Shown in pieces: positions 1 through 64,000 of a stretch of 64,000 bases of DNA. The stretch spans positions 657 through 64,656 of the forward strand of contig CATGLK010000009.1 in the NCBI GenBank assembly GCA_949538735.1, written 5' to 3'. The DNA comes from an uncultured Clostridia bacterium (GTDB lineage: Bacteria; Bacillota; Clostridia; TANB77; CAG-508). Both the position numbers and the translations under genes were made by a program. Position 1 is the first letter of the stretch; the number at the start of each line of letters is the position of its first letter. Under the pieces are notes generated by a model, which worked only from the letters and a program-made list of their open reading frames with translations, was not told the DNA's origin and ran no database searches.

Positions 1-1921
1 TTTAATTCTATATTTGTATATTCATTAAAAAACTTCATTGAACCTTTTACAAATGGAATTAATTTTGTTTTAAATTTTTTAGTTTTTTCATCATCACCTA
101 ACACATTATATAAATCTTCTAATAATGGCATTTGTTTAGCACTTTTAAATTCTTTTTTTATTTTATTATTAATTTTTATTTTATTAAATAAACTATCATC
201 ATCAAAATCTATATTTTTTATTTTATATGTTTTTATTAATTTCTCTTCAATTAATGCTTTCTCTTCTTCGTCTAATTCTCCAAAAATCAAATTAAAAAAT
301 CCTATTAATTTTCCTATCTTTGTTGCTAGGTATCCACTTTCTCCTTCTTCTAGACTTTCTTTTCTAATTTCTAGAATATTGATGTAGGTCTCAGAATTTG
401 GCCCAATTTTTATTTGAACACCTTTCAAATTTTCACACAAATTATTATATTCTCTTTCTGGGTCAATAATATATTGTTTTATTCCTAATAATTTATATCT
501 TAATATTAATAATTTTGTATAAAAAGATTTTCCAGCTCCACTAGTTCCAAATATGCACATATTAGCATTTTTATATTTTTTATTATATCTATCGATAAAT
601 ACCAATGAATTATTATAAATATTTGTTCCAATAAAAATTCCGTCTTCATCAAATATTGTTGAAGATATAAATGGATATGTTGCAAGTAATCCCGAAGATA
701 AAATATTTCTTTTTGCTGCATCTTTTATTTTTTCATTATTTTCCATTATCGGTAAGCAGGTTAAAAATAATTCTTCTTGTCTAAAATTTGCTCTTCGTGT
801 TTGCATTCCTTTACTTTGTGTTATTCCTTCAACTTTATTTAAATAATATTCTAATTTATTTATATCTTCTGCATAAATATTGATATAAATATATAATAAA
901 TAAATATCCTCGTTGTTCACTTGTATCTCTTTTCTTATGTATTTGGCGTCATTATATGTAAAAGCTGCAATATCAATATCTTCTCTATTTTGATTTTTAT
1001 CTTTTAATTCTACTCCCACATTTCCAATATGATATGTTAAATCTTTTATTGTTTTATATGAATTTTGTTTTTCATAAAAAATAGAAATATTCATATTAAT
1101 ATTTGTTTCAATTAAAGTTTTTAATAAAATATCAGTCTGTTCTCTATAATAATTTACGACAATTAATCCTGAATAATATAAATTATCAATTTCTATAAAT
1201 TTTGGATTTTGCATATTTATATATGATGGAGATATTTTGTCTTTTTCATCTACACTACCGTCATAAAAATTTTCTTCATTTTTTTTAATTATTTTATTTT
1301 TTATTTTTTCTATAATTTCTTGTTTTATTTTTATTCCCCCATTTCTATTATTTTATTATTATTTTTTTTCGTATTTAATAAAGAAAAAAATAATTTTTCT
1401 ATTTCTTTTTTATTTGATAATTCTATAACTGAATTTCCACATCGAGATAAACATTCTTTGATTTTAAAATATTTTTCTTTTAAATCATTTTTAATAATTT
1501 CTTCAGATTGTATTTTTTCTTTTTTCTTATTTATTTTATTAGATATAATAATATAAAAATTTTTTGATGATGATTTTTTACTTTGATTTAATTTATTAAT
1601 AAAATCGATATAATTTTGCGATATATTTTCAAGATATTTATTTTCTTTTTTTAAAATATTTTTTTGAATATTAGAAATATTTTGAGTTAAATCGATTTTA
1701 CTACTTTGAATAAAAATTTGAATATCAAAATTACAAGTTTTTAAAAAAATTTTATAAGAATTTAAAATAGCTTCTTTTTCTAAATCAGATTTTAAATTAT
1801 AATTTATTGGAATTATTTTTAATATTTTTATATATTTATTTTTTAATTTAACAATTCCGTCATTATAAATTTCTTGTATCGGTAGCCATTGTTGTATTGT
1901 TTTATCTTTTATTTTATTCAC
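1..1921 (-). pseudogene. TrsE/VirB4-type conjugative-transfer ATPase. The 3' end is cut by the window edge and the gene is interrupted by a frameshift in the C5 run at 1336-1340.
   Basis: Minus-strand translation gives an N-terminal domain (ORF 1331..1921, GTG start, motif IKILKIIPINYNLKSDLEKEAIL...FDIQIF). A second frame is open from 1352 to position 1, with a middle domain (ISPSYINMQNPKFIEI...), Walker A (IFGTSGAGKSF, about 520-555) and IIDPEREY. The two frames overlap at 1331-1352, and a single extra G/C in the homopolymer would fuse them. RBS AGGAGG at 1924-1929. Confidence 0.6.
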
Positions 1922-1937
1922 CTCCTATTGTTTTTTT

Positions 1938-1993
1938 ATTTTACTCTCAATATTTATATTTGTCAAGAAAAACTTTTCGACAAAATTCGACAA
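1938..1993 (-). promoter_or_regulatory. Minus-strand promoter (-35 TTGACA from revcomp of 1961-1966, 17-nt spacer, -10 TAAAAT from revcomp of 1938-1943) with the tandem direct repeat CTTTTCGACAAAATTCGACAA (1973-1993) just upstream.
   Basis: Consensus hexamers were read directly. The same 36-bp module, TGTCAAGAAAAACTTTTCGACAAAATTCGACAA, recurs in inverted orientation at 47830-47866. Confidence 0.45.
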
Positions 1994-2550
1994 TGCAGTT
2001 TATTCCCTTATCTCCCAAAGCATAGAATGTTTTTTCTATCTTCAAATTAACCGATGTTTTTGTGCTCCGTCTCCAAAAACATCAAAAATTTTTTTATTTT
2101 TTTGAATATTATTTTTATTTTTGAACATAATACTATTATAAGGTTGATGATAGTTGAGCGAAGAATATTAATAGATAACATTTTGTTTATTAATATTCGA
2201 GCAAAGATTTATTATAGTGTATTTTCATATATTATAATAAGTCGGCGATAAGAATTTATTATTTGTTTGTAGGCTGTATTTTTATTTAATTTATTTCTGA
2301 AATATTTTTTATATTTAATATATGGTCAAATGATAGGTAATAAATTCGAGCTAAGATTATTCTTATATCTAACAATTAAGAGTGGTTATTACTAGTCCCT
2401 TTGGGATGAATATAGTTACTTAGGGTGTATTAATGGTCGAGCGACTGATTAATATATGTGGTATTAGAGCTTATTTATGTAGCAATATATATTAGGTTTT
2501 AATATTAGATATATTAGTTTTAGTAGAGATTATTATTGGCTTTATAGATT

Positions 2551-2583
2551 AATGGCAGATAAGTATCATTCTTATCTGCCATT
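2551..2583. other. Perfect 13-bp stem hairpin (AATGGCAGATAAG / CTTATCTGCCATT) with a 7-nt loop, in the non-coding stretch between the VirB4-like gene and gyrB.
   Basis: Inverted repeat seen directly. It is followed by AAATTTTTA on the plus strand. Confidence 0.5.
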
Positions 2584-2603
2584 AAATTTTTATTCAAAAT
2601 ATA

Positions 2604-2660
2604 GATGTGTCCCAAATTGGACAAAATGTCCAAAAAGAAACGTCCCCAACTGTCCCAATG
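2604..2660. repeat. Family B GC-rich repeat (GTGTCCCAAAtTGGACAAAATGTCCAAAAaGAAACGTCCCCAAcTGTCCCAATG), copy 1, abutting the gyrB stop.
   Basis: Near-identical copies at 38858-38912 and 48674-48730. Contains short GTCC..GGAC inverted units. Confidence 0.7.
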
Positions 2661-2663
2661 TCT

Positions 2664-4592
<1,929 letters not shown>

Positions 4593-5681
4593 TTAATTTC
4601 CTCCTTTAAAAACGTTTCCGTCTTTTACATTATATATTAAAATATTTTTATTTTCAATATCTATTTTATCTGTACACGTAATAATAACTTGTGTATTATC
4701 AATTTTCTCTAAAAAATGATTTCTTCTTTTTTGGTCCAACTCAGACATAAAATCATCTAACAATAATATTGGATATTCTCCAATTTCTTCTTCAATAATA
4801 TTTAATTCTGATAATTTCAGTGAAAGTATTGCTGTCCTGTGTTGCCCTTGTGACCCATAGATATCTAATCTCTTCTTATTAATATATATCACAAAATCAT
4901 CTCTATGTACACCCTTTGTTGTAAAACCTTTTATTATATCTAATTTTCTTCTCGATTTTAATAAATTTAAAAAATTTTCTTTATTATCACATTCAGTAAT
5001 ATATTCAATTTCAATTTCTTCTTTATCATCTGTTATTTCATTATGAATTTTTTTTATTTTTTCTTGAATTTTTTCCATATATTCATTTCTATATTTAGAA
5101 ATTGTAACTGCATATTCCGCTAATTTTTCATCCCAAATTTCTAATAAATTTTCATCTTTATTTTCTTCTCTTATTTGTCTTAAATAATTATTTCTTTGTT
5201 CTAAGGTTTTTAAATATAAATTTAAATTATGCATATAATTTGGTTTTAATTGACTAATCATAATATCTAAAAATTTTCTTCTATTTTGTGGTCCGCCTTT
5301 TAAAATATTAATATCATCTGGAGTAAAAATTACTACATTAATATTCCCTAATAATTCACTAAGCTTTTTTATTTTTATTCCATTAATATATACATTTTTT
5401 CTATTACCCAATTCTATTTTTATTTTTCCATCTCTATCTGTTTTTTGATATTCAATTTCTATAATTGCATTTTCTGAATTTAATTTTATCATTTCTTTAT
5501 CTTTATTAGTTCTAAAAGACCTACCCATACTACATAAAAAAATTGATTCAATTATATTAGTTTTTCCTTGAGCATTTTCTCCATAAAAAACATTTATATT
5601 TTTTTCTAAATTAATTTCTTGCAAATTATAATTCCTAAAATTATTTATTTTAATTTTACTTATCCACATATTATTCTCCAT
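4593..5681 (-). CDS. recF: DNA replication/repair protein RecF
   Basis: 362 aa, N-terminal Walker A (GENAQGKTNIIESI), SMC-like signature region and LLLDDFMSELD. Its stop abuts the gyrB start. Confidence 0.9.
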   Translation of the reverse strand: MENNMWISKIKINNFRNYNLQEINLEKNINVFYGENAQGKTNIIESIFLCSMGRSFRTNKDKEMIKLNSENAIIEIEYQKTDRDGKIKIELGNRKNVYINGIKIKKLSELLGNINVVIFTPDDINILKGGPQNRRKFLDIMISQLKPNYMHNLNLYLKTLEQRNNYLRQIREENKDENLLEIWDEKLAEYAVTISKYRNEYMEKIQEKIKKIHNEITDDKEEIEIEYITECDNKENFLNLLKSRRKLDIIKGFTTKGVHRDDFVIYINKKRLDIYGSQGQHRTAILSLKLSELNIIEEEIGEYPILLLDDFMSELDQKRRNHFLEKIDNTQVIITCTDKIDIENKNILIYNVKDGNVFKGGN

Positions 5682-6412
5682 TTGTGTATAATTTTTTCTT
5701 TTTTTATCTATTTTTTTCTAATTTATTCTCTTTTTTTCTATTTTTTACTATTTTTTTCGTATTTTTTATTATTTTTTAAATATAAAATTATATTAATTAA
5801 AAATTAAATCGGCTTATTTTTGATTTTCGCGCTTCGTTTTTTTTATTATTTTTATTTTTTTATATTATTTTCTAATTTATTCTAATTTTTTCTAATTTTT
5901 TTAATAATTATTATTTAATTAATTTATTTTTTATAATATTTTTTATTTAATTATTTTATTTTCATACATTTAATTTATTAATGTAATAATTATAAAAAAT
6001 ATAATAAATAAAATAACCAAAATACCTTTTACCCAAAAATCAAAATCTCTTTTTTTCTATTTTTTTCGATTTTATTCTAATTTATTCTAATTTTTTCATA
6101 ATTATTTAATTAATTATTTTTATTATTTTTTAATAAAGTTATCCACAGTTTCAAAAATCGCCAAAATCTAATTTATTCTATTTTATTCTTTTTTTTTCGA
6201 ATTTATTCTATTTTTTTCATTACAATATTTTTCCACATTCAATATTTATTATCCACAATTAATTTACAATTTGTGGATAATTTTTAATTTTTTCAAACTT
6301 TTTTTTAGGACAGGCCAAAAAAGTTTCACTCGCGGACGTTTTGGGCCTGTCCCAAAAAATCCATTTTAAAAATTTGAAAGGTAGAATTTATTTCTACCTT
6401 TCCCCTATTTTT
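5682..6412. other. Gene-free, AT-rich 730-bp recF-dnaN gap. It carries three perfect DnaA boxes (TTATCCACA at 6139-6147 and 6249-6257; TGTGGATAA at 6272-6280) and degenerate TTTTTTCTAATTTATTCT-type repeats. Candidate extra oriC/DUE segment.
   Basis: Boxes and repeats read directly. No ORF with a plausible product. A family A palindrome lies at 6308-6353. Confidence 0.55.
6308..6353. repeat. Family A palindromic element (GGACAGGCCAAAAAAGTTTCACTCGCGGACGTTTTGGGCCTGTCCC). About a 13-bp stem with one bulge and an 18-nt loop.
   Basis: Related copies at 37743-37875, 38781-38838 and 61292-61338. A compensatory GGCC/GGCC to GGTC/GACC change occurs in the 61292 copy. Confidence 0.7.
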
Positions 6413-7531
6413 TTATTCTTCTTTTAATCTGATTGGTAAAATCATATAAGTATAATCATTATTTTCTGTTGATTTTACTAAACAAGGTGAAATGCTTGAA
6501 CCAAATTCTATATAAACTTCTTCATCATCAATTGCTTTTAAACTATCCAAGAAATACTTTGGATTAAATCCTGCTTCCAAATTTTTTCCTTCAGTTGAAA
6601 CATATAATTCTTCTTTTGCATCTCCTGTTTGATTTGTACAAGAAATTACAACTTTACCTATATCAACTTGTACTTTTACAGGATATTTTTTTTCTTTTTC
6701 TACACTTGATGCTGATATCAAGCTAATTCTTTCAAAACTATTTTGTATACTATTTTTATTTACTTTAATTCTTGTCTCCCAATTATTTGGTATAACATTT
6801 TTATAATTTAAAAACTCACCATCTAAAATTCTTGTTACAATTTTGCAATTATCCATTTCGAATAATGCTTGATTTTTAGAAACTCCTATTTTTATTGGTT
6901 CAAAAGAATCTGATATTATTTTATTTACTTCATTCAATGTTTTTCCTGGTATTACTGCATTAAAATTATTTGTTTGTTTATTTAAATAAATACTTCTTAG
7001 TGCTAATCTAAATCCATCAACAGCAACTAAATTTAATTTATTATTTTCGATTTCGAATAAGCAACCTGTAAAAATTGGTCTACTTTCTTCTGAGCTTACT
7101 GCAAAAATTGTTTTTCTAATCATATTTTTTAAAACACTTTGATCTATTTCAATAGAATTTTCAACTTCTATTTTTGGAAGTTCTGGAAATTCATCTGGAT
7201 TCATTGTTGCTAATTTGTATAATGAACCTTCACATTCAATTTCTAATAAATTTTTGTCATTTATAGAAATATGAATTTCTGTATCTGGTAATTTTCTAAT
7301 GATTTCACTAAACATTATAGCATTAACAACTGTACTTCCTTGTTCTTTTACTTCACATTCCATTATATATTCAATACCTATTTCTAAATCATAGGTTGTT
7401 AATTTTATTTCATTGTCATTAGTTTGAATTAATATTCCTTCTAATATTGGCATTGTTGTCTTAGAAGCAACGCCTTTAACTACGGAATTGATAGCTTTAA
7501 TGATTTTATCTTTATAGCAAACGATTTTCAT
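6413..7531 (-). CDS. dnaN: DNA polymerase III beta sliding clamp
   Basis: 372 aa, three-domain clamp architecture, position immediately downstream of dnaA. Confidence 0.95.
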   Translation of the reverse strand: MKIVCYKDKIIKAINSVVKGVASKTTMPILEGILIQTNDNEIKLTTYDLEIGIEYIMECEVKEQGSTVVNAIMFSEIIRKLPDTEIHISINDKNLLEIECEGSLYKLATMNPDEFPELPKIEVENSIEIDQSVLKNMIRKTIFAVSSEESRPIFTGCLFEIENNKLNLVAVDGFRLALRSIYLNKQTNNFNAVIPGKTLNEVNKIISDSFEPIKIGVSKNQALFEMDNCKIVTRILDGEFLNYKNVIPNNWETRIKVNKNSIQNSFERISLISASSVEKEKKYPVKVQVDIGKVVISCTNQTGDAKEELYVSTEGKNLEAGFNPKYFLDSLKAIDDEEVYIEFGSSISPCLVKSTENNDYTYMILPIRLKEE

Positions 7532-7853
7532 TTTGCTTCCTCCTTTATAATAATATAATATTTTTTAGTAGTAGTAGTAATAGGTGCTGTGGAAACTGTG
7601 GAAAACTATGTGGAAACATACAACCCCTAACAAAAATGATGTTTATAACTCAGTGGATAACTCAAGTAACAATCCACAGGTTTCAACATGCCATGTGTAA
7701 AACTTGAGATATACACAGTTTATCAACAGGTTATTAACACCCCCCTGTGGATAACGAATGCATTGCTTCCGTAGGAACAGAAACAATTACATTTTTCGAA
7801 CAATCATTTTTACAAACACAAATTTCAAAAAAAACTTGAAGTCGTTTTTGCTC
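7532..7853. promoter_or_regulatory. dnaA-dnaN intergenic oriC segment with a DnaA-box cluster (TGTGGAAAC/TGTGGAAAA x3 at 7588-7617, aGTGGATAA 7652-7660, ATCCACA 7672-7678, perfect TGTGGATAA 7746-7754).
   Basis: Box sequences read directly. Typical Firmicute bipartite-origin position. Confidence 0.8.
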
Positions 7854-9206
7854 TTATTGTTTTCCATCTATGATGATGTTTTTCACACTATCCACAATTA
7901 GCTTAGTATTATTTTTTTCTTTCACTTCTTTTTCAATTTTTTTACATCCATGCATAACAGTTGAATGATCTCTTCCCCCAAAGTCCACTCCTATCTGTGG
8001 ATAAGACATATTTGCAATTTCTCTACAAAGGTACATTGCAATTTGTCTTGGAAAAGCGATATCATTTGACCTTTTATTTCCTGCTAAATCTTCTTTGCTA
8101 ATACTGAAATATTTTGCAACAGTTTCTTTTATAAAGTCACAAGATATTACCTTTTCATTCTCATATTTAAATTCATTAATAATATTTTCAGCCAATTCAA
8201 TAGTAATTGGACTATGTGTTAATGAAGCTCTAGCAACAATTTTATTAAATACACCTTCAAGTTCTCTTATGTTTGAATCAATCTTATTAGCAATATTTGA
8301 AAGTATAAAATCTTCAATGATTATATTTTCATCTTGAGCTTTTTTTCTTAAAATTGCTAAACGAGTTTCATAATCTGGGCAAGAAATATCAGCTAAAAGC
8401 CCCCATTCAAATCTAGATTTTAATCTGTCTTCTAAAAATTGAATATCTCTAGGTGGTTTATCACTAGATAGTATAATTTGCTTACCTTCTTCGTATAAAG
8501 CATTAAATGTGTGGAAAAATTCCTCTTGAACTCTTTCTTTTCCAGCAATAAATTGAATATCATCTATCAATAAAACATCGATATTTCTATATTTATTTCT
8601 AAAAAATTCATTTTTATTATCTTTTATTGCATTAATTAATTGGTTTGTAAATTTTTCAGAAGTAACATATAAAACATTTGCATTTCTGTTGTTTTCTAGA
8701 ATTCTATTTCCAATTGCATGCATTAAGTGAGTTTTCCCCAAACCTACGCCTCCGTAAAGGAAAAGCGGATTATAGGAATTTGAAGGTTCATTTCCAACGG
8801 CTAAAGCAGCAGCATGTGCAAATCTATTGTTATTACCGACAACGAAGGTTTCAAAAGTATATTTTGGGTTCAAAGTAGATTTGTTAGATTCGATTTCTGC
8901 TGAAGAAATATTTGAATCATTTGTTATTACTTCGCTTTCTACGGCATTATTTTCTTTTGAAAGATCGACAACAGAGAAAGTCCATTCTTTGTTAGTAATA
9001 AAACGTAAAGTGTTAAAAACAAGACTTCTATATTTGTTCTCGATAAAATCTTGTTGAAATTCAGAATTAGCTGTAAAAACTATGTGATTACCTTCAATGC
9101 TTCGAATATCTAATGGCAAAATCCATGTTTCATATGATATTTGAGTTAATTCTGGCTTTAAGGCTTCTTTAATTTTTGCAATTAATTCTTCTTTTTCGAT
9201 AGCCAT
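7854..9206 (-). CDS. dnaA: Chromosomal replication initiator DnaA
   Basis: 450 aa, AAA+ Walker A (GGVGLGKTHL), box VII, and a C-terminal DNA-binding helix-turn-helix. Confidence 0.95.
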   Translation of the reverse strand: MAIEKEELIAKIKEALKPELTQISYETWILPLDIRSIEGNHIVFTANSEFQQDFIENKYRSLVFNTLRFITNKEWTFSVVDLSKENNAVESEVITNDSNISSAEIESNKSTLNPKYTFETFVVGNNNRFAHAAALAVGNEPSNSYNPLFLYGGVGLGKTHLMHAIGNRILENNRNANVLYVTSEKFTNQLINAIKDNKNEFFRNKYRNIDVLLIDDIQFIAGKERVQEEFFHTFNALYEEGKQIILSSDKPPRDIQFLEDRLKSRFEWGLLADISCPDYETRLAILRKKAQDENIIIEDFILSNIANKIDSNIRELEGVFNKIVARASLTHSPITIELAENIINEFKYENEKVISCDFIKETVAKYFSISKEDLAGNKRSNDIAFPRQIAMYLCREIANMSYPQIGVDFGGRDHSTVMHGCKKIEKEVKEKNNTKLIVDSVKNIIIDGKQ

Positions 9207-9609
9207 TCATATCATCCTTTCTAAAAATAAGTTATCCACAAAGTTATCCACAACTGTTGATAACTTTGTAATAGTTTTGTAAAAAAGAAAAAACTTTATA
9301 CGAACAAAAATTTAAGTATTACCAAGAAAAAGCTTAATTATTTTTTACTTTCACATAATAACAAATTTATACACAATAAGTCAATAAAATTGTGGAAAAA
9401 AATTTTTTTCTGTGGATAATTTTGAAAAAAACTGTGGAAAACTTAATAAATGTTACAATCATATTACAAAACAGTAAAAAAAATTTCCAAAAATTACTTG
9501 ACATATATAGGTTTTTTGGAGTATAATCGATATACTTGTTATTTTGTAAAAAAATAATTTCCAAACAAAATGGAATTTTATAAATAAAATCAATAGGAGG
9601 TGCCAAAGA
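9207..9609. promoter_or_regulatory. dnaA upstream oriC segment with DnaA boxes (TTATCCACA at 9232-9240 and 9244-9252; TGTGGAAAA 9391-9399; TGTGGATAA 9411-9419; TGTGGAAAA 9433-9441) and the rpmH promoter region.
   Basis: Boxes read directly. Confidence 0.8.
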
Positions 9610-9744
9610 ATGAAAAGAACATTCCAACCAAAAAACAGACAAGAAAAGAAAGAACACGGATTTATGAAAAGAATGAAAACAAGAGCAGGAAGAAACGTAC
9701 TAAAAGCAAGAAGAGCAAAAGGTAGAAAAAAATTAAGTGCTTAA
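9610..9744 (+). CDS. rpmH: 50S ribosomal protein L34
   Basis: 44-aa [47 protein letters not shown]. Missed by the ORF track because it is shorter than the size cutoff. Confidence 0.9.
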
Positions 9745-9872
9745 TTAAATTATGTTTTATGAATAAAAAATTCGTAAAAAAGGGTCGCCATAAAAGCGAG
9801 CCTTTTAACGCATAATTTAACTTAAAACAACGTTTTTTCATTAAAAAGGCCTTAAAGAAGGGAAAAAGAATA

Positions 9873-10226
9873 ATGAAAAAAACAAAAATGTTAAAGAAAA
9901 ATTATGAATTTAAAAATGTGTTAACAAAAGGAAAATACTATTCAGGGGACTGTATAGAAGCATTCATACAAACAAATAAAAACAAAGAAATAAATCTTTT
10001 AGGAATTGCAATAGGTGTAAAAATAGCAAAAGCAACAAAAAGAAATAAAATAAAAAGACTAATAAGAGAAAACTATAAAAACTGCGAAAATTACACAAAA
10101 ACAGGAAACAATATAGTATTTTTATGGAAAAAGAAAGTTGACACAAACCAAGCAACTTTCGAAAACATAAAAAAAGATATGAATAAAATCTTTAAAAAAG
10201 CAAAACTTTTTGTAGAGGAAGAATAA
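9873..10226 (+). CDS. rnpA: RNase P protein component
   Basis: 117 aa, basic, [11 protein letters not shown] motif, synteny after rpmH. Confidence 0.85.
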
Positions 10227-10444
10227 TGAAAAAATTACTTATATGGCTAATTACACAATATCAAAAATACATTTCAAAATGGCTAAAAAGTAAAAACATA
10301 AATTGTAAATTCTATCCTAGTTGCTCAGAATACACTAAACAAGCAATAGAAAAGTATGGAGCAATAAAAGGGCTAACACTAGGAATATGTAGAATTATAA
10401 GATGTAATCCTTTTTCAAAAGGTGGATATGATCCATTAAAATAG
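10226..10444 (+). CDS. yidD: Membrane protein insertion efficiency factor YidD
   Basis: 72 aa with conserved Cys motif (YPSCSEY), overlapping the rnpA stop. Confidence 0.8.
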
Positions 10445-10461
10445 AACAAGGAGGAAAATAA

Positions 10462-11358
10462 ATGTTTCAACTATTTGCAAACATATTTGGTTATTTACTA
10501 CAGCTAATGTATACACTAGTAAATAACTACGGATTAGCGATAATCATATTTACAGTAGTAATAAAAGTATTATTATTACCATTATCAATAAAACAGCAAA
10601 AAACAATGAAAAAAAGTGCTGAATTACAAGAAAAAATGAAAGTAATTCAATTCAAATATAAAAACGACCCAGAGAAAATGAACCAAGAAATAATGGAACT
10701 ATACAAAACAGAAAAAATGAATCCATTTAGTGGATGTTTAACAGCAATTGTACAAATGTTGCTATTAATATCAATTTTCTATTTAGTAAGATGTCCATTA
10801 ACATATATGGAAAAAATACCACAAGATAATATAAATACATATATACAACAACTAAAAGAAGCAGAAAAGCCAGTAAGTGAAGTATATCCAGAAATAGACT
10901 TAATAAGAGAATACGAATTTTTAAAAGAGAAAAATCCAGAAGACAGCAATGTAGAAAAAATTAATATTCAAATGAACTTATTTGGACTAGATTTAAGCAA
11001 AATACCACAACAAAACATGTCAGACTATACAGTATATATAATTCCTGTATTGTATATCTTATCATCATTTATCTCTATAAGACTAACAACAGCAATGCAA
11101 GCAAAACAACAAAATAAAGATAAAAAACAAGAAGAACCAATAATAGACGGTGAAACAGGAAAAGCACTAGTAGAAAAACCAGAAGAAAACGAATTAGATG
11201 CAGTTATGCAAACAAATAAAATGATGTCTTGGATGATGCCAATATTATCTATTTCAATAGCATTTGTTGCACCACTAGGACTAGCATTATATTGGTTAAT
11301 GAATAATATATTAATGATAATTGAAAGATTAGTTCTAGATAAAGTAGTAAAATCCTAA
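10462..11358 (+). CDS. yidC: YidC/Oxa1 family membrane insertase (SpoIIIJ-like)
   Basis: 298 aa, multi-TM, synteny. Confidence 0.85.
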   Translation: MFQLFANIFGYLLQLMYTLVNNYGLAIIIFTVVIKVLLLPLSIKQQKTMKKSAELQEKMKVIQFKYKNDPEKMNQEIMELYKTEKMNPFSGCLTAIVQMLLLISIFYLVRCPLTYMEKIPQDNINTYIQQLKEAEKPVSEVYPEIDLIREYEFLKEKNPEDSNVEKINIQMNLFGLDLSKIPQQNMSDYTVYIIPVLYILSSFISIRLTTAMQAKQQNKDKKQEEPIIDGETGKALVEKPEENELDAVMQTNKMMSWMMPILSISIAFVAPLGLALYWLMNNILMIIERLVLDKVVKS

Positions 11359-11372
11359 GGAGGTGCCAGTTA

Positions 11373-12071
11373 ATGGCAAAAAGTATTATTTCAGAAGGAA
11401 AAACAACAAACGAAGCAATAGAAAAAGGGCTAAAAGAATTAAAAGTTTCTAAAAAAATGGTAGATATAAAAGTCTTAGAAAACGAAGACAAGCGTAGTTT
11501 TTTCAGTATTTTAGCACCAAGAGTTGTAAAAGTAGAATTAACAGTAAAAGAAAATATAAAGGAAAAACAAAGAGAAATACCATCACCTAAAAAAGAAATC
11601 AATTTAACAGAGCAAGAACTAGAAAAAGCAGCAGAAAGAGTAGAAAAATTTATAAAAGAAATCAAAACAGAACTACCAGAAGATGTAACATACAACATAG
11701 AAAAAACATCAAAAGGACTTGAAGTAAGCATAAATAGTAAAGATTTAGGATATCTAATAGGATATAGGGGAGAAACCTTATATGCAATGCAAAGTATATT
11801 ATCAGCAATTGCAAGCAAAGGAAATCAAAACAGAATTAGAGTAATATTGGACATTGAAGGTTACAAAGCAAAAAGGGAAAAAACATTAGAAGAATTGGCA
11901 GAAAAAGTTGCAAAAACAGTAATAAGAACAAGAAAACCTGTAAAATTAGAGCCAATGCAAGCATATGAAAGAAAAATAATACATAGCAAACTACAAGGAA
12001 ACCCTAAAATAGAGACAATAAGTGAAGGTCAAGAACCACACAGAAGAATAGTAATATCACTAAAAAAATAA
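11373..12071 (+). CDS. jag: Jag/KhpB (EloR) RNA-binding protein with KH and R3H domains
   Basis: 232 aa, C-terminal R3H (IHSKLQGNPKIETISEG), synteny after yidC. Confidence 0.8.
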   Translation: MAKSIISEGKTTNEAIEKGLKELKVSKKMVDIKVLENEDKRSFFSILAPRVVKVELTVKENIKEKQREIPSPKKEINLTEQELEKAAERVEKFIKEIKTELPEDVTYNIEKTSKGLEVSINSKDLGYLIGYRGETLYAMQSILSAIASKGNQNRIRVILDIEGYKAKREKTLEELAEKVAKTVIRTRKPVKLEPMQAYERKIIHSKLQGNPKIETISEGQEPHRRIVISLKK

Positions 12072-12165
12072 TTTAATAAATAAAATCGGAGGTCAAAGGT
12101 CGGATTTTACAATAAAAATGTAAATTCTATCTTTGACTCTTTTTTTGTATAAAAGGAGGAGAAAA

Positions 12166-13540
12166 ATGGAAAAAACAATCGCGTCAATCTCTACGGCACC
12201 TCGGAATTGGGGGAATTGGAATAATAAGAATGAGTGGAGAAAAATGTTTTGAAATATTAGAAAAAATATTTGAACAAAAGAATAAACAATCAATAGAAGA
12301 TATCAAAGGATATAGCATAAAATACGGAAATATAGTGGAAAATGGAGTAGTTGTAGATGAAGTACTAGTATCATATTTTAAAGCTCCTAAAAGCTACACA
12401 ACCGAGAATATGTGCGAAATAAACTCACATGGTGGAAATATAATAGTTAAAAAAATATTGGAATTATGCTTGAAAAATGGGGCAGAACTAGCAGAGCCAG
12501 GTGAATTTACAAAAAGAGCATTTTTAAATGGAAGAATTGACCTATTACAAGCAGAATCTGTAATAGATGTAATTAATGCTAAATCAGAAAGAGAAGCAAA
12601 AACTGGAATAAAGCAACTAGAAGGATATTTATCAAAAGAAATAGCAGATATTAAGCAAGAAATAATGAATGTAATGATAAATATAGAAGTTGCAATTGAT
12701 TACCCAGAGTACGATGTAGACGATGTTACGATTAATCAAATTAAAGAAATGTTAGAGAACACAGAAATCAAATTGAAAAAGCTAGAAAAAAGCTTTGATA
12801 ACGGAAAAATAATCAAAGAAGGCATAAAAACAGCTATTATAGGAAGACCAAATGCAGGAAAATCATCACTTTTAAATGCAATTTTAAAGGAAAATAGGGC
12901 AATAGTTACAGAATATGAAGGAACAACAAGAGATACAATTGAAGAATTCGTAAATATAAATGGAATTCCATTAAAATTAATAGATACAGCTGGAATAAGG
13001 GAAACATCAGATGAAGTGGAAAAAATAGGAGTTGCAAAATCAAGGGAAATAGCAGAAACAGCGGATTTAGTAATTGCAATATTCGATAGTTCAAAAGATT
13101 TAACAGAAGAAGATATGGAAATATTGGAACTGGCGAAAAGCAAGAAATCCGTAATAATATTAAACAAAATCGACTTAGAATCTAAAATAAACGAAGAAAC
13201 ACCTGAATTGAAAAGGGCAAGTGATTGTATAATTAAAATTTCAGCTTTAAATAAAATAGGAATTGAAAAATTGTATGACGAAATTACAAATTTATTTAAT
13301 TTAAACCAAATAAATTTAGATAATGAAATTGTAATTACAAATATTAGGCATAAAAATTTAATAACAAAAGCGATAGAAAGTGTAAAAAAGACAAAAGAGA
13401 CAATTGCAAATCAAATGCCATTAGATATTATAGCAATATTTATAAAAGACATTTTAGAAGCTTTAGGAAATATAACAGGAGAAGTTGTAACTGAAGATAT
13501 AATAGATGAAATTTTTGCCAAGTTCTGTTTAGGAAAATAA
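12166..13540 (+). CDS. mnmE: tRNA modification GTPase MnmE, with an apparent 1-nt frame discontinuity at 12202-12205. The track ORF starts at the internal ATG 12230.
   Basis: Frame 1 from ATG 12166 encodes MEKTIASISTAPR. Frame 2 from 12203 encodes GIGGIGIIRMSGEKC..., the conserved MnmE N-terminus. G-domain motifs GRPNAGKSSL and DTAGIRE are present, and the protein ends in CLGK. Confidence 0.85.
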
Positions 13541-13782
13541 TACAAAATAGACGCACGAAAATCAAAAATAAGCAATTTTGATATAAAAGCAGTGTAATTT
13601 TATATTGGATGAACAAAAATGAGAATATGGCGAATTTGAAAACAAATATAAAACTATAATAAATTTCAAAATAAATGTAAAATATAGTTGTTTTTCAAAA
13701 ATGAAACTAACTGTATTAGTTTTCTTAACCAAACATAAATACGCATTAACATAATTCAAAATTAACATAAATGTAATGTTCG

Positions 13783-13806
13783 CTTTTTCGACAAAATTCG
13801 ACAAAT
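13783..13806 (+). repeat. Direct repeat CTTTTTCGACAAAATTCGACAAAT. The same TTCGACAA x2 motif occurs at 1973-1993 and, inverted, at 47834-47854.
   Basis: Read directly. Confidence 0.6.
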
Positions 13807-14002
13807 GGACAAACACGTTGGTAGAGACGAAAGAGAGAGTAAAAAATAAAATGCAGAACAATCAACTAATTGGTATAGAAATACAACTAAGTAAGACAAA
13901 CGTGATTTTCTTGTTTCATATGGAAGTGGAACAATTGCTGTGGAACATTAGAAAAATTTAAAATATGAAAATAAAATAAATAAAAAATATGTCAGGGAGG
14001 AG

Positions 14003-14052
14003 TGTCCCCATTGGCAATAAATTGCCAAAAAGGTCCGTCCCCGATGGCAATA
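14003..14052. repeat. Family C element (TTGGCAATAAATTGCCAAAAAGGTCCGTCCCC) in the mnmG 5' leader.
   Basis: Shares the GGGACGGACCTTTTTGGCAA module with 47757-47800, 55411-55439 and 61242-61268. Confidence 0.65.
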
Positions 14053-14066
14053 AAAGGAGAAGAAAA

Positions 14067-15962
14067 ATGGAGTTAAAAAAAGGTGAATATTTTGCAGGAG
14101 ATTATGATGTGGCAGTTATTGGCGCTGGGCATGCTGGGTGTGAGGCTGGGCTTGCAGCGGCTAGGCTTGGTATGAAGACTTTGATTTTTTCTATAAGTTT
14201 AGAGGCTATAGCTAATATGCCATGTAATCCACATATTGGTGGAAGCTCAAAAGGTCATCTGGTTAGAGAGATTGATGCACTGGGTGGAGAGATGGGCAAG
14301 AATATTGATAAGACTATGATACAAATTAAAATGTTAAATACTTCGAAGGGACCAGCGGTGCATTCGTTGAGAGCGCAGGCTGATAGGAAGAGATATCAGG
14401 CGGAGATGAAACATACATTAGAGAAACAAGAAAATCTTGAAGTTAAACAGGGAGAAATTGTGGATATCTTTACCGAAAATGGACAAGTTAAGGCGATTAA
14501 AACAGATTTAGGGGCAATTTATAATGTAAAGGCTGTAATAGTTGCTACTGGAACTTATTTAAAAGGGAAGATTTTTATTGGTGAATATTCTAAGGAGAGT
14601 GGCCCAGATGGTGTTGCAGCAGCAAACCAATTATCAGAGGCGTTGAAAAGAATGGGAATAGAGCTTATAAGGTTTAAAACTGGTACTCCTGCTAGAATAA
14701 ATAGAAGAAGTATTGATTTTAGTAAAATGGAGGTCCAAAAGGGAGATCAAGGCATAGAAGCGTTTTCTTTTGAGAATGAACCTAAGGATTTTGAACAAGT
14801 AGATTGCTATTTAACTTATACGAATGAAGAAACTCATAAAATTATTAGAGAAAATCTACAAAGGTCACCACTATATGCTGGAATGATTGAAGGTACAGGG
14901 CCTAGATATTGCCCATCAATAGAGGATAAAGTTGTAAGATTTAGCGATAAACCAAGACATCAAGCTTTTGTAGAGCCAGTTGGACTAGATACAGAGGAAA
15001 TGTATATACAAGGAATAAGTTCTTCATTGCCAGAAGATGTGCAAATAGCTTTATATCATACAATTCCTGGGTTAGAAAAAGCTGAGTTTACAAGACCAGC
15101 ATATGCAATAGAATATGATTGTATAGATCCTTCAAATTTGAAATTATCGCTAGAATATAAAGGAATAAATGGATTATTTATGGCTGGTCAAATAAATGGT
15201 ACATCAGGATATGAAGAAGCAGCTTGTCAAGGCTTGATTGCAGGGATAAATAGTGCAAGAAAAATAAAAGGACAAGAACCTGTTATTTTAGATAGAACCC
15301 AAGGTTATATAGGTGTTTTAATTGATGATATTGTTACTAAAGGAACGAATGAACCATATAGAATGATGACTTCTAGGGCGGAATATAGGCTATTGCTAAG
15401 ACAAGACAATGCAGATTTAAGGCTAACTCCAATAGGATATGAAGTTGGGCTAATATCAAAAGAAAGATATGAAAGGTTTGAAACTAAAAGGGCAAATATA
15501 GAAAAAGAAGTGAAAAGATTAAGAGAATTGACAGTAAAACCAACAAAAGAAGTTAATGAATTATTAAGTACTAATGATACATCAGAGCTTACAACAGGTA
15601 CAAAAATGGCTGAATTGCTAAAAAGAACAGAGCTAACATACGATAAATTGGCACAAATAGATAGCCAAAGGCCAGAACTTACAAAACAAGAAAGAGAAGA
15701 AGTGGAAATACAAATAAAATATGAAGGATATATCAAACTACAAGAAGGTCAAGTTGAAAAATTTAAAAACTTAGAAACAAAGATGTTATCAGAAGAACTA
15801 GATTATGATAAAATAAAAGGAATTAGTTTAGAAGGAAGACAAAAACTAAACAAATTTAAACCACGTTCAATTGGCCAAGCGTCAAGAATATCAGGAGTTT
15901 CACCAGCTGATATATCAGTATTATTGGTATATTTAAAACAAATGAAAGGAAATACAAAATAA
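14067..15962 (+). CDS. mnmG: tRNA uridine 5-carboxymethylaminomethyl modification enzyme MnmG (GidA)
   Basis: FAD-binding GAGHAGCEA motif near the N-terminus. RBS AAAAGGAGAAG precedes ATG 14067. The track ORF start (13989) reads through the repeat and is probably spurious. Confidence 0.9.
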
Positions 15963-15963
15963 T

Positions 15964-16686
15964 ATGGAAATAGAAAAATTTGAAGAAATCCTTAATAAAT
16001 ATTTAAAAGAAATAAATATGGAGTTGAAAAAAGAACAAACAGAAAAATTCTACAAATATATGAACTTATTATTAGAATGGAATGAAAAAATAAATTTAAC
16101 AGCAATTACAGAACCAGAAGAAGTAATTTTGAAGCATTTTGTAGATTCATTAACAATATCTAAATACATAGAAAAAGACTCAAAGCTAGTAGATATGGGA
16201 ACTGGTGCGGGATTTCCAGGAATACCACTTAAAATTCTAAGAGATGATATTGAAATAACATTAGCAGATTCATTAAATAAAAGAATAAACTTTTTAAATG
16301 AAGTTATTAAAGAATTAAACCTAAAAAATATTCAAACAGTACACACAAGAGCAGAAGAGTTTGGAAAAAACAAAAAATACAGAGAAAGCTTTGATATTGC
16401 AACATCAAGAGCAGTAGCAAACCTTTCAACATTATCTGAATACTTAATACCACTAGTAAAACCAAGCGGAAAAACAATATGTATGAAAGGTTCAGAGATA
16501 AAAGAAGAAGTAGAAATGGCAAAAAAAGCAATAGAAATTCTTGGTGGAAAAATAGAACAAGAAGAAAGTTTTAACCTACCAAATAGTGATATGAAAAGGA
16601 ATGTAATAATCATAAAAAAAGTAAAGAACACACCGGCTAAATACCCTAGAAAACCAGGTATGCCGGCAAAAGAACCAATTAGATAG
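15964..16686 (+). CDS. rsmG: 16S rRNA m7G527 methyltransferase RsmG (GidB)
   Basis: 240 aa, SAM motif DMGTGAGFPGIPL, synteny. Confidence 0.9.
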   Translation: MEIEKFEEILNKYLKEINMELKKEQTEKFYKYMNLLLEWNEKINLTAITEPEEVILKHFVDSLTISKYIEKDSKLVDMGTGAGFPGIPLKILRDDIEITLADSLNKRINFLNEVIKELNLKNIQTVHTRAEEFGKNKKYRESFDIATSRAVANLSTLSEYLIPLVKPSGKTICMKGSEIKEEVEMAKKAIEILGGKIEQEESFNLPNSDMKRNVIIIKKVKNTPAKYPRKPGMPAKEPIR

Positions 16687-16828
16687 AACGCAAAAAAAGC
16701 TAGAAAAAAAGTCAAAAAATTTCTCTAAATTTATTGACTTTTTTATTATATTTATATATTATAGAAGTAGAAATGAAAGCGACTAAGGGGTAAAAATTTA
16801 CTATTGAATAAAATGGGAGGCAATTAAA

Positions 16829-17617
16829 TTGGGAAAAATAATATCAGTAGCTAATCAAAAAGGTGGAGTAGGAAAAACTACAACAACAGTTAATTTAGGA
16901 ACTATTCTAGCAAAAAAAGGGAAAAAAGTACTATTAATAGATGCAGACCCACAAGGTAATGCAACAAGTGGGCTAGGAGTAGAAAAAGAAGTAGAAAATA
17001 CAACATATGACATACTAGTAAATGACGTAACAATGGAAGAAACAATACAAGACTCATCAATAAAAAACCTAAAAGTATGTCCAGCAAATATGAGCCTAGC
17101 AGGAGCAGAAGTAGAACTAGTTTCAATGATGTCAAGAGAACAAAGACTAAAAGAAAAATTAGAAGAAGTAAAAGATCAATTTGACTATATCCTAATAGAT
17201 TGTCCACCATCATTAGGACTAATAACACTAAACTCATTTACAGCATCAAACAGTGTACTAATACCAGTACAATGTGAATACTTTGCGTTAGAAGGACTAG
17301 GACAACTACTAAACACAATAGAAAGAGTAAGAAAATACCTAAATAAAGAAATACAAATAGAAGGTGCATTGCTAACAATGTATGACGCAAGAACAAATCT
17401 TTCAAACCAAGTAGTAAAAGAAGTAAAAAAATACTTCAATGACAAAGTATACAAAACAGTAATACCAAGAAATGTAAGACTAAGCGAAGCTCCAAGCTAT
17501 GGAATGCCAATAACAGAATATGATGCACGTTCAAAAGGAGCAAAAAGCTATGTAAAATTTGCAAGAGAATTTTTAAAAGCAAATGAAGAAGAAAGAAAAG
17601 CAAAACATATGGGATAA
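16829..17617 (+). CDS. soj: ParA/Soj chromosome partitioning ATPase
   Basis: TTG start, deviant Walker A KGGVGKTT. Confidence 0.9.
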   Translation: MGKIISVANQKGGVGKTTTTVNLGTILAKKGKKVLLIDADPQGNATSGLGVEKEVENTTYDILVNDVTMEETIQDSSIKNLKVCPANMSLAGAEVELVSMMSREQRLKEKLEEVKDQFDYILIDCPPSLGLITLNSFTASNSVLIPVQCEYFALEGLGQLLNTIERVRKYLNKEIQIEGALLTMYDARTNLSNQVVKEVKKYFNDKVYKTVIPRNVRLSEAPSYGMPITEYDARSKGAKSYVKFAREFLKANEEERKAKHMG

Positions 17618-17692
17618 AACTGCAAACTGTGAAATAGGGAATTTTATAAAGATGAAAAAGAATAACAAAAATAAGATATAGGGGGAATAAAA

Positions 17693-18532
17693 ATGGCAAA
17701 AATGACAGGACTAGGAAAAGGCCTAGACGCACTATTTGGTCCAGCACCAGTAGAAGAGCAACAACAAGAAAATGACATATTAAAAACATTAAAAATAACA
17801 GAAGTAGAACCAAACAGAGACCAACCAAGAAAAAGATTTGATCAAGAAGCATTAGAGGAACTAGCTCAATCAATATCAGAATATGGATTAATACAACCAA
17901 TAGTAGTAACAAAAAAAGACGGGTATTACAGCATAATAGCAGGAGAAAGAAGATGGAGAGCATCTAAAATAGCTGGAAAAACAGAAATACCAGCAATAAT
18001 AAGAGAAGATGACGAAAAAATAAACTCAGAAATATCATTAATAGAAAATATGCAAAGAGAAGACTTAAACCCAGTAGAAAAAGCAATGGGAATAAAAACA
18101 CTAATTGACAACTATGGAATGTCACAAGAAGAAGTTGCAAAAAAATTAGGAAAGGGTAGAAGCACAGTAGCTAACTGGGTAAGAGTACTAAATTTGGAAC
18201 CACGTGTATTAGAAATGGCAAAAGAGGGTAAAATAACAGAAGGACACTGCAAAGCGTTACTTGCAATAACAGACCCTGAAAAACAATATCAAACAGCAAT
18301 ACATATGTTAGAAAGAAATCAAACAGTAAGACAAATAGAGAAAAAATCAAAAATAAAACAAACAACTGAAGAAGAAAAAAGAAACCACGTACTATACAAA
18401 AGTATAGAAAACACATTCCAAGGATTTTTCGGGTCAAAAGTAAGATTAGACGCAGGAAGAAGACGTGGAAAAATAATAATAGAATATACATCAAATGACG
18501 ACTTAGAAAGAATATTAGGCCTAATACAATAA
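17693..18532 (+). CDS. spo0J: ParB/Spo0J
   Basis: 279 aa, ParB box GERRWRA, helix-turn-helix. Confidence 0.9.
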   Translation: MAKMTGLGKGLDALFGPAPVEEQQQENDILKTLKITEVEPNRDQPRKRFDQEALEELAQSISEYGLIQPIVVTKKDGYYSIIAGERRWRASKIAGKTEIPAIIREDDEKINSEISLIENMQREDLNPVEKAMGIKTLIDNYGMSQEEVAKKLGKGRSTVANWVRVLNLEPRVLEMAKEGKITEGHCKALLAITDPEKQYQTAIHMLERNQTVRQIEKKSKIKQTTEEEKRNHVLYKSIENTFQGFFGSKVRLDAGRRRGKIIIEYTSNDDLERILGLIQ

Positions 18533-18587
18533 TTTAGAAGTAATAGGCTTGATATAACAACAAAATAAAAAGAAAAGAGTTGATTAT

Positions 18588-19085
18588 ATGGAAGAAATAA
18601 TTAATACCATAGGAATGAACAATATCATAATTATATCAATTGCTATAAACTTCATACTACTAATAGCTTTTTTAGTGGTGTCTGCAAAGGTATCTAAATT
18701 AAACAAAAAATATAAAGAATTTATGCAAAAATTAGGAAACGGTAAAAATATAGAAGAAGACTTAGAAAATTATATGTATAGAGTTGAAAGAGTTGAAAAG
18801 CAAAATGGAGAGATAAATTCTGTTATAAAAGGTTTGGATAAGGATTTAAAGAAGTGTATTCAAAAAATAGGCATTGTTAGATATAATGCTTTTAAAGATG
18901 TGGGAAGCGATTTGAGCTTTACTCTTGCTTTGCTTGACGAGAATGATGATGGTGTTGTGCTTAATGGTATTTATTCAAGAGAAATGTCAAATATTTACGC
19001 TAAGCCTGTGGAGAAGGGAAAATCAAGTTATACTCTTTCAGAAGAAGAACAAGAAGCAATTAAAAAAGCTGTTGCAATAAATTAA
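18588..19085 (+). CDS. DUF4446-like membrane-anchored coiled-coil protein commonly found after parB
   Basis: N-terminal TM then coiled coil, with conserved position downstream of parB in Firmicutes. Confidence 0.55.
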   Translation: MEEIINTIGMNNIIIISIAINFILLIAFLVVSAKVSKLNKKYKEFMQKLGNGKNIEEDLENYMYRVERVEKQNGEINSVIKGLDKDLKKCIQKIGIVRYNAFKDVGSDLSFTLALLDENDDGVVLNGIYSREMSNIYAKPVEKGKSSYTLSEEEQEAIKKAVAIN

Positions 19086-19137
19086 TTTTATAAAAAGGAT
19101 CAAAATAACAGATTTGGAAAGGTATGATGAATAAGAG

Positions 19138-20598
19138 ATGGTAAAAGATGAAAGATATTTAATTGATTTAATTCATTATTTGGTTAAATTTCCCAAAGAA
19201 ACTGAATGGTTAGAGTTTAAAACAAATTATTTTCAAGCTGATGAAATTGGTAAATATGTTAGTGCATTATCAAATTCAGCGACTTTGTATGAAAAAAATT
19301 GCGGATATATGATTTGGGGAGTAGATGATGAAACTCACGAAATTGTTGGGACAAGTTTCGATTATGAAACTAAAAAAGTTGGAAATGAAGAATTTCAAAA
19401 CTGGTTACATAGATTGCTAAAACCTAAAATTAATTTTGAATTTTACAAAGTAAAAATCGATGGCAAAGATATAATTATATTAGAAATACCAAAAGCTGAA
19501 AATGTTGTTACTAAATTTAAAAATGAAGCATACATAAGAGTTGGTACATCAAAAAAATCGCTAAACGAAGCCCCATTGAAGGAAAAAGCGTTATGGAAAA
19601 TTTTAAATGCAACATCTTTTGAAGAAGGTATTGCTGTTGAGAATATTTCAGAAGATATAGTATTAGAAAAATTAGACACAGAGGCATATTTTACTTTATT
19701 AGATATTCCTATTCCAGATGATAAAGCAGGAGTTATTCATTATTTACAACAAGACAGATTGATTTTAAAAGAAGATACAGGTAATTGGAGTATTACAAAT
19801 TTGGGGGCAATTTTATTAGCTAAAAATTTAGATGACTTTAATACTGTGAAAAGAAAAGGCATAAGAGTTATTCATTATAGAGGAAATAATAAATTAGAAA
19901 CAATAAGAGAACAAGTTGGAACCAAAGGATATGCTATTGATTTTGAAAATATTATTGATATTGTGGATAATATTATTCCTAGAAATGAAGTAATAGGAAA
20001 AGCGTTAAGAAAAGAAGTTCCTATGTATCCAGAACTAGCAATACGTGAATTAATAGCTAATAGCGTTGTGCATCAGGATTTTTCAATTTCTGGAACAAGC
20101 CCTATGATTGAGATTTTTGATGATAGAATAGAAATTACAAATCCAGGAATTCCTTTAGTAGAAACAGATAGATTTTTAGATAATCCACCAAAGTCAAGAA
20201 ATGAGCAATTAGCATCATTTTTGAGAAGAATTGGTGTATGTGAAGAAAGAGGAAGTGGATTTGATAAAGTCGTAGCTAAAACAGAAGATTTTCAGTTGCC
20301 AGCACCTAAAATAGATGTCTATAAAGAACATACTAAAGTAACATTGTTTGCACATATTCCATATTCAAAAATGGATAAAGAAGATAAATTAAGAGCTTGT
20401 TATTTACATGCTTGTTTAAAATATGTAAATAATGACTATTTAACAAACACAAGCTTGAGAGAAAGGTTTGGGATAGAGCAGAGAAATAATGCTATGGTTT
20501 CAAGAATTATAAAAAATGGAATTCAAGACAATCTGATTAAAGCATATAGTGAAGATACAGCACCAAGATACATGAAATATGTTCCATACTGGGCTTAA
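19138..20598 (+). CDS. Putative ATP-binding regulator with an AlbA_2 (Schlafen-like) N-domain and a RecG-C-terminal-like HATPase_c_4 domain
   Basis: 486 aa. Domain assignment is from remembered motifs (ELAIRELIANSVVHQDF), so it is moderate-confidence inference. Confidence 0.5.
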   Translation: MVKDERYLIDLIHYLVKFPKETEWLEFKTNYFQADEIGKYVSALSNSATLYEKNCGYMIWGVDDETHEIVGTSFDYETKKVGNEEFQNWLHRLLKPKINFEFYKVKIDGKDIIILEIPKAENVVTKFKNEAYIRVGTSKKSLNEAPLKEKALWKILNATSFEEGIAVENISEDIVLEKLDTEAYFTLLDIPIPDDKAGVIHYLQQDRLILKEDTGNWSITNLGAILLAKNLDDFNTVKRKGIRVIHYRGNNKLETIREQVGTKGYAIDFENIIDIVDNIIPRNEVIGKALRKEVPMYPELAIRELIANSVVHQDFSISGTSPMIEIFDDRIEITNPGIPLVETDRFLDNPPKSRNEQLASFLRRIGVCEERGSGFDKVVAKTEDFQLPAPKIDVYKEHTKVTLFAHIPYSKMDKEDKLRACYLHACLKYVNNDYLTNTSLRERFGIEQRNNAMVSRIIKNGIQDNLIKAYSEDTAPRYMKYVPYWA

Positions 20599-20816
20599 TT
20601 TAACTTGATTGTAACTTGATTTTTAAATACAAAAGTTTTTTTAAAATTCAGGAATTCCTAATAAATCAAGGACTTTAAATCTTTATGTAAAATGATTTTA
20701 ACTTGACGGTAACTTGATTGTAGATAAAATAAATGAAAAAAGTTAAAAATTACTATTGACAAATGTCTTTAAAAATGCTAATATAAATACTGTCGCTAGA
20801 CATTTGTCTAAGATAT

Positions 20817-20908
<92 letters not shown>

Positions 20909-20962
20909 AACAATAAAGTTAGGTATTAACAATATTAAAATATCTAACTTTTATTTATAAAT

Positions 20963-21052
20963 GGAGATGTACCCAAGTGGTGAAGGGGACTGTTTGCTAA
21001 ACAGTTAGGTCGAGAAATCGGCGCGGAGGTTCGAACCCTCTCATCTCCGCCA
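20963..21052 (+). tRNA. tRNA-Ser (anticodon GCT), long variable arm
   Basis: Acceptor stem GGAGATG/CATCTCC, anticodon loop TTGCTAA, encoded CCA. Terminator hairpin at 21063-21100. Confidence 0.85.
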
Positions 21053-21392
21053 ATACAACGATTACTAAAAAACAGCAAAGTGTTTAAAACACGATGCTGT
21101 TTTCTTTTATAAAGAAGATTAACCAATAAAACAATTACCAATATTAAAATAAAGGCTAATGATGTTTTAAATAGAATTTCTCCAATGTAGTGAAGCAATG
21201 CTGTTAAAACAGTTAGCAAAACTAATGCAATTGTAAGTGCTAGACTTATTCGTAATAAAGATTTCATTTTCATAAAGTTTCTCCTATAATGTGGTTTTAA
21301 TTTATTATATTGGCGCTATTAGTCTCCTCCCTATTTAAAATATTGTCTAAGTATAAAAAGATACCTACGAAAGGTATCTTGAACAAAGGAGA

Positions 21393-21725
21393 TTAAAGCA
21401 TAACAATGCCTACAAATAAGGTTGCAAAAATTAAAAATAGAAAACTTAAGGCTTTCAAAATCAATTTTCCTATAATTTCAAAAACTGGCAAAATTAATGC
21501 TATAAAAGCAAATATTATGCAGATCCATAGTAAATAGTTTATTATATTTTCTACTTCAAATATCCATAAAATGAATTGCGTAAATAAAAGTGAAAATATT
21601 AGTATAAGCCAAAAACCAGTATTGTTTGGTTCAATTGCAATAGCAAGAGCCCACCGCAAAAATGTAAAAGAAGCAATACCGATTAAAATGGAAACAGCAG
21701 TCAAAGCTAAAGATTTTAAGTTCAT
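21393..21725 (-). CDS. Small polytopic membrane protein (110 aa, about 4 TM)
   Basis: Hydrophobicity pattern. Terminator hairpin 21357-21381 downstream. Confidence 0.4.
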   Translation of the reverse strand: MNLKSLALTAVSILIGIASFTFLRWALAIAIEPNNTGFWLILIFSLLFTQFILWIFEVENIINYLLWICIIFAFIALILPVFEIIGKLILKALSFLFLIFATLFVGIVML

Positions 21726-22043
21726 AAATTTTCCTCCTGTGAAGCTAGTAGCTTCAGATAAACAACAGTAGTAATAATCTCCTTTCTATTATAAGCGATT
21801 TAGTTTAATCACTTAAAAAAACTGTTGACAGAAATAGTTTAACATAATGTTTTAAAAATGTCAACTAAATAAGTGATGATTTTCAAGAAGTTTGGCGTTG
21901 TGTGGCAATAATAAATTGTATAATAATGAAAATATGTATAAAATTTGTACAAAAGTTTACAATAGTGGTAAAAATGTTGAAAAAAATATTAAAATAAGTT
22001 ATAATAATAATGAAGGAACTATAAAATATATAGGAGAAAAAAT

Positions 22044-22403
22044 ATGAAAAGAAATATGTTAAAATTAATGTGTGCAATACTACTTATTATAATACTTAGC
22101 GTTTTATATATAACGCCATATTGTTATGCGGGACAAGGAGATATTAACACAAATAACTATAAACCGACTAAAGAAGGTGGAACAAGAGCAGCAGAAATAG
22201 GTAACAAAATAATAGGAATATTACAACAAATAGGAAGTATTGTTTCGGTAATTGCATTAGTAGGAATGGGAATAAAATATATGGTTGGTAGTACTGAAGA
22301 AAAAGCAGAATATAAAAAGACTATGATGCCGTATTTTATAGGTGCGATATTAGTATTTGCTACCACAAATGTACTAGCTATGATAAGCAATATATTTGAA
22401 TAG
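22044..22403 (+). CDS. VirB2/TrbC-like T4SS pilin-family protein, paralog 1
   Basis: Signal peptide (cleavage about CYA/G), variable region, then a conserved two-helix hairpin IGSIVSVIALVGMGIKYMVGSTEEKAEYKKTMMPYFIGAILVFA. Promoter TTGAAA-17-TATAAT at 21996-22024. Confidence 0.65.
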   Translation: MKRNMLKLMCAILLIIILSVLYITPYCYAGQGDINTNNYKPTKEGGTRAAEIGNKIIGILQQIGSIVSVIALVGMGIKYMVGSTEEKAEYKKTMMPYFIGAILVFATTNVLAMISNIFE

Positions 22404-22415
22404 GAGGTAGAACGA

Positions 22416-22757
22416 ATGAAAGCAATACAAAAAATTGTGATAATATTAACAATAATAGTTATGATATTAATAATTTTCAGTAGCAGTATATATGCATTTG
22501 AAGTTGGAGATTTTAGTGGAACTCCAATTAATAATAAGGAATTGGATAATGCAGGAAATAAAATAATAACAGTAATTAGTACAATTGGATCTGTTGTTTC
22601 TGTAATTGTGCTAGTTGTGATAGGAATTAAATATATGATAGGAAGTGTAGAAGAAAAAGCAGAGTATAAAAGAACACTAATGCCATATGTAATTGGTGCA
22701 GGACTAGTGTTTGCAGCATCAGCAATAGCAGGAGCAATTTATAATATGGTAAAATAA
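22416..22757 (+). CDS. VirB2/TrbC-like pilin-family protein, paralog 2
   Basis: Same architecture (IGSVVSVIVLVVIGIKYMIGSVEEKAEYKRTLMPYVIGAGLVFAA). Lies 12 nt after paralog 1 and is probably co-transcribed. Confidence 0.65.
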   Translation: MKAIQKIVIILTIIVMILIIFSSSIYAFEVGDFSGTPINNKELDNAGNKIITVISTIGSVVSVIVLVVIGIKYMIGSVEEKAEYKRTLMPYVIGAGLVFAASAIAGAIYNMVK

Positions 22758-22871
22758 TAATATTATAGCGATGAAAAAGTTGAAAAATGTAAAAAAGTAT
22801 GCTATAATATATTGTGTAAAATGTTTTTAAATGTTAAAATATAATTAAAAATAGAAAGGGAGGAATAGAAG

Positions 22872-23237
22872 ATGAAAAAATTATCAAAAATATTAGCAAT
22901 AGTTATGATTGTAACAATGTTATGTATGACAGTTGCAACTATATCAATGGCAGCAACAGCAGCACCAGATCCAAAACAATACACAGGTACAGATACAGAT
23001 GTTGAAGGAATTACTAATATAGGAAATCAAGTTATTACTATTGTAAGTACAGTAGGATCAATAGCTTCTGTTATTGTATTGGTTATATTAGGTCTTAAAT
23101 ATATGATGGGTAGTGCAGAAGAAAAAGCAGAATACAAGAAAACATTAATGCCATACATAATTGGTGCGGCACTAGTATTTGCAGCATCAGCAATCTCAGG
23201 AATAATCTTCAGTTTTACACAAGGTTTAGGTGGATAA
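22872..23237 (+). CDS. VirB2/TrbC-like pilin-family protein, paralog 3
   Basis: Same C-terminal module (VGSIASVIVLVILGLKYMMGSAEEKAEYKKTLMPYIIGAALVFAA). Own promoter TTGAAA-17-TATAAT at 22781-22809. Confidence 0.65.
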   Translation: MKKLSKILAIVMIVTMLCMTVATISMAATAAPDPKQYTGTDTDVEGITNIGNQVITIVSTVGSIASVIVLVILGLKYMMGSAEEKAEYKKTLMPYIIGAALVFAASAISGIIFSFTQGLGG

Positions 23238-23356
23238 TATCCTACAAAGGACAAGCTCATAGGGGCTTGTTTTTTTATGAAATAAACAGCATAAAATGTT
23301 GAAAAAAGTAGACTAATAAGTTATAATATAATAAAGGAGAAAATGGAGGAAAAAAT

Positions 23357-23749
23357 ATGAAGAAAATAATAAGTTGCTTAATTATAATAGTTATATTAGT
23401 GATTGGTTTTTTACCATGTTGTTATGCTGCAAATGGCGCGGATGATGCAATTAAAGATGGTGATAAATTTCTAGATGTAGGAAGACAGCATATAGAAGAT
23501 AAGGGTTCACCAATAAGCGATGAAGGGTTAAAGAACCTTTCTAACTCTATGAGTAATATGTTACTCTTAATAGGGACAATAGTAGCAGTTGCAGTAGGAG
23601 TTGTATTAGGAATTAAATTCATGTTAGCAAGTGTAGAAGAAAAAGCAAAAGTAAAAGAAATGTTAACAATATATATTATAGGATGTGTAGTTTTATTTGG
23701 GGCTTTCACGATTTGGAAGATTTGTGTTGAATTATTTAGTAGTATTTAG
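23357..23749 (+). CDS. VirB2/TrbC-like pilin-family protein, paralog 4 (most divergent)
   Basis: IGTIVAVAVGVVLGIKFMLASVEEKAKVKEMLTIYIIGCVVLFGA. Own promoter ATGTTGAAAAAAG..TTATAAT at 23287-23317. Confidence 0.6.
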   Translation: MKKIISCLIIIVILVIGFLPCCYAANGADDAIKDGDKFLDVGRQHIEDKGSPISDEGLKNLSNSMSNMLLLIGTIVAVAVGVVLGIKFMLASVEEKAKVKEMLTIYIIGCVVLFGAFTIWKICVELFSSI

Positions 23750-23861
23750 AATATTACGATATAATTACGAAACATTTACATTTTTGTAAAATGAGGAAAA
23801 AAGCAATACATAAAGATAAAAAAATGTTATAATATAAGTAATATTATAATAGGAGGAAATT

Positions 23862-24218
23862 ATGGGAACATATAACATACCAAGAAACCTAAAAGGAGAA
23901 GGAAGAATTTTATATGTATTTTCAACAAAAGCATTGGCATATACAGGAGCAGGTGCTGTAATAGGAGGATTATTTTATTTTATACTCAATGCAATTGGAC
24001 TTACATTTTTAGGATTAATGTTTGTAGTTATTTTTGGATTTATAGGATTTTCAATAGCAACATTCAAAATTCCGAAAATAAAAACTATAAAATTTTTAAA
24101 GGACATTAGCGGAGAGAACATTGATGAGATAATAAAGCGATATATAAAATTCAAATCAAAAAAGAAGAATAGATATGCATTATATAAAACAAAGGAGGAA
24201 GTAATAGATGGAGAGTAA
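23862..24218 (+). CDS. PrgI-family (VirB3-like) small two-TM T4SS protein
   Basis: N-terminus MGTYNIPRNLKGEGRILYVFSTKALAY matches the remembered PrgI-family pattern (YxIPxxL...KI...LTxRQ). Hydrophobic hairpin. Extended -10 TGTTATAAT at 23843-23851. Confidence 0.55.
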   Translation: MGTYNIPRNLKGEGRILYVFSTKALAYTGAGAVIGGLFYFILNAIGLTFLGLMFVVIFGFIGFSIATFKIPKIKTIKFLKDISGENIDEIIKRYIKFKSKKKNRYALYKTKEEVIDGE

Positions 24219-25440
24219 TGAAATTACAAATTTATTAACAATAATTTTAGCAGTTTTTTTGTGTGTGTTAGTTATTCTTATAATAGTATATGTAATATTA
24301 CTTGCTAAAAGCAAAAAAGGAAATTCAAATAAACAAAAATCAAGTAATGAAATAATTATTAATGATAATAAAAAGGCAAAGAAAGAAAAAGTAAAAATAG
24401 ATACAACAGAAGATATAAGTAAATTTATGGAATTCGAAAAAGTGCAAGATAATATGATAATCCAGAAAGAAAGATCTAAGTACATAATGGTAGTAGAATG
24501 CCAAGGTGTAAATTATGACTTAATGTCAGAAGCAGAAAAAATAGGAGTAGAAGAGGGATTTCTACAATTTTTAAATACATTAAGGCATCCTGTTCAAATA
24601 TATGTCCAAACAAGAACTGTAAATTTAGAAGAAAGTATAAGTAGATATAGAAGTAAATTTTCCCAAATAGAAAGTGAAATGTATAAAAAAAGGCAAGAAT
24701 ATATGACAATAAAAGATGACCTCAACTATACAAAAGAGCAGAGACAAAAAGCCCTATACGCATTTACCAAAGCTAGAAACTTATATGAATATGGAAGAGA
24801 CATAATTGAAGATACCGAAAAAATGAGCTTAAATAAGAATATTTTAAATAAAAAGTATTATATTATTATTCCATATTATGCAGAAGATTTAAAAGACGGA
24901 AACTTTGAAATAGAAGAAATAAGAGGTCATGCATTTACAGAATTGTATACAAAATCACAAGCAATTATAAGAACACTAACTGCATGTGGTGTGAATGGAA
25001 AAATATTAAATACTAAAGAATTAATAGAGTTATTATATGTAGCTTATAATAGAGACCATGAAGAAGTATTTAACATTGATAAAATTATTGGAGCAGGATA
25101 TGATAAATTATATTCTATGGCAGAAGATGTATATGCAAAGAAAATAAGAGCAATAGATAAACAAATAGAAGAAGAAGCTATAAATAAAGCAAAAGAGAAT
25201 TTAAATATTGCAAAAACGGCGTTAGAACAGGAAGCTATAAGAAAAGATAAAGAAAGAGAAAGCATAATTGATGAATTAGCAAAAATGATATTGGAAGAAA
25301 ATAGAGAATATGTAGATGAGAAATTAATAGACACTGCAATAGAGCAAATTGACGGGGAAAAGAAATCAAAGAAAACTAAAGAAAAGGAGGTAAATCAAGA
25401 TGGCAAGAGAAAAACAACTAGAAGAACAACAAAACAATAA
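24208..25440 (+). CDS. Membrane-anchored protein carrying a TrsE-type VirB4 N-terminal domain plus a long coiled coil (the N-terminal half of a split VirB4)
   Basis: N-terminal TM (LLTIILAVFLCVLVILIIVYVILL). The motif YIMVVECQGVNYDLMSEAEKIGVEEGFLQFLNTLRHPVQIYVQTRTVNL parallels IKILKIIPINYNLKSDLEKEAIL..FDIQIFIQSSKIDL of the edge VirB4 gene. Lys/Glu-rich C-terminal coiled coil. Overlaps the next ORF by 41 nt. Confidence 0.5.
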   Translation: MESNEITNLLTIILAVFLCVLVILIIVYVILLAKSKKGNSNKQKSSNEIIINDNKKAKKEKVKIDTTEDISKFMEFEKVQDNMIIQKERSKYIMVVECQGVNYDLMSEAEKIGVEEGFLQFLNTLRHPVQIYVQTRTVNLEESISRYRSKFSQIESEMYKKRQEYMTIKDDLNYTKEQRQKALYAFTKARNLYEYGRDIIEDTEKMSLNKNILNKKYYIIIPYYAEDLKDGNFEIEEIRGHAFTELYTKSQAIIRTLTACGVNGKILNTKELIELLYVAYNRDHEEVFNIDKIIGAGYDKLYSMAEDVYAKKIRAIDKQIEEEAINKAKENLNIAKTALEQEAIRKDKERESIIDELAKMILEENREYVDEKLIDTAIEQIDGEKKSKKTKEKEVNQDGKRKTTRRTTKQ

Positions 25441-27373
25441 AGAAGAAAAAATTACATTGTTAAAAAATACCTCAATAAAAGAAATGATTGCACCTTCAGG
25501 AGTAGATGCTTCAAGTTTGGATCATTTAGAAATAGTATCAAATATTAAAAGATATGCTAGAAGCTTTGTAGTTTCAACATTGCCAAGAATGTGTAGTTTT
25601 CCAGAATTATTTAGAGATATGTACATGTTTGGAGATATAAACACATCAATATATATAAATCCAATTGCAGAATCAAGATCACAAAATGAGTTAAATAGAG
25701 TAATAAATGAATTAGAGACAGAAAGAATAGTAGCACAAGACAAAGGAAATATAAACAGAGAAAGTACTCTAGTTCAAAAACGTATAGAAGCAGAGCAGTT
25801 AAGAGATGAGATAGCAGCAGGGTTTAATAAATTATTTGAAGCATCAGTAATATCAACTCTATATGCCTATAACATGGAGGACTTAGATAAATTAACAAAA
25901 CTATTAGAAACCGAAATGTCAAAAAACTTATTAGATATAAAAAGTGCTTGGGCAATGCAAGAGGAAGCATATCAAAGCAATGTACCATTAATGCAAGATA
26001 AAGTAAAGAAAATACATACTTTTGATAGAAGATCAATGGGAACAGTATTTCCTTTTACAACTTCTGATGTAGGACATCCATCAGGAGTACCAATAGGATT
26101 TAATAAACAAACAGGAGTGCCAATATTATTTGATAATTTCCATCCATCATTAACAAATTATAATATGGTTATATTTGCAAAATCTGGTGCTGGAAAATCA
26201 GTAACAATGAAAACATTGATATCTAGGTCATCTGTATTAATGGGGATAGAAAGTTTGGCATTAGATGCTGAAGGAGAGTATTCAATAGTTACAGAAAGTC
26301 TAGGTGGGATAAATGTTGTATTAAGTCCAAACTCAAAAACTATTATAAATGTTTTTGATATTGAACCAGAGAGAATAAAAGATGAAATTACAGGAAAAGA
26401 AAGAATTGTTCTAAATGTTGAAAATAAAATAGAAGACGTAACACAAGCTTTGTTAACAATGGCAAGAGGAAGTACGAGAAGTGATGAAGTAAATGAATTA
26501 ACAAAACAAATTATAGCAGAGTCGGTTGCGGAAGAATATGCGGCATTAGGAATAACTAATGATCCTCAAAGCTTATTCCGTGAAAGTGGAACATTTGACA
26601 GAAACGATAAACTATACAGGGAAAAGAAAGAAATGCCTACTATAGGTAGTTGGTATAGAAGAATACAAAAGAAAGCTCAAGATAATGATAATAAAGATTA
26701 TAGTTTTCATTATAGTTATTTATTAAAAGTTATGAAACAATACATAAGAGAGTATGACGGACAAATGGCCTACTTTGATGGACAATCAACTTTTGAATTA
26801 TTAGACGGAGCACCATTTATAAATTTAGATATATCACAATTGGAAGAAAGATTTGCAAGACCTTTGGCACAGCAAATATTACTTTCTTGGATATGGGAAA
26901 AATACGTAAAGAAAAATAGTGAAGATAGAACAAAAGCTAAAAAGAAAAGAGTGTTGGTTGATGAGGCATGGATGCTATTACCATACCCAGAAGCTGTGGA
27001 TTTCTTAAACACAATGGCAAGACGTGCTAGAAAGAGAAATGTATCGCTTGCTATTATATCTCAAAGATTTCAAGATTTTTATGAGAAACCTGAAGCACAA
27101 GCAGTATTAACATCTTCTGATACAAAGTTATTCTTAGCACAAGATAAATCAGAAATACAGTACTTAAAAGAAGTGTTTAAACTAAGTGAAGGTGAAGCTG
27201 GTTTCTTAGTAACTTGTTTAAAAGGAGAAGGACTATTAAAGGTAGGAGCAGATTCGGCAATTATTCAAGTAAGACCAACACAAAAGGAATTTGAGTTTGT
27301 GGAAACAAACTTAAATAAAATGGTAGAAATGAGAAGAAAAAATGAGGAGAATGAAGTGTATGAGGACAATTAA
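25400..27373 (+). CDS. VirB4/ConE-family T4SS ATPase (middle domain plus ATPase)
   Basis: Strong RBS AAGGAGG at 25384-25390. Middle-domain motifs (MIAPSGVD...YPR-like, TVFPFTTSDV), Walker A IFAKSGAGKSV, LDAEGEY, Walker B-like VLVDEAWMLL. Confidence 0.85.
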   Translation: MAREKQLEEQQNNKEEKITLLKNTSIKEMIAPSGVDASSLDHLEIVSNIKRYARSFVVSTLPRMCSFPELFRDMYMFGDINTSIYINPIAESRSQNELNRVINELETERIVAQDKGNINRESTLVQKRIEAEQLRDEIAAGFNKLFEASVISTLYAYNMEDLDKLTKLLETEMSKNLLDIKSAWAMQEEAYQSNVPLMQDKVKKIHTFDRRSMGTVFPFTTSDVGHPSGVPIGFNKQTGVPILFDNFHPSLTNYNMVIFAKSGAGKSVTMKTLISRSSVLMGIESLALDAEGEYSIVTESLGGINVVLSPNSKTIINVFDIEPERIKDEITGKERIVLNVENKIEDVTQALLTMARGSTRSDEVNELTKQIIAESVAEEYAALGITNDPQSLFRESGTFDRNDKLYREKKEMPTIGSWYRRIQKKAQDNDNKDYSFHYSYLLKVMKQYIREYDGQMAYFDGQSTFELLDGAPFINLDISQLEERFARPLAQQILLSWIWEKYVKKNSEDRTKAKKKRVLVDEAWMLLPYPEAVDFLNTMARRARKRNVSLAIISQRFQDFYEKPEAQAVLTSSDTKLFLAQDKSEIQYLKEVFKLSEGEAGFLVTCLKGEGLLKVGADSAIIQVRPTQKEFEFVETNLNKMVEMRRKNEENEVYEDN

Positions 27374-29981
27374 AAGTAAGTGGCAAAAGTTGGTAATTGC
27401 ATTTTTGGTAGTTATAATGTTGTTTAATGTAGTGTTCCCTCCATACTCTAGAGCTGATTTTGGGGGAACCTTATTTGAACCAATAGCAGAATTTATATGT
27501 GGAGTAGGAGATGCAATAATGAATATCCTTCAAACAACGATGTTACCTGGGGCACCTAAAGCTGTTGAAACAAGAACGGTAGGAGATTTATTATCTGATG
27601 AATTGGTAGAGTCAGATAATTGGATAGACAAAGCGAAAGGATGGTTTATGAAGTTTGAAGGAGCGGTAGACAACATACCAGTTTTGGGAGATATTTATAG
27701 AGGTGGATCTAGTTTTTTGAAAGCATTTAATCCAATAGGGATGGTAAAGGGAACAGTTAAGAATGTAAAAGATATGGGACCGTTGGCACTTTTAGGAGGA
27801 GGAATTCTAGGAGGTTTTAGAGAAGCGAAGGATAATTATGAAGGGTATTATGAATTATATAGAGAAACAACAGTAGTACCATTAATGTTATATGGACCAG
27901 CAGCAATATTTTCTAATTTGGTACCAGCACTAGATGTCAATTTTATAAATCCACATGTAGGATATAAAGGAGGATCTATAACATTTAATCTAGAACATGG
28001 AAAATGGGAAAGAGGAGCGAAGACAGAAATAACATCAGTTTACACAGAAGATACTAATGCAGATGAATATGTAGGAAATATTGCACTGAAATTACAAGCT
28101 ACTATTGCTAAATGGTATTTAGCCTTAAGAAATATTGCAGTTGTAATGATGTTATCTGTATTGGTATACGTAGGAATAAGGATTATATTATCAAGCACAG
28201 CAGGCGAAACGGCTAAGTATAAAACACTATTAAAAGATTGGCTTGTTGGGATGTGCTTATTATTTACATTACATTATATGATGGCTTTTATATTAAAAGG
28301 AGCAGAGATGGTAACAGATTTATTTTCATCATCTGAAATGATGATAATTGATGAAAAAGATGATGGAGTAATGATAGATCCGTTTTTGACATCTACTAGA
28401 CTACTTGCAGTAGGTATGGATGATAATATAGACGATCAAACTCTAAATGAGATGAAATTTGATTTAGGTGATATGTTTGGGTATACAGTGATATATTGTC
28501 TATTAGTAGTTTACACTATAATATTTACATGGAAATATTTAAAGAGATTCGTGTATTTAGCATTTTTAACTATGATATCTCCATTAGTAGCATTTACATA
28601 TCCTATAGATAAAATGAAAGATGGAAGTGCGCAAGCTTTTAATATGTGGATGAAAGAATATACATATAATGTACTAATTCAACCATTACACTTATTATTA
28701 TATGCTATACTTATAAGTGCAGCTCAAGATTTTGCAGAAACAAATTTAATTTATACTGTTGTAGTGTTAGGATTCTTGTTGGAAGCAGAGAAAATATTCA
28801 AATCACTATTTGGATTTAATAAAGCTAGTGGAGGAGAATTATCAGCAGCAGTTACAGGAGGAGCATTATTTGGAACAGCGGCAGGATTTACAAAAAATAT
28901 GTTCAAAAAACTACCTGGAGATAAAAATAATAAAAAAGATTCAGGTGGGTCTGATGGAACTGGAAGCAATAGTAAGATACGTATGGACAGAAAAGCGGAT
29001 TCAGATAAAAAAGGAATAAATTTAGGAACAGCATTTGGTGGTGGAATATCTAATAGTAGTTCGTCAACAGGTGGTGCTACTATGTTAAGTAGTGGAACAT
29101 CAGGAAATAGTTTGTCTAAAAATAATAATTTAAGTAATAGTTCATTAGGAAATACTGTTGCAGGAAATGGTAGTATGCCAGTGATTTTAGGAAGTGGTGC
29201 AGCAAAAGGAAAATATTCAGGAAAATTAGGAAAAACAACAGGAAAATTAGGTAAAAGCATTAATAATTCTAAATTCGGACAATCAAATATTGGAAGAAAA
29301 ACAATTAGAGGTGTTAAAGGAGTAGGAAGAGTTGCAGGTACAGGTGCTAAAAAGGTATTTACTACGAAAAATGGTATTAGATTAGCTAAAGGAGCAGCTT
29401 CAGTAGCAGGAGCAGCAGCATTAGGAACAATGGGATTGGCAGCAGGACTAGCATCAGACAATCCAGAAGATGCAATCAAATATGCTACTGTTGGTGCAGG
29501 AGCAGGTGCACTTATAGGTAGTAAAACAGTGGGAGCTGTAGGAGCAGGCGGTAATGCTATAAAAAATGCTACAACAGGAATAAGAGATGAATTTGAGAAA
29601 GGTGCATACGGAAAAAAAGGTGCTCAAGAAAGAGCTAATAAGAGACTTGATGAAAAATGGAAGAAATCTTCAGAGACCGTACAGCATTATAAAGATGAGT
29701 ACGGAGATAATTGGGAAGATGCAATGGATAATGCAATGGAACTAAGAAAACGTGGAATAGTAGATCAAAAAGAGTTAGATATGGCACAAAAAATGATGGA
29801 CAGAAATCAAGGACAAATGAATTTAGACCAAACAGCAGCAATTATGAAAGCGTCGAGAGGATTAACATCTCAAAGTTTAAAAGAAAATAGAAAAGACATA
29901 TTAGAGAGTATAATGGATGAAGTACAAGACTCTAATACAGCTAATAAGATTATAAACGAAATGCGACAAAATTTAGAATAG
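27342..29981 (+). CDS. VirB6/ConG/Orf15-like polytopic T4SS channel protein with a Gly/Ser/Asn-rich C-terminal low-complexity region
   Basis: 879 aa. N-terminal signal/TM, a large extracytoplasmic domain, at least 5 TM helices (aa about 260-480), then a G/S/N/K-rich stretch (aa about 500-750). Confidence 0.55.
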   Translation: MRRMKCMRTIKSKWQKLVIAFLVVIMLFNVVFPPYSRADFGGTLFEPIAEFICGVGDAIMNILQTTMLPGAPKAVETRTVGDLLSDELVESDNWIDKAKGWFMKFEGAVDNIPVLGDIYRGGSSFLKAFNPIGMVKGTVKNVKDMGPLALLGGGILGGFREAKDNYEGYYELYRETTVVPLMLYGPAAIFSNLVPALDVNFINPHVGYKGGSITFNLEHGKWERGAKTEITSVYTEDTNADEYVGNIALKLQATIAKWYLALRNIAVVMMLSVLVYVGIRIILSSTAGETAKYKTLLKDWLVGMCLLFTLHYMMAFILKGAEMVTDLFSSSEMMIIDEKDDGVMIDPFLTSTRLLAVGMDDNIDDQTLNEMKFDLGDMFGYTVIYCLLVVYTIIFTWKYLKRFVYLAFLTMISPLVAFTYPIDKMKDGSAQAFNMWMKEYTYNVLIQPLHLLLYAILISAAQDFAETNLIYTVVVLGFLLEAEKIFKSLFGFNKASGGELSAAVTGGALFGTAAGFTKNMFKKLPGDKNNKKDSGGSDGTGSNSKIRMDRKADSDKKGINLGTAFGGGISNSSSSTGGATMLSSGTSGNSLSKNNNLSNSSLGNTVAGNGSMPVILGSGAAKGKYSGKLGKTTGKLGKSINNSKFGQSNIGRKTIRGVKGVGRVAGTGAKKVFTTKNGIRLAKGAASVAGAAALGTMGLAAGLASDNPEDAIKYATVGAGAGALIGSKTVGAVGAGGNAIKNATTGIRDEFEKGAYGKKGAQERANKRLDEKWKKSSETVQHYKDEYGDNWEDAMDNAMELRKRGIVDQKELDMAQKMMDRNQGQMNLDQTAAIMKASRGLTSQSLKENRKDILESIMDEVQDSNTANKIINEMRQNLE

Positions 29982-29995
29982 GAATATGATTTAAT

Positions 29996-30929
29996 ATGAA
30001 TAAATTAATCAGAACATATAATCAAAACAGAAAAAAGATAAATATAGTTATACTTGCAATTATTTGCTTCTTTATACGGATTACAACTATTAAATAGTTT
30101 AAGTAAAAAACAAAAAAACATAGAAATAAATAATAATATAAGTTCTTCTACTAATACTATTGTTTCTGAAACTAATAAACAATATGAAGCTATTACAGGG
30201 CAGAAAAAAAATGAGAATACATATAAAACTCAGACAGAGGTAATTAAACAGTTTTTAGATAAGTGTAACGAAGGAGATACTCAAGGAGCATATGACTTGC
30301 TTTCAGATAATTGCAGGCAAGTCGAATATCCATCAATAAATGATTTTATTGATGGATATTATAATAGAAACTTTGATGAAAAAAAATCATACAATTATCA
30401 AGTTTGGAATGGAAATACATATAAAATAGAAATAAGACCAGATATCTTGTCTACTGGTATATATGATTCATCAGTATATTTAGAAGATTATTATACTTTA
30501 GAAAATAATAAATTAAATATAAATGGATATATAGCAAGAAAGAAAATAGAAAAAGAATTGGAAAAAGATAATATAAAGATAAAAGTAATGAGTATGGATT
30601 TTTTTAGAGATTATACAGTTTGCAACATTCAAGTATTTAATAAAACAGACAGTGAAATATTATTAGATACTAGAGATAAGGAAAACACAGTATATTTAAC
30701 TGATAAAAAAGAAGTTAAATACAATTCATATATAAATGAACTTAACGAAGAAGAAATAAGAGTGTTATTAGGTGAGAAGAAAGACATAAAAATTAAATTT
30801 AATTGTATATATAGAGAAAACTTATCAATAAAAAAACTATCATTTGATAATATAATTATGAATTATGAAAATTATACTATCAACAATATTGAAGATAAGG
30901 ATGCGATAAAAATAGAAATAGCAATATAG
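29996..30929 (+). CDS. VirB8/TcpC-like (NTF2-like) bitopic protein. The N-terminal TM segment lies in a different frame (29996-30097) from the main ORF (30054-30929), so an indel or frameshift is present.
   Basis: Frame A reads MNKLIRTYNQNRKKINIVILAIICFFI..., ending TAG 30095-30097. Frame B opens after TAG 30045-30047, with a TTG at 30054. The motif QFLDKCNEGDTQGAYDLLSDNCRQVEY is repeated in the 457-aa protein. Confidence 0.5.
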
Positions 30930-30954
30930 AAAGAGAGAAAAGAGGTGATATCTA

Positions 30955-33900
30955 TTGGAATTTAAAGGAAAGGCAGATATATTAACAAAATTGAAAAAGG
31001 CAGTTATGCTAAAAATAAAGATAGTAGCTGTATCAATTATAATACCAATAATTATAGCTGTTATATTGATAACATCGTTAGTGAAAGAAAATAAAAGACA
31101 AATGTCAAAGTCAACACAAGCAAATATATATAAAGCATTAAACGATAATGAAACAGATTTATCACAATTAGTTGAGATAAAAGGTGACGATTCCAATGGA
31201 TATTATCTTGAATTTGTAAGTGACATAGATCAAAGATTGCAAAAGGTCTTAAAAGCAGACAAAGAAACGTATAATGCTATGGGAATAAAAGATGTTAGTA
31301 TATTAAAGAAATTTATAAAAGCTCAATTAGCTACAGAGTTTCCACATTTAGGAGCAAGAATGTCAGGTGGTGGAAGCGGAGCAAGTGGTAGCATTAATGG
31401 AGATCCAGACTTAAGTAATACAACATTTTATCCGCGAGACAGTCAAAATGGGTGGTGCCAATGGTATACAACAGGTCGTATTAGAGAAATATATGGTTTG
31501 GATATACCACCAGATGGAAATCCAGCAGTAGGGTCTGTAAGTGGGTTAAGATTTACATATAATATATTATATGATGAATGGTTATGTAATACATATCCAG
31601 ATTATTTTGAAATGTCTACAGAACCAGCACCAGGTGCAGTATATTGTGCAACGGCATTTGATCATGTAAGTTTTATAAGGGCTGTGGATGTAGATGCAGG
31701 AACAATAACTGTAGAAGATGGAAATAGTGCTCCATTTGGATATGAGGGTGCAAGATTTATTAATTGGACTTCAGAATATGGAATAACCAATCGCCAAGGT
31801 GGAAGTGCTGGGTTAGCAATATATACAGAATCTATAGAATCTTTTAAATCAAGGACAAAAGCAAGATATTGTGTACCTACTGAAAAAGCTAAAGCTTTAA
31901 TGAAAGGCGGAAATGTAACAGACAAGACATCAAATAAATCAAATATAGATAGTTTAGAGGGAGTTTTATTTATAGGAGATTCAATTACAAAAGGATTAGA
32001 GAATTACCACGTTATAACAGATAAAGGAGTACAGTTTAGAGGCGTAATTAGTGCAGCTCCTAGACATTGGCTAAATGATCAACCAGTAAATGGAGTTCCG
32101 ACATTTAGTTCGTTGCCAAACGATAGTGATTCAATTACAGCCATATGCCTTATGCTAGGAACAAACGGGATAGATAATCCAGCTGGACAAGCTGACACAA
32201 TGAAACAGGTAATAGAAAAAATACATGATAAATATCCGAACAAAACGATATATGTGCAAAAGATTTTACCAGTAAGAGAATATGAATCTCAAGTAGAAAC
32301 ATATAATACTAAACTAGAAGAAATATGTAGTTCATTAGGATATACAGTATGTATAAATTCTACAGCCAATGTTGAGTTGGAACCAGGAGATGGAGTGCAT
32401 CCTACAGCGAATGGATCAAAAACATTAGCAGAAAATACAAGAGAACAAATTATAATGGGAGCACAATCAGGAGGAAAAGCAGTAACAAATCCAAATGCAT
32501 TTCAAGGTTCTATAAGAATTAGGAGAATAGGACCAAACAAAGGGGTTGGAGAATATAAAGAGTTAGAACAAGGACAGATTATTGAAGAAGATATAAAAAA
32601 TGAAGGTAAAACAGAAGAGGGACGAGGAAAAAAGGAAGAAATACCAGAAAATATAAAAAATAAAATTATAAAAAAGACAGTTCCAGAAGATAAAAAAGAG
32701 GTATTAGATAGTTTAGCATATTTGACTATTCCATATGTTGACTTTAAAGGTGCAGTAAAAAATGGTCATATGATAGTTAATAAAAATATTGCCGATGAAG
32801 TATTAGACTTATTTCAGGATTTATATAATATAAGATATCCTATAGAAAAGATGGAAATTGTAGAAGAGTATGAACAAGAAGAAGACACAGATAGTGGTAT
32901 AGAGTATAAATCAATTGATGATAATAATACATATTCGTTTTATTATTTAAGTGATGGAGCACATTCAACAGGTAATGCAATAGCAATAAATCCAAAGATA
33001 AATCCAAAGGTAACAAATGGAAATCCGGGGCATGCAAATGCAATAAAATATAGCCATAGAGATGATAAAACTAGATGGAAAGACTATGAAAAGGAAGCAT
33101 GTATAGAAAAAGATTCTGAAGCATATAAAGTTTTTGAAAAGTATGGTTGGATTTGGGGGGGAGACAATAGCGAAACTCCTAATTATATGCATTTTGAAAA
33201 AACAGTAATATCAGAAACAGAGACACAGAAAACAGTAGTTGATACGAGAATATACGATTTATCTTATGTTCCAGAAGAGACATTTAATAAATATGTGGAA
33301 GAAAATAACAGTAGAGCATTAAGAGTATATACATTAGATGATAAAAAGCAGTTAACAATAGCAACATGGTCATATAGTACAGACGGAGGATTAAAAATTT
33401 CAAAGGGAAAAACCATAAATTATAAAGCAGCATTATCTAAATATAGTATGCCAGTAGATTATTTATTAGCAATATTGATGCATTCAGAGGATAAGGTATT
33501 TGCAGAAGGTTTAGCAGATTTAGCAATAGATAGTGAATATATAATATCTGTACAAGATTCAGTAAATACAACTCAAACAGTTACTCAAGTACAAACAGAT
33601 ACATTACAAACAGAAGATATAACAGGAGCAACAGCTATAATAGGAACTTCAACCGAATCTAGTACAAAAGTTACAGAAAGTTCTTCACAACAAATAGAGG
33701 TAACATATGTAGATTGTTGGTTTGTAAAATATGCAAAAGATTTTAGTTTTCATGTAGATACATCAATAGGGAACATAGGAAATGAAGTTAATCTTTCTGG
33801 AAAAAAAGGTGAAAAGATTGGTGATTTCACAATAACAGCATATTGTCCATGTACGCAGTGTTCAGGAGGTTATGGCTCAGCTACAGCTACAGGAACTCAA

Positions 33901-41900: not shown

Positions 41901-43271
41901 ACAACCTGAAGAACAAGCTTCGTTTAGCATAATGTTATCAATAGAGCCATTTTTCATTCTGATATATTTCATATCTTGCCCACCAATGTCAACAATACTT
42001 GTAACATTTGGCTCGAATTTTTTTGCAGCTGTATAGTGTGCAATTGTTTCAATTTCATTTAAATCTACATTTAAAGCTGTTTGAATTAGCTTTTCACCAT
42101 ATCCTGTAACTCCACTATACCTAAGCTTTGCTGTATTTGGCAAAACAGCATAAAGTTTTTTAAGCATATTCATAACACTTTTTAGTGGATTTCCTTCATT
42201 GCTTCCATATAATGAATATAGTAAGTTTCCTTCTGTATCAATTAAAACTAATTTTGTGGTTGTTGAACCAGCATCTATTCCTAGGTAGCAGTCTCCTTCA
42301 TAGCCTTCCAAATCTTTTTTATTAACAGTGTTTTTGTTATGTCTTTCTTTGAATTTTTCGTATTCATCTTCATTTTTAAATAGTGGGTCTAGTGGTTTTG
42401 ATGTATTATCATGAGATGTTTTTAGTGTTTCTATTTTTTTAGATAACTCATCAGGTGTAATTTCTTCGCCATTTATAGAATCTAATGCAGCACCTTTAGC
42501 AACTAATAGGTGAGCTTCTTCTGGCACAATTATTTCATCATCAGTTAGTTCTAAAGTTTCGATAAATCTAGTACGTAGCTCAGATAGATAATTTAAAGGA
42601 CCACCTAAAAATGCAACATTTCCTCTAATTGGTCTACCACAAGCAAGTCCACTGATAGTTTGATTTACAACTGCTTGGAAAATAGAAGCTGCAATATCTT
42701 CTTTTGCTGCACCTTCATTAATTAAAGGCTGAATATCAGTTTTAGCAAAAACTCCACAACGTGATGCAATTGGATAAATTGTTTTATAATTTTTTGCAAG
42801 TTCATTTAATCCATTTGTATCAGTATGTAGTAATGAAGCCATTTGGTCTAAAAATGCTCCAGTACCACCTGCACAAGTTCCATTCATACGTTGCTCGATT
42901 GATTGGTCAAAGTATATAATTTTTGCGTCTTCTCCACCAAGTTCTATAACTACGTCTGTTTTTGGTATATATTTTTCAACGGCACGTTTACAAGAAACAA
43001 CTTCTTGAATAAAGTCAACGCCTAAAAATTTTGCTGCTGACATTGCTCCAGAACCTGTAAGTGCTAGTGTGAACGTATTTAGAGGATATTTTATTAGTAA
43101 GTCTTCTAATACGTTGCATACTGTGTTTTTTGTGTCTGAAAAGTGCCTTTGGTAGTTTTTGTATATTGTGTTTTTGTTTTTATCCATAACGATAATTTTA
43201 ACTGTTGTTGAACCAACGTCTAGTCCAACGTGTAATATTTCATTCATGACAAATTCTCCTTTTTTGTACAT
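38922..43271 (-). CDS. CoA-substrate-specific enzyme activase (two BadF/BadG/BcrA/BcrD ASKHA ATPase domains) fused to a 2-hydroxyacyl-CoA dehydratase-like domain
   Basis: 1449 aa. Acetate/sugar-kinase-type motifs LHVGLDVGSTTVKI and YLGIDAGSTTTKLVLID. C-terminal half with conserved Cys clusters typical of HgdB-like subunits. Alternative start at M9. Confidence 0.7.
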   Translation of the reverse strand: MYKKGEFVMNEILHVGLDVGSTTVKIIVMDKNKNTIYKNYQRHFSDTKNTVCNVLEDLLIKYPLNTFTLALTGSGAMSAAKFLGVDFIQEVVSCKRAVEKYIPKTDVVIELGGEDAKIIYFDQSIEQRMNGTCAGGTGAFLDQMASLLHTDTNGLNELAKNYKTIYPIASRCGVFAKTDIQPLINEGAAKEDIAASIFQAVVNQTISGLACGRPIRGNVAFLGGPLNYLSELRTRFIETLELTDDEIIVPEEAHLLVAKGAALDSINGEEITPDELSKKIETLKTSHDNTSKPLDPLFKNEDEYEKFKERHNKNTVNKKDLEGYEGDCYLGIDAGSTTTKLVLIDTEGNLLYSLYGSNEGNPLKSVMNMLKKLYAVLPNTAKLRYSGVTGYGEKLIQTALNVDLNEIETIAHYTAAKKFEPNVTSIVDIGGQDMKYIRMKNGSIDNIMLNEACSSGCGSFIETFAKSLNIEISEFVKEAIKSKTPVDLGSRCTVFMNSKIKQAQKEGYSVGDISSGLSYSVIKNAIQKVMKVRDVETLGKHIVVQGGTFYNDAVLRAFELIVGKNVVRPDISGLMGAYGMALLSKEQYEANLDMEYYSSILKLDELDKLQIKVTHTRCNNCENHCKLTINKFSNGQIHVSGNRCEKGAGIVTKSKKLPNLVQYKYERIFDYKPLEEQYSIRGTIGIPRVLNMYEDYPFWFTFLTSLGFRVIISEKSNRATYEKGMESMPSESVCYPAKLSHGHIESLLEQGIKTIFYPCMPYSRKEYEKADNRYNCPIVISYSEVLKNNVEGLKDPSIKFLNPFLPFEKKNLVKKLLELDEFKQYNFTKKELEEAADKAEAEYQKCKNDIRAKGLETVRYLEENNLKGIVLAGRPYHIDPEINHGIDTLITSLGLAVLTEDSISDKTEAKRPIRVVDQWVYHARLYAAADYVGKHDCLELVQLNSFGCGVDAVTTDQVEEILSSFNKMYTLIKIDEVNNLGAVRIRIRSLIASMKKREQDKIQEKADGDYGLKRNIFTKEMRKDYTILMPQMAPIHFELLESAVAASGYNVKLLRECTQKTVETGLKYVNNDACYPSILTTGQFIEALQSGEYDLNKTAIIMSQTGGGCRATNYIGFIRKALKDAGFGHVPVISFNIVGMEKMPGFKITIPLAERLLKMVVYGDLLQKMLTKNRAYEVNKGETKALFDKWMIKCKELLKKSTTKEFKQSIYDIVNDFEKIELDTSVEKPRVGIVGEVLIKYHPFGNNYVADLLEKEGAEVILPDFMGFVKFMCTHKITFNKLLNTNKTSSKLMKTAIKLIDLLEKDVKVALANSKKNYLPPCDIWHLESKVKDVLSIGNQTGEGWFLTAEMIEYIEHDIPNIICVQPFACLPNHVVGKGVIKTIRSTYPDANIAPVDYDPGASEANQTNRIKLLMTVAKDNLKTKNNMKKALKDENSTSDTKKEELKIN

Positions 43272-43419
43272 TTAATTAATACGTCTAACACCCTAATTGT
43301 ATACGGAAAAGAGGATTTTGTCAAATGGTAAAAATTGTTAAAAATATAGGCAAATAGTTCTAAAAAGGACAAACAAATAATAATATTGATAATAAATAAA
43401 TCGAAATAAGGAGGAACAT

Positions 43420-43959
43420 ATGAAAAGCAAAAAAATAATCACAATATTTTCAATATTATTAATAGCAATAATAATAGGGGGATTTTTTGCAATAAAATAC
43501 GCAAAAGAACAAAAGGAAAAACAAACAGAACAACAAGAATATACACCACAAGAAGAAATATCAGAAGAACAAGCAAAACAAACAATAGTAAGCCTATACT
43601 TCATAAATAAAGAAACAAAAGAATTAGTACCAGAAGCAAGACTTGTAAATATAAAAGAAATAGTAAATTCACCATACGATACATTAGTAAATCTATTAAT
43701 AGAAGGTCCAAAAAATGAAAAACAAGAAAGAATAATTCCTGAAAATACAAAACTATTAAAAACTTTTATGGAAGCAGATACTATAACATTAGATTTTTCA
43801 TCTGAATTTTTAAATTATAATAAAGAAGATGAAAAAGCAAAAGAAAATTTAATAAATAGCATAGTAAATACTTTAACTCAATTAACAGAAGTAAATAAAG
43901 TAAAAATATTAATTGATGGAAACCCAAACGAGGAATTTAATGAAACATACAACATATAA
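43420..43959 (+). CDS. GerMN-domain lipoprotein/membrane protein (sporulation/germination-associated)
   Basis: N-terminal TM or signal. GerMN-like pattern IVSLYFINKETKELVP...NLLIEGP...ITLDFSSEF...VKILIDGNP. Terminator hairpin 43960-43988. Confidence 0.6.
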   Translation: MKSKKIITIFSILLIAIIIGGFFAIKYAKEQKEKQTEQQEYTPQEEISEEQAKQTIVSLYFINKETKELVPEARLVNIKEIVNSPYDTLVNLLIEGPKNEKQERIIPENTKLLKTFMEADTITLDFSSEFLNYNKEDEKAKENLINSIVNTLTQLTEVNKVKILIDGNPNEEFNETYNI

Positions 43960-44309
43960 AAAGAGATGTTTATTCATCTCTTTTTATATTCAAAAATTAA
44001 TACTATCTGCACATTTTTATATATTTTATATGCAGATAATAAATAGTATCTGCATTATTTAAAAAATTTATACAAATGCATATATCTATAAAACTTATTT
44101 AAATTATTCAAAAAAAACTCAACATCATTTAACGATTTTATAGTATTATCCTTGCAACACTTAAAATCAAATTTTTTGGGAGGTGTTTTTTTATCACCTC
44201 TATTATCATTTCTATTATAAATTAAATTATTATCCATAAAAAACCCTTACTTTGCTTTTTCACAAAATTTATTATATAATATGTAAGAAAAAACAAAAAG
44301 GAAATAGAA

Positions 44310-45053
44310 ATGGAAAAAATATTAAAAGAAAATGAAAGAATAGACGACTTAGAATATAAAGGATTAAAAATAATACAAAACACAGAAGGGTTTTGTTTTG
44401 GAATAGACAGTGTACTATTATCTGACTTTGCAAAAGAAATAAAAGGAGGAAGCAACGTTTTAGATTTAGGAACAGGCACAGGAATTATTCCAGTTTTATT
44501 ATGTGGAAAAACAAAATTAAAAAAAATAATAGGAATAGAAATTCAAGAAGAAGTTGCAGAAATGGCAAGTAGAACAATTAAATTAAATAATTTAGAAAAT
44601 AGATTTGAGATATTAAATGAAAATATTTTAAATTTGAAAAATATTTATCAGAACCAAACTTTTGACGCAATAGTTACAAATCCACCATATAAAAAAATAG
44701 ATACAGGAATAAAAAACGAAAGTGAAAAGAAAATAATTTCGAGACACGAAACGACAGCAACCCTAGAAGATTTTATAAAAATAGCAAGAGATTTATTAAA
44801 AGATAAAGGTGCTTTTTATATGGTACATCGACCAGAAAGATTGGTAGATATTTTAAGTTTAATGAGACAATATAAAATAGAACCAAAAGTTTTAAAATTT
44901 GTATCTTCAAATTTTAATAAAGAACCAAATTTAATTTTAATTAAAGGAATAAAAAATGCAAAACCATTTTTAAAAATAGAAAAAAATTTAAATATTTATG
45001 ATTTAAATGGAAATTATACAGATGAAATATTAAAAATATATAATAAAATATAA
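44310..45053 (+). CDS. SAM-dependent methyltransferase of the TrmN6/YfiC type (tRNA m6A37-like) with an NPPY motif
   Basis: VLDLGTGTGIIPV (motif I) and TNPPYKK (motif IV). Confidence 0.7.
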   Translation: MEKILKENERIDDLEYKGLKIIQNTEGFCFGIDSVLLSDFAKEIKGGSNVLDLGTGTGIIPVLLCGKTKLKKIIGIEIQEEVAEMASRTIKLNNLENRFEILNENILNLKNIYQNQTFDAIVTNPPYKKIDTGIKNESEKKIISRHETTATLEDFIKIARDLLKDKGAFYMVHRPERLVDILSLMRQYKIEPKVLKFVSSNFNKEPNLILIKGIKNAKPFLKIEKNLNIYDLNGNYTDEILKIYNKI

Positions 45054-45059
45054 ATAAAA

Positions 45060-45210
45060 AAATAAATATGAAAAAAATAGAAAAAAATAGAATAAATTAG
45101 AATAAAATTGAAAAAAATAGGAAAACGAAGATTTTGCAAACCAAGAAATGAAAAAAATTCAAAAAAATAGAATAAATTAGAATAAAATCGAAAAAATTAG
45201 AAAAAGGGAG
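45060..45210. repeat. AT-rich repeat block (AAAAAATAGAATAAATTAGAATAAAATCGAAAAAA x2), the reverse complement of repeats in the recF-dnaN gap (6040-6228)
   Basis: AGAATAAATTAGAATAAAAT occurs twice here. Its reverse complement TTTTATTCTAATTTATTCT occurs at 6064-6090 and about 6178-6215. Confidence 0.65.
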
Positions 45211-45220
45211 ATTTTAAATA

Positions 45221-46045
45221 ATGGAAAATGAAAAAGGAAAATTATATATAGTAGCAACACCAATAGGAAATTTAGAAGACATTACACTAAGAGCAATAAA
45301 AATATTAAAAGAAGTGGATTTAATTGCGGCAGAAGATACAAGGCATACATTAAAATTATTAAATCATTTGGAAATATCAAAACCAATGATAAGCTACCAT
45401 AGACACAACGAAGAAATAAGATGTGACAATTTAATAAAAGAATTAGAGCAGGGAAAAAATATAGCAATAGTATCAGATGCAGGAACCCCAGGGATTTGTG
45501 ACCCAGGGGAAGAAATAATAAAAAAATGCATAGAAGAAAATATAACAATAGTTCCAATACCAGGAGCATGCGCAATGATAAATGCATTAATATGTTCAGG
45601 AATAAATACAAAAGAATTTAATTTTTTAGGATTTTTACCATTAAATAAAAAATTAAGAAAAGAAAAATTAGAAGAAATAAAAAAATCAAATAAAACAATA
45701 ATTATATATGAAGCACCACATAAACTAAAAACAACATTAAATGATTTAAAAGAAATTCTAGAAAAAAGAAAAATCGTTTTAGCAAGAGAACTTACAAAAA
45801 TACATGAAGAATTTATTAGGGAAGATATAGAAAAATTAATAGAAAAATCAGAAGAATTAAAAGGAGAAATGGTAATAATTATTGAAGGCAGTACGCAAAA
45901 GGAAGAAAATGAATTAAATAATTTAAGTTTAGAAGAACATTTTGAATTTTATAAAAATCAAGGATTTGATAAAAAAGAAATAATTAAAAAAATTGCAAAA
46001 GATAGAAATGTAAATAAAAATGAAATTTATAAAAAATTTATTTAA
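45221..46045 (+). CDS. rsmI: 16S rRNA (cytidine1402-2'-O)-methyltransferase RsmI
   Basis: Tetrapyrrole-methylase fold motifs LYIVATPIGNLEDIT and AAEDTRHT. Confidence 0.85.
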   Translation: MENEKGKLYIVATPIGNLEDITLRAIKILKEVDLIAAEDTRHTLKLLNHLEISKPMISYHRHNEEIRCDNLIKELEQGKNIAIVSDAGTPGICDPGEEIIKKCIEENITIVPIPGACAMINALICSGINTKEFNFLGFLPLNKKLRKEKLEEIKKSNKTIIIYEAPHKLKTTLNDLKEILEKRKIVLARELTKIHEEFIREDIEKLIEKSEELKGEMVIIIEGSTQKEENELNNLSLEEHFEFYKNQGFDKKEIIKKIAKDRNVNKNEIYKKFI

Positions 46046-46160
46046 TGAAAATTAATAGCAAGCAAAAAGGAATGAATTCTAGACACAGAGTTCATTCCTA
46101 AATTATTTAATACCTAGTTAAAAATATTCGTTTTTTATTTAATACAAAATAAAATTTGTT

Positions 46161-46415
46161 TTATTTATTTTGGTTTAAATTGCCAATTTTGTCTGAACAA
46201 GATTCGCAAATTAATTTATCATTATATGTTAGTAAATTTTTTGTGTTACCACAAAAGATACAGTTAGATTCAAATTTCTTTAGGACGATTGCAGAACCAT
46301 CCACATAAATTTCTATTGGATCTTTTTCTGCGATTTTAAATTGATTTCTTATTTCAATAGGAATAACAACACGTCCCAATTCATCCATTCTTCTTACAAT
46401 CCCTGTTGATTTCAT
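46161..46415 (-). CDS. abrB: AbrB/SpoVT family transition-state regulator
   Basis: MKSTGIVRRMDELGRVVIPIEIR swapped-hairpin N-domain. Confidence 0.8.
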   Translation of the reverse strand: MKSTGIVRRMDELGRVVIPIEIRNQFKIAEKDPIEIYVDGSAIVLKKFESNCIFCGNTKNLLTYNDKLICESCSDKIGNLNQNK

Positions 46416-46544
46416 TGATATTACCTCCTATAAGTTAATATTTGTCACTATGTATACATAGAATATAACACAAAAAAACCGTACGGTCAATTAAAAAGTA
46501 CTAAAAAAAGTAATTTTTGAATAAAATTATTCAGGTGATAAAGT

Positions 46545-47135
46545 GTGTTAAATATAGTTTGGCCAATTTTTATAATAATATCATTTACTTTTGCAATATT
46601 TTCTGGAAATTTAGAACAATTAAATACATCAATATTTGAAAGCACATCTGACGCAATAAATTTGGCAATTAGTTTATTAGGAACAATATGTCTTTGGAAC
46701 GGAATAATGCAAATAGCAAGTGAAACAAGTGTAATAGAAAAATTAACAAAAATATTAAATCCTGTTGTAAATTTTTTATTTCCTAAACTAAAAAATAATA
46801 CAAAAATAAAAAAAGAAATATCAATGAATATGATTGCAAACATATTAGGATTAGGAAATGCCGCAACTCCGTTAGGGCTAAAAGCAATGCAATCAATGCA
46901 AGAAGAAAATAGTACAAAAGATACATTAACAGACCCAATGATGATGTTTATAGTACTAAATACAGCATCAATTCAGCTTATACCAACAACAGTAATAGCA
47001 ATAAGAAACTCATTAGGATCAGAAAATCCAACATCAATAGTATTTCCCGTTTGGATAGCAACAATTGCCGCAGCAATTGCAGGAATAACAGTAACTAAAA
47101 TAATAATAAAAAGTACAAAAAATAATAATAAATAA
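46545..47135 (+). CDS. spmA: Spore maturation protein A (nucleoside-recognition-domain membrane protein)
   Basis: Polytopic, paired with the downstream spmB homolog. Confidence 0.7.
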   Translation: MLNIVWPIFIIISFTFAIFSGNLEQLNTSIFESTSDAINLAISLLGTICLWNGIMQIASETSVIEKLTKILNPVVNFLFPKLKNNTKIKKEISMNMIANILGLGNAATPLGLKAMQSMQEENSTKDTLTDPMMMFIVLNTASIQLIPTTVIAIRNSLGSENPTSIVFPVWIATIAAAIAGITVTKIIIKSTKNNNK

Positions 47136-47228
47136 TATATGTGAAAAAGGAAAAGTCTAAATAACATCCAGAGAAATGGAAGTTTACTCATTCTAATTTA
47201 TACCTTTAAGGAAGGAATAAGAATAAAA

Positions 47229-47756
47229 ATGAAAATTATAAACTTTGCATCTAATCTAGCAATGCCAATGATTATTCTGCTAATAGTAGCATATGGGCTA
47301 AAAGAAAAAAATAAAGTTTTCGACACATTTCTAGTTGGAGCAAAAGAAGGAATAGAAACAACATTCAAAATATTCCCAACACTAATTGGACTATTTGTAG
47401 CAATAGGAGCATTAAGGTCATCAGGAATATTAGAATATATAACCCACATTGCAAGTCCAATACTAAACCTAATAAACTTTCCAGGAGAATTAATGCCACT
47501 TGCATTACTAAGACCAGTATCTGGTAGCGGATCTATGGCAATAGCAACAGACATAATGAAAAACTGTGGAGTAGACACTATGCTTGGAATAATGGCATCA
47601 ACAATTATGGGGTCAACAGAAACAACATTATATACAATTGCCATATATACCAGTTGCATAAAAGTAAAGAAAACAAGGGGAATTTTAATAGCAGCATTAA
47701 CAGCAGACATTGTTGGAATGCTTGTAAGCGTAATAGTTTGCAGATTATTGCCATAA
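47229..47756 (+). CDS. spmB: Spore maturation protein B
   Basis: Polytopic membrane protein, synteny with spmA. Confidence 0.7.
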   Translation: MKIINFASNLAMPMIILLIVAYGLKEKNKVFDTFLVGAKEGIETTFKIFPTLIGLFVAIGALRSSGILEYITHIASPILNLINFPGELMPLALLRPVSGSGSMAIATDIMKNCGVDTMLGIMASTIMGSTETTLYTIAIYTSCIKVKKTRGILIAALTADIVGMLVSVIVCRLLP

Positions 47757-47800
47757 GGGACGGACCTTTTTGGCAATTTTTTGCCAAAAAGGTCCGTCCC
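47757..47800. repeat. Perfect 44-nt family C palindrome (GGGACGGACCTTTTTGGCAA TTTT TTGCCAAAAAGGTCCGTCCC), a candidate bidirectional terminator or protein-binding site
   Basis: 20-bp perfect arms read directly, immediately after the spmB stop. Confidence 0.75.
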
Positions 47801-47829
47801 TGTTGGCAATCTTTTGTCACTGGGGATAT

Positions 47830-47889
47830 TCCTTTGTCGAATTTTGTCGAAAAGTTTTTCTTGACAAATTATAAAATGCAATTTATAAT
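47830..47889 (+). promoter_or_regulatory. Consensus sigma-A promoter (-35 TTGACA 47861-47866, 17-nt spacer, -10 TATAAT 47884-47889) preceded by the TTGTCGAATTTTGTCGAAAAG direct-repeat operator (47834-47854)
   Basis: Hexamers read directly. The module is the reverse complement of 1961-1993. Confidence 0.6.
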
Positions 47890-47920
47890 GAAATAAATTA
47901 TTTCAGAAAAGGACAGGTTA

Positions 47921-48019
47921 AGAATGACAAAAATAATTTTATTTATTTCAATATTTTTAATAATAAGAAAATTAATAATAAAAAAATTATCCAAAGAAAT
48001 TTTAAAAATAAAAAATAAA
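47921..48019 (+). CDS. 32-aa hydrophobic/basic peptide (MTKIILFISIFLIIRKLIIKKLSKEILKIKNK), candidate small membrane or toxin-like peptide
   Basis: RBS AAAAGGA about 10 nt upstream, consensus promoter, followed by a long inverted repeat. Below the ORF-track size cutoff. Confidence 0.4.
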
Positions 48020-48080
48020 TGATTTATTAAAATTGCATAAATCATTTAAAATATAATATTCAATTTAAGTTTTTAATTTT

Positions 48081-48152
48081 GTAGAGATAAAAATATTTTT
48101 TAAAATCTTTAAAACTAGATGCCCCTATTTTAAAAGTTTTAGTAATCTCTAC
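48081..48152. terminator. Long imperfect inverted repeat (arms GTAGAGAT / ATCTCTAC) between the small peptide gene and the rlmH 3' end. Candidate bidirectional terminator.
   Basis: Read directly. Confidence 0.4.
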
Positions 48153-48168
48153 AAAACCAAATATAAAT

Positions 48169-48648
48169 TTATCTATGATATGTTTCCCCATTAGATATTT
48201 TGAAAGCTCTAAAAATTTGCTCTAATAAAAATACTCTAATTAATTGATGCGGAAAAGTCATTTTAGAAAAACAAATTTTTAAATTGCAGTTATGTAATAA
48301 ATTTTCAGTTAAACCCAAAGAACCGCCAATGATAAAAGTTAAATTGCTATTTTCCATTGATATACTATCTATTTTGCTAGAAAATTCTTCAGAAGAAAAT
48401 TGAGTTCCTTTTAAGTCTAAGGCAACAACAAAGCTATCCTTTTTTATATGACTTAAAATTTTAGTACATTCTTTTTCTTTAATTTCATTTTCTAAACTAG
48501 AATTCAATTTATCAGGAATTTTTTCATCAGGTAATTCTGTAATTGTTAATTTGCAATATCTAGAAAGTCTTTTAGAATACTCATCAATAGCATCTTTTAG
48601 ATATTTTTCTTTGATTTTTCCTACACATACAATATTAATATTTAACAT
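48169..48648 (-). CDS. rlmH: 23S rRNA (pseudouridine1915-N3)-methyltransferase RlmH
   Basis: 159 aa, SPOUT fold, IVCVGKIKEKYLK and GGSLGL motifs. Confidence 0.85.
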   Translation of the reverse strand: MLNINIVCVGKIKEKYLKDAIDEYSKRLSRYCKLTITELPDEKIPDKLNSSLENEIKEKECTKILSHIKKDSFVVALDLKGTQFSSEEFSSKIDSISMENSNLTFIIGGSLGLTENLLHNCNLKICFSKMTFPHQLIRVFLLEQIFRAFKISNGETYHR

Positions 48649-48673
48649 TTTTTACTCCTTAATAGTTAAAAGA

Positions 48674-48730
48674 GATGTGTTCCAAAATGGACAAAATGTC
48701 CAAAAGGAAACGTCCCCAAATGTCCCAATG
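48674..48730. repeat. Family B repeat copy 3
   Basis: GATGTGTTCCAAAATGGACAAAATGTCCAAAAGGAAACGTCCCCAAATGTCCCAATG. Confidence 0.7.
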
Positions 48731-48733
48731 TTC

Positions 48734-49522
48734 TTAAAGTTTAATTATTTTGCTATGTACATCTCTTGATGCGACACTAAGTGATAAACTATTTTCATCA
48801 TAATTGTTAGAAATTAATTCATCTAAAACAGTTTGATAAGCTAATTCTGGGAAATTGCTTTCTTTACTTAAATGACCAAGCATAGCTGTTTTTAAGCCAG
48901 ATTTCAAAAGATGGGAAATTGTTTTCCCAGCCATTTCGTTTGGTAGATGTCCGAAGTTTCCAGCAATTCTAGATTTTAAGTGAAATGGATAACGTGAACA
49001 TCTAAGCACTTCAGGGTCATAGTTAGATTCTAACATTACAAATAAGCTTTCTTCTAAGTTTCTTAGTATATCGTTTGTCATATGTCCAATATCTGTTGCG
49101 ATGCTTAATTTCTTTTTATCGCTACAAATATTAAATCCGCAAGGATTTGCGGCGTCGTGTGGAATTGAAAAAGGATTAATTAATAAATCACCAATTTCAA
49201 ATTTTTCACTTACTTTAAAAAGTTTTATGTTGTTTTCTGATATTTTATCTTTTTGTTTTGGCATAGCGTCTAAGGTTTCTTGATTAACGAATACAGGTAA
49301 ATCAAATTTTTTTGAAAGTGTTCCAAGTGATTGTACATGGTCAATATGTTCATGTGTTACAAGTATTCCGGCTAATTCACTAGGGTTAACGTTAATATCA
49401 GTTAATGCAGATTCAATTTTTTTACAACTGACACCTGCATCAACTAACAATTTTGTATTATCTGTTTCTACAAAGAGACTATTTCCACTGCTACCACTGT
49501 AAAGACTACAAAAGTTTAACAT
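48734..49522 (-). CDS. MBL-fold metallo-hydrolase (YycJ-like)
   Basis: HEHIDH motif and downstream Asp/His ligands. Confidence 0.75.
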   Translation of the reverse strand: MLNFCSLYSGSSGNSLFVETDNTKLLVDAGVSCKKIESALTDINVNPSELAGILVTHEHIDHVQSLGTLSKKFDLPVFVNQETLDAMPKQKDKISENNIKLFKVSEKFEIGDLLINPFSIPHDAANPCGFNICSDKKKLSIATDIGHMTNDILRNLEESLFVMLESNYDPEVLRCSRYPFHLKSRIAGNFGHLPNEMAGKTISHLLKSGLKTAMLGHLSKESNFPELAYQTVLDELISNNYDENSLSLSVASRDVHSKIIKL

Positions 49523-49551
49523 GGTTATTTCTTCTTTCTTTGGTTTTAATA

Positions 49552-50811
49552 TTATTCTGTTACTCTTTCGATTTTTGCTCCAAGTTTTCTGAATTTTTCT
49601 TCTATGTTCTCATAGCCTCTGTCTATGTGTTCTAGATTATAAATTTCAGTTGAGCCATTAGCTACTGTTCCTGCAATTACTAATGCAGCACCTGCTCTTA
49701 AATCTGTTGAATAAACTGGTGCACCAGATAGTTTTTTAACACCTTCGAAAAAGGCGGTTTTTCCTTGAGCTGTTATTTTAGCACCCATTTTGTTCAATTC
49801 GTCTGTATATTGAAATCTTGATTCCCATATACTTTCGTTTATTATGCTAGCACCGTCAGCAATAGATAAAACAACTCCCATTTGTGGTTGTAAGTCTGTT
49901 GGAAATCCAGGGTAAGGAAGAGTTTTTATATTTGCTTTTTGTGGTCTTTGGTTACACCATACTCTAATGCTATCTCCGTGATTTTCTACTTTTCCACCAA
50001 CTTCAATTATTTTAGCTGTTATTGATTCCAAGTGCTTTGTTATACAATTTTTTAAAGTGATGTCTCCTCTTGTTGCAACTGCTGCTAACATAAAAGTACC
50101 AGCTTCAATTTGGTCAGGAACGACAGAATATGTAGCATTTCCGCTAAGTTTTTCAACACCATTTATTTTAATCATATCTGTTCCAGCACCTCTTATATCT
50201 GCACCCATAGTGTTTAAGAAGTTTGCAACGTCAACAATGTGTGGCTCTTTAGCGGCATTGTCTATTGTAGTAGTTCCTTTTGCTAAAACTGCTGAAAGCA
50301 TAACATTAATTGTAGCACCAACAGAAACAATATCCATATATATAGAATTTCCTGTTAGCTTTTTAGCTTTTGCAGAGATTGTACCTTTTTCAACAGTTAC
50401 AGTTGCTCCTAATCTTTCAAATCCTTTTATATGTTGGTCAATAGGTCTTGCACCTAATTTGCATCCACCAGGCATACCAACTTCAATTTCGCCTTTTCTA
50501 CTTAACATTGCACCAATTAGATAGTAAGAAGCTCTGAATTTGCTTGTTAAATCTAATGGAGCTTTTGTTGTATTTATATTAGTAGTATCTATTGTAATAC
50601 TATTTTTATTATTCCAAGTTATTTTTGCACCTAATTTTTCTAAGATCTCGCAAGATATTTTTATATCACTTATATTAGGTAAGTTTTCAATGGTACAAAC
50701 GCCATCTATTAATAAAGTTGCGGGTAAAATTGCTACTGCTGCGTTTTTTGCTCCACTTATTGTTACTTCTCCTTTTAAAGGAGTAGGTCCTTTTACTACT
50801 AGTTTTTCCAA
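49552..50811 (-). CDS. murA: UDP-N-acetylglucosamine 1-carboxyvinyltransferase
   Basis: 419 aa with an EPSP-synthase-like fold. The active-site Cys lies in the KLGARPIDQH loop region. Confidence 0.9.
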   Translation of the reverse strand: MEKLVVKGPTPLKGEVTISGAKNAAVAILPATLLIDGVCTIENLPNISDIKISCEILEKLGAKITWNNKNSITIDTTNINTTKAPLDLTSKFRASYYLIGAMLSRKGEIEVGMPGGCKLGARPIDQHIKGFERLGATVTVEKGTISAKAKKLTGNSIYMDIVSVGATINVMLSAVLAKGTTTIDNAAKEPHIVDVANFLNTMGADIRGAGTDMIKINGVEKLSGNATYSVVPDQIEAGTFMLAAVATRGDITLKNCITKHLESITAKIIEVGGKVENHGDSIRVWCNQRPQKANIKTLPYPGFPTDLQPQMGVVLSIADGASIINESIWESRFQYTDELNKMGAKITAQGKTAFFEGVKKLSGAPVYSTDLRAGAALVIAGTVANGSTEIYNLEHIDRGYENIEEKFRKLGAKIERVTE

Positions 50812-50874
50812 TTATATTACCTCCAGTACTATAGTCATCTCACTCAATATAACATAAAGTTAAAATGTTTGCAA

Positions 50875-51540
50875 CTATTTTTTTGCAGTAATTATACCAT
50901 TTCCGGTAAAAAATTCTAATAACTTAAATTTAAATTGAATTTTTGGGTCTGAGTTTTCAGAAACTAAAGCAAATTCTTCTTCTGATAAGTTGTTTTCAAG
51001 CATTTCTTTTGACTCATCTGGAACTACACCTGAGCTGATATCAACAAAACACAAAGGTGGAAACATTACACACCACCAATTTCTTCCCTTAGCTTCTCCA
51101 ATTTCTACCCTTAAAGCATCATAAAACCCAGCAGGTAAAGAAATATCGCCATATTCTTTTGTAGGAAATTCAAAATTACCAATATTCATATTTACATCAT
51201 AAGAATAACCTTCAGCTCTAATAGTATCTAAAGCAATTTGCTTAAAATTATCTTGATATTCGTAAACTTTTGAAATTGCTTCTTGTTTAGTTGTACAATT
51301 TGCACAAATTTCGTTCATATATTTAAGTAAATTGTCACGAACTTTATATTTTAATGTTTGGTCTTCGTCACTATCACTGTTGGCTAAAACGTGTAATCTA
51401 AAAACGCTATTTGCAATATCAGTTGATACATTTTCCGCATAAGAAAAGGCACAAATACTTGTATATATAAATAGTAAGAAACTTAAAATTATAAACATTC
51501 TTACTTTGGAATTTTTAAATAAATTTAATATTTTTTTCAT
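50875..51540 (-). CDS. spoIIR: Stage II sporulation protein R
   Basis: 221 aa, signal peptide, conserved RLHVLANSDSDEDQ and C-terminal motifs. Confidence 0.75.
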   Translation of the reverse strand: MKKILNLFKNSKVRMFIILSFLLFIYTSICAFSYAENVSTDIANSVFRLHVLANSDSDEDQTLKYKVRDNLLKYMNEICANCTTKQEAISKVYEYQDNFKQIALDTIRAEGYSYDVNMNIGNFEFPTKEYGDISLPAGFYDALRVEIGEAKGRNWWCVMFPPLCFVDISSGVVPDESKEMLENNLSEEEFALVSENSDPKIQFKFKLLEFFTGNGIITAKK

Positions 51541-51664
51541 AAGTTACCTCCTAAAAACTTTTTTTCTAAAATATTCTTTAACTTAATTATTACCAATTTA
51601 GAGAATATTTATACAAAAATAGAAATGTTTGCGAAAAATGTCGATAAATTTTTTTGAAATATAA

Positions 51665-51693
51665 TTGACATATTTGAAATAAAATGGTAAAAT
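51665..51693 (+). promoter_or_regulatory. Promoter TTGACA-17-TAAAAT upstream of the 51766 gene, with a possibly structured leader of about 70 nt
   Basis: Hexamers read directly. Confidence 0.45.
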
Positions 51694-51765
51694 TTACCAG
51701 TAAGCCGAAGAGCGGAATTCTTCATTTCCGTATAGCTTATATATTAAAAAAGGGAGAAATTTCAA

Positions 51766-52245
51766 ATGAATAAAGAACAAGAAACTAAAGAAAAAATATG
51801 TGCATTCTATGCAAGCGATTATCATTTTGAAATGATAAGTTTACCATATATAAATAAGCAAATAGAGGAAAATAAACAAGTAATAGTTTTAACAGAAAAT
51901 AATTTAGAAGAAACAATAAATACAGTAATTTCAAAAATAAATTTAAAAGAAGAGAAAAAAGCAAAAATATTAGATATTAATTGGAAAAATGACGATTTAA
52001 GTAAAATAAAAAACGTAAAAAAAGCAGTGGAAGATAAAAAAGAAACAACAATATTTATAAAAGGAAAAGAAAATTATATAAAAAACATAAACGAAAATAT
52101 AGAAAAATGGACAAAAGAAAATGAAAAAGTAAAATTAATTGATTGTTATGATTTAGAGGAAATTTCTGATAATTTGGACGAAATTATGGACAATTATAAT
52201 GTTGTTTTAGGTACAACAGGAGAAAAACAAATACAAAAAATATAA
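51766..52245 (+). CDS. Hypothetical acidic protein (159 aa)
   Basis: ORF with an RBS. No family recognised. Confidence 0.4.
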   Translation: MNKEQETKEKICAFYASDYHFEMISLPYINKQIEENKQVIVLTENNLEETINTVISKINLKEEKKAKILDINWKNDDLSKIKNVKKAVEDKKETTIFIKGKENYIKNINENIEKWTKENEKVKLIDCYDLEEISDNLDEIMDNYNVVLGTTGEKQIQKI

Positions 52246-52334
52246 TTAAAAGGTTGATATTTTTGAATAAATAGTATATAAATAAGGTAAAACTAAAAAA
52301 GTAGCATTATAAAGAAGAAAAGGAGACTTTAAAA

Positions 52335-53582
52335 ATGGAATTAGAAGAAATAAAAGCTATTTTGAAAAAATATGGACAAGAACACCTTTTAAATCACTAT
52401 GAAAATTTAGATGATGCCCACAAAAAAGAATTATTAAAAGAAATAAAAAATATAGACTTTGAATTAATGCACAGTTTATACCAAAAAACAGAAAAAGCAG
52501 AAGAAAAAAATCAAAAAGATGAAATAACACCAATCGAATACCTAGACAAATATAAACTAAATGATCAATACAAATATTATGAAGCAATCGGAAAAAAAGA
52601 AATAAAAGCAGGAAAATTAGCGGTAGTGACAATGGCAGGAGGCCAAGGCACAAGATTAGGTCATGACGGGCCAAAAGGAACATATGATATCGGATTAGAC
52701 TCACACAAATCATTATTTGAATTATTATGTGACGGAATTAAAGCAGAAGCAAAGAAATATGATGTAACAATACCATGGTTCATAATGACAAGCAGACAAA
52801 ATAATGAAGAAACAGTAGAATTTTTCAAAAAGAACAAATTCTTTGGATATCAAAAAGACAGAAATATATTTTTCTTTAATCAAGGTGAACTTCCAATGAT
52901 GGACACAGAGGGAAAAATACTAATAGGAGAAGACGGACTAATAAAACTTGCGGCAGACGGTCATGGTGGAACATACGAGGCTTTAGTAAAAAATGGTATG
53001 ATTGACAAAATGAAAGAAATGGGTATAGAGTGGGTATTTATAGCAGGTGTAGATAATTGTTTAATAAAAATGGTAGACCCAGTACTTATGGGAATAGCAG
53101 AAGATAAAAAGGTAACAGTAGCTTGTAAATCAATAGTAAAAGCAAATCCAAAAGAAAAGGTTGGAGTATTTTGCAAGAAAAACGGAAAACCAAATGTAAT
53201 AGAATATACAGAAATAACAGATGAAATGGCAAATGCAACAGACGAAAATGGGGAATTATTATATGGAGAATCTCATATATTAAGTAATCTATTTAATATA
53301 ACAGCAATAGAAAGAATGGGAGCAAATCCATTACCATATCATTTAGCATATAAAAAAGCAACATATATGGACAAAGACGGAAATATAGTTGTGCCAGACT
53401 CACCAAATGCGTATAAATTTGAAGCATTTTTATTTGACGCATTCGGAGAAGTTGACGAAATGGCAGTTCTAAGAGTAAAAAGAGAAGAAGAATTTGCGCC
53501 TGTAAAAAATGCAGATTCTGCAGGAGTAGACTGCCCTAGAACAGCAAGAAAATTATATCAAGAATTTTATCACTTATACTAA
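52335..53582 (+). CDS. UDPGP-family nucleotide-sugar pyrophosphorylase (UTP-hexose-1-phosphate or UDP-GlcNAc uridylyltransferase type)
   Basis: AVVTMAGGQGTRLG nucleotide-binding loop typical of eukaryotic-type UDPGP (PF01704-like). Confidence 0.7.
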   Translation: MELEEIKAILKKYGQEHLLNHYENLDDAHKKELLKEIKNIDFELMHSLYQKTEKAEEKNQKDEITPIEYLDKYKLNDQYKYYEAIGKKEIKAGKLAVVTMAGGQGTRLGHDGPKGTYDIGLDSHKSLFELLCDGIKAEAKKYDVTIPWFIMTSRQNNEETVEFFKKNKFFGYQKDRNIFFFNQGELPMMDTEGKILIGEDGLIKLAADGHGGTYEALVKNGMIDKMKEMGIEWVFIAGVDNCLIKMVDPVLMGIAEDKKVTVACKSIVKANPKEKVGVFCKKNGKPNVIEYTEITDEMANATDENGELLYGESHILSNLFNITAIERMGANPLPYHLAYKKATYMDKDGNIVVPDSPNAYKFEAFLFDAFGEVDEMAVLRVKREEEFAPVKNADSAGVDCPRTARKLYQEFYHLY

Positions 53583-53680
53583 TATAATAAAAGTTTGTTA
53601 ATATATTTTAATATTATAAAATAAAAAATGGAGCAAAAAGAGAATGTCTCAAATGCCCCAAAGAGAAATGAGGTATATAT

Positions 53681-55405
53681 ATGGAATATTTAAAAGAGTA
53701 CAAAAAATGGTGTGAAAGTTCAGAATTTGACGAAGAAACAAGAAAAGAATTGTTAGAAATAAAAGACGATGAAAAAGAAATAGAAGACAGATTTTATAAA
53801 GAATTAGAATTTGGAACAGCAGGATTACGTGGAGTAATTGGAGCTGGAACAAACCGTATGAACAAATACACAGTAGGAAAAGCAACACAAGGATTAGCAA
53901 ACTATATATTAGAACAAGGAACACAAGACCAAGGAGTAGCAATTAGTTATGACTCTAGAAGAATGTCAAAAGAATTCAGTGAGCAAACAGCATTAATACT
54001 AAATGCAAATGGAATAAAGACATATGTATTTGAAAGCCTAAGACCAGTGCCAGAATTATCATTTGCAGTAAGAGAGTTAGGCTGTACAGCAGGAGTTATG
54101 ATAACAGCAAGTCATAATCCACCAAAATACAATGGATATAAAGCGTACTGGAATGACGGTGCACAAATAATAGCTCCAAGAGACAAAGAAATAATTGAAA
54201 AAGTAAAAACCATAACAAGCTATAATGAAATAAAAGAAATGACAAGAAAAGAAGCGGAAGAAAAAGGTTTATTTAATGTTATAAAAACAGATATGGACGA
54301 TAAATACTTAGAAATATTAAAAAGCAAAGTATTAAATCCAGAAATAGTAAGAAAACAAGGAAAAGACTTAAAAGTTGTATATACACCATTACACGGAACA
54401 GGAAACACAATAGCAGAAAGACTTCTAAAAGAAATAGGATTAGCAAATGTATATGTAGTGCCAGAACAAAAAGAACCAGACGGAAACTTTCCAACAGTTG
54501 ACTATCCAAATCCAGAAGACCCAAAAGCATTCAAACTAGCATTAGAACTAGCAAAAAAAGTAGATGCAGACGTAGTACTTGCAACAGACCCAGACGCAGA
54601 CCGTTTAGGAATATTTGCAAAAGACACAAAAACTGGGGAATATATGGAATACTCAGGAAATATGTCAGCATTACTAATTGCAGAATATAGAATATCACAA
54701 ATGAAAGAAAAAGGAATATTACCAAAAGACGGAATGCTTATAACAACAATAGTATCATCAGAATTAGCAAAAGCAATCAGCAAATACTATGAACTTGACT
54801 GCAAAGAAGTACTAACAGGATTCAAAAACATAGGAGCAGTTATGAGAAAAGCAGAAGAAACAAAAAGCAACACATATGTATTTGGATATGAAGAAAGTTA
54901 TGGTTGCCTAATAGGAGATTACGCAAGAGACAAAGACGGAATTGCAGCAGTAATGGCACTTTGCGAAGCAGCATGTTACTATAAAGAACAAGGAAAAACA
55001 CTATGGGACGCAATGCAAGACATATACAAAAAATATGGATACTATAAAGAAACACAAGTATCAATAGTATTAGAAGGTGCAGACGGAGCAAAGAAAATTC
55101 AAGAAATGATGACAAATATGAGAAACAATTTAGTAGAAGAAATAGGGGACTACAAAGTATTGACATTTAAAGATATAAAAGAAGACATTGTAAAAGATAT
55201 GCAAACAGGAGAAATTACAAAAACAGGATTACCAACATCAAATGTGTTATACTATGCACTAGAAGATGATGCTTGGTGCTGTGTAAGACCTTCTGGAACA
55301 GAACCAAAAATCAAATTGTATATGGGTGTTAAAGGAACATCAAATGAAGATGCAACAGAAAAATTAGAAAAATTAAAACAAGCAATGGTAGCCATTGTGA
55401 AATAG
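53681..55405 (+). CDS. pgcA: Phosphoglucomutase/phosphomannomutase (alpha-D-phosphohexomutase)
   Basis: Active-site TASHNPP, Mg-binding DPDADR, 574 aa. Confidence 0.9.
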   Translation: MEYLKEYKKWCESSEFDEETRKELLEIKDDEKEIEDRFYKELEFGTAGLRGVIGAGTNRMNKYTVGKATQGLANYILEQGTQDQGVAISYDSRRMSKEFSEQTALILNANGIKTYVFESLRPVPELSFAVRELGCTAGVMITASHNPPKYNGYKAYWNDGAQIIAPRDKEIIEKVKTITSYNEIKEMTRKEAEEKGLFNVIKTDMDDKYLEILKSKVLNPEIVRKQGKDLKVVYTPLHGTGNTIAERLLKEIGLANVYVVPEQKEPDGNFPTVDYPNPEDPKAFKLALELAKKVDADVVLATDPDADRLGIFAKDTKTGEYMEYSGNMSALLIAEYRISQMKEKGILPKDGMLITTIVSSELAKAISKYYELDCKEVLTGFKNIGAVMRKAEETKSNTYVFGYEESYGCLIGDYARDKDGIAAVMALCEAACYYKEQGKTLWDAMQDIYKKYGYYKETQVSIVLEGADGAKKIQEMMTNMRNNLVEEIGDYKVLTFKDIKEDIVKDMQTGEITKTGLPTSNVLYYALEDDAWCCVRPSGTEPKIKLYMGVKGTSNEDATEKLEKLKQAMVAIVK

Positions 55406-55410
55406 AAAAA

Positions 55411-55447
55411 TTGCCAAAAGGGACGGACCTTTTTGGCAATTTTTTTA
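55411..55447. terminator. Intrinsic terminator built from a family C element (GCCAAAAGGGACGGACCTTTTTGGC followed by a T-run)
   Basis: Stem-loop plus TTTTTTT immediately after the pgcA stop. Also abuts the ttcA stop on the opposite strand. Confidence 0.7.
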
Positions 55448-56152
55448 TTTCTCCCAGCCAGGAATATTGCGTTGGATAGCTCCAAATAAATTAGCACGTA
55501 TCATAGGGATATCTTTTTGCCACAAAAATATTTGTTGTTTCATGCTTTCTCTCTTAGAAGTACCATCCATAGGACAAGCCTTAGGCATGACAGGAAGGTT
55601 GTGTCTTTTAATAAATCCCCTGGTATCTTTTTCAGTTGTATATATAAATGGACGAATTAAAGTAATTTTACTTCTATCCATATAACTAACAGGTGCAAAA
55701 GTATTTATGCTTCCAGTGTATAATAAATTCAACAAAAAAGTTTCTAATACATCATCTTGATTATGACCTAATGCAATTTTGTTGCAACCTTCTCTAATTG
55801 CCACAGAATTGATAATTCCCCTACGTAAGTTTGCACATAAAGAACATGGATTTTTTTCTTTTCTTATGTCAAAAACGATTTCTTGTGTATGACTTTGTTC
55901 TATAAACAATGGAATGCCTAAGTCATCACAGATTTCTTGTAAAAGTTTTGTATCAAAAAATTCAAATCCAGGGTCTATGCTTATTGCTATAATTTCGAAT
56001 TTTTTAGGGTAAAATCTTTGTAATGCTTTAAATCCATGTAACATAGTGATAGAGTCTTTTCCTCCTGATAGGCATACTGCAATTTTGTCTCCTTCTTCTA
56101 TCATTTTGTATTCTTCTATTGCTTTTCTCATATGACTTAGTATTTTTTGCAT
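55445..56152 (-). CDS. ttcA: tRNA 2-thiocytidine(32) synthetase TtcA
   Basis: PP-loop CLSGGKDS and Cys pairs (CSLCANLRRG). Confidence 0.8.
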   Translation of the reverse strand: MQKILSHMRKAIEEYKMIEEGDKIAVCLSGGKDSITMLHGFKALQRFYPKKFEIIAISIDPGFEFFDTKLLQEICDDLGIPLFIEQSHTQEIVFDIRKEKNPCSLCANLRRGIINSVAIREGCNKIALGHNQDDVLETFLLNLLYTGSINTFAPVSYMDRSKITLIRPFIYTTEKDTRGFIKRHNLPVMPKACPMDGTSKRESMKQQIFLWQKDIPMIRANLFGAIQRNIPGWEK

Positions 56153-56275
56153 TTTTATTTGTTCCTTTCTTTGTTTGAGTTTAAATTTCTATATCTTATT
56201 ATAACAGATGTGTCAAGTGTAGAGCACAAAAAAAGACTAATAACAATGAATTTGTTACTAGTCATAAGTTAGCTA

Positions 56276-56845
56276 TTATACAGCATGTTTTAAAATCGAT
56301 TTTTTTTGTAAAGGTACAACTCCTAGATAAACTATTAATAGCCCAATTTCTAAAACTATAAGATATGTAGTAAGTTCAGCTTTTGCTTCGTTAAGAGCTT
56401 TTTCTTTTTCTGCTTCGTATTGTGCTTTTTGGTTTTTACTATATAGAGAGTTTGCAAAGTGGTCATGTATTTGTAATTCTGCACTTGAACTAATAGCTTC
56501 GTCGAACTTTTTATTTGCATCATAAAAATTAAAAAATCCACTAACAATACAAACAATTACTGTGAAAATTAAAAGATTTCTAATTACTGTTGATACATCA
56601 TTTCTGTCAATTGCTCTTTTTTTAAATGTGGTAGAAATACTACATCTCCATATACAAAATACAGCTAATCCTTGAAGGATAATTGCTATAAATGCTATTA
56701 GAAGTTTTGATGCTGATGGTAGTGCAAGTACTATAAATGAATATACTATATTATAAAGTATACCAAATAATATTCCATAAAGAAAAAATCCTCCAATTAA
56801 TTCTCCAGTTATTTTTCTAACTGTTGCTATTTCTTTGTTTTCCAT
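56276..56845 (-). CDS. Membrane protein (about 4 TM), unknown function
   Basis: Hydrophobicity profile only. Confidence 0.4.
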   Translation of the reverse strand: MENKEIATVRKITGELIGGFFLYGILFGILYNIVYSFIVLALPSASKLLIAFIAIILQGLAVFCIWRCSISTTFKKRAIDRNDVSTVIRNLLIFTVIVCIVSGFFNFYDANKKFDEAISSSAELQIHDHFANSLYSKNQKAQYEAEKEKALNEAKAELTTYLIVLEIGLLIVYLGVVPLQKKSILKHAV

Positions 56846-56972
56846 ATTATTTTCCCCTCCTTTTTGATAAGAGTATCATACTAAACTATAAATCTTATGT
56901 CAATAGTTGATATGTTACAGAGTTGACAAAACTCCAAAAATAGAGTAATATATTTTTGGAGAAAGGCAATAC

Positions 56973-57048
<76 letters not shown>

Positions 57049-57116
57049 TAAGGAAGGTGAAAAAAGGCTAGAGCCGCTAACTCTAGTCTTTTGCTTTTTC
57101 AAGAAAGGGATAAAAC

Positions 57117-57575
57117 GTGGAAGAAAAATACATGAAAGAAGCTCTAAAAGAAGCAAAAAAAGCATATGACAAATTAGAAGTACCAGTAGGAGCAGTTATA
57201 GTAAAAGAAGGAAAAATAATAGCAAGAGCACACAACCTAAAAGAAACCAAATATGACACAACAAAACACGCAGAAATACTAGCAATACAAAAAGCAAGTA
57301 AAAAACTAAACAACTGGCGATTAATAGACTGCGATATGTATGTAACACTAGAACCATGTTCAATGTGTGCAGGAGCGATAATAAATTCAAGAATAAGAAA
57401 AGTATATATAGGAGCATTGGACGAAAAAACAGGAGCAGCAGGTTCTGTTTTAAACCTATTTGAAGATTATACTTTCAATCACAAAGTAGAAATAGAAAAA
57501 GGAATTATGCAAGAAGAATGTGAAACAATGCTTAAAAATTTTTTTAAAATGTTAAGAAAAATAAAGAAAAAATAA
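57117..57575 (+). CDS. tadA: tRNA-specific adenosine(34) deaminase
   Basis: HAEILAIQKA and PCSMCAGAI zinc-binding motifs. Confidence 0.9.
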   Translation: MEEKYMKEALKEAKKAYDKLEVPVGAVIVKEGKIIARAHNLKETKYDTTKHAEILAIQKASKKLNNWRLIDCDMYVTLEPCSMCAGAIINSRIRKVYIGALDEKTGAAGSVLNLFEDYTFNHKVEIEKGIMQEECETMLKNFFKMLRKIKKK

Positions 57576-57591
57576 TTCAAGGAGAAAATAA

Positions 57592-58350
57592 ATGAAAGAA
57601 AAAATAAAACATATTGTAGGAAAAAAATCATTTCATACTTGTGTAATAATTATAATAGTAGCAACCATGCTATTTTTCTTGGGAATAACAGTACTAAAAT
57701 ACAGCGTAGAAGGCGAAACAAATATGCCATTCAACCTAAGCAAAATAATACTAATAAATTCAGCAGAAGGAACAGAAAAAGAAGCAGGAGAGAACAAATG
57801 GGCATTCAACATAAACCAAAATGCTGACATATACTTATATATAGAAAAAAATAAAAACTATAAAGAACAAGAAGCAATAAAAAGTATTTTAATTGATAAC
57901 ATCAAGATTGAAAAACAAGAAGAAAGCGGAACAATAAGTTTTTACAGACCAAATACAAACGAAAAAGGAACAACATTCAGCAACAGTGAAGAAAATTTAG
58001 TGGAAAACATAGAATATGAAGGAGCAATGGAGACAGATTTCAAAAATCTAAAAATAGGAAATCAAGGTGGAGTAATAATTTTCAGATGTGCTAATAATAA
58101 TATAGCCGAATATGCTTCAAATGAAGAAGTTATTGACCATAGCCAGTTATTAAAAAATGCTCAAAAAACAGAAGAAAGCATGAAAGCAAAAATCACTTTT
58201 GATTTAAATATAAAAATACAATCAGGGAAAGAATATAAAGCATCAGTTGCAGTGGATATGCCAGTTGAAGGGATTATAGAAAATGGCAAATCAGCCATAG
58301 AAATTACAGATTTAAAAGACGTAATTTTTAAGAGAATTAAAAATATCTAA
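57592..58350 (+). CDS. Membrane-anchored hypothetical protein (252 aa)
   Basis: N-terminal TM then a hydrophilic domain. Sits between tadA and the SRP RNA. Confidence 0.45.
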   Translation: MKEKIKHIVGKKSFHTCVIIIIVATMLFFLGITVLKYSVEGETNMPFNLSKIILINSAEGTEKEAGENKWAFNINQNADIYLYIEKNKNYKEQEAIKSILIDNIKIEKQEESGTISFYRPNTNEKGTTFSNSEENLVENIEYEGAMETDFKNLKIGNQGGVIIFRCANNNIAEYASNEEVIDHSQLLKNAQKTEESMKAKITFDLNIKIQSGKEYKASVAVDMPVEGIIENGKSAIEITDLKDVIFKRIKNI

Positions 58351-58401
58351 AAATTATATTTTTTACTTGATTAAATATAAAATTCATTATATAATACAAA
58401 T

Positions 58402-58534
58402 GGTAAGTGCTTAATCTTTGTATGGAGAGTATACCAATAAAGACCTATGAATCTTGTCAGGTCCGGAAGGAAGCAGCAATAAGTAGTCTATCTTTATGTG
58501 GGATGCTTTCCATAGAGAGATTAAAGCATCTACC
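58402..58534 (+). ncRNA. ffs: Signal recognition particle RNA (ffs/scRNA), small form
   Basis: Conserved domain IV motif GTCAGGTCCGGAAGGAAGCAGC at 58456-58477. The terminal helix GGTAAGTGCTTAATCT pairs with AGATTAAAGCATCTACC. Canonical position upstream of dnaX. Confidence 0.7.
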
Positions 58535-58562
58535 ATTTTTTATAGTATAGGGATGTGATAAA

Positions 58563-60179
58563 ATGGGGTACACAGCACTTTACAGAAAATTTAGACCACT
58601 AACATTTGAAGAAATAGTTGGGCAAGAACACATAACAAAAACACTAAGAAATCAAATAATAGCAGGAAGAGTAGGGCACGCATATTTACTAAACGGTGGA
58701 AGGGGAACCGGAAAGACATCAGCAGCAAAAGTGTTAGCAAGAGCAATAAACTGTTTAAATCCAAAAGATGGAGAACCATGTAATGAATGCGAAATCTGTA
58801 AAGGAGCAATAAATGGTTCACTTACAGATATAGTTGAAATGGACGCAGCTTCAAACAATAGTGTAGAAGATATTAGAGCTATTCGCGAAGAAGTAAACTT
58901 TTTGCCAACAAAAGCAAAATACAGAGTATATATCATAGACGAAGTTCATATGCTATCAACAGGAGCATTTAACGCGTTACTAAAAACACTAGAAGAGCCA
59001 CCAGAACACGTTAAATTTATTTTAGCAACAACAGAACCACAGAAATTACCTGCAACAATTTTATCAAGATGTCAAAGGTTTGATTTTAAAAGATTATCAA
59101 ATGCAAGTATAATAAAAAGGCTAGAAATTGTCTGCCAAAGAAGCGATATAGAAATCACAAAAGAAGCGATGAATATAATAGCAACACTAGCAGACGGAGC
59201 AATGAGAGACGCATTATCAATTTTAGAAAGATGTGTACAAGACGGAGAAAATAAAATTGACGAAGATAAAATAAAAGACTTAGTAGGAATTCCAAAAATA
59301 ACATATATACACAATATAACAGAAGCAATTATAGACTACGATATAGACAAAGTATTGGAAAACTTAGATATAGTGCTAAACGAAGGAAAAGACATAGTAA
59401 ATTTATTATGGGAAATGATAAAATACACAAAAGACATTTTAGTGTATAAAACATCAAAAAAACTTGATTTATATAGCCAAGACGAACTAAAACAAATAGA
59501 AGAAATTGCACAAAAAGCGTCAAAAGAAAAACTAATAGATATAATATACAAATTATCAAATTTAGAAAATGACATCAAGTTTTCAACACAAAAAACAATT
59601 ATATTCCAGGCAGGAATAATAAAAATGTGTAATAAACAAGCAGAAACAGAAGATAATTTATCAGAAAGAATAGATAAAATAGAAAAATATTTGAAGAGTG
59701 GAAATCTTGCAGTAGGTGCAGGTGTGGCAGTACAAACAAGTGCGGTGCCACAAGCCCCAAGAGTTACACAACAACCACCACGAAACAATACAGGCAATAA
59801 TGTTGTTGCAAGAGCAGCAAAGGCGCAAACACCTAAGAATTTTTCAAATAAATCAGAAGAGTACTGGCCACAAATTATAACAGATTTAAAGCAAAGTGGA
59901 AAAATAGTATTATATACTAATCTGCTTGGTACAAAAGCAAAGGAAATTAATGATATGACAGTTGGAATTGAATTTCCAAATGGAATGACTTCTTTTGGAA
60001 AGACAGTGCTAGAAAAACAAGAAAACATAAGGGAAATATCAAATTTAGTTTCAATTGCATGCGGAAAAGAAATGCAAATAAAATATATAGAAAAAAATAA
60101 TCTGGTACATCAAATTTCACAAGAAGAAACATTGCAAAACTTAGCAAATCAATCTGATATACCATTTAATATTATATAA
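58563..60179 (+). CDS. dnaX: DNA polymerase III subunits gamma/tau
   Basis: AAA+ Walker A GGRGTGKTS, zinc module CNECEIC, sensor motifs. Confidence 0.9.
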   Translation: MGYTALYRKFRPLTFEEIVGQEHITKTLRNQIIAGRVGHAYLLNGGRGTGKTSAAKVLARAINCLNPKDGEPCNECEICKGAINGSLTDIVEMDAASNNSVEDIRAIREEVNFLPTKAKYRVYIIDEVHMLSTGAFNALLKTLEEPPEHVKFILATTEPQKLPATILSRCQRFDFKRLSNASIIKRLEIVCQRSDIEITKEAMNIIATLADGAMRDALSILERCVQDGENKIDEDKIKDLVGIPKITYIHNITEAIIDYDIDKVLENLDIVLNEGKDIVNLLWEMIKYTKDILVYKTSKKLDLYSQDELKQIEEIAQKASKEKLIDIIYKLSNLENDIKFSTQKTIIFQAGIIKMCNKQAETEDNLSERIDKIEKYLKSGNLAVGAGVAVQTSAVPQAPRVTQQPPRNNTGNNVVARAAKAQTPKNFSNKSEEYWPQIITDLKQSGKIVLYTNLLGTKAKEINDMTVGIEFPNGMTSFGKTVLEKQENIREISNLVSIACGKEMQIKYIEKNNLVHQISQEETLQNLANQSDIPFNII

Positions 60180-60251
60180 TTAGTAAATTGCCTAAATGTG
60201 CGATTTGAATTATGCAAAAATACAATTTAATTTATAAAGGAGGAAAATAAA

Positions 60252-60596
60252 ATGGCAAAAAGAGGTGGATTCCCAGGAGGTATGGGAGGATTTGGCGGAA
60301 TGAATATAAACAGCTTAATGAAAGAAGCAAAAAAAATGCAAGCAGAAATGGAAAAATCACAAACAGAATTAGCAAGCAAAGAATTTGAAGCATCAGCAGG
60401 TGGCGGAGCAATAAGTGTAAAAGTTTCTGGAGAAAAAATGATAAAGGAAATAAAAATAAAACCAGAAGTAGTAGACCCAGAAGATGTAGAAATGTTAGAA
60501 GATTTAATGCTAACATGTGTAAATGAAGCATTAAGAAAAGTAGACTCTGCACAAGCAGATTCACTTGGAAAATTCAACATACCAGGACTTATGTAA
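60252..60596 (+). CDS. ybaB: Nucleoid-associated protein YbaB/EbfC
   Basis: 114 aa, synteny between dnaX and recR, conserved GLM C-terminus. Confidence 0.85.
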
Positions 60597-60628
60597 TAAA
60601 TAGCTAGTTAGTTGCGGAGGAAGTAGAA

Positions 60629-61234
60629 ATGTCATTATATTCACCATCAATAGAAAAATTAATAGAAAGCTTTGAAAGACTACCAAGCATAGGACACAAA
60701 ACAGCAGCAAGACTAGCATTTCATATGCTAAATGCATCAGAAGAAGAAACAAACGAATTTATTTCTTCAATAGTAAATGCAAAAAAGAACCTAAAATATT
60801 GTAGCAAATGCTATAATATCTCAGACACAGACCCATGTATTATCTGCGGAAACCCTAAAAGAGACCAAAGCATAATATGTGTAGTAGAAGATGTAAGAGA
60901 TGTTATCGCAATGGAAAAAACACACGAATTTAAAGGTGTATATCACGTATTGCATGGTTCAATATCTCCGATGAATGGAGTAGGACCAGACGATATAAAA
61001 ATAAAAGAATTGCTTTCAAGACTAATGGACCAAGAAAATCCAGTAAAAGAAGTAATACTTGCAACAAACCCTAGGGTTGAAGGCGAAGCAACAGCTATGT
61101 ATTTGTCTAAATTGATAAAACCATTGGGAGTATCTGTAACTAGAATAGCTCATGGAATTCCTGTTGGTGGGGATTTAGAGTATACAGATGAAATTACTTT
61201 GACTAAAGCATTAGAAGGAAGAAGAGAAATTTAA
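60629..61234 (+). CDS. recR: Recombination protein RecR
   Basis: HhH, C4 zinc finger (CSKC...CIIC), Toprim. Confidence 0.9.
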
Positions 61235-61241
61235 AAAACAT

Positions 61242-61338
61242 GCCAAAGAGGACGGACCTTTTTGGCGAATTTTTTTATTTGTGGATTTTTTGGGACAGGT
61301 CAAAAAAATTTCGCTCGCAGACTTTTTTGACCTGTCCC
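61242..61338. terminator. Family C hairpin plus T-run terminator (61242-61276) followed by a family A palindrome with a perfect 16-bp stem (61292-61338)
   Basis: GCCAAAGAGGACGGACCTTTTTGGC + GAATTTTTTT, then GGGACAGGTCAAAAAAATTTCGCTCGCAGACTTTTTTGACCTGTCCC. Confidence 0.7.
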
Positions 61339-61346
61339 AAAAAGTT

Positions 61347-64000: not shown

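Follow-up and report, generated by a model that had tools for sequence, protein, structure and literature searches.

The window, by which we mean the whole 64-kb stretch of DNA analysed, has a GC content of 28.8% and carries three families (A, B and C) of GC-rich palindromic elements, each found at every position given in the preliminary description. That description counted at least 12 copies; here the repeats resolve into 11 loci, distributed over 9 intergenic regions and containing ~22 cores. Within the window the family A 20-mer TTTTGGGACAGRYCAAAAAA was matched 11 times at up to 3 mismatches (0.09 expected), the family C sequence GGGACGGACCTTTTTGGCAA five times and a family B 29-mer three times (0 expected for both); the abundance of GC-rich palindromes is thus far beyond chance. 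All copies had been described as intergenic and mostly at gene ends. They are indeed intergenic or overlap gene ends, but 5' regions are occupied too, by the array at 37743 in the spacer of divergent genes and the element at 14003 in a 5' leader.

Family B elements lie on the minus strand at 2598..2661, beginning 3 nt past the gyrB stop with a minus-strand core that reads TGGGACAgttgGGGACGTTTCtttttGGACAttttGTCCAatttGGGACACATC; at 38851..38914, immediately past the stop of a gene for a 1449-aa acyl-CoA dehydratase activase (fold −28.7 kcal/mol, z −5.5); and at 48668..48731, between the stop of an MBL-fold hydrolase gene and the Shine–Dalgarno sequence of rlmH. This last element is absent from most outgroup relatives, with a diverged copy in locus L078.

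Family A is present as an inverted doublet forming a REPIN-like hairpin at 6299..6361 (neither strand assigned), with dnaN upstream and DnaA boxes adjoining; its 10-bp GC stem (AGGACAGGCC/GGCCTGTCCC) encloses a 27-nt interior, is flanked by a T-run and an A-run, and folds at −24.6/−26.3 kcal/mol (z −4.7/−5.2). A tandem array on the plus strand (37737..37878) consists of three 36-bp units TTTTGGGACAGGCCAAAAAAGTTTCAYTCRCGGACG and a closing palindrome TTTTGGGACTGTCCCAAAAA, was scored by TRF at 37743-37874 (period 36, 3.7 copies, score 194), and is flanked by divergent dnaJ-like and patatin-like genes. Reversed on the minus strand, 1.7 units at 38775..38840 overlap the final codons of the patatin-like ORF at its 3' end and form with the 37737 array an inverted repeat of 62 nt, 92% complementary; the junction of A followed by B, as at 38775-38914, was seen again at the unrelated loci L005, L006 and L042. 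A second inverted doublet (61284..61346, neither strand assigned) has the stem GGGACAGGTC/GACCTGTCCC and folds at −33.4 kcal/mol (z −7.7).

Family C comprises a partial and a full module (GTCCCCaTTGGCAAtaaaTTGCCAaaaaGGTCCGTCCCcgaTGGCAAT) on the minus strand at 14003..14051, ending a few nt upstream of the mnmG Shine–Dalgarno sequence, and an inverted doublet at 47744..47816 (neither strand assigned; repeat period 33) in the spacer of convergent genes, with ATTGCCA...TGGCAAT arms. The perfect 44-nt palindrome reported within this doublet was recovered at 47757-47800 (−52.3 kcal/mol, z = −12.4). On the plus strand, a single module at 55406..55444 (−23.9 kcal/mol, z −7.5) makes up the entire 39 nt that separate the convergent pgcA-like and tilS-like genes, and a degenerate single module (AGGACGGACC) at 61241..61267 stands after recR and is followed by T7. 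Of all elements, the copies at 6308 and 61250 start with AGGAC.

Compared as sequences, families A, B and C are one superfamily of modules of 31-47 nt with the plan [arm] - T/A run - GGGAC(A/G)G.. core - complementary run - [arm']. The core is conserved and asymmetric, and the complementary A/T-rich arms are family-specific; two further families, D and E, found elsewhere in the genus, combine the same core with different arms. A module may stand alone, pair with an inverted copy in a doublet that forms a long hairpin, or repeat in tandem with a unit of 36 or 33 bp. Fold z-scores of the well-folding elements range from −4.7 to −12.4, and in 18.7% of cores at least 11 of 14 flanking positions are complementary, compared with 0.5% when shuffled. 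In family C, arm positions 8 and 36 pair as U-A in 26 copies and as C-G in 12, and double-sided changes in the arms fill 37 cells against 27.3 in shuffles, none of 500 reaching 37. In family A, covariation across 13 aligned doublets was no higher than in shuffles. The compensatory GGTC/GACC stem reported at 61292 is real, and sister strain L138 has a GGTC/GGCC intermediate at this site. The selection on hairpin structure argued from it is not shown; that argument is weak, as inverted duplication of one variant unit yields the identical pattern automatically.

Terminator geometry was confined to those family C modules whose sense strand carries GGGAC. The copies after pgcA and recR have it, as proposed, with a T-run after the hairpin; the 55406..55444 module has one on either strand, a bidirectional-terminator geometry, and 61241..61267 is among the terminator-like structures listed. 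Where a T-run follows, family C modules are plausibly transcription terminators. The suggestion that the copy in the mnmG leader (14003..14051) acts as an attenuator is unsupported, as that element lacks terminator geometry and folds weakly (z = −1.8).

The repeats are not a local duplication: many contigs of at least seven related MAGs carry copies, and exact family A 20-mers were found on many contigs of CAOPES, CASSLW, CANBES, CANSPP, CANEMG, CATLUC and JAAWKZ. Orthologues in the MAGs carrying these 20-mers are ~90-97% identical at the amino-acid level, and the carriers form a clade at the level of a genus among uncultured low-GC gut Clostridia. In 374 kb of DNA from the genus there are 299 GGGAC sites, mostly within these families, and almost no repeats were present in relatives whose activase is 75-90% identical (80 loci, 1.1 Mb). 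Phage, plasmid and viral collections gave zero matches, and no Rfam family matched the repeats.

Between close strains the repeats turn over in array size, by indels and by replacement of one family with another between identical flanks. Sister strain L037 has one module only at the site of the 37737 array, and lacks a ~95-bp stretch holding 38775..38840, bounded by AAAAGATAT and AAAAGATGT. The 47744..47816 site is 33 bp shorter in sister strains L141/L142/L144, and CAOPES (L139) carries a family E doublet at the 61284..61346 site with unchanged flanks. One comparison of orthologues showed a family D core filling exactly 10 nt, the arms on its two sides being already present in coding sequence of the sister genomes. 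Neither a target-site duplication nor a clean empty site was seen among the polymorphisms examined, which were changes in unit number, block replacements, or indels with short direct repeats at their bounds.

A search for a transposase recognising GGGAC-type ends, as had been suggested, yielded a RAYT-family Y1 gene with inverted family A units on either side. The gene lies outside the window and is tied to the window's genome through the contig of a near-identical strain, ERZ14212335 NODE_18, which has the arrangement [2 units]-RAYT-[2 reversed units] and additionally holds recR and tilS regions like those of the window. The RAYT-like protein (253 aa, HUH/Y1; ORF 4974-5735 of L028) scored 47 bits against Pfam Y1_Tnp (cutoff 23), 20.6 bits against IS200, and 75.5 bits (E 3.8e-21) against NCBIfam NF047646, REP-associated tyrosine transposase, for which the curated cutoff is 80. 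It contains an HUH motif (NHAHFLI) and a Y---NP motif (YIHFNPV), both in columns invariant across homologues to ~47% identity, and ends in a C-terminal helical domain with sub-threshold HTH matches. Entry 4ER8, the structure of E. coli TnpA-REP in complex with a REP hairpin, was the top match both in a profile search against the PDB (E 7e-5) and in a Foldseek search with an AlphaFold model of the protein (pLDDT 88; E 1.6e-6).

The order ABC-F - RAYT - tex is kept on all contigs that carry either genus protein (P0001, P0127), and no second RAYT locus was found in the ~1.7 Mb of partial, not whole-genome, DNA sampled. Homologues at 63%, 58% and 51% identity also follow ABC-F and/or precede tex, the 63% homologue being seen beside tex only and the 58% homologue having ABC-F before and a CorA gene after it. 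All three are flanked by GGGAC-core modules with different arms. The modules adjacent to RAYT are family A only in this genus and D/E-like in other lineages; families B and C are linked to RAYT by the common core and by one C-type core beside the 63% homologue.

These observations were weighed against four rival readings. The repeats could be relic or self-propagating sequences shaped only by host slippage, unequal recombination and gene conversion, with RAYT inactive on them or domesticated. The strain differences fit such a history, being unit counts, block swaps and direct-repeat-bounded indels without target duplications, as do the conversion-like 10-nt family D core and the syntenic, vertically inherited RAYT gene. 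We nevertheless consider it unlikely, in view of the intact HUH and Tyr motifs and of the inverted core-bearing copies that always bracket RAYT despite arm divergence: a conserved core with diverging arms is hard to explain without functional interaction. Much less probable is that the elements are operators of a DNA-binding protein, regulon-specific or nucleoid-organising, for instance of the RAYT-like C-terminal helix-turn-helix, with incidental hairpin potential. A constant core with variable arms, the family B GTCC/GGAC words spaced ~10-11 bp apart, the helical domain and the position of some copies immediately upstream of promoters would suit an operator, but double-stranded recognition needs no pairing and the arms covary as base pairs; moreover, the copies stand next to unrelated housekeeping genes, in all types of spacer and in either orientation, and their presence differs among close strains, unlike a regulon.

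A shade less credible again is the reading as ordinary intrinsic terminators, without mobility and alike through the constraint of AT-rich sequence. Sequences of 20-50 nt are found unchanged at dozens of sites, family A departs from the canonical terminator in that the T-run precedes and the A-run follows its hairpin on both strands, and the family A doublet after dnaN is preceded by a terminator-like hairpin belonging to dnaN itself. Copies are also found in the divergent spacer at 37743, inside a T-box leader beyond its terminator and as a tRNA 5' leader, those in co-directional spacers show no orientation bias, and close relatives do without these elements. This outweighs the many copies at gene 3' ends, the enrichment in convergent spacers, the T-runs after family C stems and the C module that is the sole structure of its spacer at 55,406-55,444. 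Classical MITEs of a DDE-type insertion sequence (with TIRs and TSDs, cf. RUP/IS630-Spn1) or DNA uptake sequences have next to no probability. The inverted GGGAC...GTCCC ends are superficially TIR-like, yet the units measure only 31-47 nt, target-site duplications were not observed, the 359 ORFs of the genus loci include no multi-copy transposase gene, and the associated gene encodes a Y1 HUH enzyme. Paired uptake sequences do form terminators in Neisseria and Haemophilus (PMC1852404), but uptake sequences are frequent within genes, whereas the cores here are almost exclusively intergenic.

The closest known systems are TIRtrons/TIRYTs, RAYT-like genes flanked by inverted repeats with GGGGWSAS and accompanied by dispersed single, dimeric or grouped copies (PMC3733652; PMC6006769). 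TIRtrons/TIRYTs (Di Nocera et al. 2013, PMC3733652) are probably RAYT subclass 2.1 (Quentin et al. 2018, PMC6006769) and probably also the Group 1 RAYTs of Bertels et al. 2017, which have been reported in Clostridia (PMC5581495). The genus system resembles them in its Y1 gene product (253 aa against 165 aa for E. coli RayT, with an extra C-terminal helical HTH-like part), in flanking inverted repeats with a GGGGWSAS-type motif (here GGGGACAG / GGGACAG / GGGGACGG) and in the single, dimeric and grouped dispersal of that repeat. Published surveys report TIR families that are only 'moderately abundant', in a few Proteobacteria/Acidobacteria, or, for subclass 2.1, detected no REP-like repeats (PMC3733652; PMC6006769); here, several arm-families share one core, 36-bp tandem arrays occur and the gene keeps strict synteny from lineage to lineage. 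With canonical REP/BIME/REPIN-RAYT systems of Enterobacteria and Pseudomonas the elements share short extragenic palindromes, inverted doublets (REPINs), mosaic clusters (BIMEs), a single-copy RAYT bracketed by its own repeats (REPtron), vertical inheritance, lineage specificity, location in transcribed spacers and the top structural match, E. coli TnpA-REP (4ER8). They differ in lacking the GT[AG]G guide tetranucleotide at the hairpin foot, in that the conserved GC-rich motif is central or apical with AT-rich arms on either side, in their Firmicute host at 29% GC and in a protein ~15% identical to E. coli RayT with an added C-terminal domain. Pneumococcal BOX, like RUP and SPRITE, is similar as a modular Firmicute intergenic repeat near gene ends, and BOX also in its strain-variable number of tandem middle units and predicted stable RNA/DNA folding. 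The sequences are unrelated, however; BOX has no associated transposase and RUP belongs to the TIR/TSD MITEs (of IS630-Spn1), whereas the repeats here flank a RAYT gene.

The preliminary likening to REP/BOX/RUP-type miniature repeats is supported by the RAYT gene flanked by family A units. Given this gene, and homologues flanked by core-sharing modules, the elements are likely to be REP/REPIN-like non-autonomous hairpin repeats of a 'TIRtron/TIRYT'-type (GGGGWSAS-motif) RAYT system in a genus of low-GC gut Clostridia. If it works like E. coli TnpA-REP and IS200/IS605 TnpA, the enzyme would bind the folded single strand, recognise the conserved core, and cut and rejoin DNA, seeding new copies. 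Array lengths would shift by replication slippage or unequal recombination between units; since these processes or gene conversion could produce the polymorphisms, the transposase is not required for them. Copies inserted in transcribed spacers would act as hairpins at the RNA level, family C with its T-run in termination, and other copies may stabilise 3' ends or be merely tolerated in 5' leaders. On this reading, the repeats would add a new case, from Clostridia, to an already known type of bacterial "junk" repeat.

The interspersed GC-rich palindromes with GGGAC/GTCCC cores, which the preliminary description sorted into families A, B and C, were found where it had placed them, and the observation proved real and well described. 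In the window, the family A 20-mer (up to three mismatches) gave 11 matches against 0.09 expected, and the family C 20-mer and family B 29-mer gave five and three, respectively, against 0 expected for each. TRF detected a family A array of 36 bp × 3.7, and the 44-nt palindrome of family C was confirmed to be perfect. The elements hold 22 of the window's 38 GGGAC/GTCCC pentamers, in nine intergenic regions.

The architecture of the repeats was established from about 200 further copies read in related genomes. Judged by sequence, families A, B and C are a single superfamily of small modules, in which an asymmetric core, GGGAC(A/G)G.., is bordered by a homopolymer run and then a short specific arm, the two sides being complementary. 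Family A is composed of left arm AAAACTTTTT, core GGGACAGGCC and right arm AAAAAAGTTTT; family C of (A)TTGCCA-nnn, GGGACGGACC and TTTTTGGCAA(T); and family B of TGTCCA-ttg, GGGACGTTTCC and TTTTGGACA, followed by TTTTGTCCATTTTGGGACACATC. For the two families seen outside the window, the corresponding parts are GATGTTTTTG, GGGACGGAGC and AAAAAAACATC (family D) and GGTGTTTTTG, GGGACAGACC and TTAAAAACACC (family E). Modules occur singly, as inverted doublets or in tandem arrays, whose repeating unit is 36 bp in family A and 33 bp in family C. The inverted doublets are the "hairpins" of the preliminary description; the A doublets (6299–6361 and 61284–61346) have a 10-bp GC stem and a 27-nt interior, and the C doublet (47744–47816) forms the 44-nt palindrome. 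Tandem arrays were found at window position 37737 (37737–37878) and at three loci of related genomes (L018, L039 and L168), and a junction of A followed by B recurs at unrelated loci.

Hairpin potential was pronounced for the A doublets, C modules and C doublet, whose predicted folding was far better than that of shuffled sequences (z −4.7 to −12.4), and weaker for two B copies and the copy in the mnmG leader (14003–14051). Sequences flanking the core were complementary at 11 or more of 14 positions in 18.7% of cases, as compared with 0.5% after shuffling. In family C the outer arm covaries (AATTGCC/GGCAATT, ATCTGCC/GGCAGAT and TCCTGCC/GGCAGGA), and at pair 8–36, U-A is present in 26 copies and C-G in 12. 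Changes on both sides were counted in 37 cells, against 27.3 ± 3.6 in shuffles, of which 0 of 500 reached 37; such covariation counts are inflated by subfamilies inherited through copying. In the stem of the A doublets no significant covariation was seen. The compensatory change to GGTC/GACC at 61,292 had been taken as an argument for selection on structure; a GGTC/GGCC intermediate does exist in a sister strain, but the argument is weak, because covariation in the A doublets is not significant and because inverted duplication of one variant unit yields GGTC/GACC automatically.

The window is the replication-origin region of a genome with low GC content (28.8% in the window), with gyrB, recF, dnaN and dnaA on the minus strand and rnpA-yidC-jag-mnmE-mnmG on the plus strand. 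Clusters of DnaA boxes (TTATCCACA) lie at 6135–6150, 6250–6290 and 9229–9253, some before dnaA and others after dnaN, and GC skew changes sign at about 8–10 kb of the window; together these suggest that oriC is bipartite. One of the clusters borders the family A doublet of 6299–6361. Conjugation or type IV secretion-like genes flank the origin region on both sides (1–1921, 22044–23749 and 24208–37096). Those left of gyrB include genes for TraC-like and VirB4/TraG-like ATPases. Also among the products are four small paralogous proteins of 113–130 amino acids and large proteins, one of 1577 amino acids with CHAP, lysozyme and M15 peptidase domains. Exact copies of the window proteins were found only in metagenome assemblies and MAGs labeled uncultured Clostridium or Clostridia.

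The repeats are dispersed within the genome and restricted to one lineage. The exact A 20-mer was found on many contigs of seven MAGs, with 7–14 matches in each of the four best represented (CAOPES, CASSLW, CANBES and CANSPP), and as chance single matches elsewhere. The window and these MAGs constitute one genus-level clade with orthologues about 90–97% identical, and the RecR proteins of the window and CAOPES do not differ; the 52% identity that had made the element-bearing MAGs seem distant was a paralogue artifact. Elements are almost absent from 80 loci (1.1 Mb) of relatives with a 75–90% identical activase, a few of which carry related modules with other arms (GTTGTC...GACAAC and GTGACTTG...CAAGTCAC). 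Families A, B and C had no match in collections of phages, plasmids and viral contigs, and Rfam returned no family at gathering or permissive thresholds, only generic hairpin (miRNA) noise.

Copies occupy convergent, co-directional and divergent spacers, with convergent ones somewhat enriched, and they bracket ordinary housekeeping genes; no rule for their orientation relative to genes was found. B copies separate a T-box terminator from the ribosome-binding site of thrS and, elsewhere, a −10 box from the 5′ end of a tRNA, positions that indicate that they are tolerated within transcripts. A terminator-like hairpin of dnaN precedes the A doublet. The proposal that some elements serve as terminators applies to part of family C, as the modules at 55,406–55,444 and 61,241–61,267 consist of a GC-containing stem-loop followed by a U-tract and are, from this geometry, candidate terminators; the former is the sole structure in a 39-nt convergent spacer. 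Family A, in which an A-run follows the hairpin, does not qualify as a canonical terminator. The copy of family C that precedes mnmG, put forward as a possible attenuator, lacks a stem-loop followed by a U-tract and folds weakly, and that role found no support.

Other conserved motifs were noted in the window. Repeats of about 80 bp, unrelated to the GGGAC modules, form a second family built from A-tract words phased at 10 bp (ATGAAAAAAATAGAATAAATTAGAATAAAATCGAAAAAAATAGAAAAA...GAGATTTTG). Four copies precede recF on the minus strand (5690–6235, in the spacer that follows it from dnaN), and two precede a TP_methylase gene at 45221–46045 (45040–45215, plus strand). Its copies keep a constant orientation relative to the downstream gene, each begins with a tiny ORF (MKKIEKNRIN*), and the family may represent curved DNA or an upstream promoter element. 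At 47833–47889 (plus strand), tandem Spo0A-box-like words (TTTGTCGAA) stand directly upstream of a perfect TTGACA-17-TATAAT promoter; related copies lie at 1931–1993 (reverse complement) and 13787–13805, and the motif is kept at the same place in element-free relatives. Downstream of rlmH (about 48068–48155, minus strand) is a conserved hairpin, GTAGAGA...GGGG...TCTCTAC-AAAATTAAAAAC, the stem of which covaries in relatives (gtagggaaaat/ttttccctac and ctacagaagg/ccttctgtaag); it has no Rfam match and is a candidate small RNA or cis-element.

The preliminary description had proposed a search for a transposase recognizing GGGAC-type ends, and a gene of the REP-associated tyrosine transposase (RAYT) family bracketed by inverted A units was found. 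The lead came from tblastn with E. coli RayT, which gave one weak match between two inverted A copies in L028, a locus of a related genome. The ORF there encodes 253 amino acids and, like P0001 and P0127 (two versions of the protein in the genus), carries the HUH motif NHAHFLI and the Tyr motif YIHFNPV (Y---NP). The L028 protein scored 47 bits against Pfam Y1_Tnp (cutoff 23), 75.5 bits against the NCBIfam REP-associated tyrosine transposase model (REP_Tyr_transpos; just under the cutoff of 80) and 20.6 bits against IS200. A profile of 40 homologues had 4ER8 (TnpA-REP) as its best PDB sequence match, and an AlphaFold model (pLDDT 88, pTM 0.79) had the same entry as its best Foldseek match, ahead of the IS608 and ISDra2 transposases. 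The C-terminal helical domain is confidently modeled; its helix-turn-helix matches were all sub-threshold (HTH_24, FeoC, Mga and DeoR), as was that of the C-terminal part to winged-helix protein S25 (E 0.016). The protein combines an HUH motif with a single Tyr in Y---NP context and has RAYT rather than IS200 affinity.

The RAYT gene lies outside the window and was located on a contig of a near-identical strain (ERZ14212335 NODE_18) that also bears window-like recR and tilS regions. On this contig two forward A units lie upstream of the gene and two reversed A units downstream, with three-unit arrays nearby. The physical association of the repeats with this RAYT-fold gene is conserved. The order ABC-F, RAYT, tex was found in every contig read that carries the genus proteins, and assemblies often end about 100 bp past the RAYT gene, at the repeat. 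On the coding strand, copies upstream of the gene read GGGAC and those downstream GTCCC, in L028, L152–L161 and L168–L171 as well as around homologues of 63, 58 and 51% identity. These homologues adjoin ABC-F and/or tex: the 63% homologue, on short contigs, was seen beside tex only, and the 58% homologue follows ABC-F with CorA downstream. Their flanking modules have the same core with other arms (GCATTTT/AAAATGC, GGTGTTTTT/AAAAACACC and CATGATTTT/AAAATCATG), from which we infer that the core is the constant partner of the enzyme lineage and that complementarity is kept as the arms drift. Across lineages whose syntenic RAYT genes are 51–90% identical, at least seven sets of arms were counted. 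No second RAYT copy was seen in about 1.7 Mb of sampled partial DNA, and all-versus-all ORF clustering found no multi-copy transposase. A Cro/C1-type HTH gene (79–89 amino acids) directly upstream of RAYT was observed in CANSPP-type genomes (L028 5802–6041 and L152–L161) and is absent beside RAYT in the window's lineage (L168).

Elements change at the strain level. The A array has 3.7 units in the window and one module in CANBES (93–97% amino-acid identity), and a stretch of A units in reverse, about 95 bp long and bounded by AAAAGATAT and AAAAGATGT, is present at the 3′ end of patatin in the window but not in CANBES. After the identical RecR, and between matching flanks, the window, L138 and L140 have a C module plus an A doublet, and CAOPES has an E doublet. 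Three sister strains have a C doublet that is shorter by 33 bp, and the same spacers hold different families across CANSPP, CAOPES and CANBES. Comparison of the window with L037 (the sister strain locus), of recR spacers and of the C doublet gave no convincing target-site duplications or clean empty sites. The sole candidate duplication, a 9-bp direct repeat of AAAAGATNT, is fitted equally well by a microhomology deletion.

Several other explanations were considered and rejected. The patatin gene is flanked like RAYT, as a mobilized cassette would be, but element-free relatives have it at the same position, and most of the flanking units are missing from L037. The 36-nt × 3.7 array could be read as the ToxI-like antitoxin of a type III toxin-antitoxin system or as a CRISPR without spacers; its units are a dispersed repeat, it is absent in L037, and the gene downstream is patatin. 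The word TGGCAA-N6-TTGCC recalls a sigma-54 promoter with a GG-GC spacing one base too short. CsrA GGA-loop sites were discarded on the absence of strand bias, integron attC sites on the location of the attC conserved parts at the foot rather than the apex, and DNA uptake sequences on the finding that cores hardly ever lie within genes. The patatin-like phospholipase gene itself (37937–38812) is variably present among relatives, at a locus between dnaJ-like and activase genes, and its matches to CBASS-type and anti-phage phospholipases are weak and fall under the cutoff.

The interpretation as REP-like repeats is supported and is now anchored by a transposase gene. According to published work (PMC6006769, PMC3116915, PMC5581495), REPs are 20–40-nt extragenic palindromes, often in inverted pairs (REPINs) or mosaic clusters (BIMEs); a REPtron is a single-copy RAYT flanked by its own REPs; and canonical REPs have GT[AG]G at the hairpin foot. 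Here also a RAYT gene is bracketed by inverted cognate repeats, and the repeat is dispersed in many extragenic copies, inverted doublets and clusters. GTAG or GTGG is absent from the hairpin feet of all families, the conserved motif GGGAC(A/G)G being central instead, so the elements are not canonical GTAG REPs. Di Nocera et al. described RAYT-like genes with flanking inverted repeats sharing GGGGWSAS, named TIRtrons or TIRYTs, some of whose repeats form moderately abundant families of singles, dimers and groups (PMC3733652). Quentin et al. equated them with their subclass 2.1, whose long proteins carry an HTH at the C terminus and for which their searches found no REP-like repeats (PMC6006769), and Bertels et al. 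reported Group 1 RAYTs in Clostridia, weakly associated with frequent 16-mers (PMC5581495). RAYT-proximal copies conform to GGGGWSAS, reading GGGGACAG (L154, L156 and L158) or TGGGACAG (L168); by family, E has GGGGACAG, B has GGGGACAC or GGGACAC, and C and D have GGGGACGG with one mismatch. The system fits the published description of TIRtrons in its motif (GGGGACAG or GGGACAG), its longer protein and its repeats in singles, dimers and arrays.

The repeats and the RAYT gene belong to an already known kind of system. By analogy with the biochemistry of TnpA-REP and IS200/IS605, the enzyme would act on a folded single strand, recognize the conserved motif, and cut and rejoin DNA so as to seed new copies; the number of units may be altered by slippage or unequal exchange. 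One feature that merits follow-up is the location of the presumed recognition motif at the hairpin apex, with freely covarying arms, in a Firmicute lineage whose RAYT gene is syntenic. It is conceivable, if on balance doubtful, that this is the first clear REPIN–RAYT-type system in Firmicutes, in which the large and poorly understood TIRYT branch, with few or no cognate repeats in surveys, drives proliferating hairpin repeats through a recognition unlike that of canonical REPs (an invariant asymmetric GGGGAC-R-G at the apex, with arms free to covary).

Almost every GC-rich island in the spacers of this genome is accounted for by the repeats, and in annotation these hairpins, including the 36-bp array, should be treated as repeat DNA rather than as riboswitches or as features of a CRISPR-like or toxin-antitoxin kind. 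Differences in the elements between strains could be used to type these uncultured gut Clostridia. The clade offers a natural series, with the same syntenic RAYT gene and repeats of fixed core and differing arms, that makes RAYT/TIRYT recognition and the birth and maintenance of repeats testable outside Proteobacteria.

Follow-up and report, generated by a model that had tools for sequence, protein, structure and literature searches.

Tandem VirB2/TrbC-type pilins of two classes in a relaxase-less chromosomal type IV secretion locus of uncultured Clostridia

By analogy, the closest described counterpart of the locus reported here is the relaxase-less type IV secretion system (T4SS) of Patescibacteria with its VirB2 arrays. 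Ca. Southlakia epibionticum ML1 and Ca. Nanosynbacter lyticus TM7x possess chromosomal T4SSs of the MPF_FATA type (Quinonero-Coronel et al. 2025, PMC12102498; review PMC12857230), arrays of 2-11 tandem divergent VirB2 genes have been described in Patescibacteria (PMC12102498), and the T4SS VirB2 arrays are essential in Southlakia (PMC12102498; PMC12857230). The Patescibacteria T4SSs have been called unique among monoderms in joining a need for growth with the potential for a conjugative-type pilus (December 2025 review, PMC12857230). VirB2-like proteins are reported in approximately 95% of Gram-positive conjugative plasmids (2025 preprint, bioRxiv 10.64898/2025.12.18.695078), and experimental evidence for Gram-positive VirB2-like pili dates only from this late-2025 preprint, which deals with PrgF (VirB2-like) and PrgH (VirB6) of Enterococcus faecalis pCF10 (ter Beek et al., bioRxiv 10.64898/2025.12.18.695078).

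A comparison of the Clostridia locus with the Patescibacteria systems shows extensive similarity in setting and composition. Both are chromosomal loci of monoderm hosts, usually without a relaxase and often near dnaA/oriC, and both combine a VirB2 array with PrgI/VirB3, TrsD-like, VirB4 and VirB6 proteins, the pilins being detected by PF04956 and PF18895. In the 64-kb stretch of DNA that was analyzed (the window), a tandem divergent VirB2 array adjoins genes for VirB3, TrsD-like, VirB4 and VirB6-like proteins, with no relaxase in the window. Proximity to the origin is seen here and in 28 of the 44 species with at least 5 kb of upstream DNA, where oriC-region genes lie upstream of the locus, but not in the rest. 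There are also disparities: the host here is not a member of the CPR but of a low-GC Clostridia lineage that forms endospores (the window encodes SpoIIR and a Germane domain), the locus includes a very large VirB1-like hydrolase, VirB1 being absent from most CPR genomes that have VirB2 (PMC12102498), and the paralogs are 30-50% identical against a CPR average of 25%. The original prediction had taken the locus for an ordinary Gram-positive T4SS and left its chromosomal setting out of account, which does not hold for a core chromosomal system without a relaxase, and had regarded VirB2 pilins as unusual in Gram-positive T4SSs, a view now outdated given the 6160 clusters (at 50% identity) of this pilin family and the plasmid frequency cited above. 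Nor is the presence of four copies exceptional, as arrays of 2-6 genes are usual in the clade and larger ones occur in Patescibacteria.

The array consists of four tandem plus-strand open reading frames of 113-130 aa, found exactly where they had been predicted: P1 (22044-22403, 119 aa), P2 (22416-22757, 113 aa), P3 (22872-23237, 121 aa) and P4 (23357-23749, 130 aa). In a Pfam profile search all four exceed the curated gathering score of PF18895 T4SS_pilin (26.6 bits) with 32-45 bits (P1, 35.3; P2, 45.1; P3, 44.4; P4, 32.4), and P1-P3 only exceed that of PF04956 TrbC/VirB2 (27.9 bits) with 40-45 bits (39.7, 45.3 and 41.2, respectively), P4 being without a TrbC match. P1-P4 are thus members of the VirB2/TrbC pilin superfamily, as had been proposed. 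Each N-terminus reads MK(K/R), 15-20 hydrophobic residues and then (C/I/S)-(Y/M)-A, resembling a signal peptidase I site, with the putative cleavage position taken from the -3/-1 residues. A lipoprotein reading was considered and rejected because the leader Cys residues are not preceded by a lipobox in any of the four. Alignment of P1-P4 yields 19 invariant columns, 16 of which fall in the C-terminal hairpin (the exceptions are I15, A29 and N54); identity to P1 is 44% for P2, 41% for P3 and 30% for P4. The hairpin consensus from this alignment, IGSIVSVIVLVVLGIKYMxGSxEEKAEYKKTLMPYIIGAxLVFA, reproduces the one quoted originally, the charged loop GSxEEKAEYKK is invariant or almost so, and the division into signal peptide, variable N-region and conserved two-helix hairpin is present in all four proteins. 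In an AF2 model of P3 (pLDDT 78), helices span residues 2-29 (signal), 45-79 and 82-120, the last two forming a helix-loop-helix; together with the alignment this fits the VirB2/TrbC pattern, in which a cleavable leader precedes two hydrophobic helices with a short charged loop between them. A Foldseek search of this model against the PDB returned nothing at E ≤ 0.001, including no significant match to the solved T4SS pilins (T-pilus VirB2, R388 TrwL, F TraA), a hairpin of this size discriminating poorly, and its top matches were the ATP-synthase c-subunit or generic membrane helical hairpins at E > 1; a search of PDB sequences with the pilin alignment profile gave no match.

Directly downstream on the plus strand lie the T4SS genes. 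A PrgI/VirB3-like protein of 118 aa (23862-24218) scores at the threshold of PF12666 (27.8 bits against a cutoff of 27.0). It is followed by a 410-aa TrsD-like protein (24208-25440) homologous to the N-terminal region of VirB4, assigned from a weak match to positions 45-314 of NF045975 VirB4_plasma and a precomputed PF26593 TraC-like match. The gene of this protein overlaps that of the VirB4 ATPase (25400-27373, 657 aa; P-loop_TraG, DUF87, AAA_10) by 41 nt, and the TrsD-like/VirB4 split is kept in relatives. VirB4 has intact Walker A (GAGKS) and Walker B (VLVDEAW) motifs and matches PDB 4AG5 VirB4 (E = 5e-26) as well as the CD1110-type (193 bits), Mycoplasma-ICE-type (187 bits) and TraC-type NCBIfam models (1e-41 to 1e-57), all NCBIfam VirB4 matches being below their equivalog cutoffs. 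A monoderm-type VirB4 and a PrgI-type VirB3 are thereby both present, as in MPF_FATA T4SSs. The next gene encodes a VirB6-like polytopic membrane protein of 879 aa (27342-29981) with a pilin-like hairpin embedded at aa 261-318, followed by a conserved 291-aa protein (30054-30929) that is syntenic in most loci and has no Pfam or NCBIfam match. A giant VirB1-like cell-wall hydrolase of 1577 aa (30955-35688) carries five types of catalytic domain in Pfam (CHAP, GDSL/SGNH, Peptidase_M15_4, 3D and Phage_lysozyme). The last gene of the cluster (35723-37096, 457 aa) is likewise syntenic and matches DUF4864 with 28.4 bits; a terminator scan places a palindromic terminator behind it at 37101-37138. From the fold class of DUF4864 we presume a VirB8-like role for this protein, which is conjecture on our part. 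A PHROGs scan of seven locus proteins gave no match.

The association of pilins and machinery is general. In a pilin-anchored metagenome sample, PrgI/VirB4 genes adjoin the array in 52 of the 53 loci whose downstream DNA is long enough, so the objection that such paralogs occur away from T4SS genes does not apply and the proposed tie to the T4SS stands. At least 586 VirB4 relatives were found, the best 80 of which come from 80 species and are 80-88% identical, conserved to the same degree as MnmG (78-88%) and ParA (79-90%); the clade is known here from metagenome assemblies only, and species counts refer to species-level gut Clostridia MAGs. At least 80 species have the locus, and the true number probably runs to hundreds.

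Comparison of arrays across species separates the pilins into two classes. P1-P3 belong to class A, found in 72 species, and P4 to class B, a cluster of 67 sequences of 90-439 aa from 63 species. P4 had been counted as a fourth diversified copy, and this description has to be replaced by that of a separate ancient class. Long forms, frequent among the class B pilins of other species, possess an N-terminal region of 250-360 aa without a Pfam match; in L006, one of the nearest species, gene calling splits the P4 ortholog into two pieces, and some species may therefore be able to do without class B. Between orthologs the hairpins are 55-90% identical overall (P3, 85-90%; P1, 64-65%), and between paralogs approximately 41-50%, orthologs thus being closer than paralogs. 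P3 is the most conserved paralog, with hairpin conservation similar to that of VirB4. The N-regions are least conserved, at 19-65% between orthologs. Single chains with 2-5 hairpin modules behind one leader, connected by linkers of 5-15 aa, make up 33 of 149 top family representatives, a count that is inflated because multi-module proteins rank higher; a 5-module fusion sits in the same type of locus. These fusions show that the modules can work together, from which it does not follow that P1-P4 do so.

The promoters proposed for P1, P3 and P4 were recovered as three 11/12 consensus matches of the form TTGAAA-17-TATAAT on the plus strand, at 21977-22005, 22780-22808 (this one with a TG) and 23299-23327, and they rank first to third in a consensus scan of the 21-38 kb stretch. 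As promoters they are identified by consensus in DNA of 29% GC, in which weaker matches are no commoner than chance predicts (101 observed, 104 expected); the exact TTGAAA-N17-TATAAT form occurs at four sites in 64 kb against 0.2 expected, none of 100 shuffles reaching four, and three of the four sites lie directly upstream of P1, P3 and P4. In a repeat search the three promoters form one 36-nt family (D6) with 78-86% identity, copy 1 spanning 21971-22006 and the P4 copy (copy 3) being 86% identical to it across the 36 nt. The repeated string given in the original prediction, AAAATGTTGAAAAAA...AAGTTATAAT, is literally common to the P1 and P4 copies only, as the P3 copy (copy 2) reads AAAAAGTTGAAAAAT...TGCTATAAT. 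A second element of the TGTTAAAAT type precedes P3 (22829-22865) and resembles the region upstream of the PrgI-like gene (repeat family D9). The separate promoter claimed for the PrgI-like gene amounts, on reading the sequence, to an extended -10 element, TGTTATAAT (23825-23833, plus strand), which is absent from the scan list because its -35 hexamer matches at only 3/6 positions. The P1 and P3 promoters keep both position and consensus in the three nearest species (L006, L009 and L030), where the surrounding intergenic DNA has diverged. In other species about half of the pilin gaps of at least 60 nt contain a match of at least 10/12, which is not clearly above the AT-rich background, and we therefore claim conservation of the module for P1 and P3 in the nearest species only.

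An intrinsic terminator with a 13-bp stem and U-run follows P3 (23246-23276, plus strand; -14.4 kcal/mol, z = -3.9, with none of 200 shuffles equally stable), although it is not one of the five terminator-like sites of the consensus scan; when the stretches after P1, P2 and P4 were folded, no terminator fold was found. P2 begins, as predicted, 12 nt behind P1, with an AGGAGG ribosome-binding site inside this gap and no promoter-like site by scan or sequence reading, and is probably co-transcribed or translationally coupled with P1. P4 may be co-transcribed with the machinery genes, as there is no terminator before PrgI. An Rfam scan of 20.7-24.3 kb returned two tRNAs only, and thus no known leader RNA in the array.

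Several features of the array could be read as antigenic or specificity variation, as originally suggested, with the paralogs serving as alternative major subunits expressed one at a time and a switch of the exposed N-region evading host immunity or phage, or matching partners, as proposed for Bartonella Trw. The individual near-consensus promoters of P1, P3 and P4, the poor conservation of the N-regions relative to the hairpins, and precedents described in Bartonella and Anaplasma would suit such a system. Like this locus, Bartonella Trw is chromosomal, lacks a coupling protein and has multiple variable tandem VirB2 (trwL) genes, and it is thought to have kept pilus production while translocation was dropped (PMC12857230). 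Trw is a diderm MPF_T system close to that of plasmid R388, with copies of VirB5 (trwJ) and a role in erythrocyte adhesion, whereas the Clostridia locus shows no evidence of an animal-cell target. Within the species, each pilin gene carries 0-1 SNP across five independent assemblies, and parA and parB both carry more; a repeat search revealed neither repeats that could invert a promoter nor silent cassettes; each paralog is of ancient origin and has been retained from species to species; relatives carry the covalent fusions of 2-5 modules; and P1 and P2 probably share one transcription unit. We consider variation unlikely. The evidence speaks for a mixed pilus or conduit built of several subunits, with P1-P4 among them, rather than for antigenic variation, and of the options originally offered, a multi-subunit fibre with functional diversification fits it best.

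The T4SS locus is a fixed part of the core chromosome and not a mobile element. The gene order in the window is gyrB-recF-dnaN-dnaA / rnpA-yidC-jag-mnmE-mnmG-rsmG-parA-parB, the GC skew changes sign at 8-10 kb, at the dnaA-rnpA gap, and the array starts approximately 12.5 kb from this presumed oriC. Of the 16 species in which other genes lie upstream, 15 have two paralogs of ~424 aa in that place (M16 peptidases in the locus scanned), and the non-oriC loci sampled also carry prs, yqeY, rpsB, tsf or nrdD upstream, so that fixed housekeeping flanks are found in 43 of 44 species. Scanned ORFs of at least 100 aa in the window include no relaxase, coupling protein (T4CP, VirD4/TcpA) or integrase, and upstream ORFs scanned in other species (±10 kb flanks) include no element gene, relaxase or T4CP; either of the last two might still be encoded in another part of the genome. 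Co-divergence of T4SS and housekeeping proteins (Spearman, on distances to the window species) is mostly weak and non-significant, the species being nearly equidistant.

An ordinary conjugation module would be a different interpretation of the same region, namely that of an ICE at tRNA-Ser whose relaxase and T4CP lie elsewhere or act in trans, or a decaying remnant of one. The array lies directly downstream of two tRNA-Ser genes, UGA and GCU (20817-21052, plus strand; Rfam), a classic integration site, and of the 12 other species tested, 11 have this pair ahead of the array and the twelfth (L030) has it inverted within the array. Large clostridial plasmids carry the nearest plasmid VirB4s (41% identity) within an identical order of genes, and TrsD-like homologues are found on pXO1-type plasmids. 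On the C. botulinum pINGR16-02E1 family, C. beijerinckii p1 and pXO1-type plasmids, genes for a small membrane protein and for PrgI-like, TrsD-like, VirB4 and VirB6-like proteins (the last with an N-terminal pilin-like segment) are followed by one for a wall hydrolase; these systems are plasmid-borne and have one weak pilin candidate (PF18895 E = 0.0013, below cutoff) and no array. Mycoplasma ICEs also show some resemblance: P2-P4 give sub-threshold matches to the pilin-like model NF045849 (Mbov_0395 family; 19-37 bits against a cutoff of 40), and VirB4 and the VirB6-like protein weakly match Mycoplasma ICE models, all below equivalog cutoffs, but the Mycoplasma pilin-like genes are single-copy and on mobile ICEs. 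Apart from the absence of transfer genes and integrase, the 64 kb contain no att-like repeat of the tRNA-Ser 3' end, the GC content of the cluster (0.28-0.33) is that of its flanks, and the chromosomal position or housekeeping flanks are shared among species as described above. A tblastn search with P3 against PLSDB plasmids and a pilin alignment search of 2.9 million viral contigs found no pilin relative. Decay is unlikely because purifying selection on VirB4 is as strong as on MnmG and the Walker motifs are intact. Overall, we regard a conjugation module as very improbable. As the window holds neither a relaxase nor a coupling protein or integrase, a use other than self-transfer is most likely.

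With family membership, T4SS linkage, the two classes, their conservation and the promoter/terminator anatomy established, we think it reasonably probable that P1-P4 are Sec-exported VirB2/TrbC pilins with a division of labor in a fixed chromosomal T4SS that is used for something other than self-transfer. For processing, topology, co-assembly, subunit roles and a non-conjugative function, we infer the following scheme from sequence. Signal peptidase I would remove the leader, giving mature proteins of ~86-106 aa that would reside in the membrane as two-helix hairpins with the GSxEEKAEYKK loop facing the cytoplasm and the variable N-region exposed at the outer side. The VirB4 ATPase, together with its TrsD-like partner and VirB3, may extract the pilins from the membrane for polymerization on the VirB6-like platform with its own pilin-like hairpin, while the giant hydrolase would open the cell wall. 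P3 is probably the major subunit, given its conservation, the highest in the array, a consensus promoter of its own and a strong terminator that no other pilin gene has behind it. P1 and P2 would be accessory class A subunits, and P4 a distinct class B minor pilin, whose counterparts elsewhere may display a large ectodomain; P4 has its own promoter, and its transcription probably continues into the machinery genes. The T4SS could then serve contact or exchange of material with other cells. A comparable arrangement has been proposed for PrgF, which is likewise small, with two helices and a charged loop. Its gene stands next to those of VirB6, VirB3 and VirB4 in a Gram-positive T4SS, and the protein is suggested to polymerize on a VirB6 pentamer through the wall. 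PrgF has almost no VirB2 sequence similarity and is single-copy on a conjugative plasmid with relaxase and T4CP, whereas the pilins here match TrbC/VirB2 HMMs directly, form two-class arrays and lie on a chromosome without Dtr genes in the window.

A rival reading is that of a DNA-uptake machine: a relaxase-less T4SS might import DNA, with the pilins as capture fibre or channel, on the model of H. pylori ComB or archaeal Ced/Ted. Both ComB and Ced derive from T4SSs and import DNA with no relaxase, and the present locus is chromosomal, conserved and, in the window, free of relaxase and T4CP. Profile searches found no DNA-binding or ComEC-like component in the locus, the analogous Southlakia T4SS is essential independently of ComEC, and the evidence here does not separate import from export. 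DNA uptake as the specific function strikes us as quite unlikely.

With this locus, a chromosomal T4SS that lacks a relaxase and has a clear VirB2 array detectable by HMMs is documented in ordinary Clostridia as well. The locus provides sequence-tractable material on the passage of a pilus through a thick wall, the reasons for retaining several pilins and the function of T4SSs without DNA-transfer genes. Extending the Patescibacteria analogy, a T4SS with a heteromeric VirB2 pilus might be a core organ of this large clade for attachment to other bacteria and for the uptake of material from them or exchange with them; the Clostridia and Patescibacteria systems would then be directly related by descent, one lineage having donated the system to the other, although we hold this to be rather unlikely. 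If it were true, the clade would have arrived at the same solution as the essential T4SS of epibiotic Saccharibacteria, dependence on partner cells would be one reason why it stays uncultured, and the fused polypilins and VirB6 hairpin would offer a handle on T4SS pilus templating. A paper on a "conserved pilin" of TANB77 deals with a pilus cluster of the Tad type and makes no mention of a T4SS; it was set aside as describing a different pilus. TANB77, if it is the order of this clade, is clinically noted, that Tad-type pilus having been linked to immunotherapy response.

The four pilin genes lie head to tail on the forward strand, with ORFs of 119 aa (P1, 22044-22403), 113 aa (P2, 22416-22757), 121 aa (P3, 22872-23237), and 130 aa (P4, 23357-23749). 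Alignment of their products shows a common layout of a hydrophobic leader, 20-37 variable residues (the N-region), and a conserved C-terminal two-helix block (the hairpin), and it reproduces the hairpin consensus of the original prediction. Nineteen columns are invariant, and outside the hairpin only I15, A29, and N54 are among them. All four proteins exceed the Pfam gathering score of T4SS_pilin (PF18895) and P1-P3 also exceed that of TrbC/VirB2 (PF04956), in agreement with the VirB2/TrbC pilin identity proposed from the sequence. An AlphaFold2 model of P3 (53 homologues, mean pLDDT 78) consists of a leader helix and a helix-loop-helix at residues 45-79 and 82-120. A Foldseek search of the PDB with this model returned only insignificant matches to other membrane hairpins, and a search of PDB sequences with the pilin profile returned zero matches; the family assignment is thus based on HMMs and gene context rather than on fold. 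The family is large: a word search gives 3743 clusters at 90% identity, and a full HMM search gives 6160 at 50% identity.

P1, P3, and P4 are each preceded by a + strand promoter matching the consensus at 11 of 12 positions (21977-22005, 22780-22808, and 23299-23327, respectively), and these were the top three matches within 17 kb in a consensus scan. The 64-kb window contains four exact copies of TTGAAA-N17-TATAAT where 0.2 would be expected, and the P1, P3, and P4 sites account for three of them. A repeat finder places the three promoters in one 36-nt repeat family of 78-86% identity; the repeated promoter string described earlier is present in the P1 and P4 copies and absent from the P3 copy. 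The P1 and P3 promoters stay in place in the three nearest species, within intergenic DNA that has otherwise changed. P2 follows P1 after a gap of 12 nt and is preceded by an AGGAGG site. P3 alone among the pilin genes has a strong intrinsic terminator at its 3' side (23246-23276, -14.4 kcal/mol, z -3.9), which is not one of the five sites found by a consensus terminator scan, and folding of the stretches after P1, P2, and P4 yielded no fold. The likely transcription units are P1-P2, with or without P3; P3 from its own promoter to the terminator; and P4 continuing into the machinery genes. The separate promoter claimed for the PrgI-like gene proved to be just an extended -10 element (TGTTATAAT, 23825-23833). 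The P3 leader (22829-22865) and the region upstream of PrgI (23822-23858) also share a 37-nt stretch at 81% identity (AAATGTTA(A/T)AATATAA...AGGAGGAA), which is thus a further repeated upstream element in addition to the main promoter module. About 110 nt 5' of the P1 promoter lies an inverted repeat, GTTGACA ... TGTCAAC (21824-21865; 7-nt arms, 28 nt between), that shares sequence with a promoter-like site on the - strand (TTGACA-17-TAAACT with TG) facing the gene for a 110-aa membrane protein; the repeat may serve as an operator or just represent the divergent promoter. An RNA family search of the array found none.

Loci of this kind carry 2-6 pilins, most commonly three. When 227 pilins from 72 species are clustered by their hairpin domains, two deep classes separate. 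Class A comprises 151 sequences of about 124 aa with the loop GSaEEKAEYKK and includes P1-P3. Class B (67 sequences from 63 species, 90-439 aa, signature GC.V.FGAF.IWK) includes P4, so that P4 is not just one more diversified copy, as had been supposed. The long class B forms have an N-terminal region of 250-360 aa that lacks a Pfam match. In some species (L061, 4515-7347, and L025, 4406-6833), two long class B pilins of about 430-440 aa stand in tandem, each with an N-terminal region of roughly 350 residues matching no Pfam family. In the nearest sequenced species (L006, 10528-10900), the P4 ortholog is called as pieces of 43 aa and 77 aa, as it is in L007 and L008; the gene may be disrupted or mis-started, and class B may thus be dispensable in some species.

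Pilin orthologs are closer to one another than paralogs are, with hairpin identities to orthologs of 85-90% for P3, 62-73% for P1 and P2, and 55-59% for P4, and N-region identities of 19-65%. Multi-module pilins, in which 2-5 hairpin modules separated by 5-15 residue gaps follow a single leader, account for 33 of 149 top family representatives, a fraction inflated by ranking on score, which favors such proteins, although their existence is not in doubt. A five-module example, P0121 (L171, 801-2153), is flanked by single pilins and lies 5' of PrgI, a TraC-like gene, and VirB4; P0122, P0124, and P0126 are further polypeptides in the group with three to five modules. Antigenic variation as the reason for several pilin copies appears unlikely, as hairpin modules are fused in relatives, both classes are ancient and retained, P1 and P2 probably share a transcription unit, and each pilin gene differs by 0-1 SNP across five independent assemblies of the window's species, not above neighboring genes. 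On these grounds, the best reading is that the array encodes a heteromeric pilus or wall-spanning conduit.

The first machinery gene 3' of the array is PrgI/VirB3-like. VirB4 is split in two genes, one for a 410-aa protein (24208-25440) that matches the N-terminal third of VirB4 models and is for this reason called TrsD-like, the other for a 657-aa ATPase with intact Walker motifs (25400-27373). The two overlap by 41 nt, and relatives show the same split and overlap (403 + 653 aa in L006). The VirB6-like membrane protein that follows (27342-29981, 879 aa) contains a segment, aa 261-318 (ALRNIAVVMMLSVLVYVGIRIILSSTAGETAKYKTLLKDWLVGMCLLF), that aligns with the pilin hairpin with a local HMM score of 20 bits; in two orthologs, P0392 and P0441, this segment scores above the PF18895 cutoff, and a homologue on a Clostridium botulinum plasmid likewise has an internal pilin-like hairpin. 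The hairpin may be a built-in template for pilus nucleation. After a 291-aa protein comes a 1577-aa wall hydrolase (30955-35688) that combines five wall-degrading domain types in one chain (CHAP, GDSL/SGNH, Peptidase_M15_4, 3D, and phage lysozyme) and may be able to cut several peptidoglycan chemistries; a 457-aa DUF4864 protein follows. [quoted passage not shown] In the proposed heteromeric pilus or conduit, P3 would supply the bulk of the structure, with P1 and P2 as accessory subunits of class A and P4 as a minor subunit of class B whose counterparts in other species would display a large ectodomain. VirB4, TrsD, and VirB3 would assemble all pilins on the VirB6 platform, whose own hairpin may template the first layer, and the multi-enzyme hydrolase would open the peptidoglycan.

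The window covers the replication-origin region of a Firmicute, with gyrB, recF, dnaN, and dnaA on one side and rnpA, yidC, jag, mnmE, mnmG, rsmG, parA, parB, DUF4446, two tRNA-Ser genes, and then the array on the other; dnaJ-domain, patatin, spoIIR, dnaX, and recR genes lie beyond the T4SS locus. The sign of the GC skew switches at 8-10 kb, and the cluster does not differ in GC content from its flanks. Scanned window ORFs of at least 100 aa include no relaxase, coupling protein, or integrase, and the tRNA 3' end is not repeated elsewhere in the window. A scan of one genome per species identified at least 586 VirB4 relatives, the best 80 of which (80-88% identity) come from 80 different species-level MAGs labeled uncultured Clostridia or Clostridium sp., from the gut of human, rabbit, chicken, goat, and mouse. 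VirB4 equals MnmG and ParA in conservation, whereas evolution is fast in the pilins and in PrgI (median 52%), the TrsD-like protein (49%), and the VirB6-like protein (32%). PrgI/VirB4 adjoin the array in 52 of 53 pilin-anchored loci with enough downstream DNA, and pilin relatives are absent from PLSDB and from viral contigs. At least 5 kb of sequence precedes the array in 44 species. In 28 of them this stretch holds oriC-region genes, and 15 of the remaining 16 have a pair of ~424-aa paralogs (M16 peptidases in the one locus scanned), near prs, yqeY, rpsB, tsf, or nrdD in the loci sampled. No element genes were found among the scanned upstream ORFs of other species. Distances of T4SS and housekeeping proteins to the window species correlate mostly weakly and without significance (Spearman), as nearly all species are about equally distant. 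The locus is read as probably vertically inherited on the basis of its fixed housekeeping context and strong conservation.

The lack of DNA-transfer genes among those seen, the chromosomal fixation, and the strong selection on VirB4 point to use of this T4SS for something other than self-transfer. It may act in cell-cell interaction or exchange or, less probably, in DNA uptake. On the view that 64 kb gives, a conjugative role with partners acting in trans has a low probability.

The nearest described system, that of Patescibacteria, has MPF_FATA ancestry, is located on the chromosome, mostly lacks a relaxase, and is often found beside dnaA. It comprises TrsD, VirB3, VirB4, and VirB6 along with 2-11 VirB2 genes in arrays, and it is essential in Ca. 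Southlakia epibionticum (PMC12102498; PMC12857230). The layout is the same here, but the host is an endospore-forming member of the Clostridia. A 2025 review regards the Patescibacteria T4SSs as unique among monoderms (PMC12857230), PrgF of pCF10 is the first Gram-positive VirB2-like protein with experimental support (bioRxiv 10.64898/2025.12.18.695078), and the classical example of tandem VirB2 copies in a system that lacks a coupling protein is Bartonella Trw (PMC12857230). The rarity initially ascribed to such pilins and arrays is outdated. Chromosomal monoderm T4SSs that lack a relaxase and have a pilin array are a system type already described, although we found no published description of one for this phylum. 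The "conserved pilin" published for the gut order TANB77 is part of a Tad-type cluster, and the paper makes no mention of a T4SS. The nearest plasmid-borne VirB4s, on large C. botulinum and C. beijerinckii plasmids, share 41% identity with VirB4 here; gene order on these plasmids is identical, but just one weak pilin candidate is present.

Of 12 other species tested, 11 have the tRNA-Ser pair directly 5' of the array, and one (L030, 7463-7706) has it inverted and located inside the array, between the P3 and P4 orthologs, which shows that the array has been rearranged locally. Species also vary in what lies from DUF4446/tRNA-Ser to the array (19138-21990). The AlbA_2/HATPase_c_4 gene of this stretch (19138-20598) is lacking from L002, and L006 has a PMT_2 gene in its position; in L003 and L004 an AbiEii/DUF6922 pair just 5' of the array stands where the window has the gene for the 110-aa membrane protein (21393-21725, - strand).
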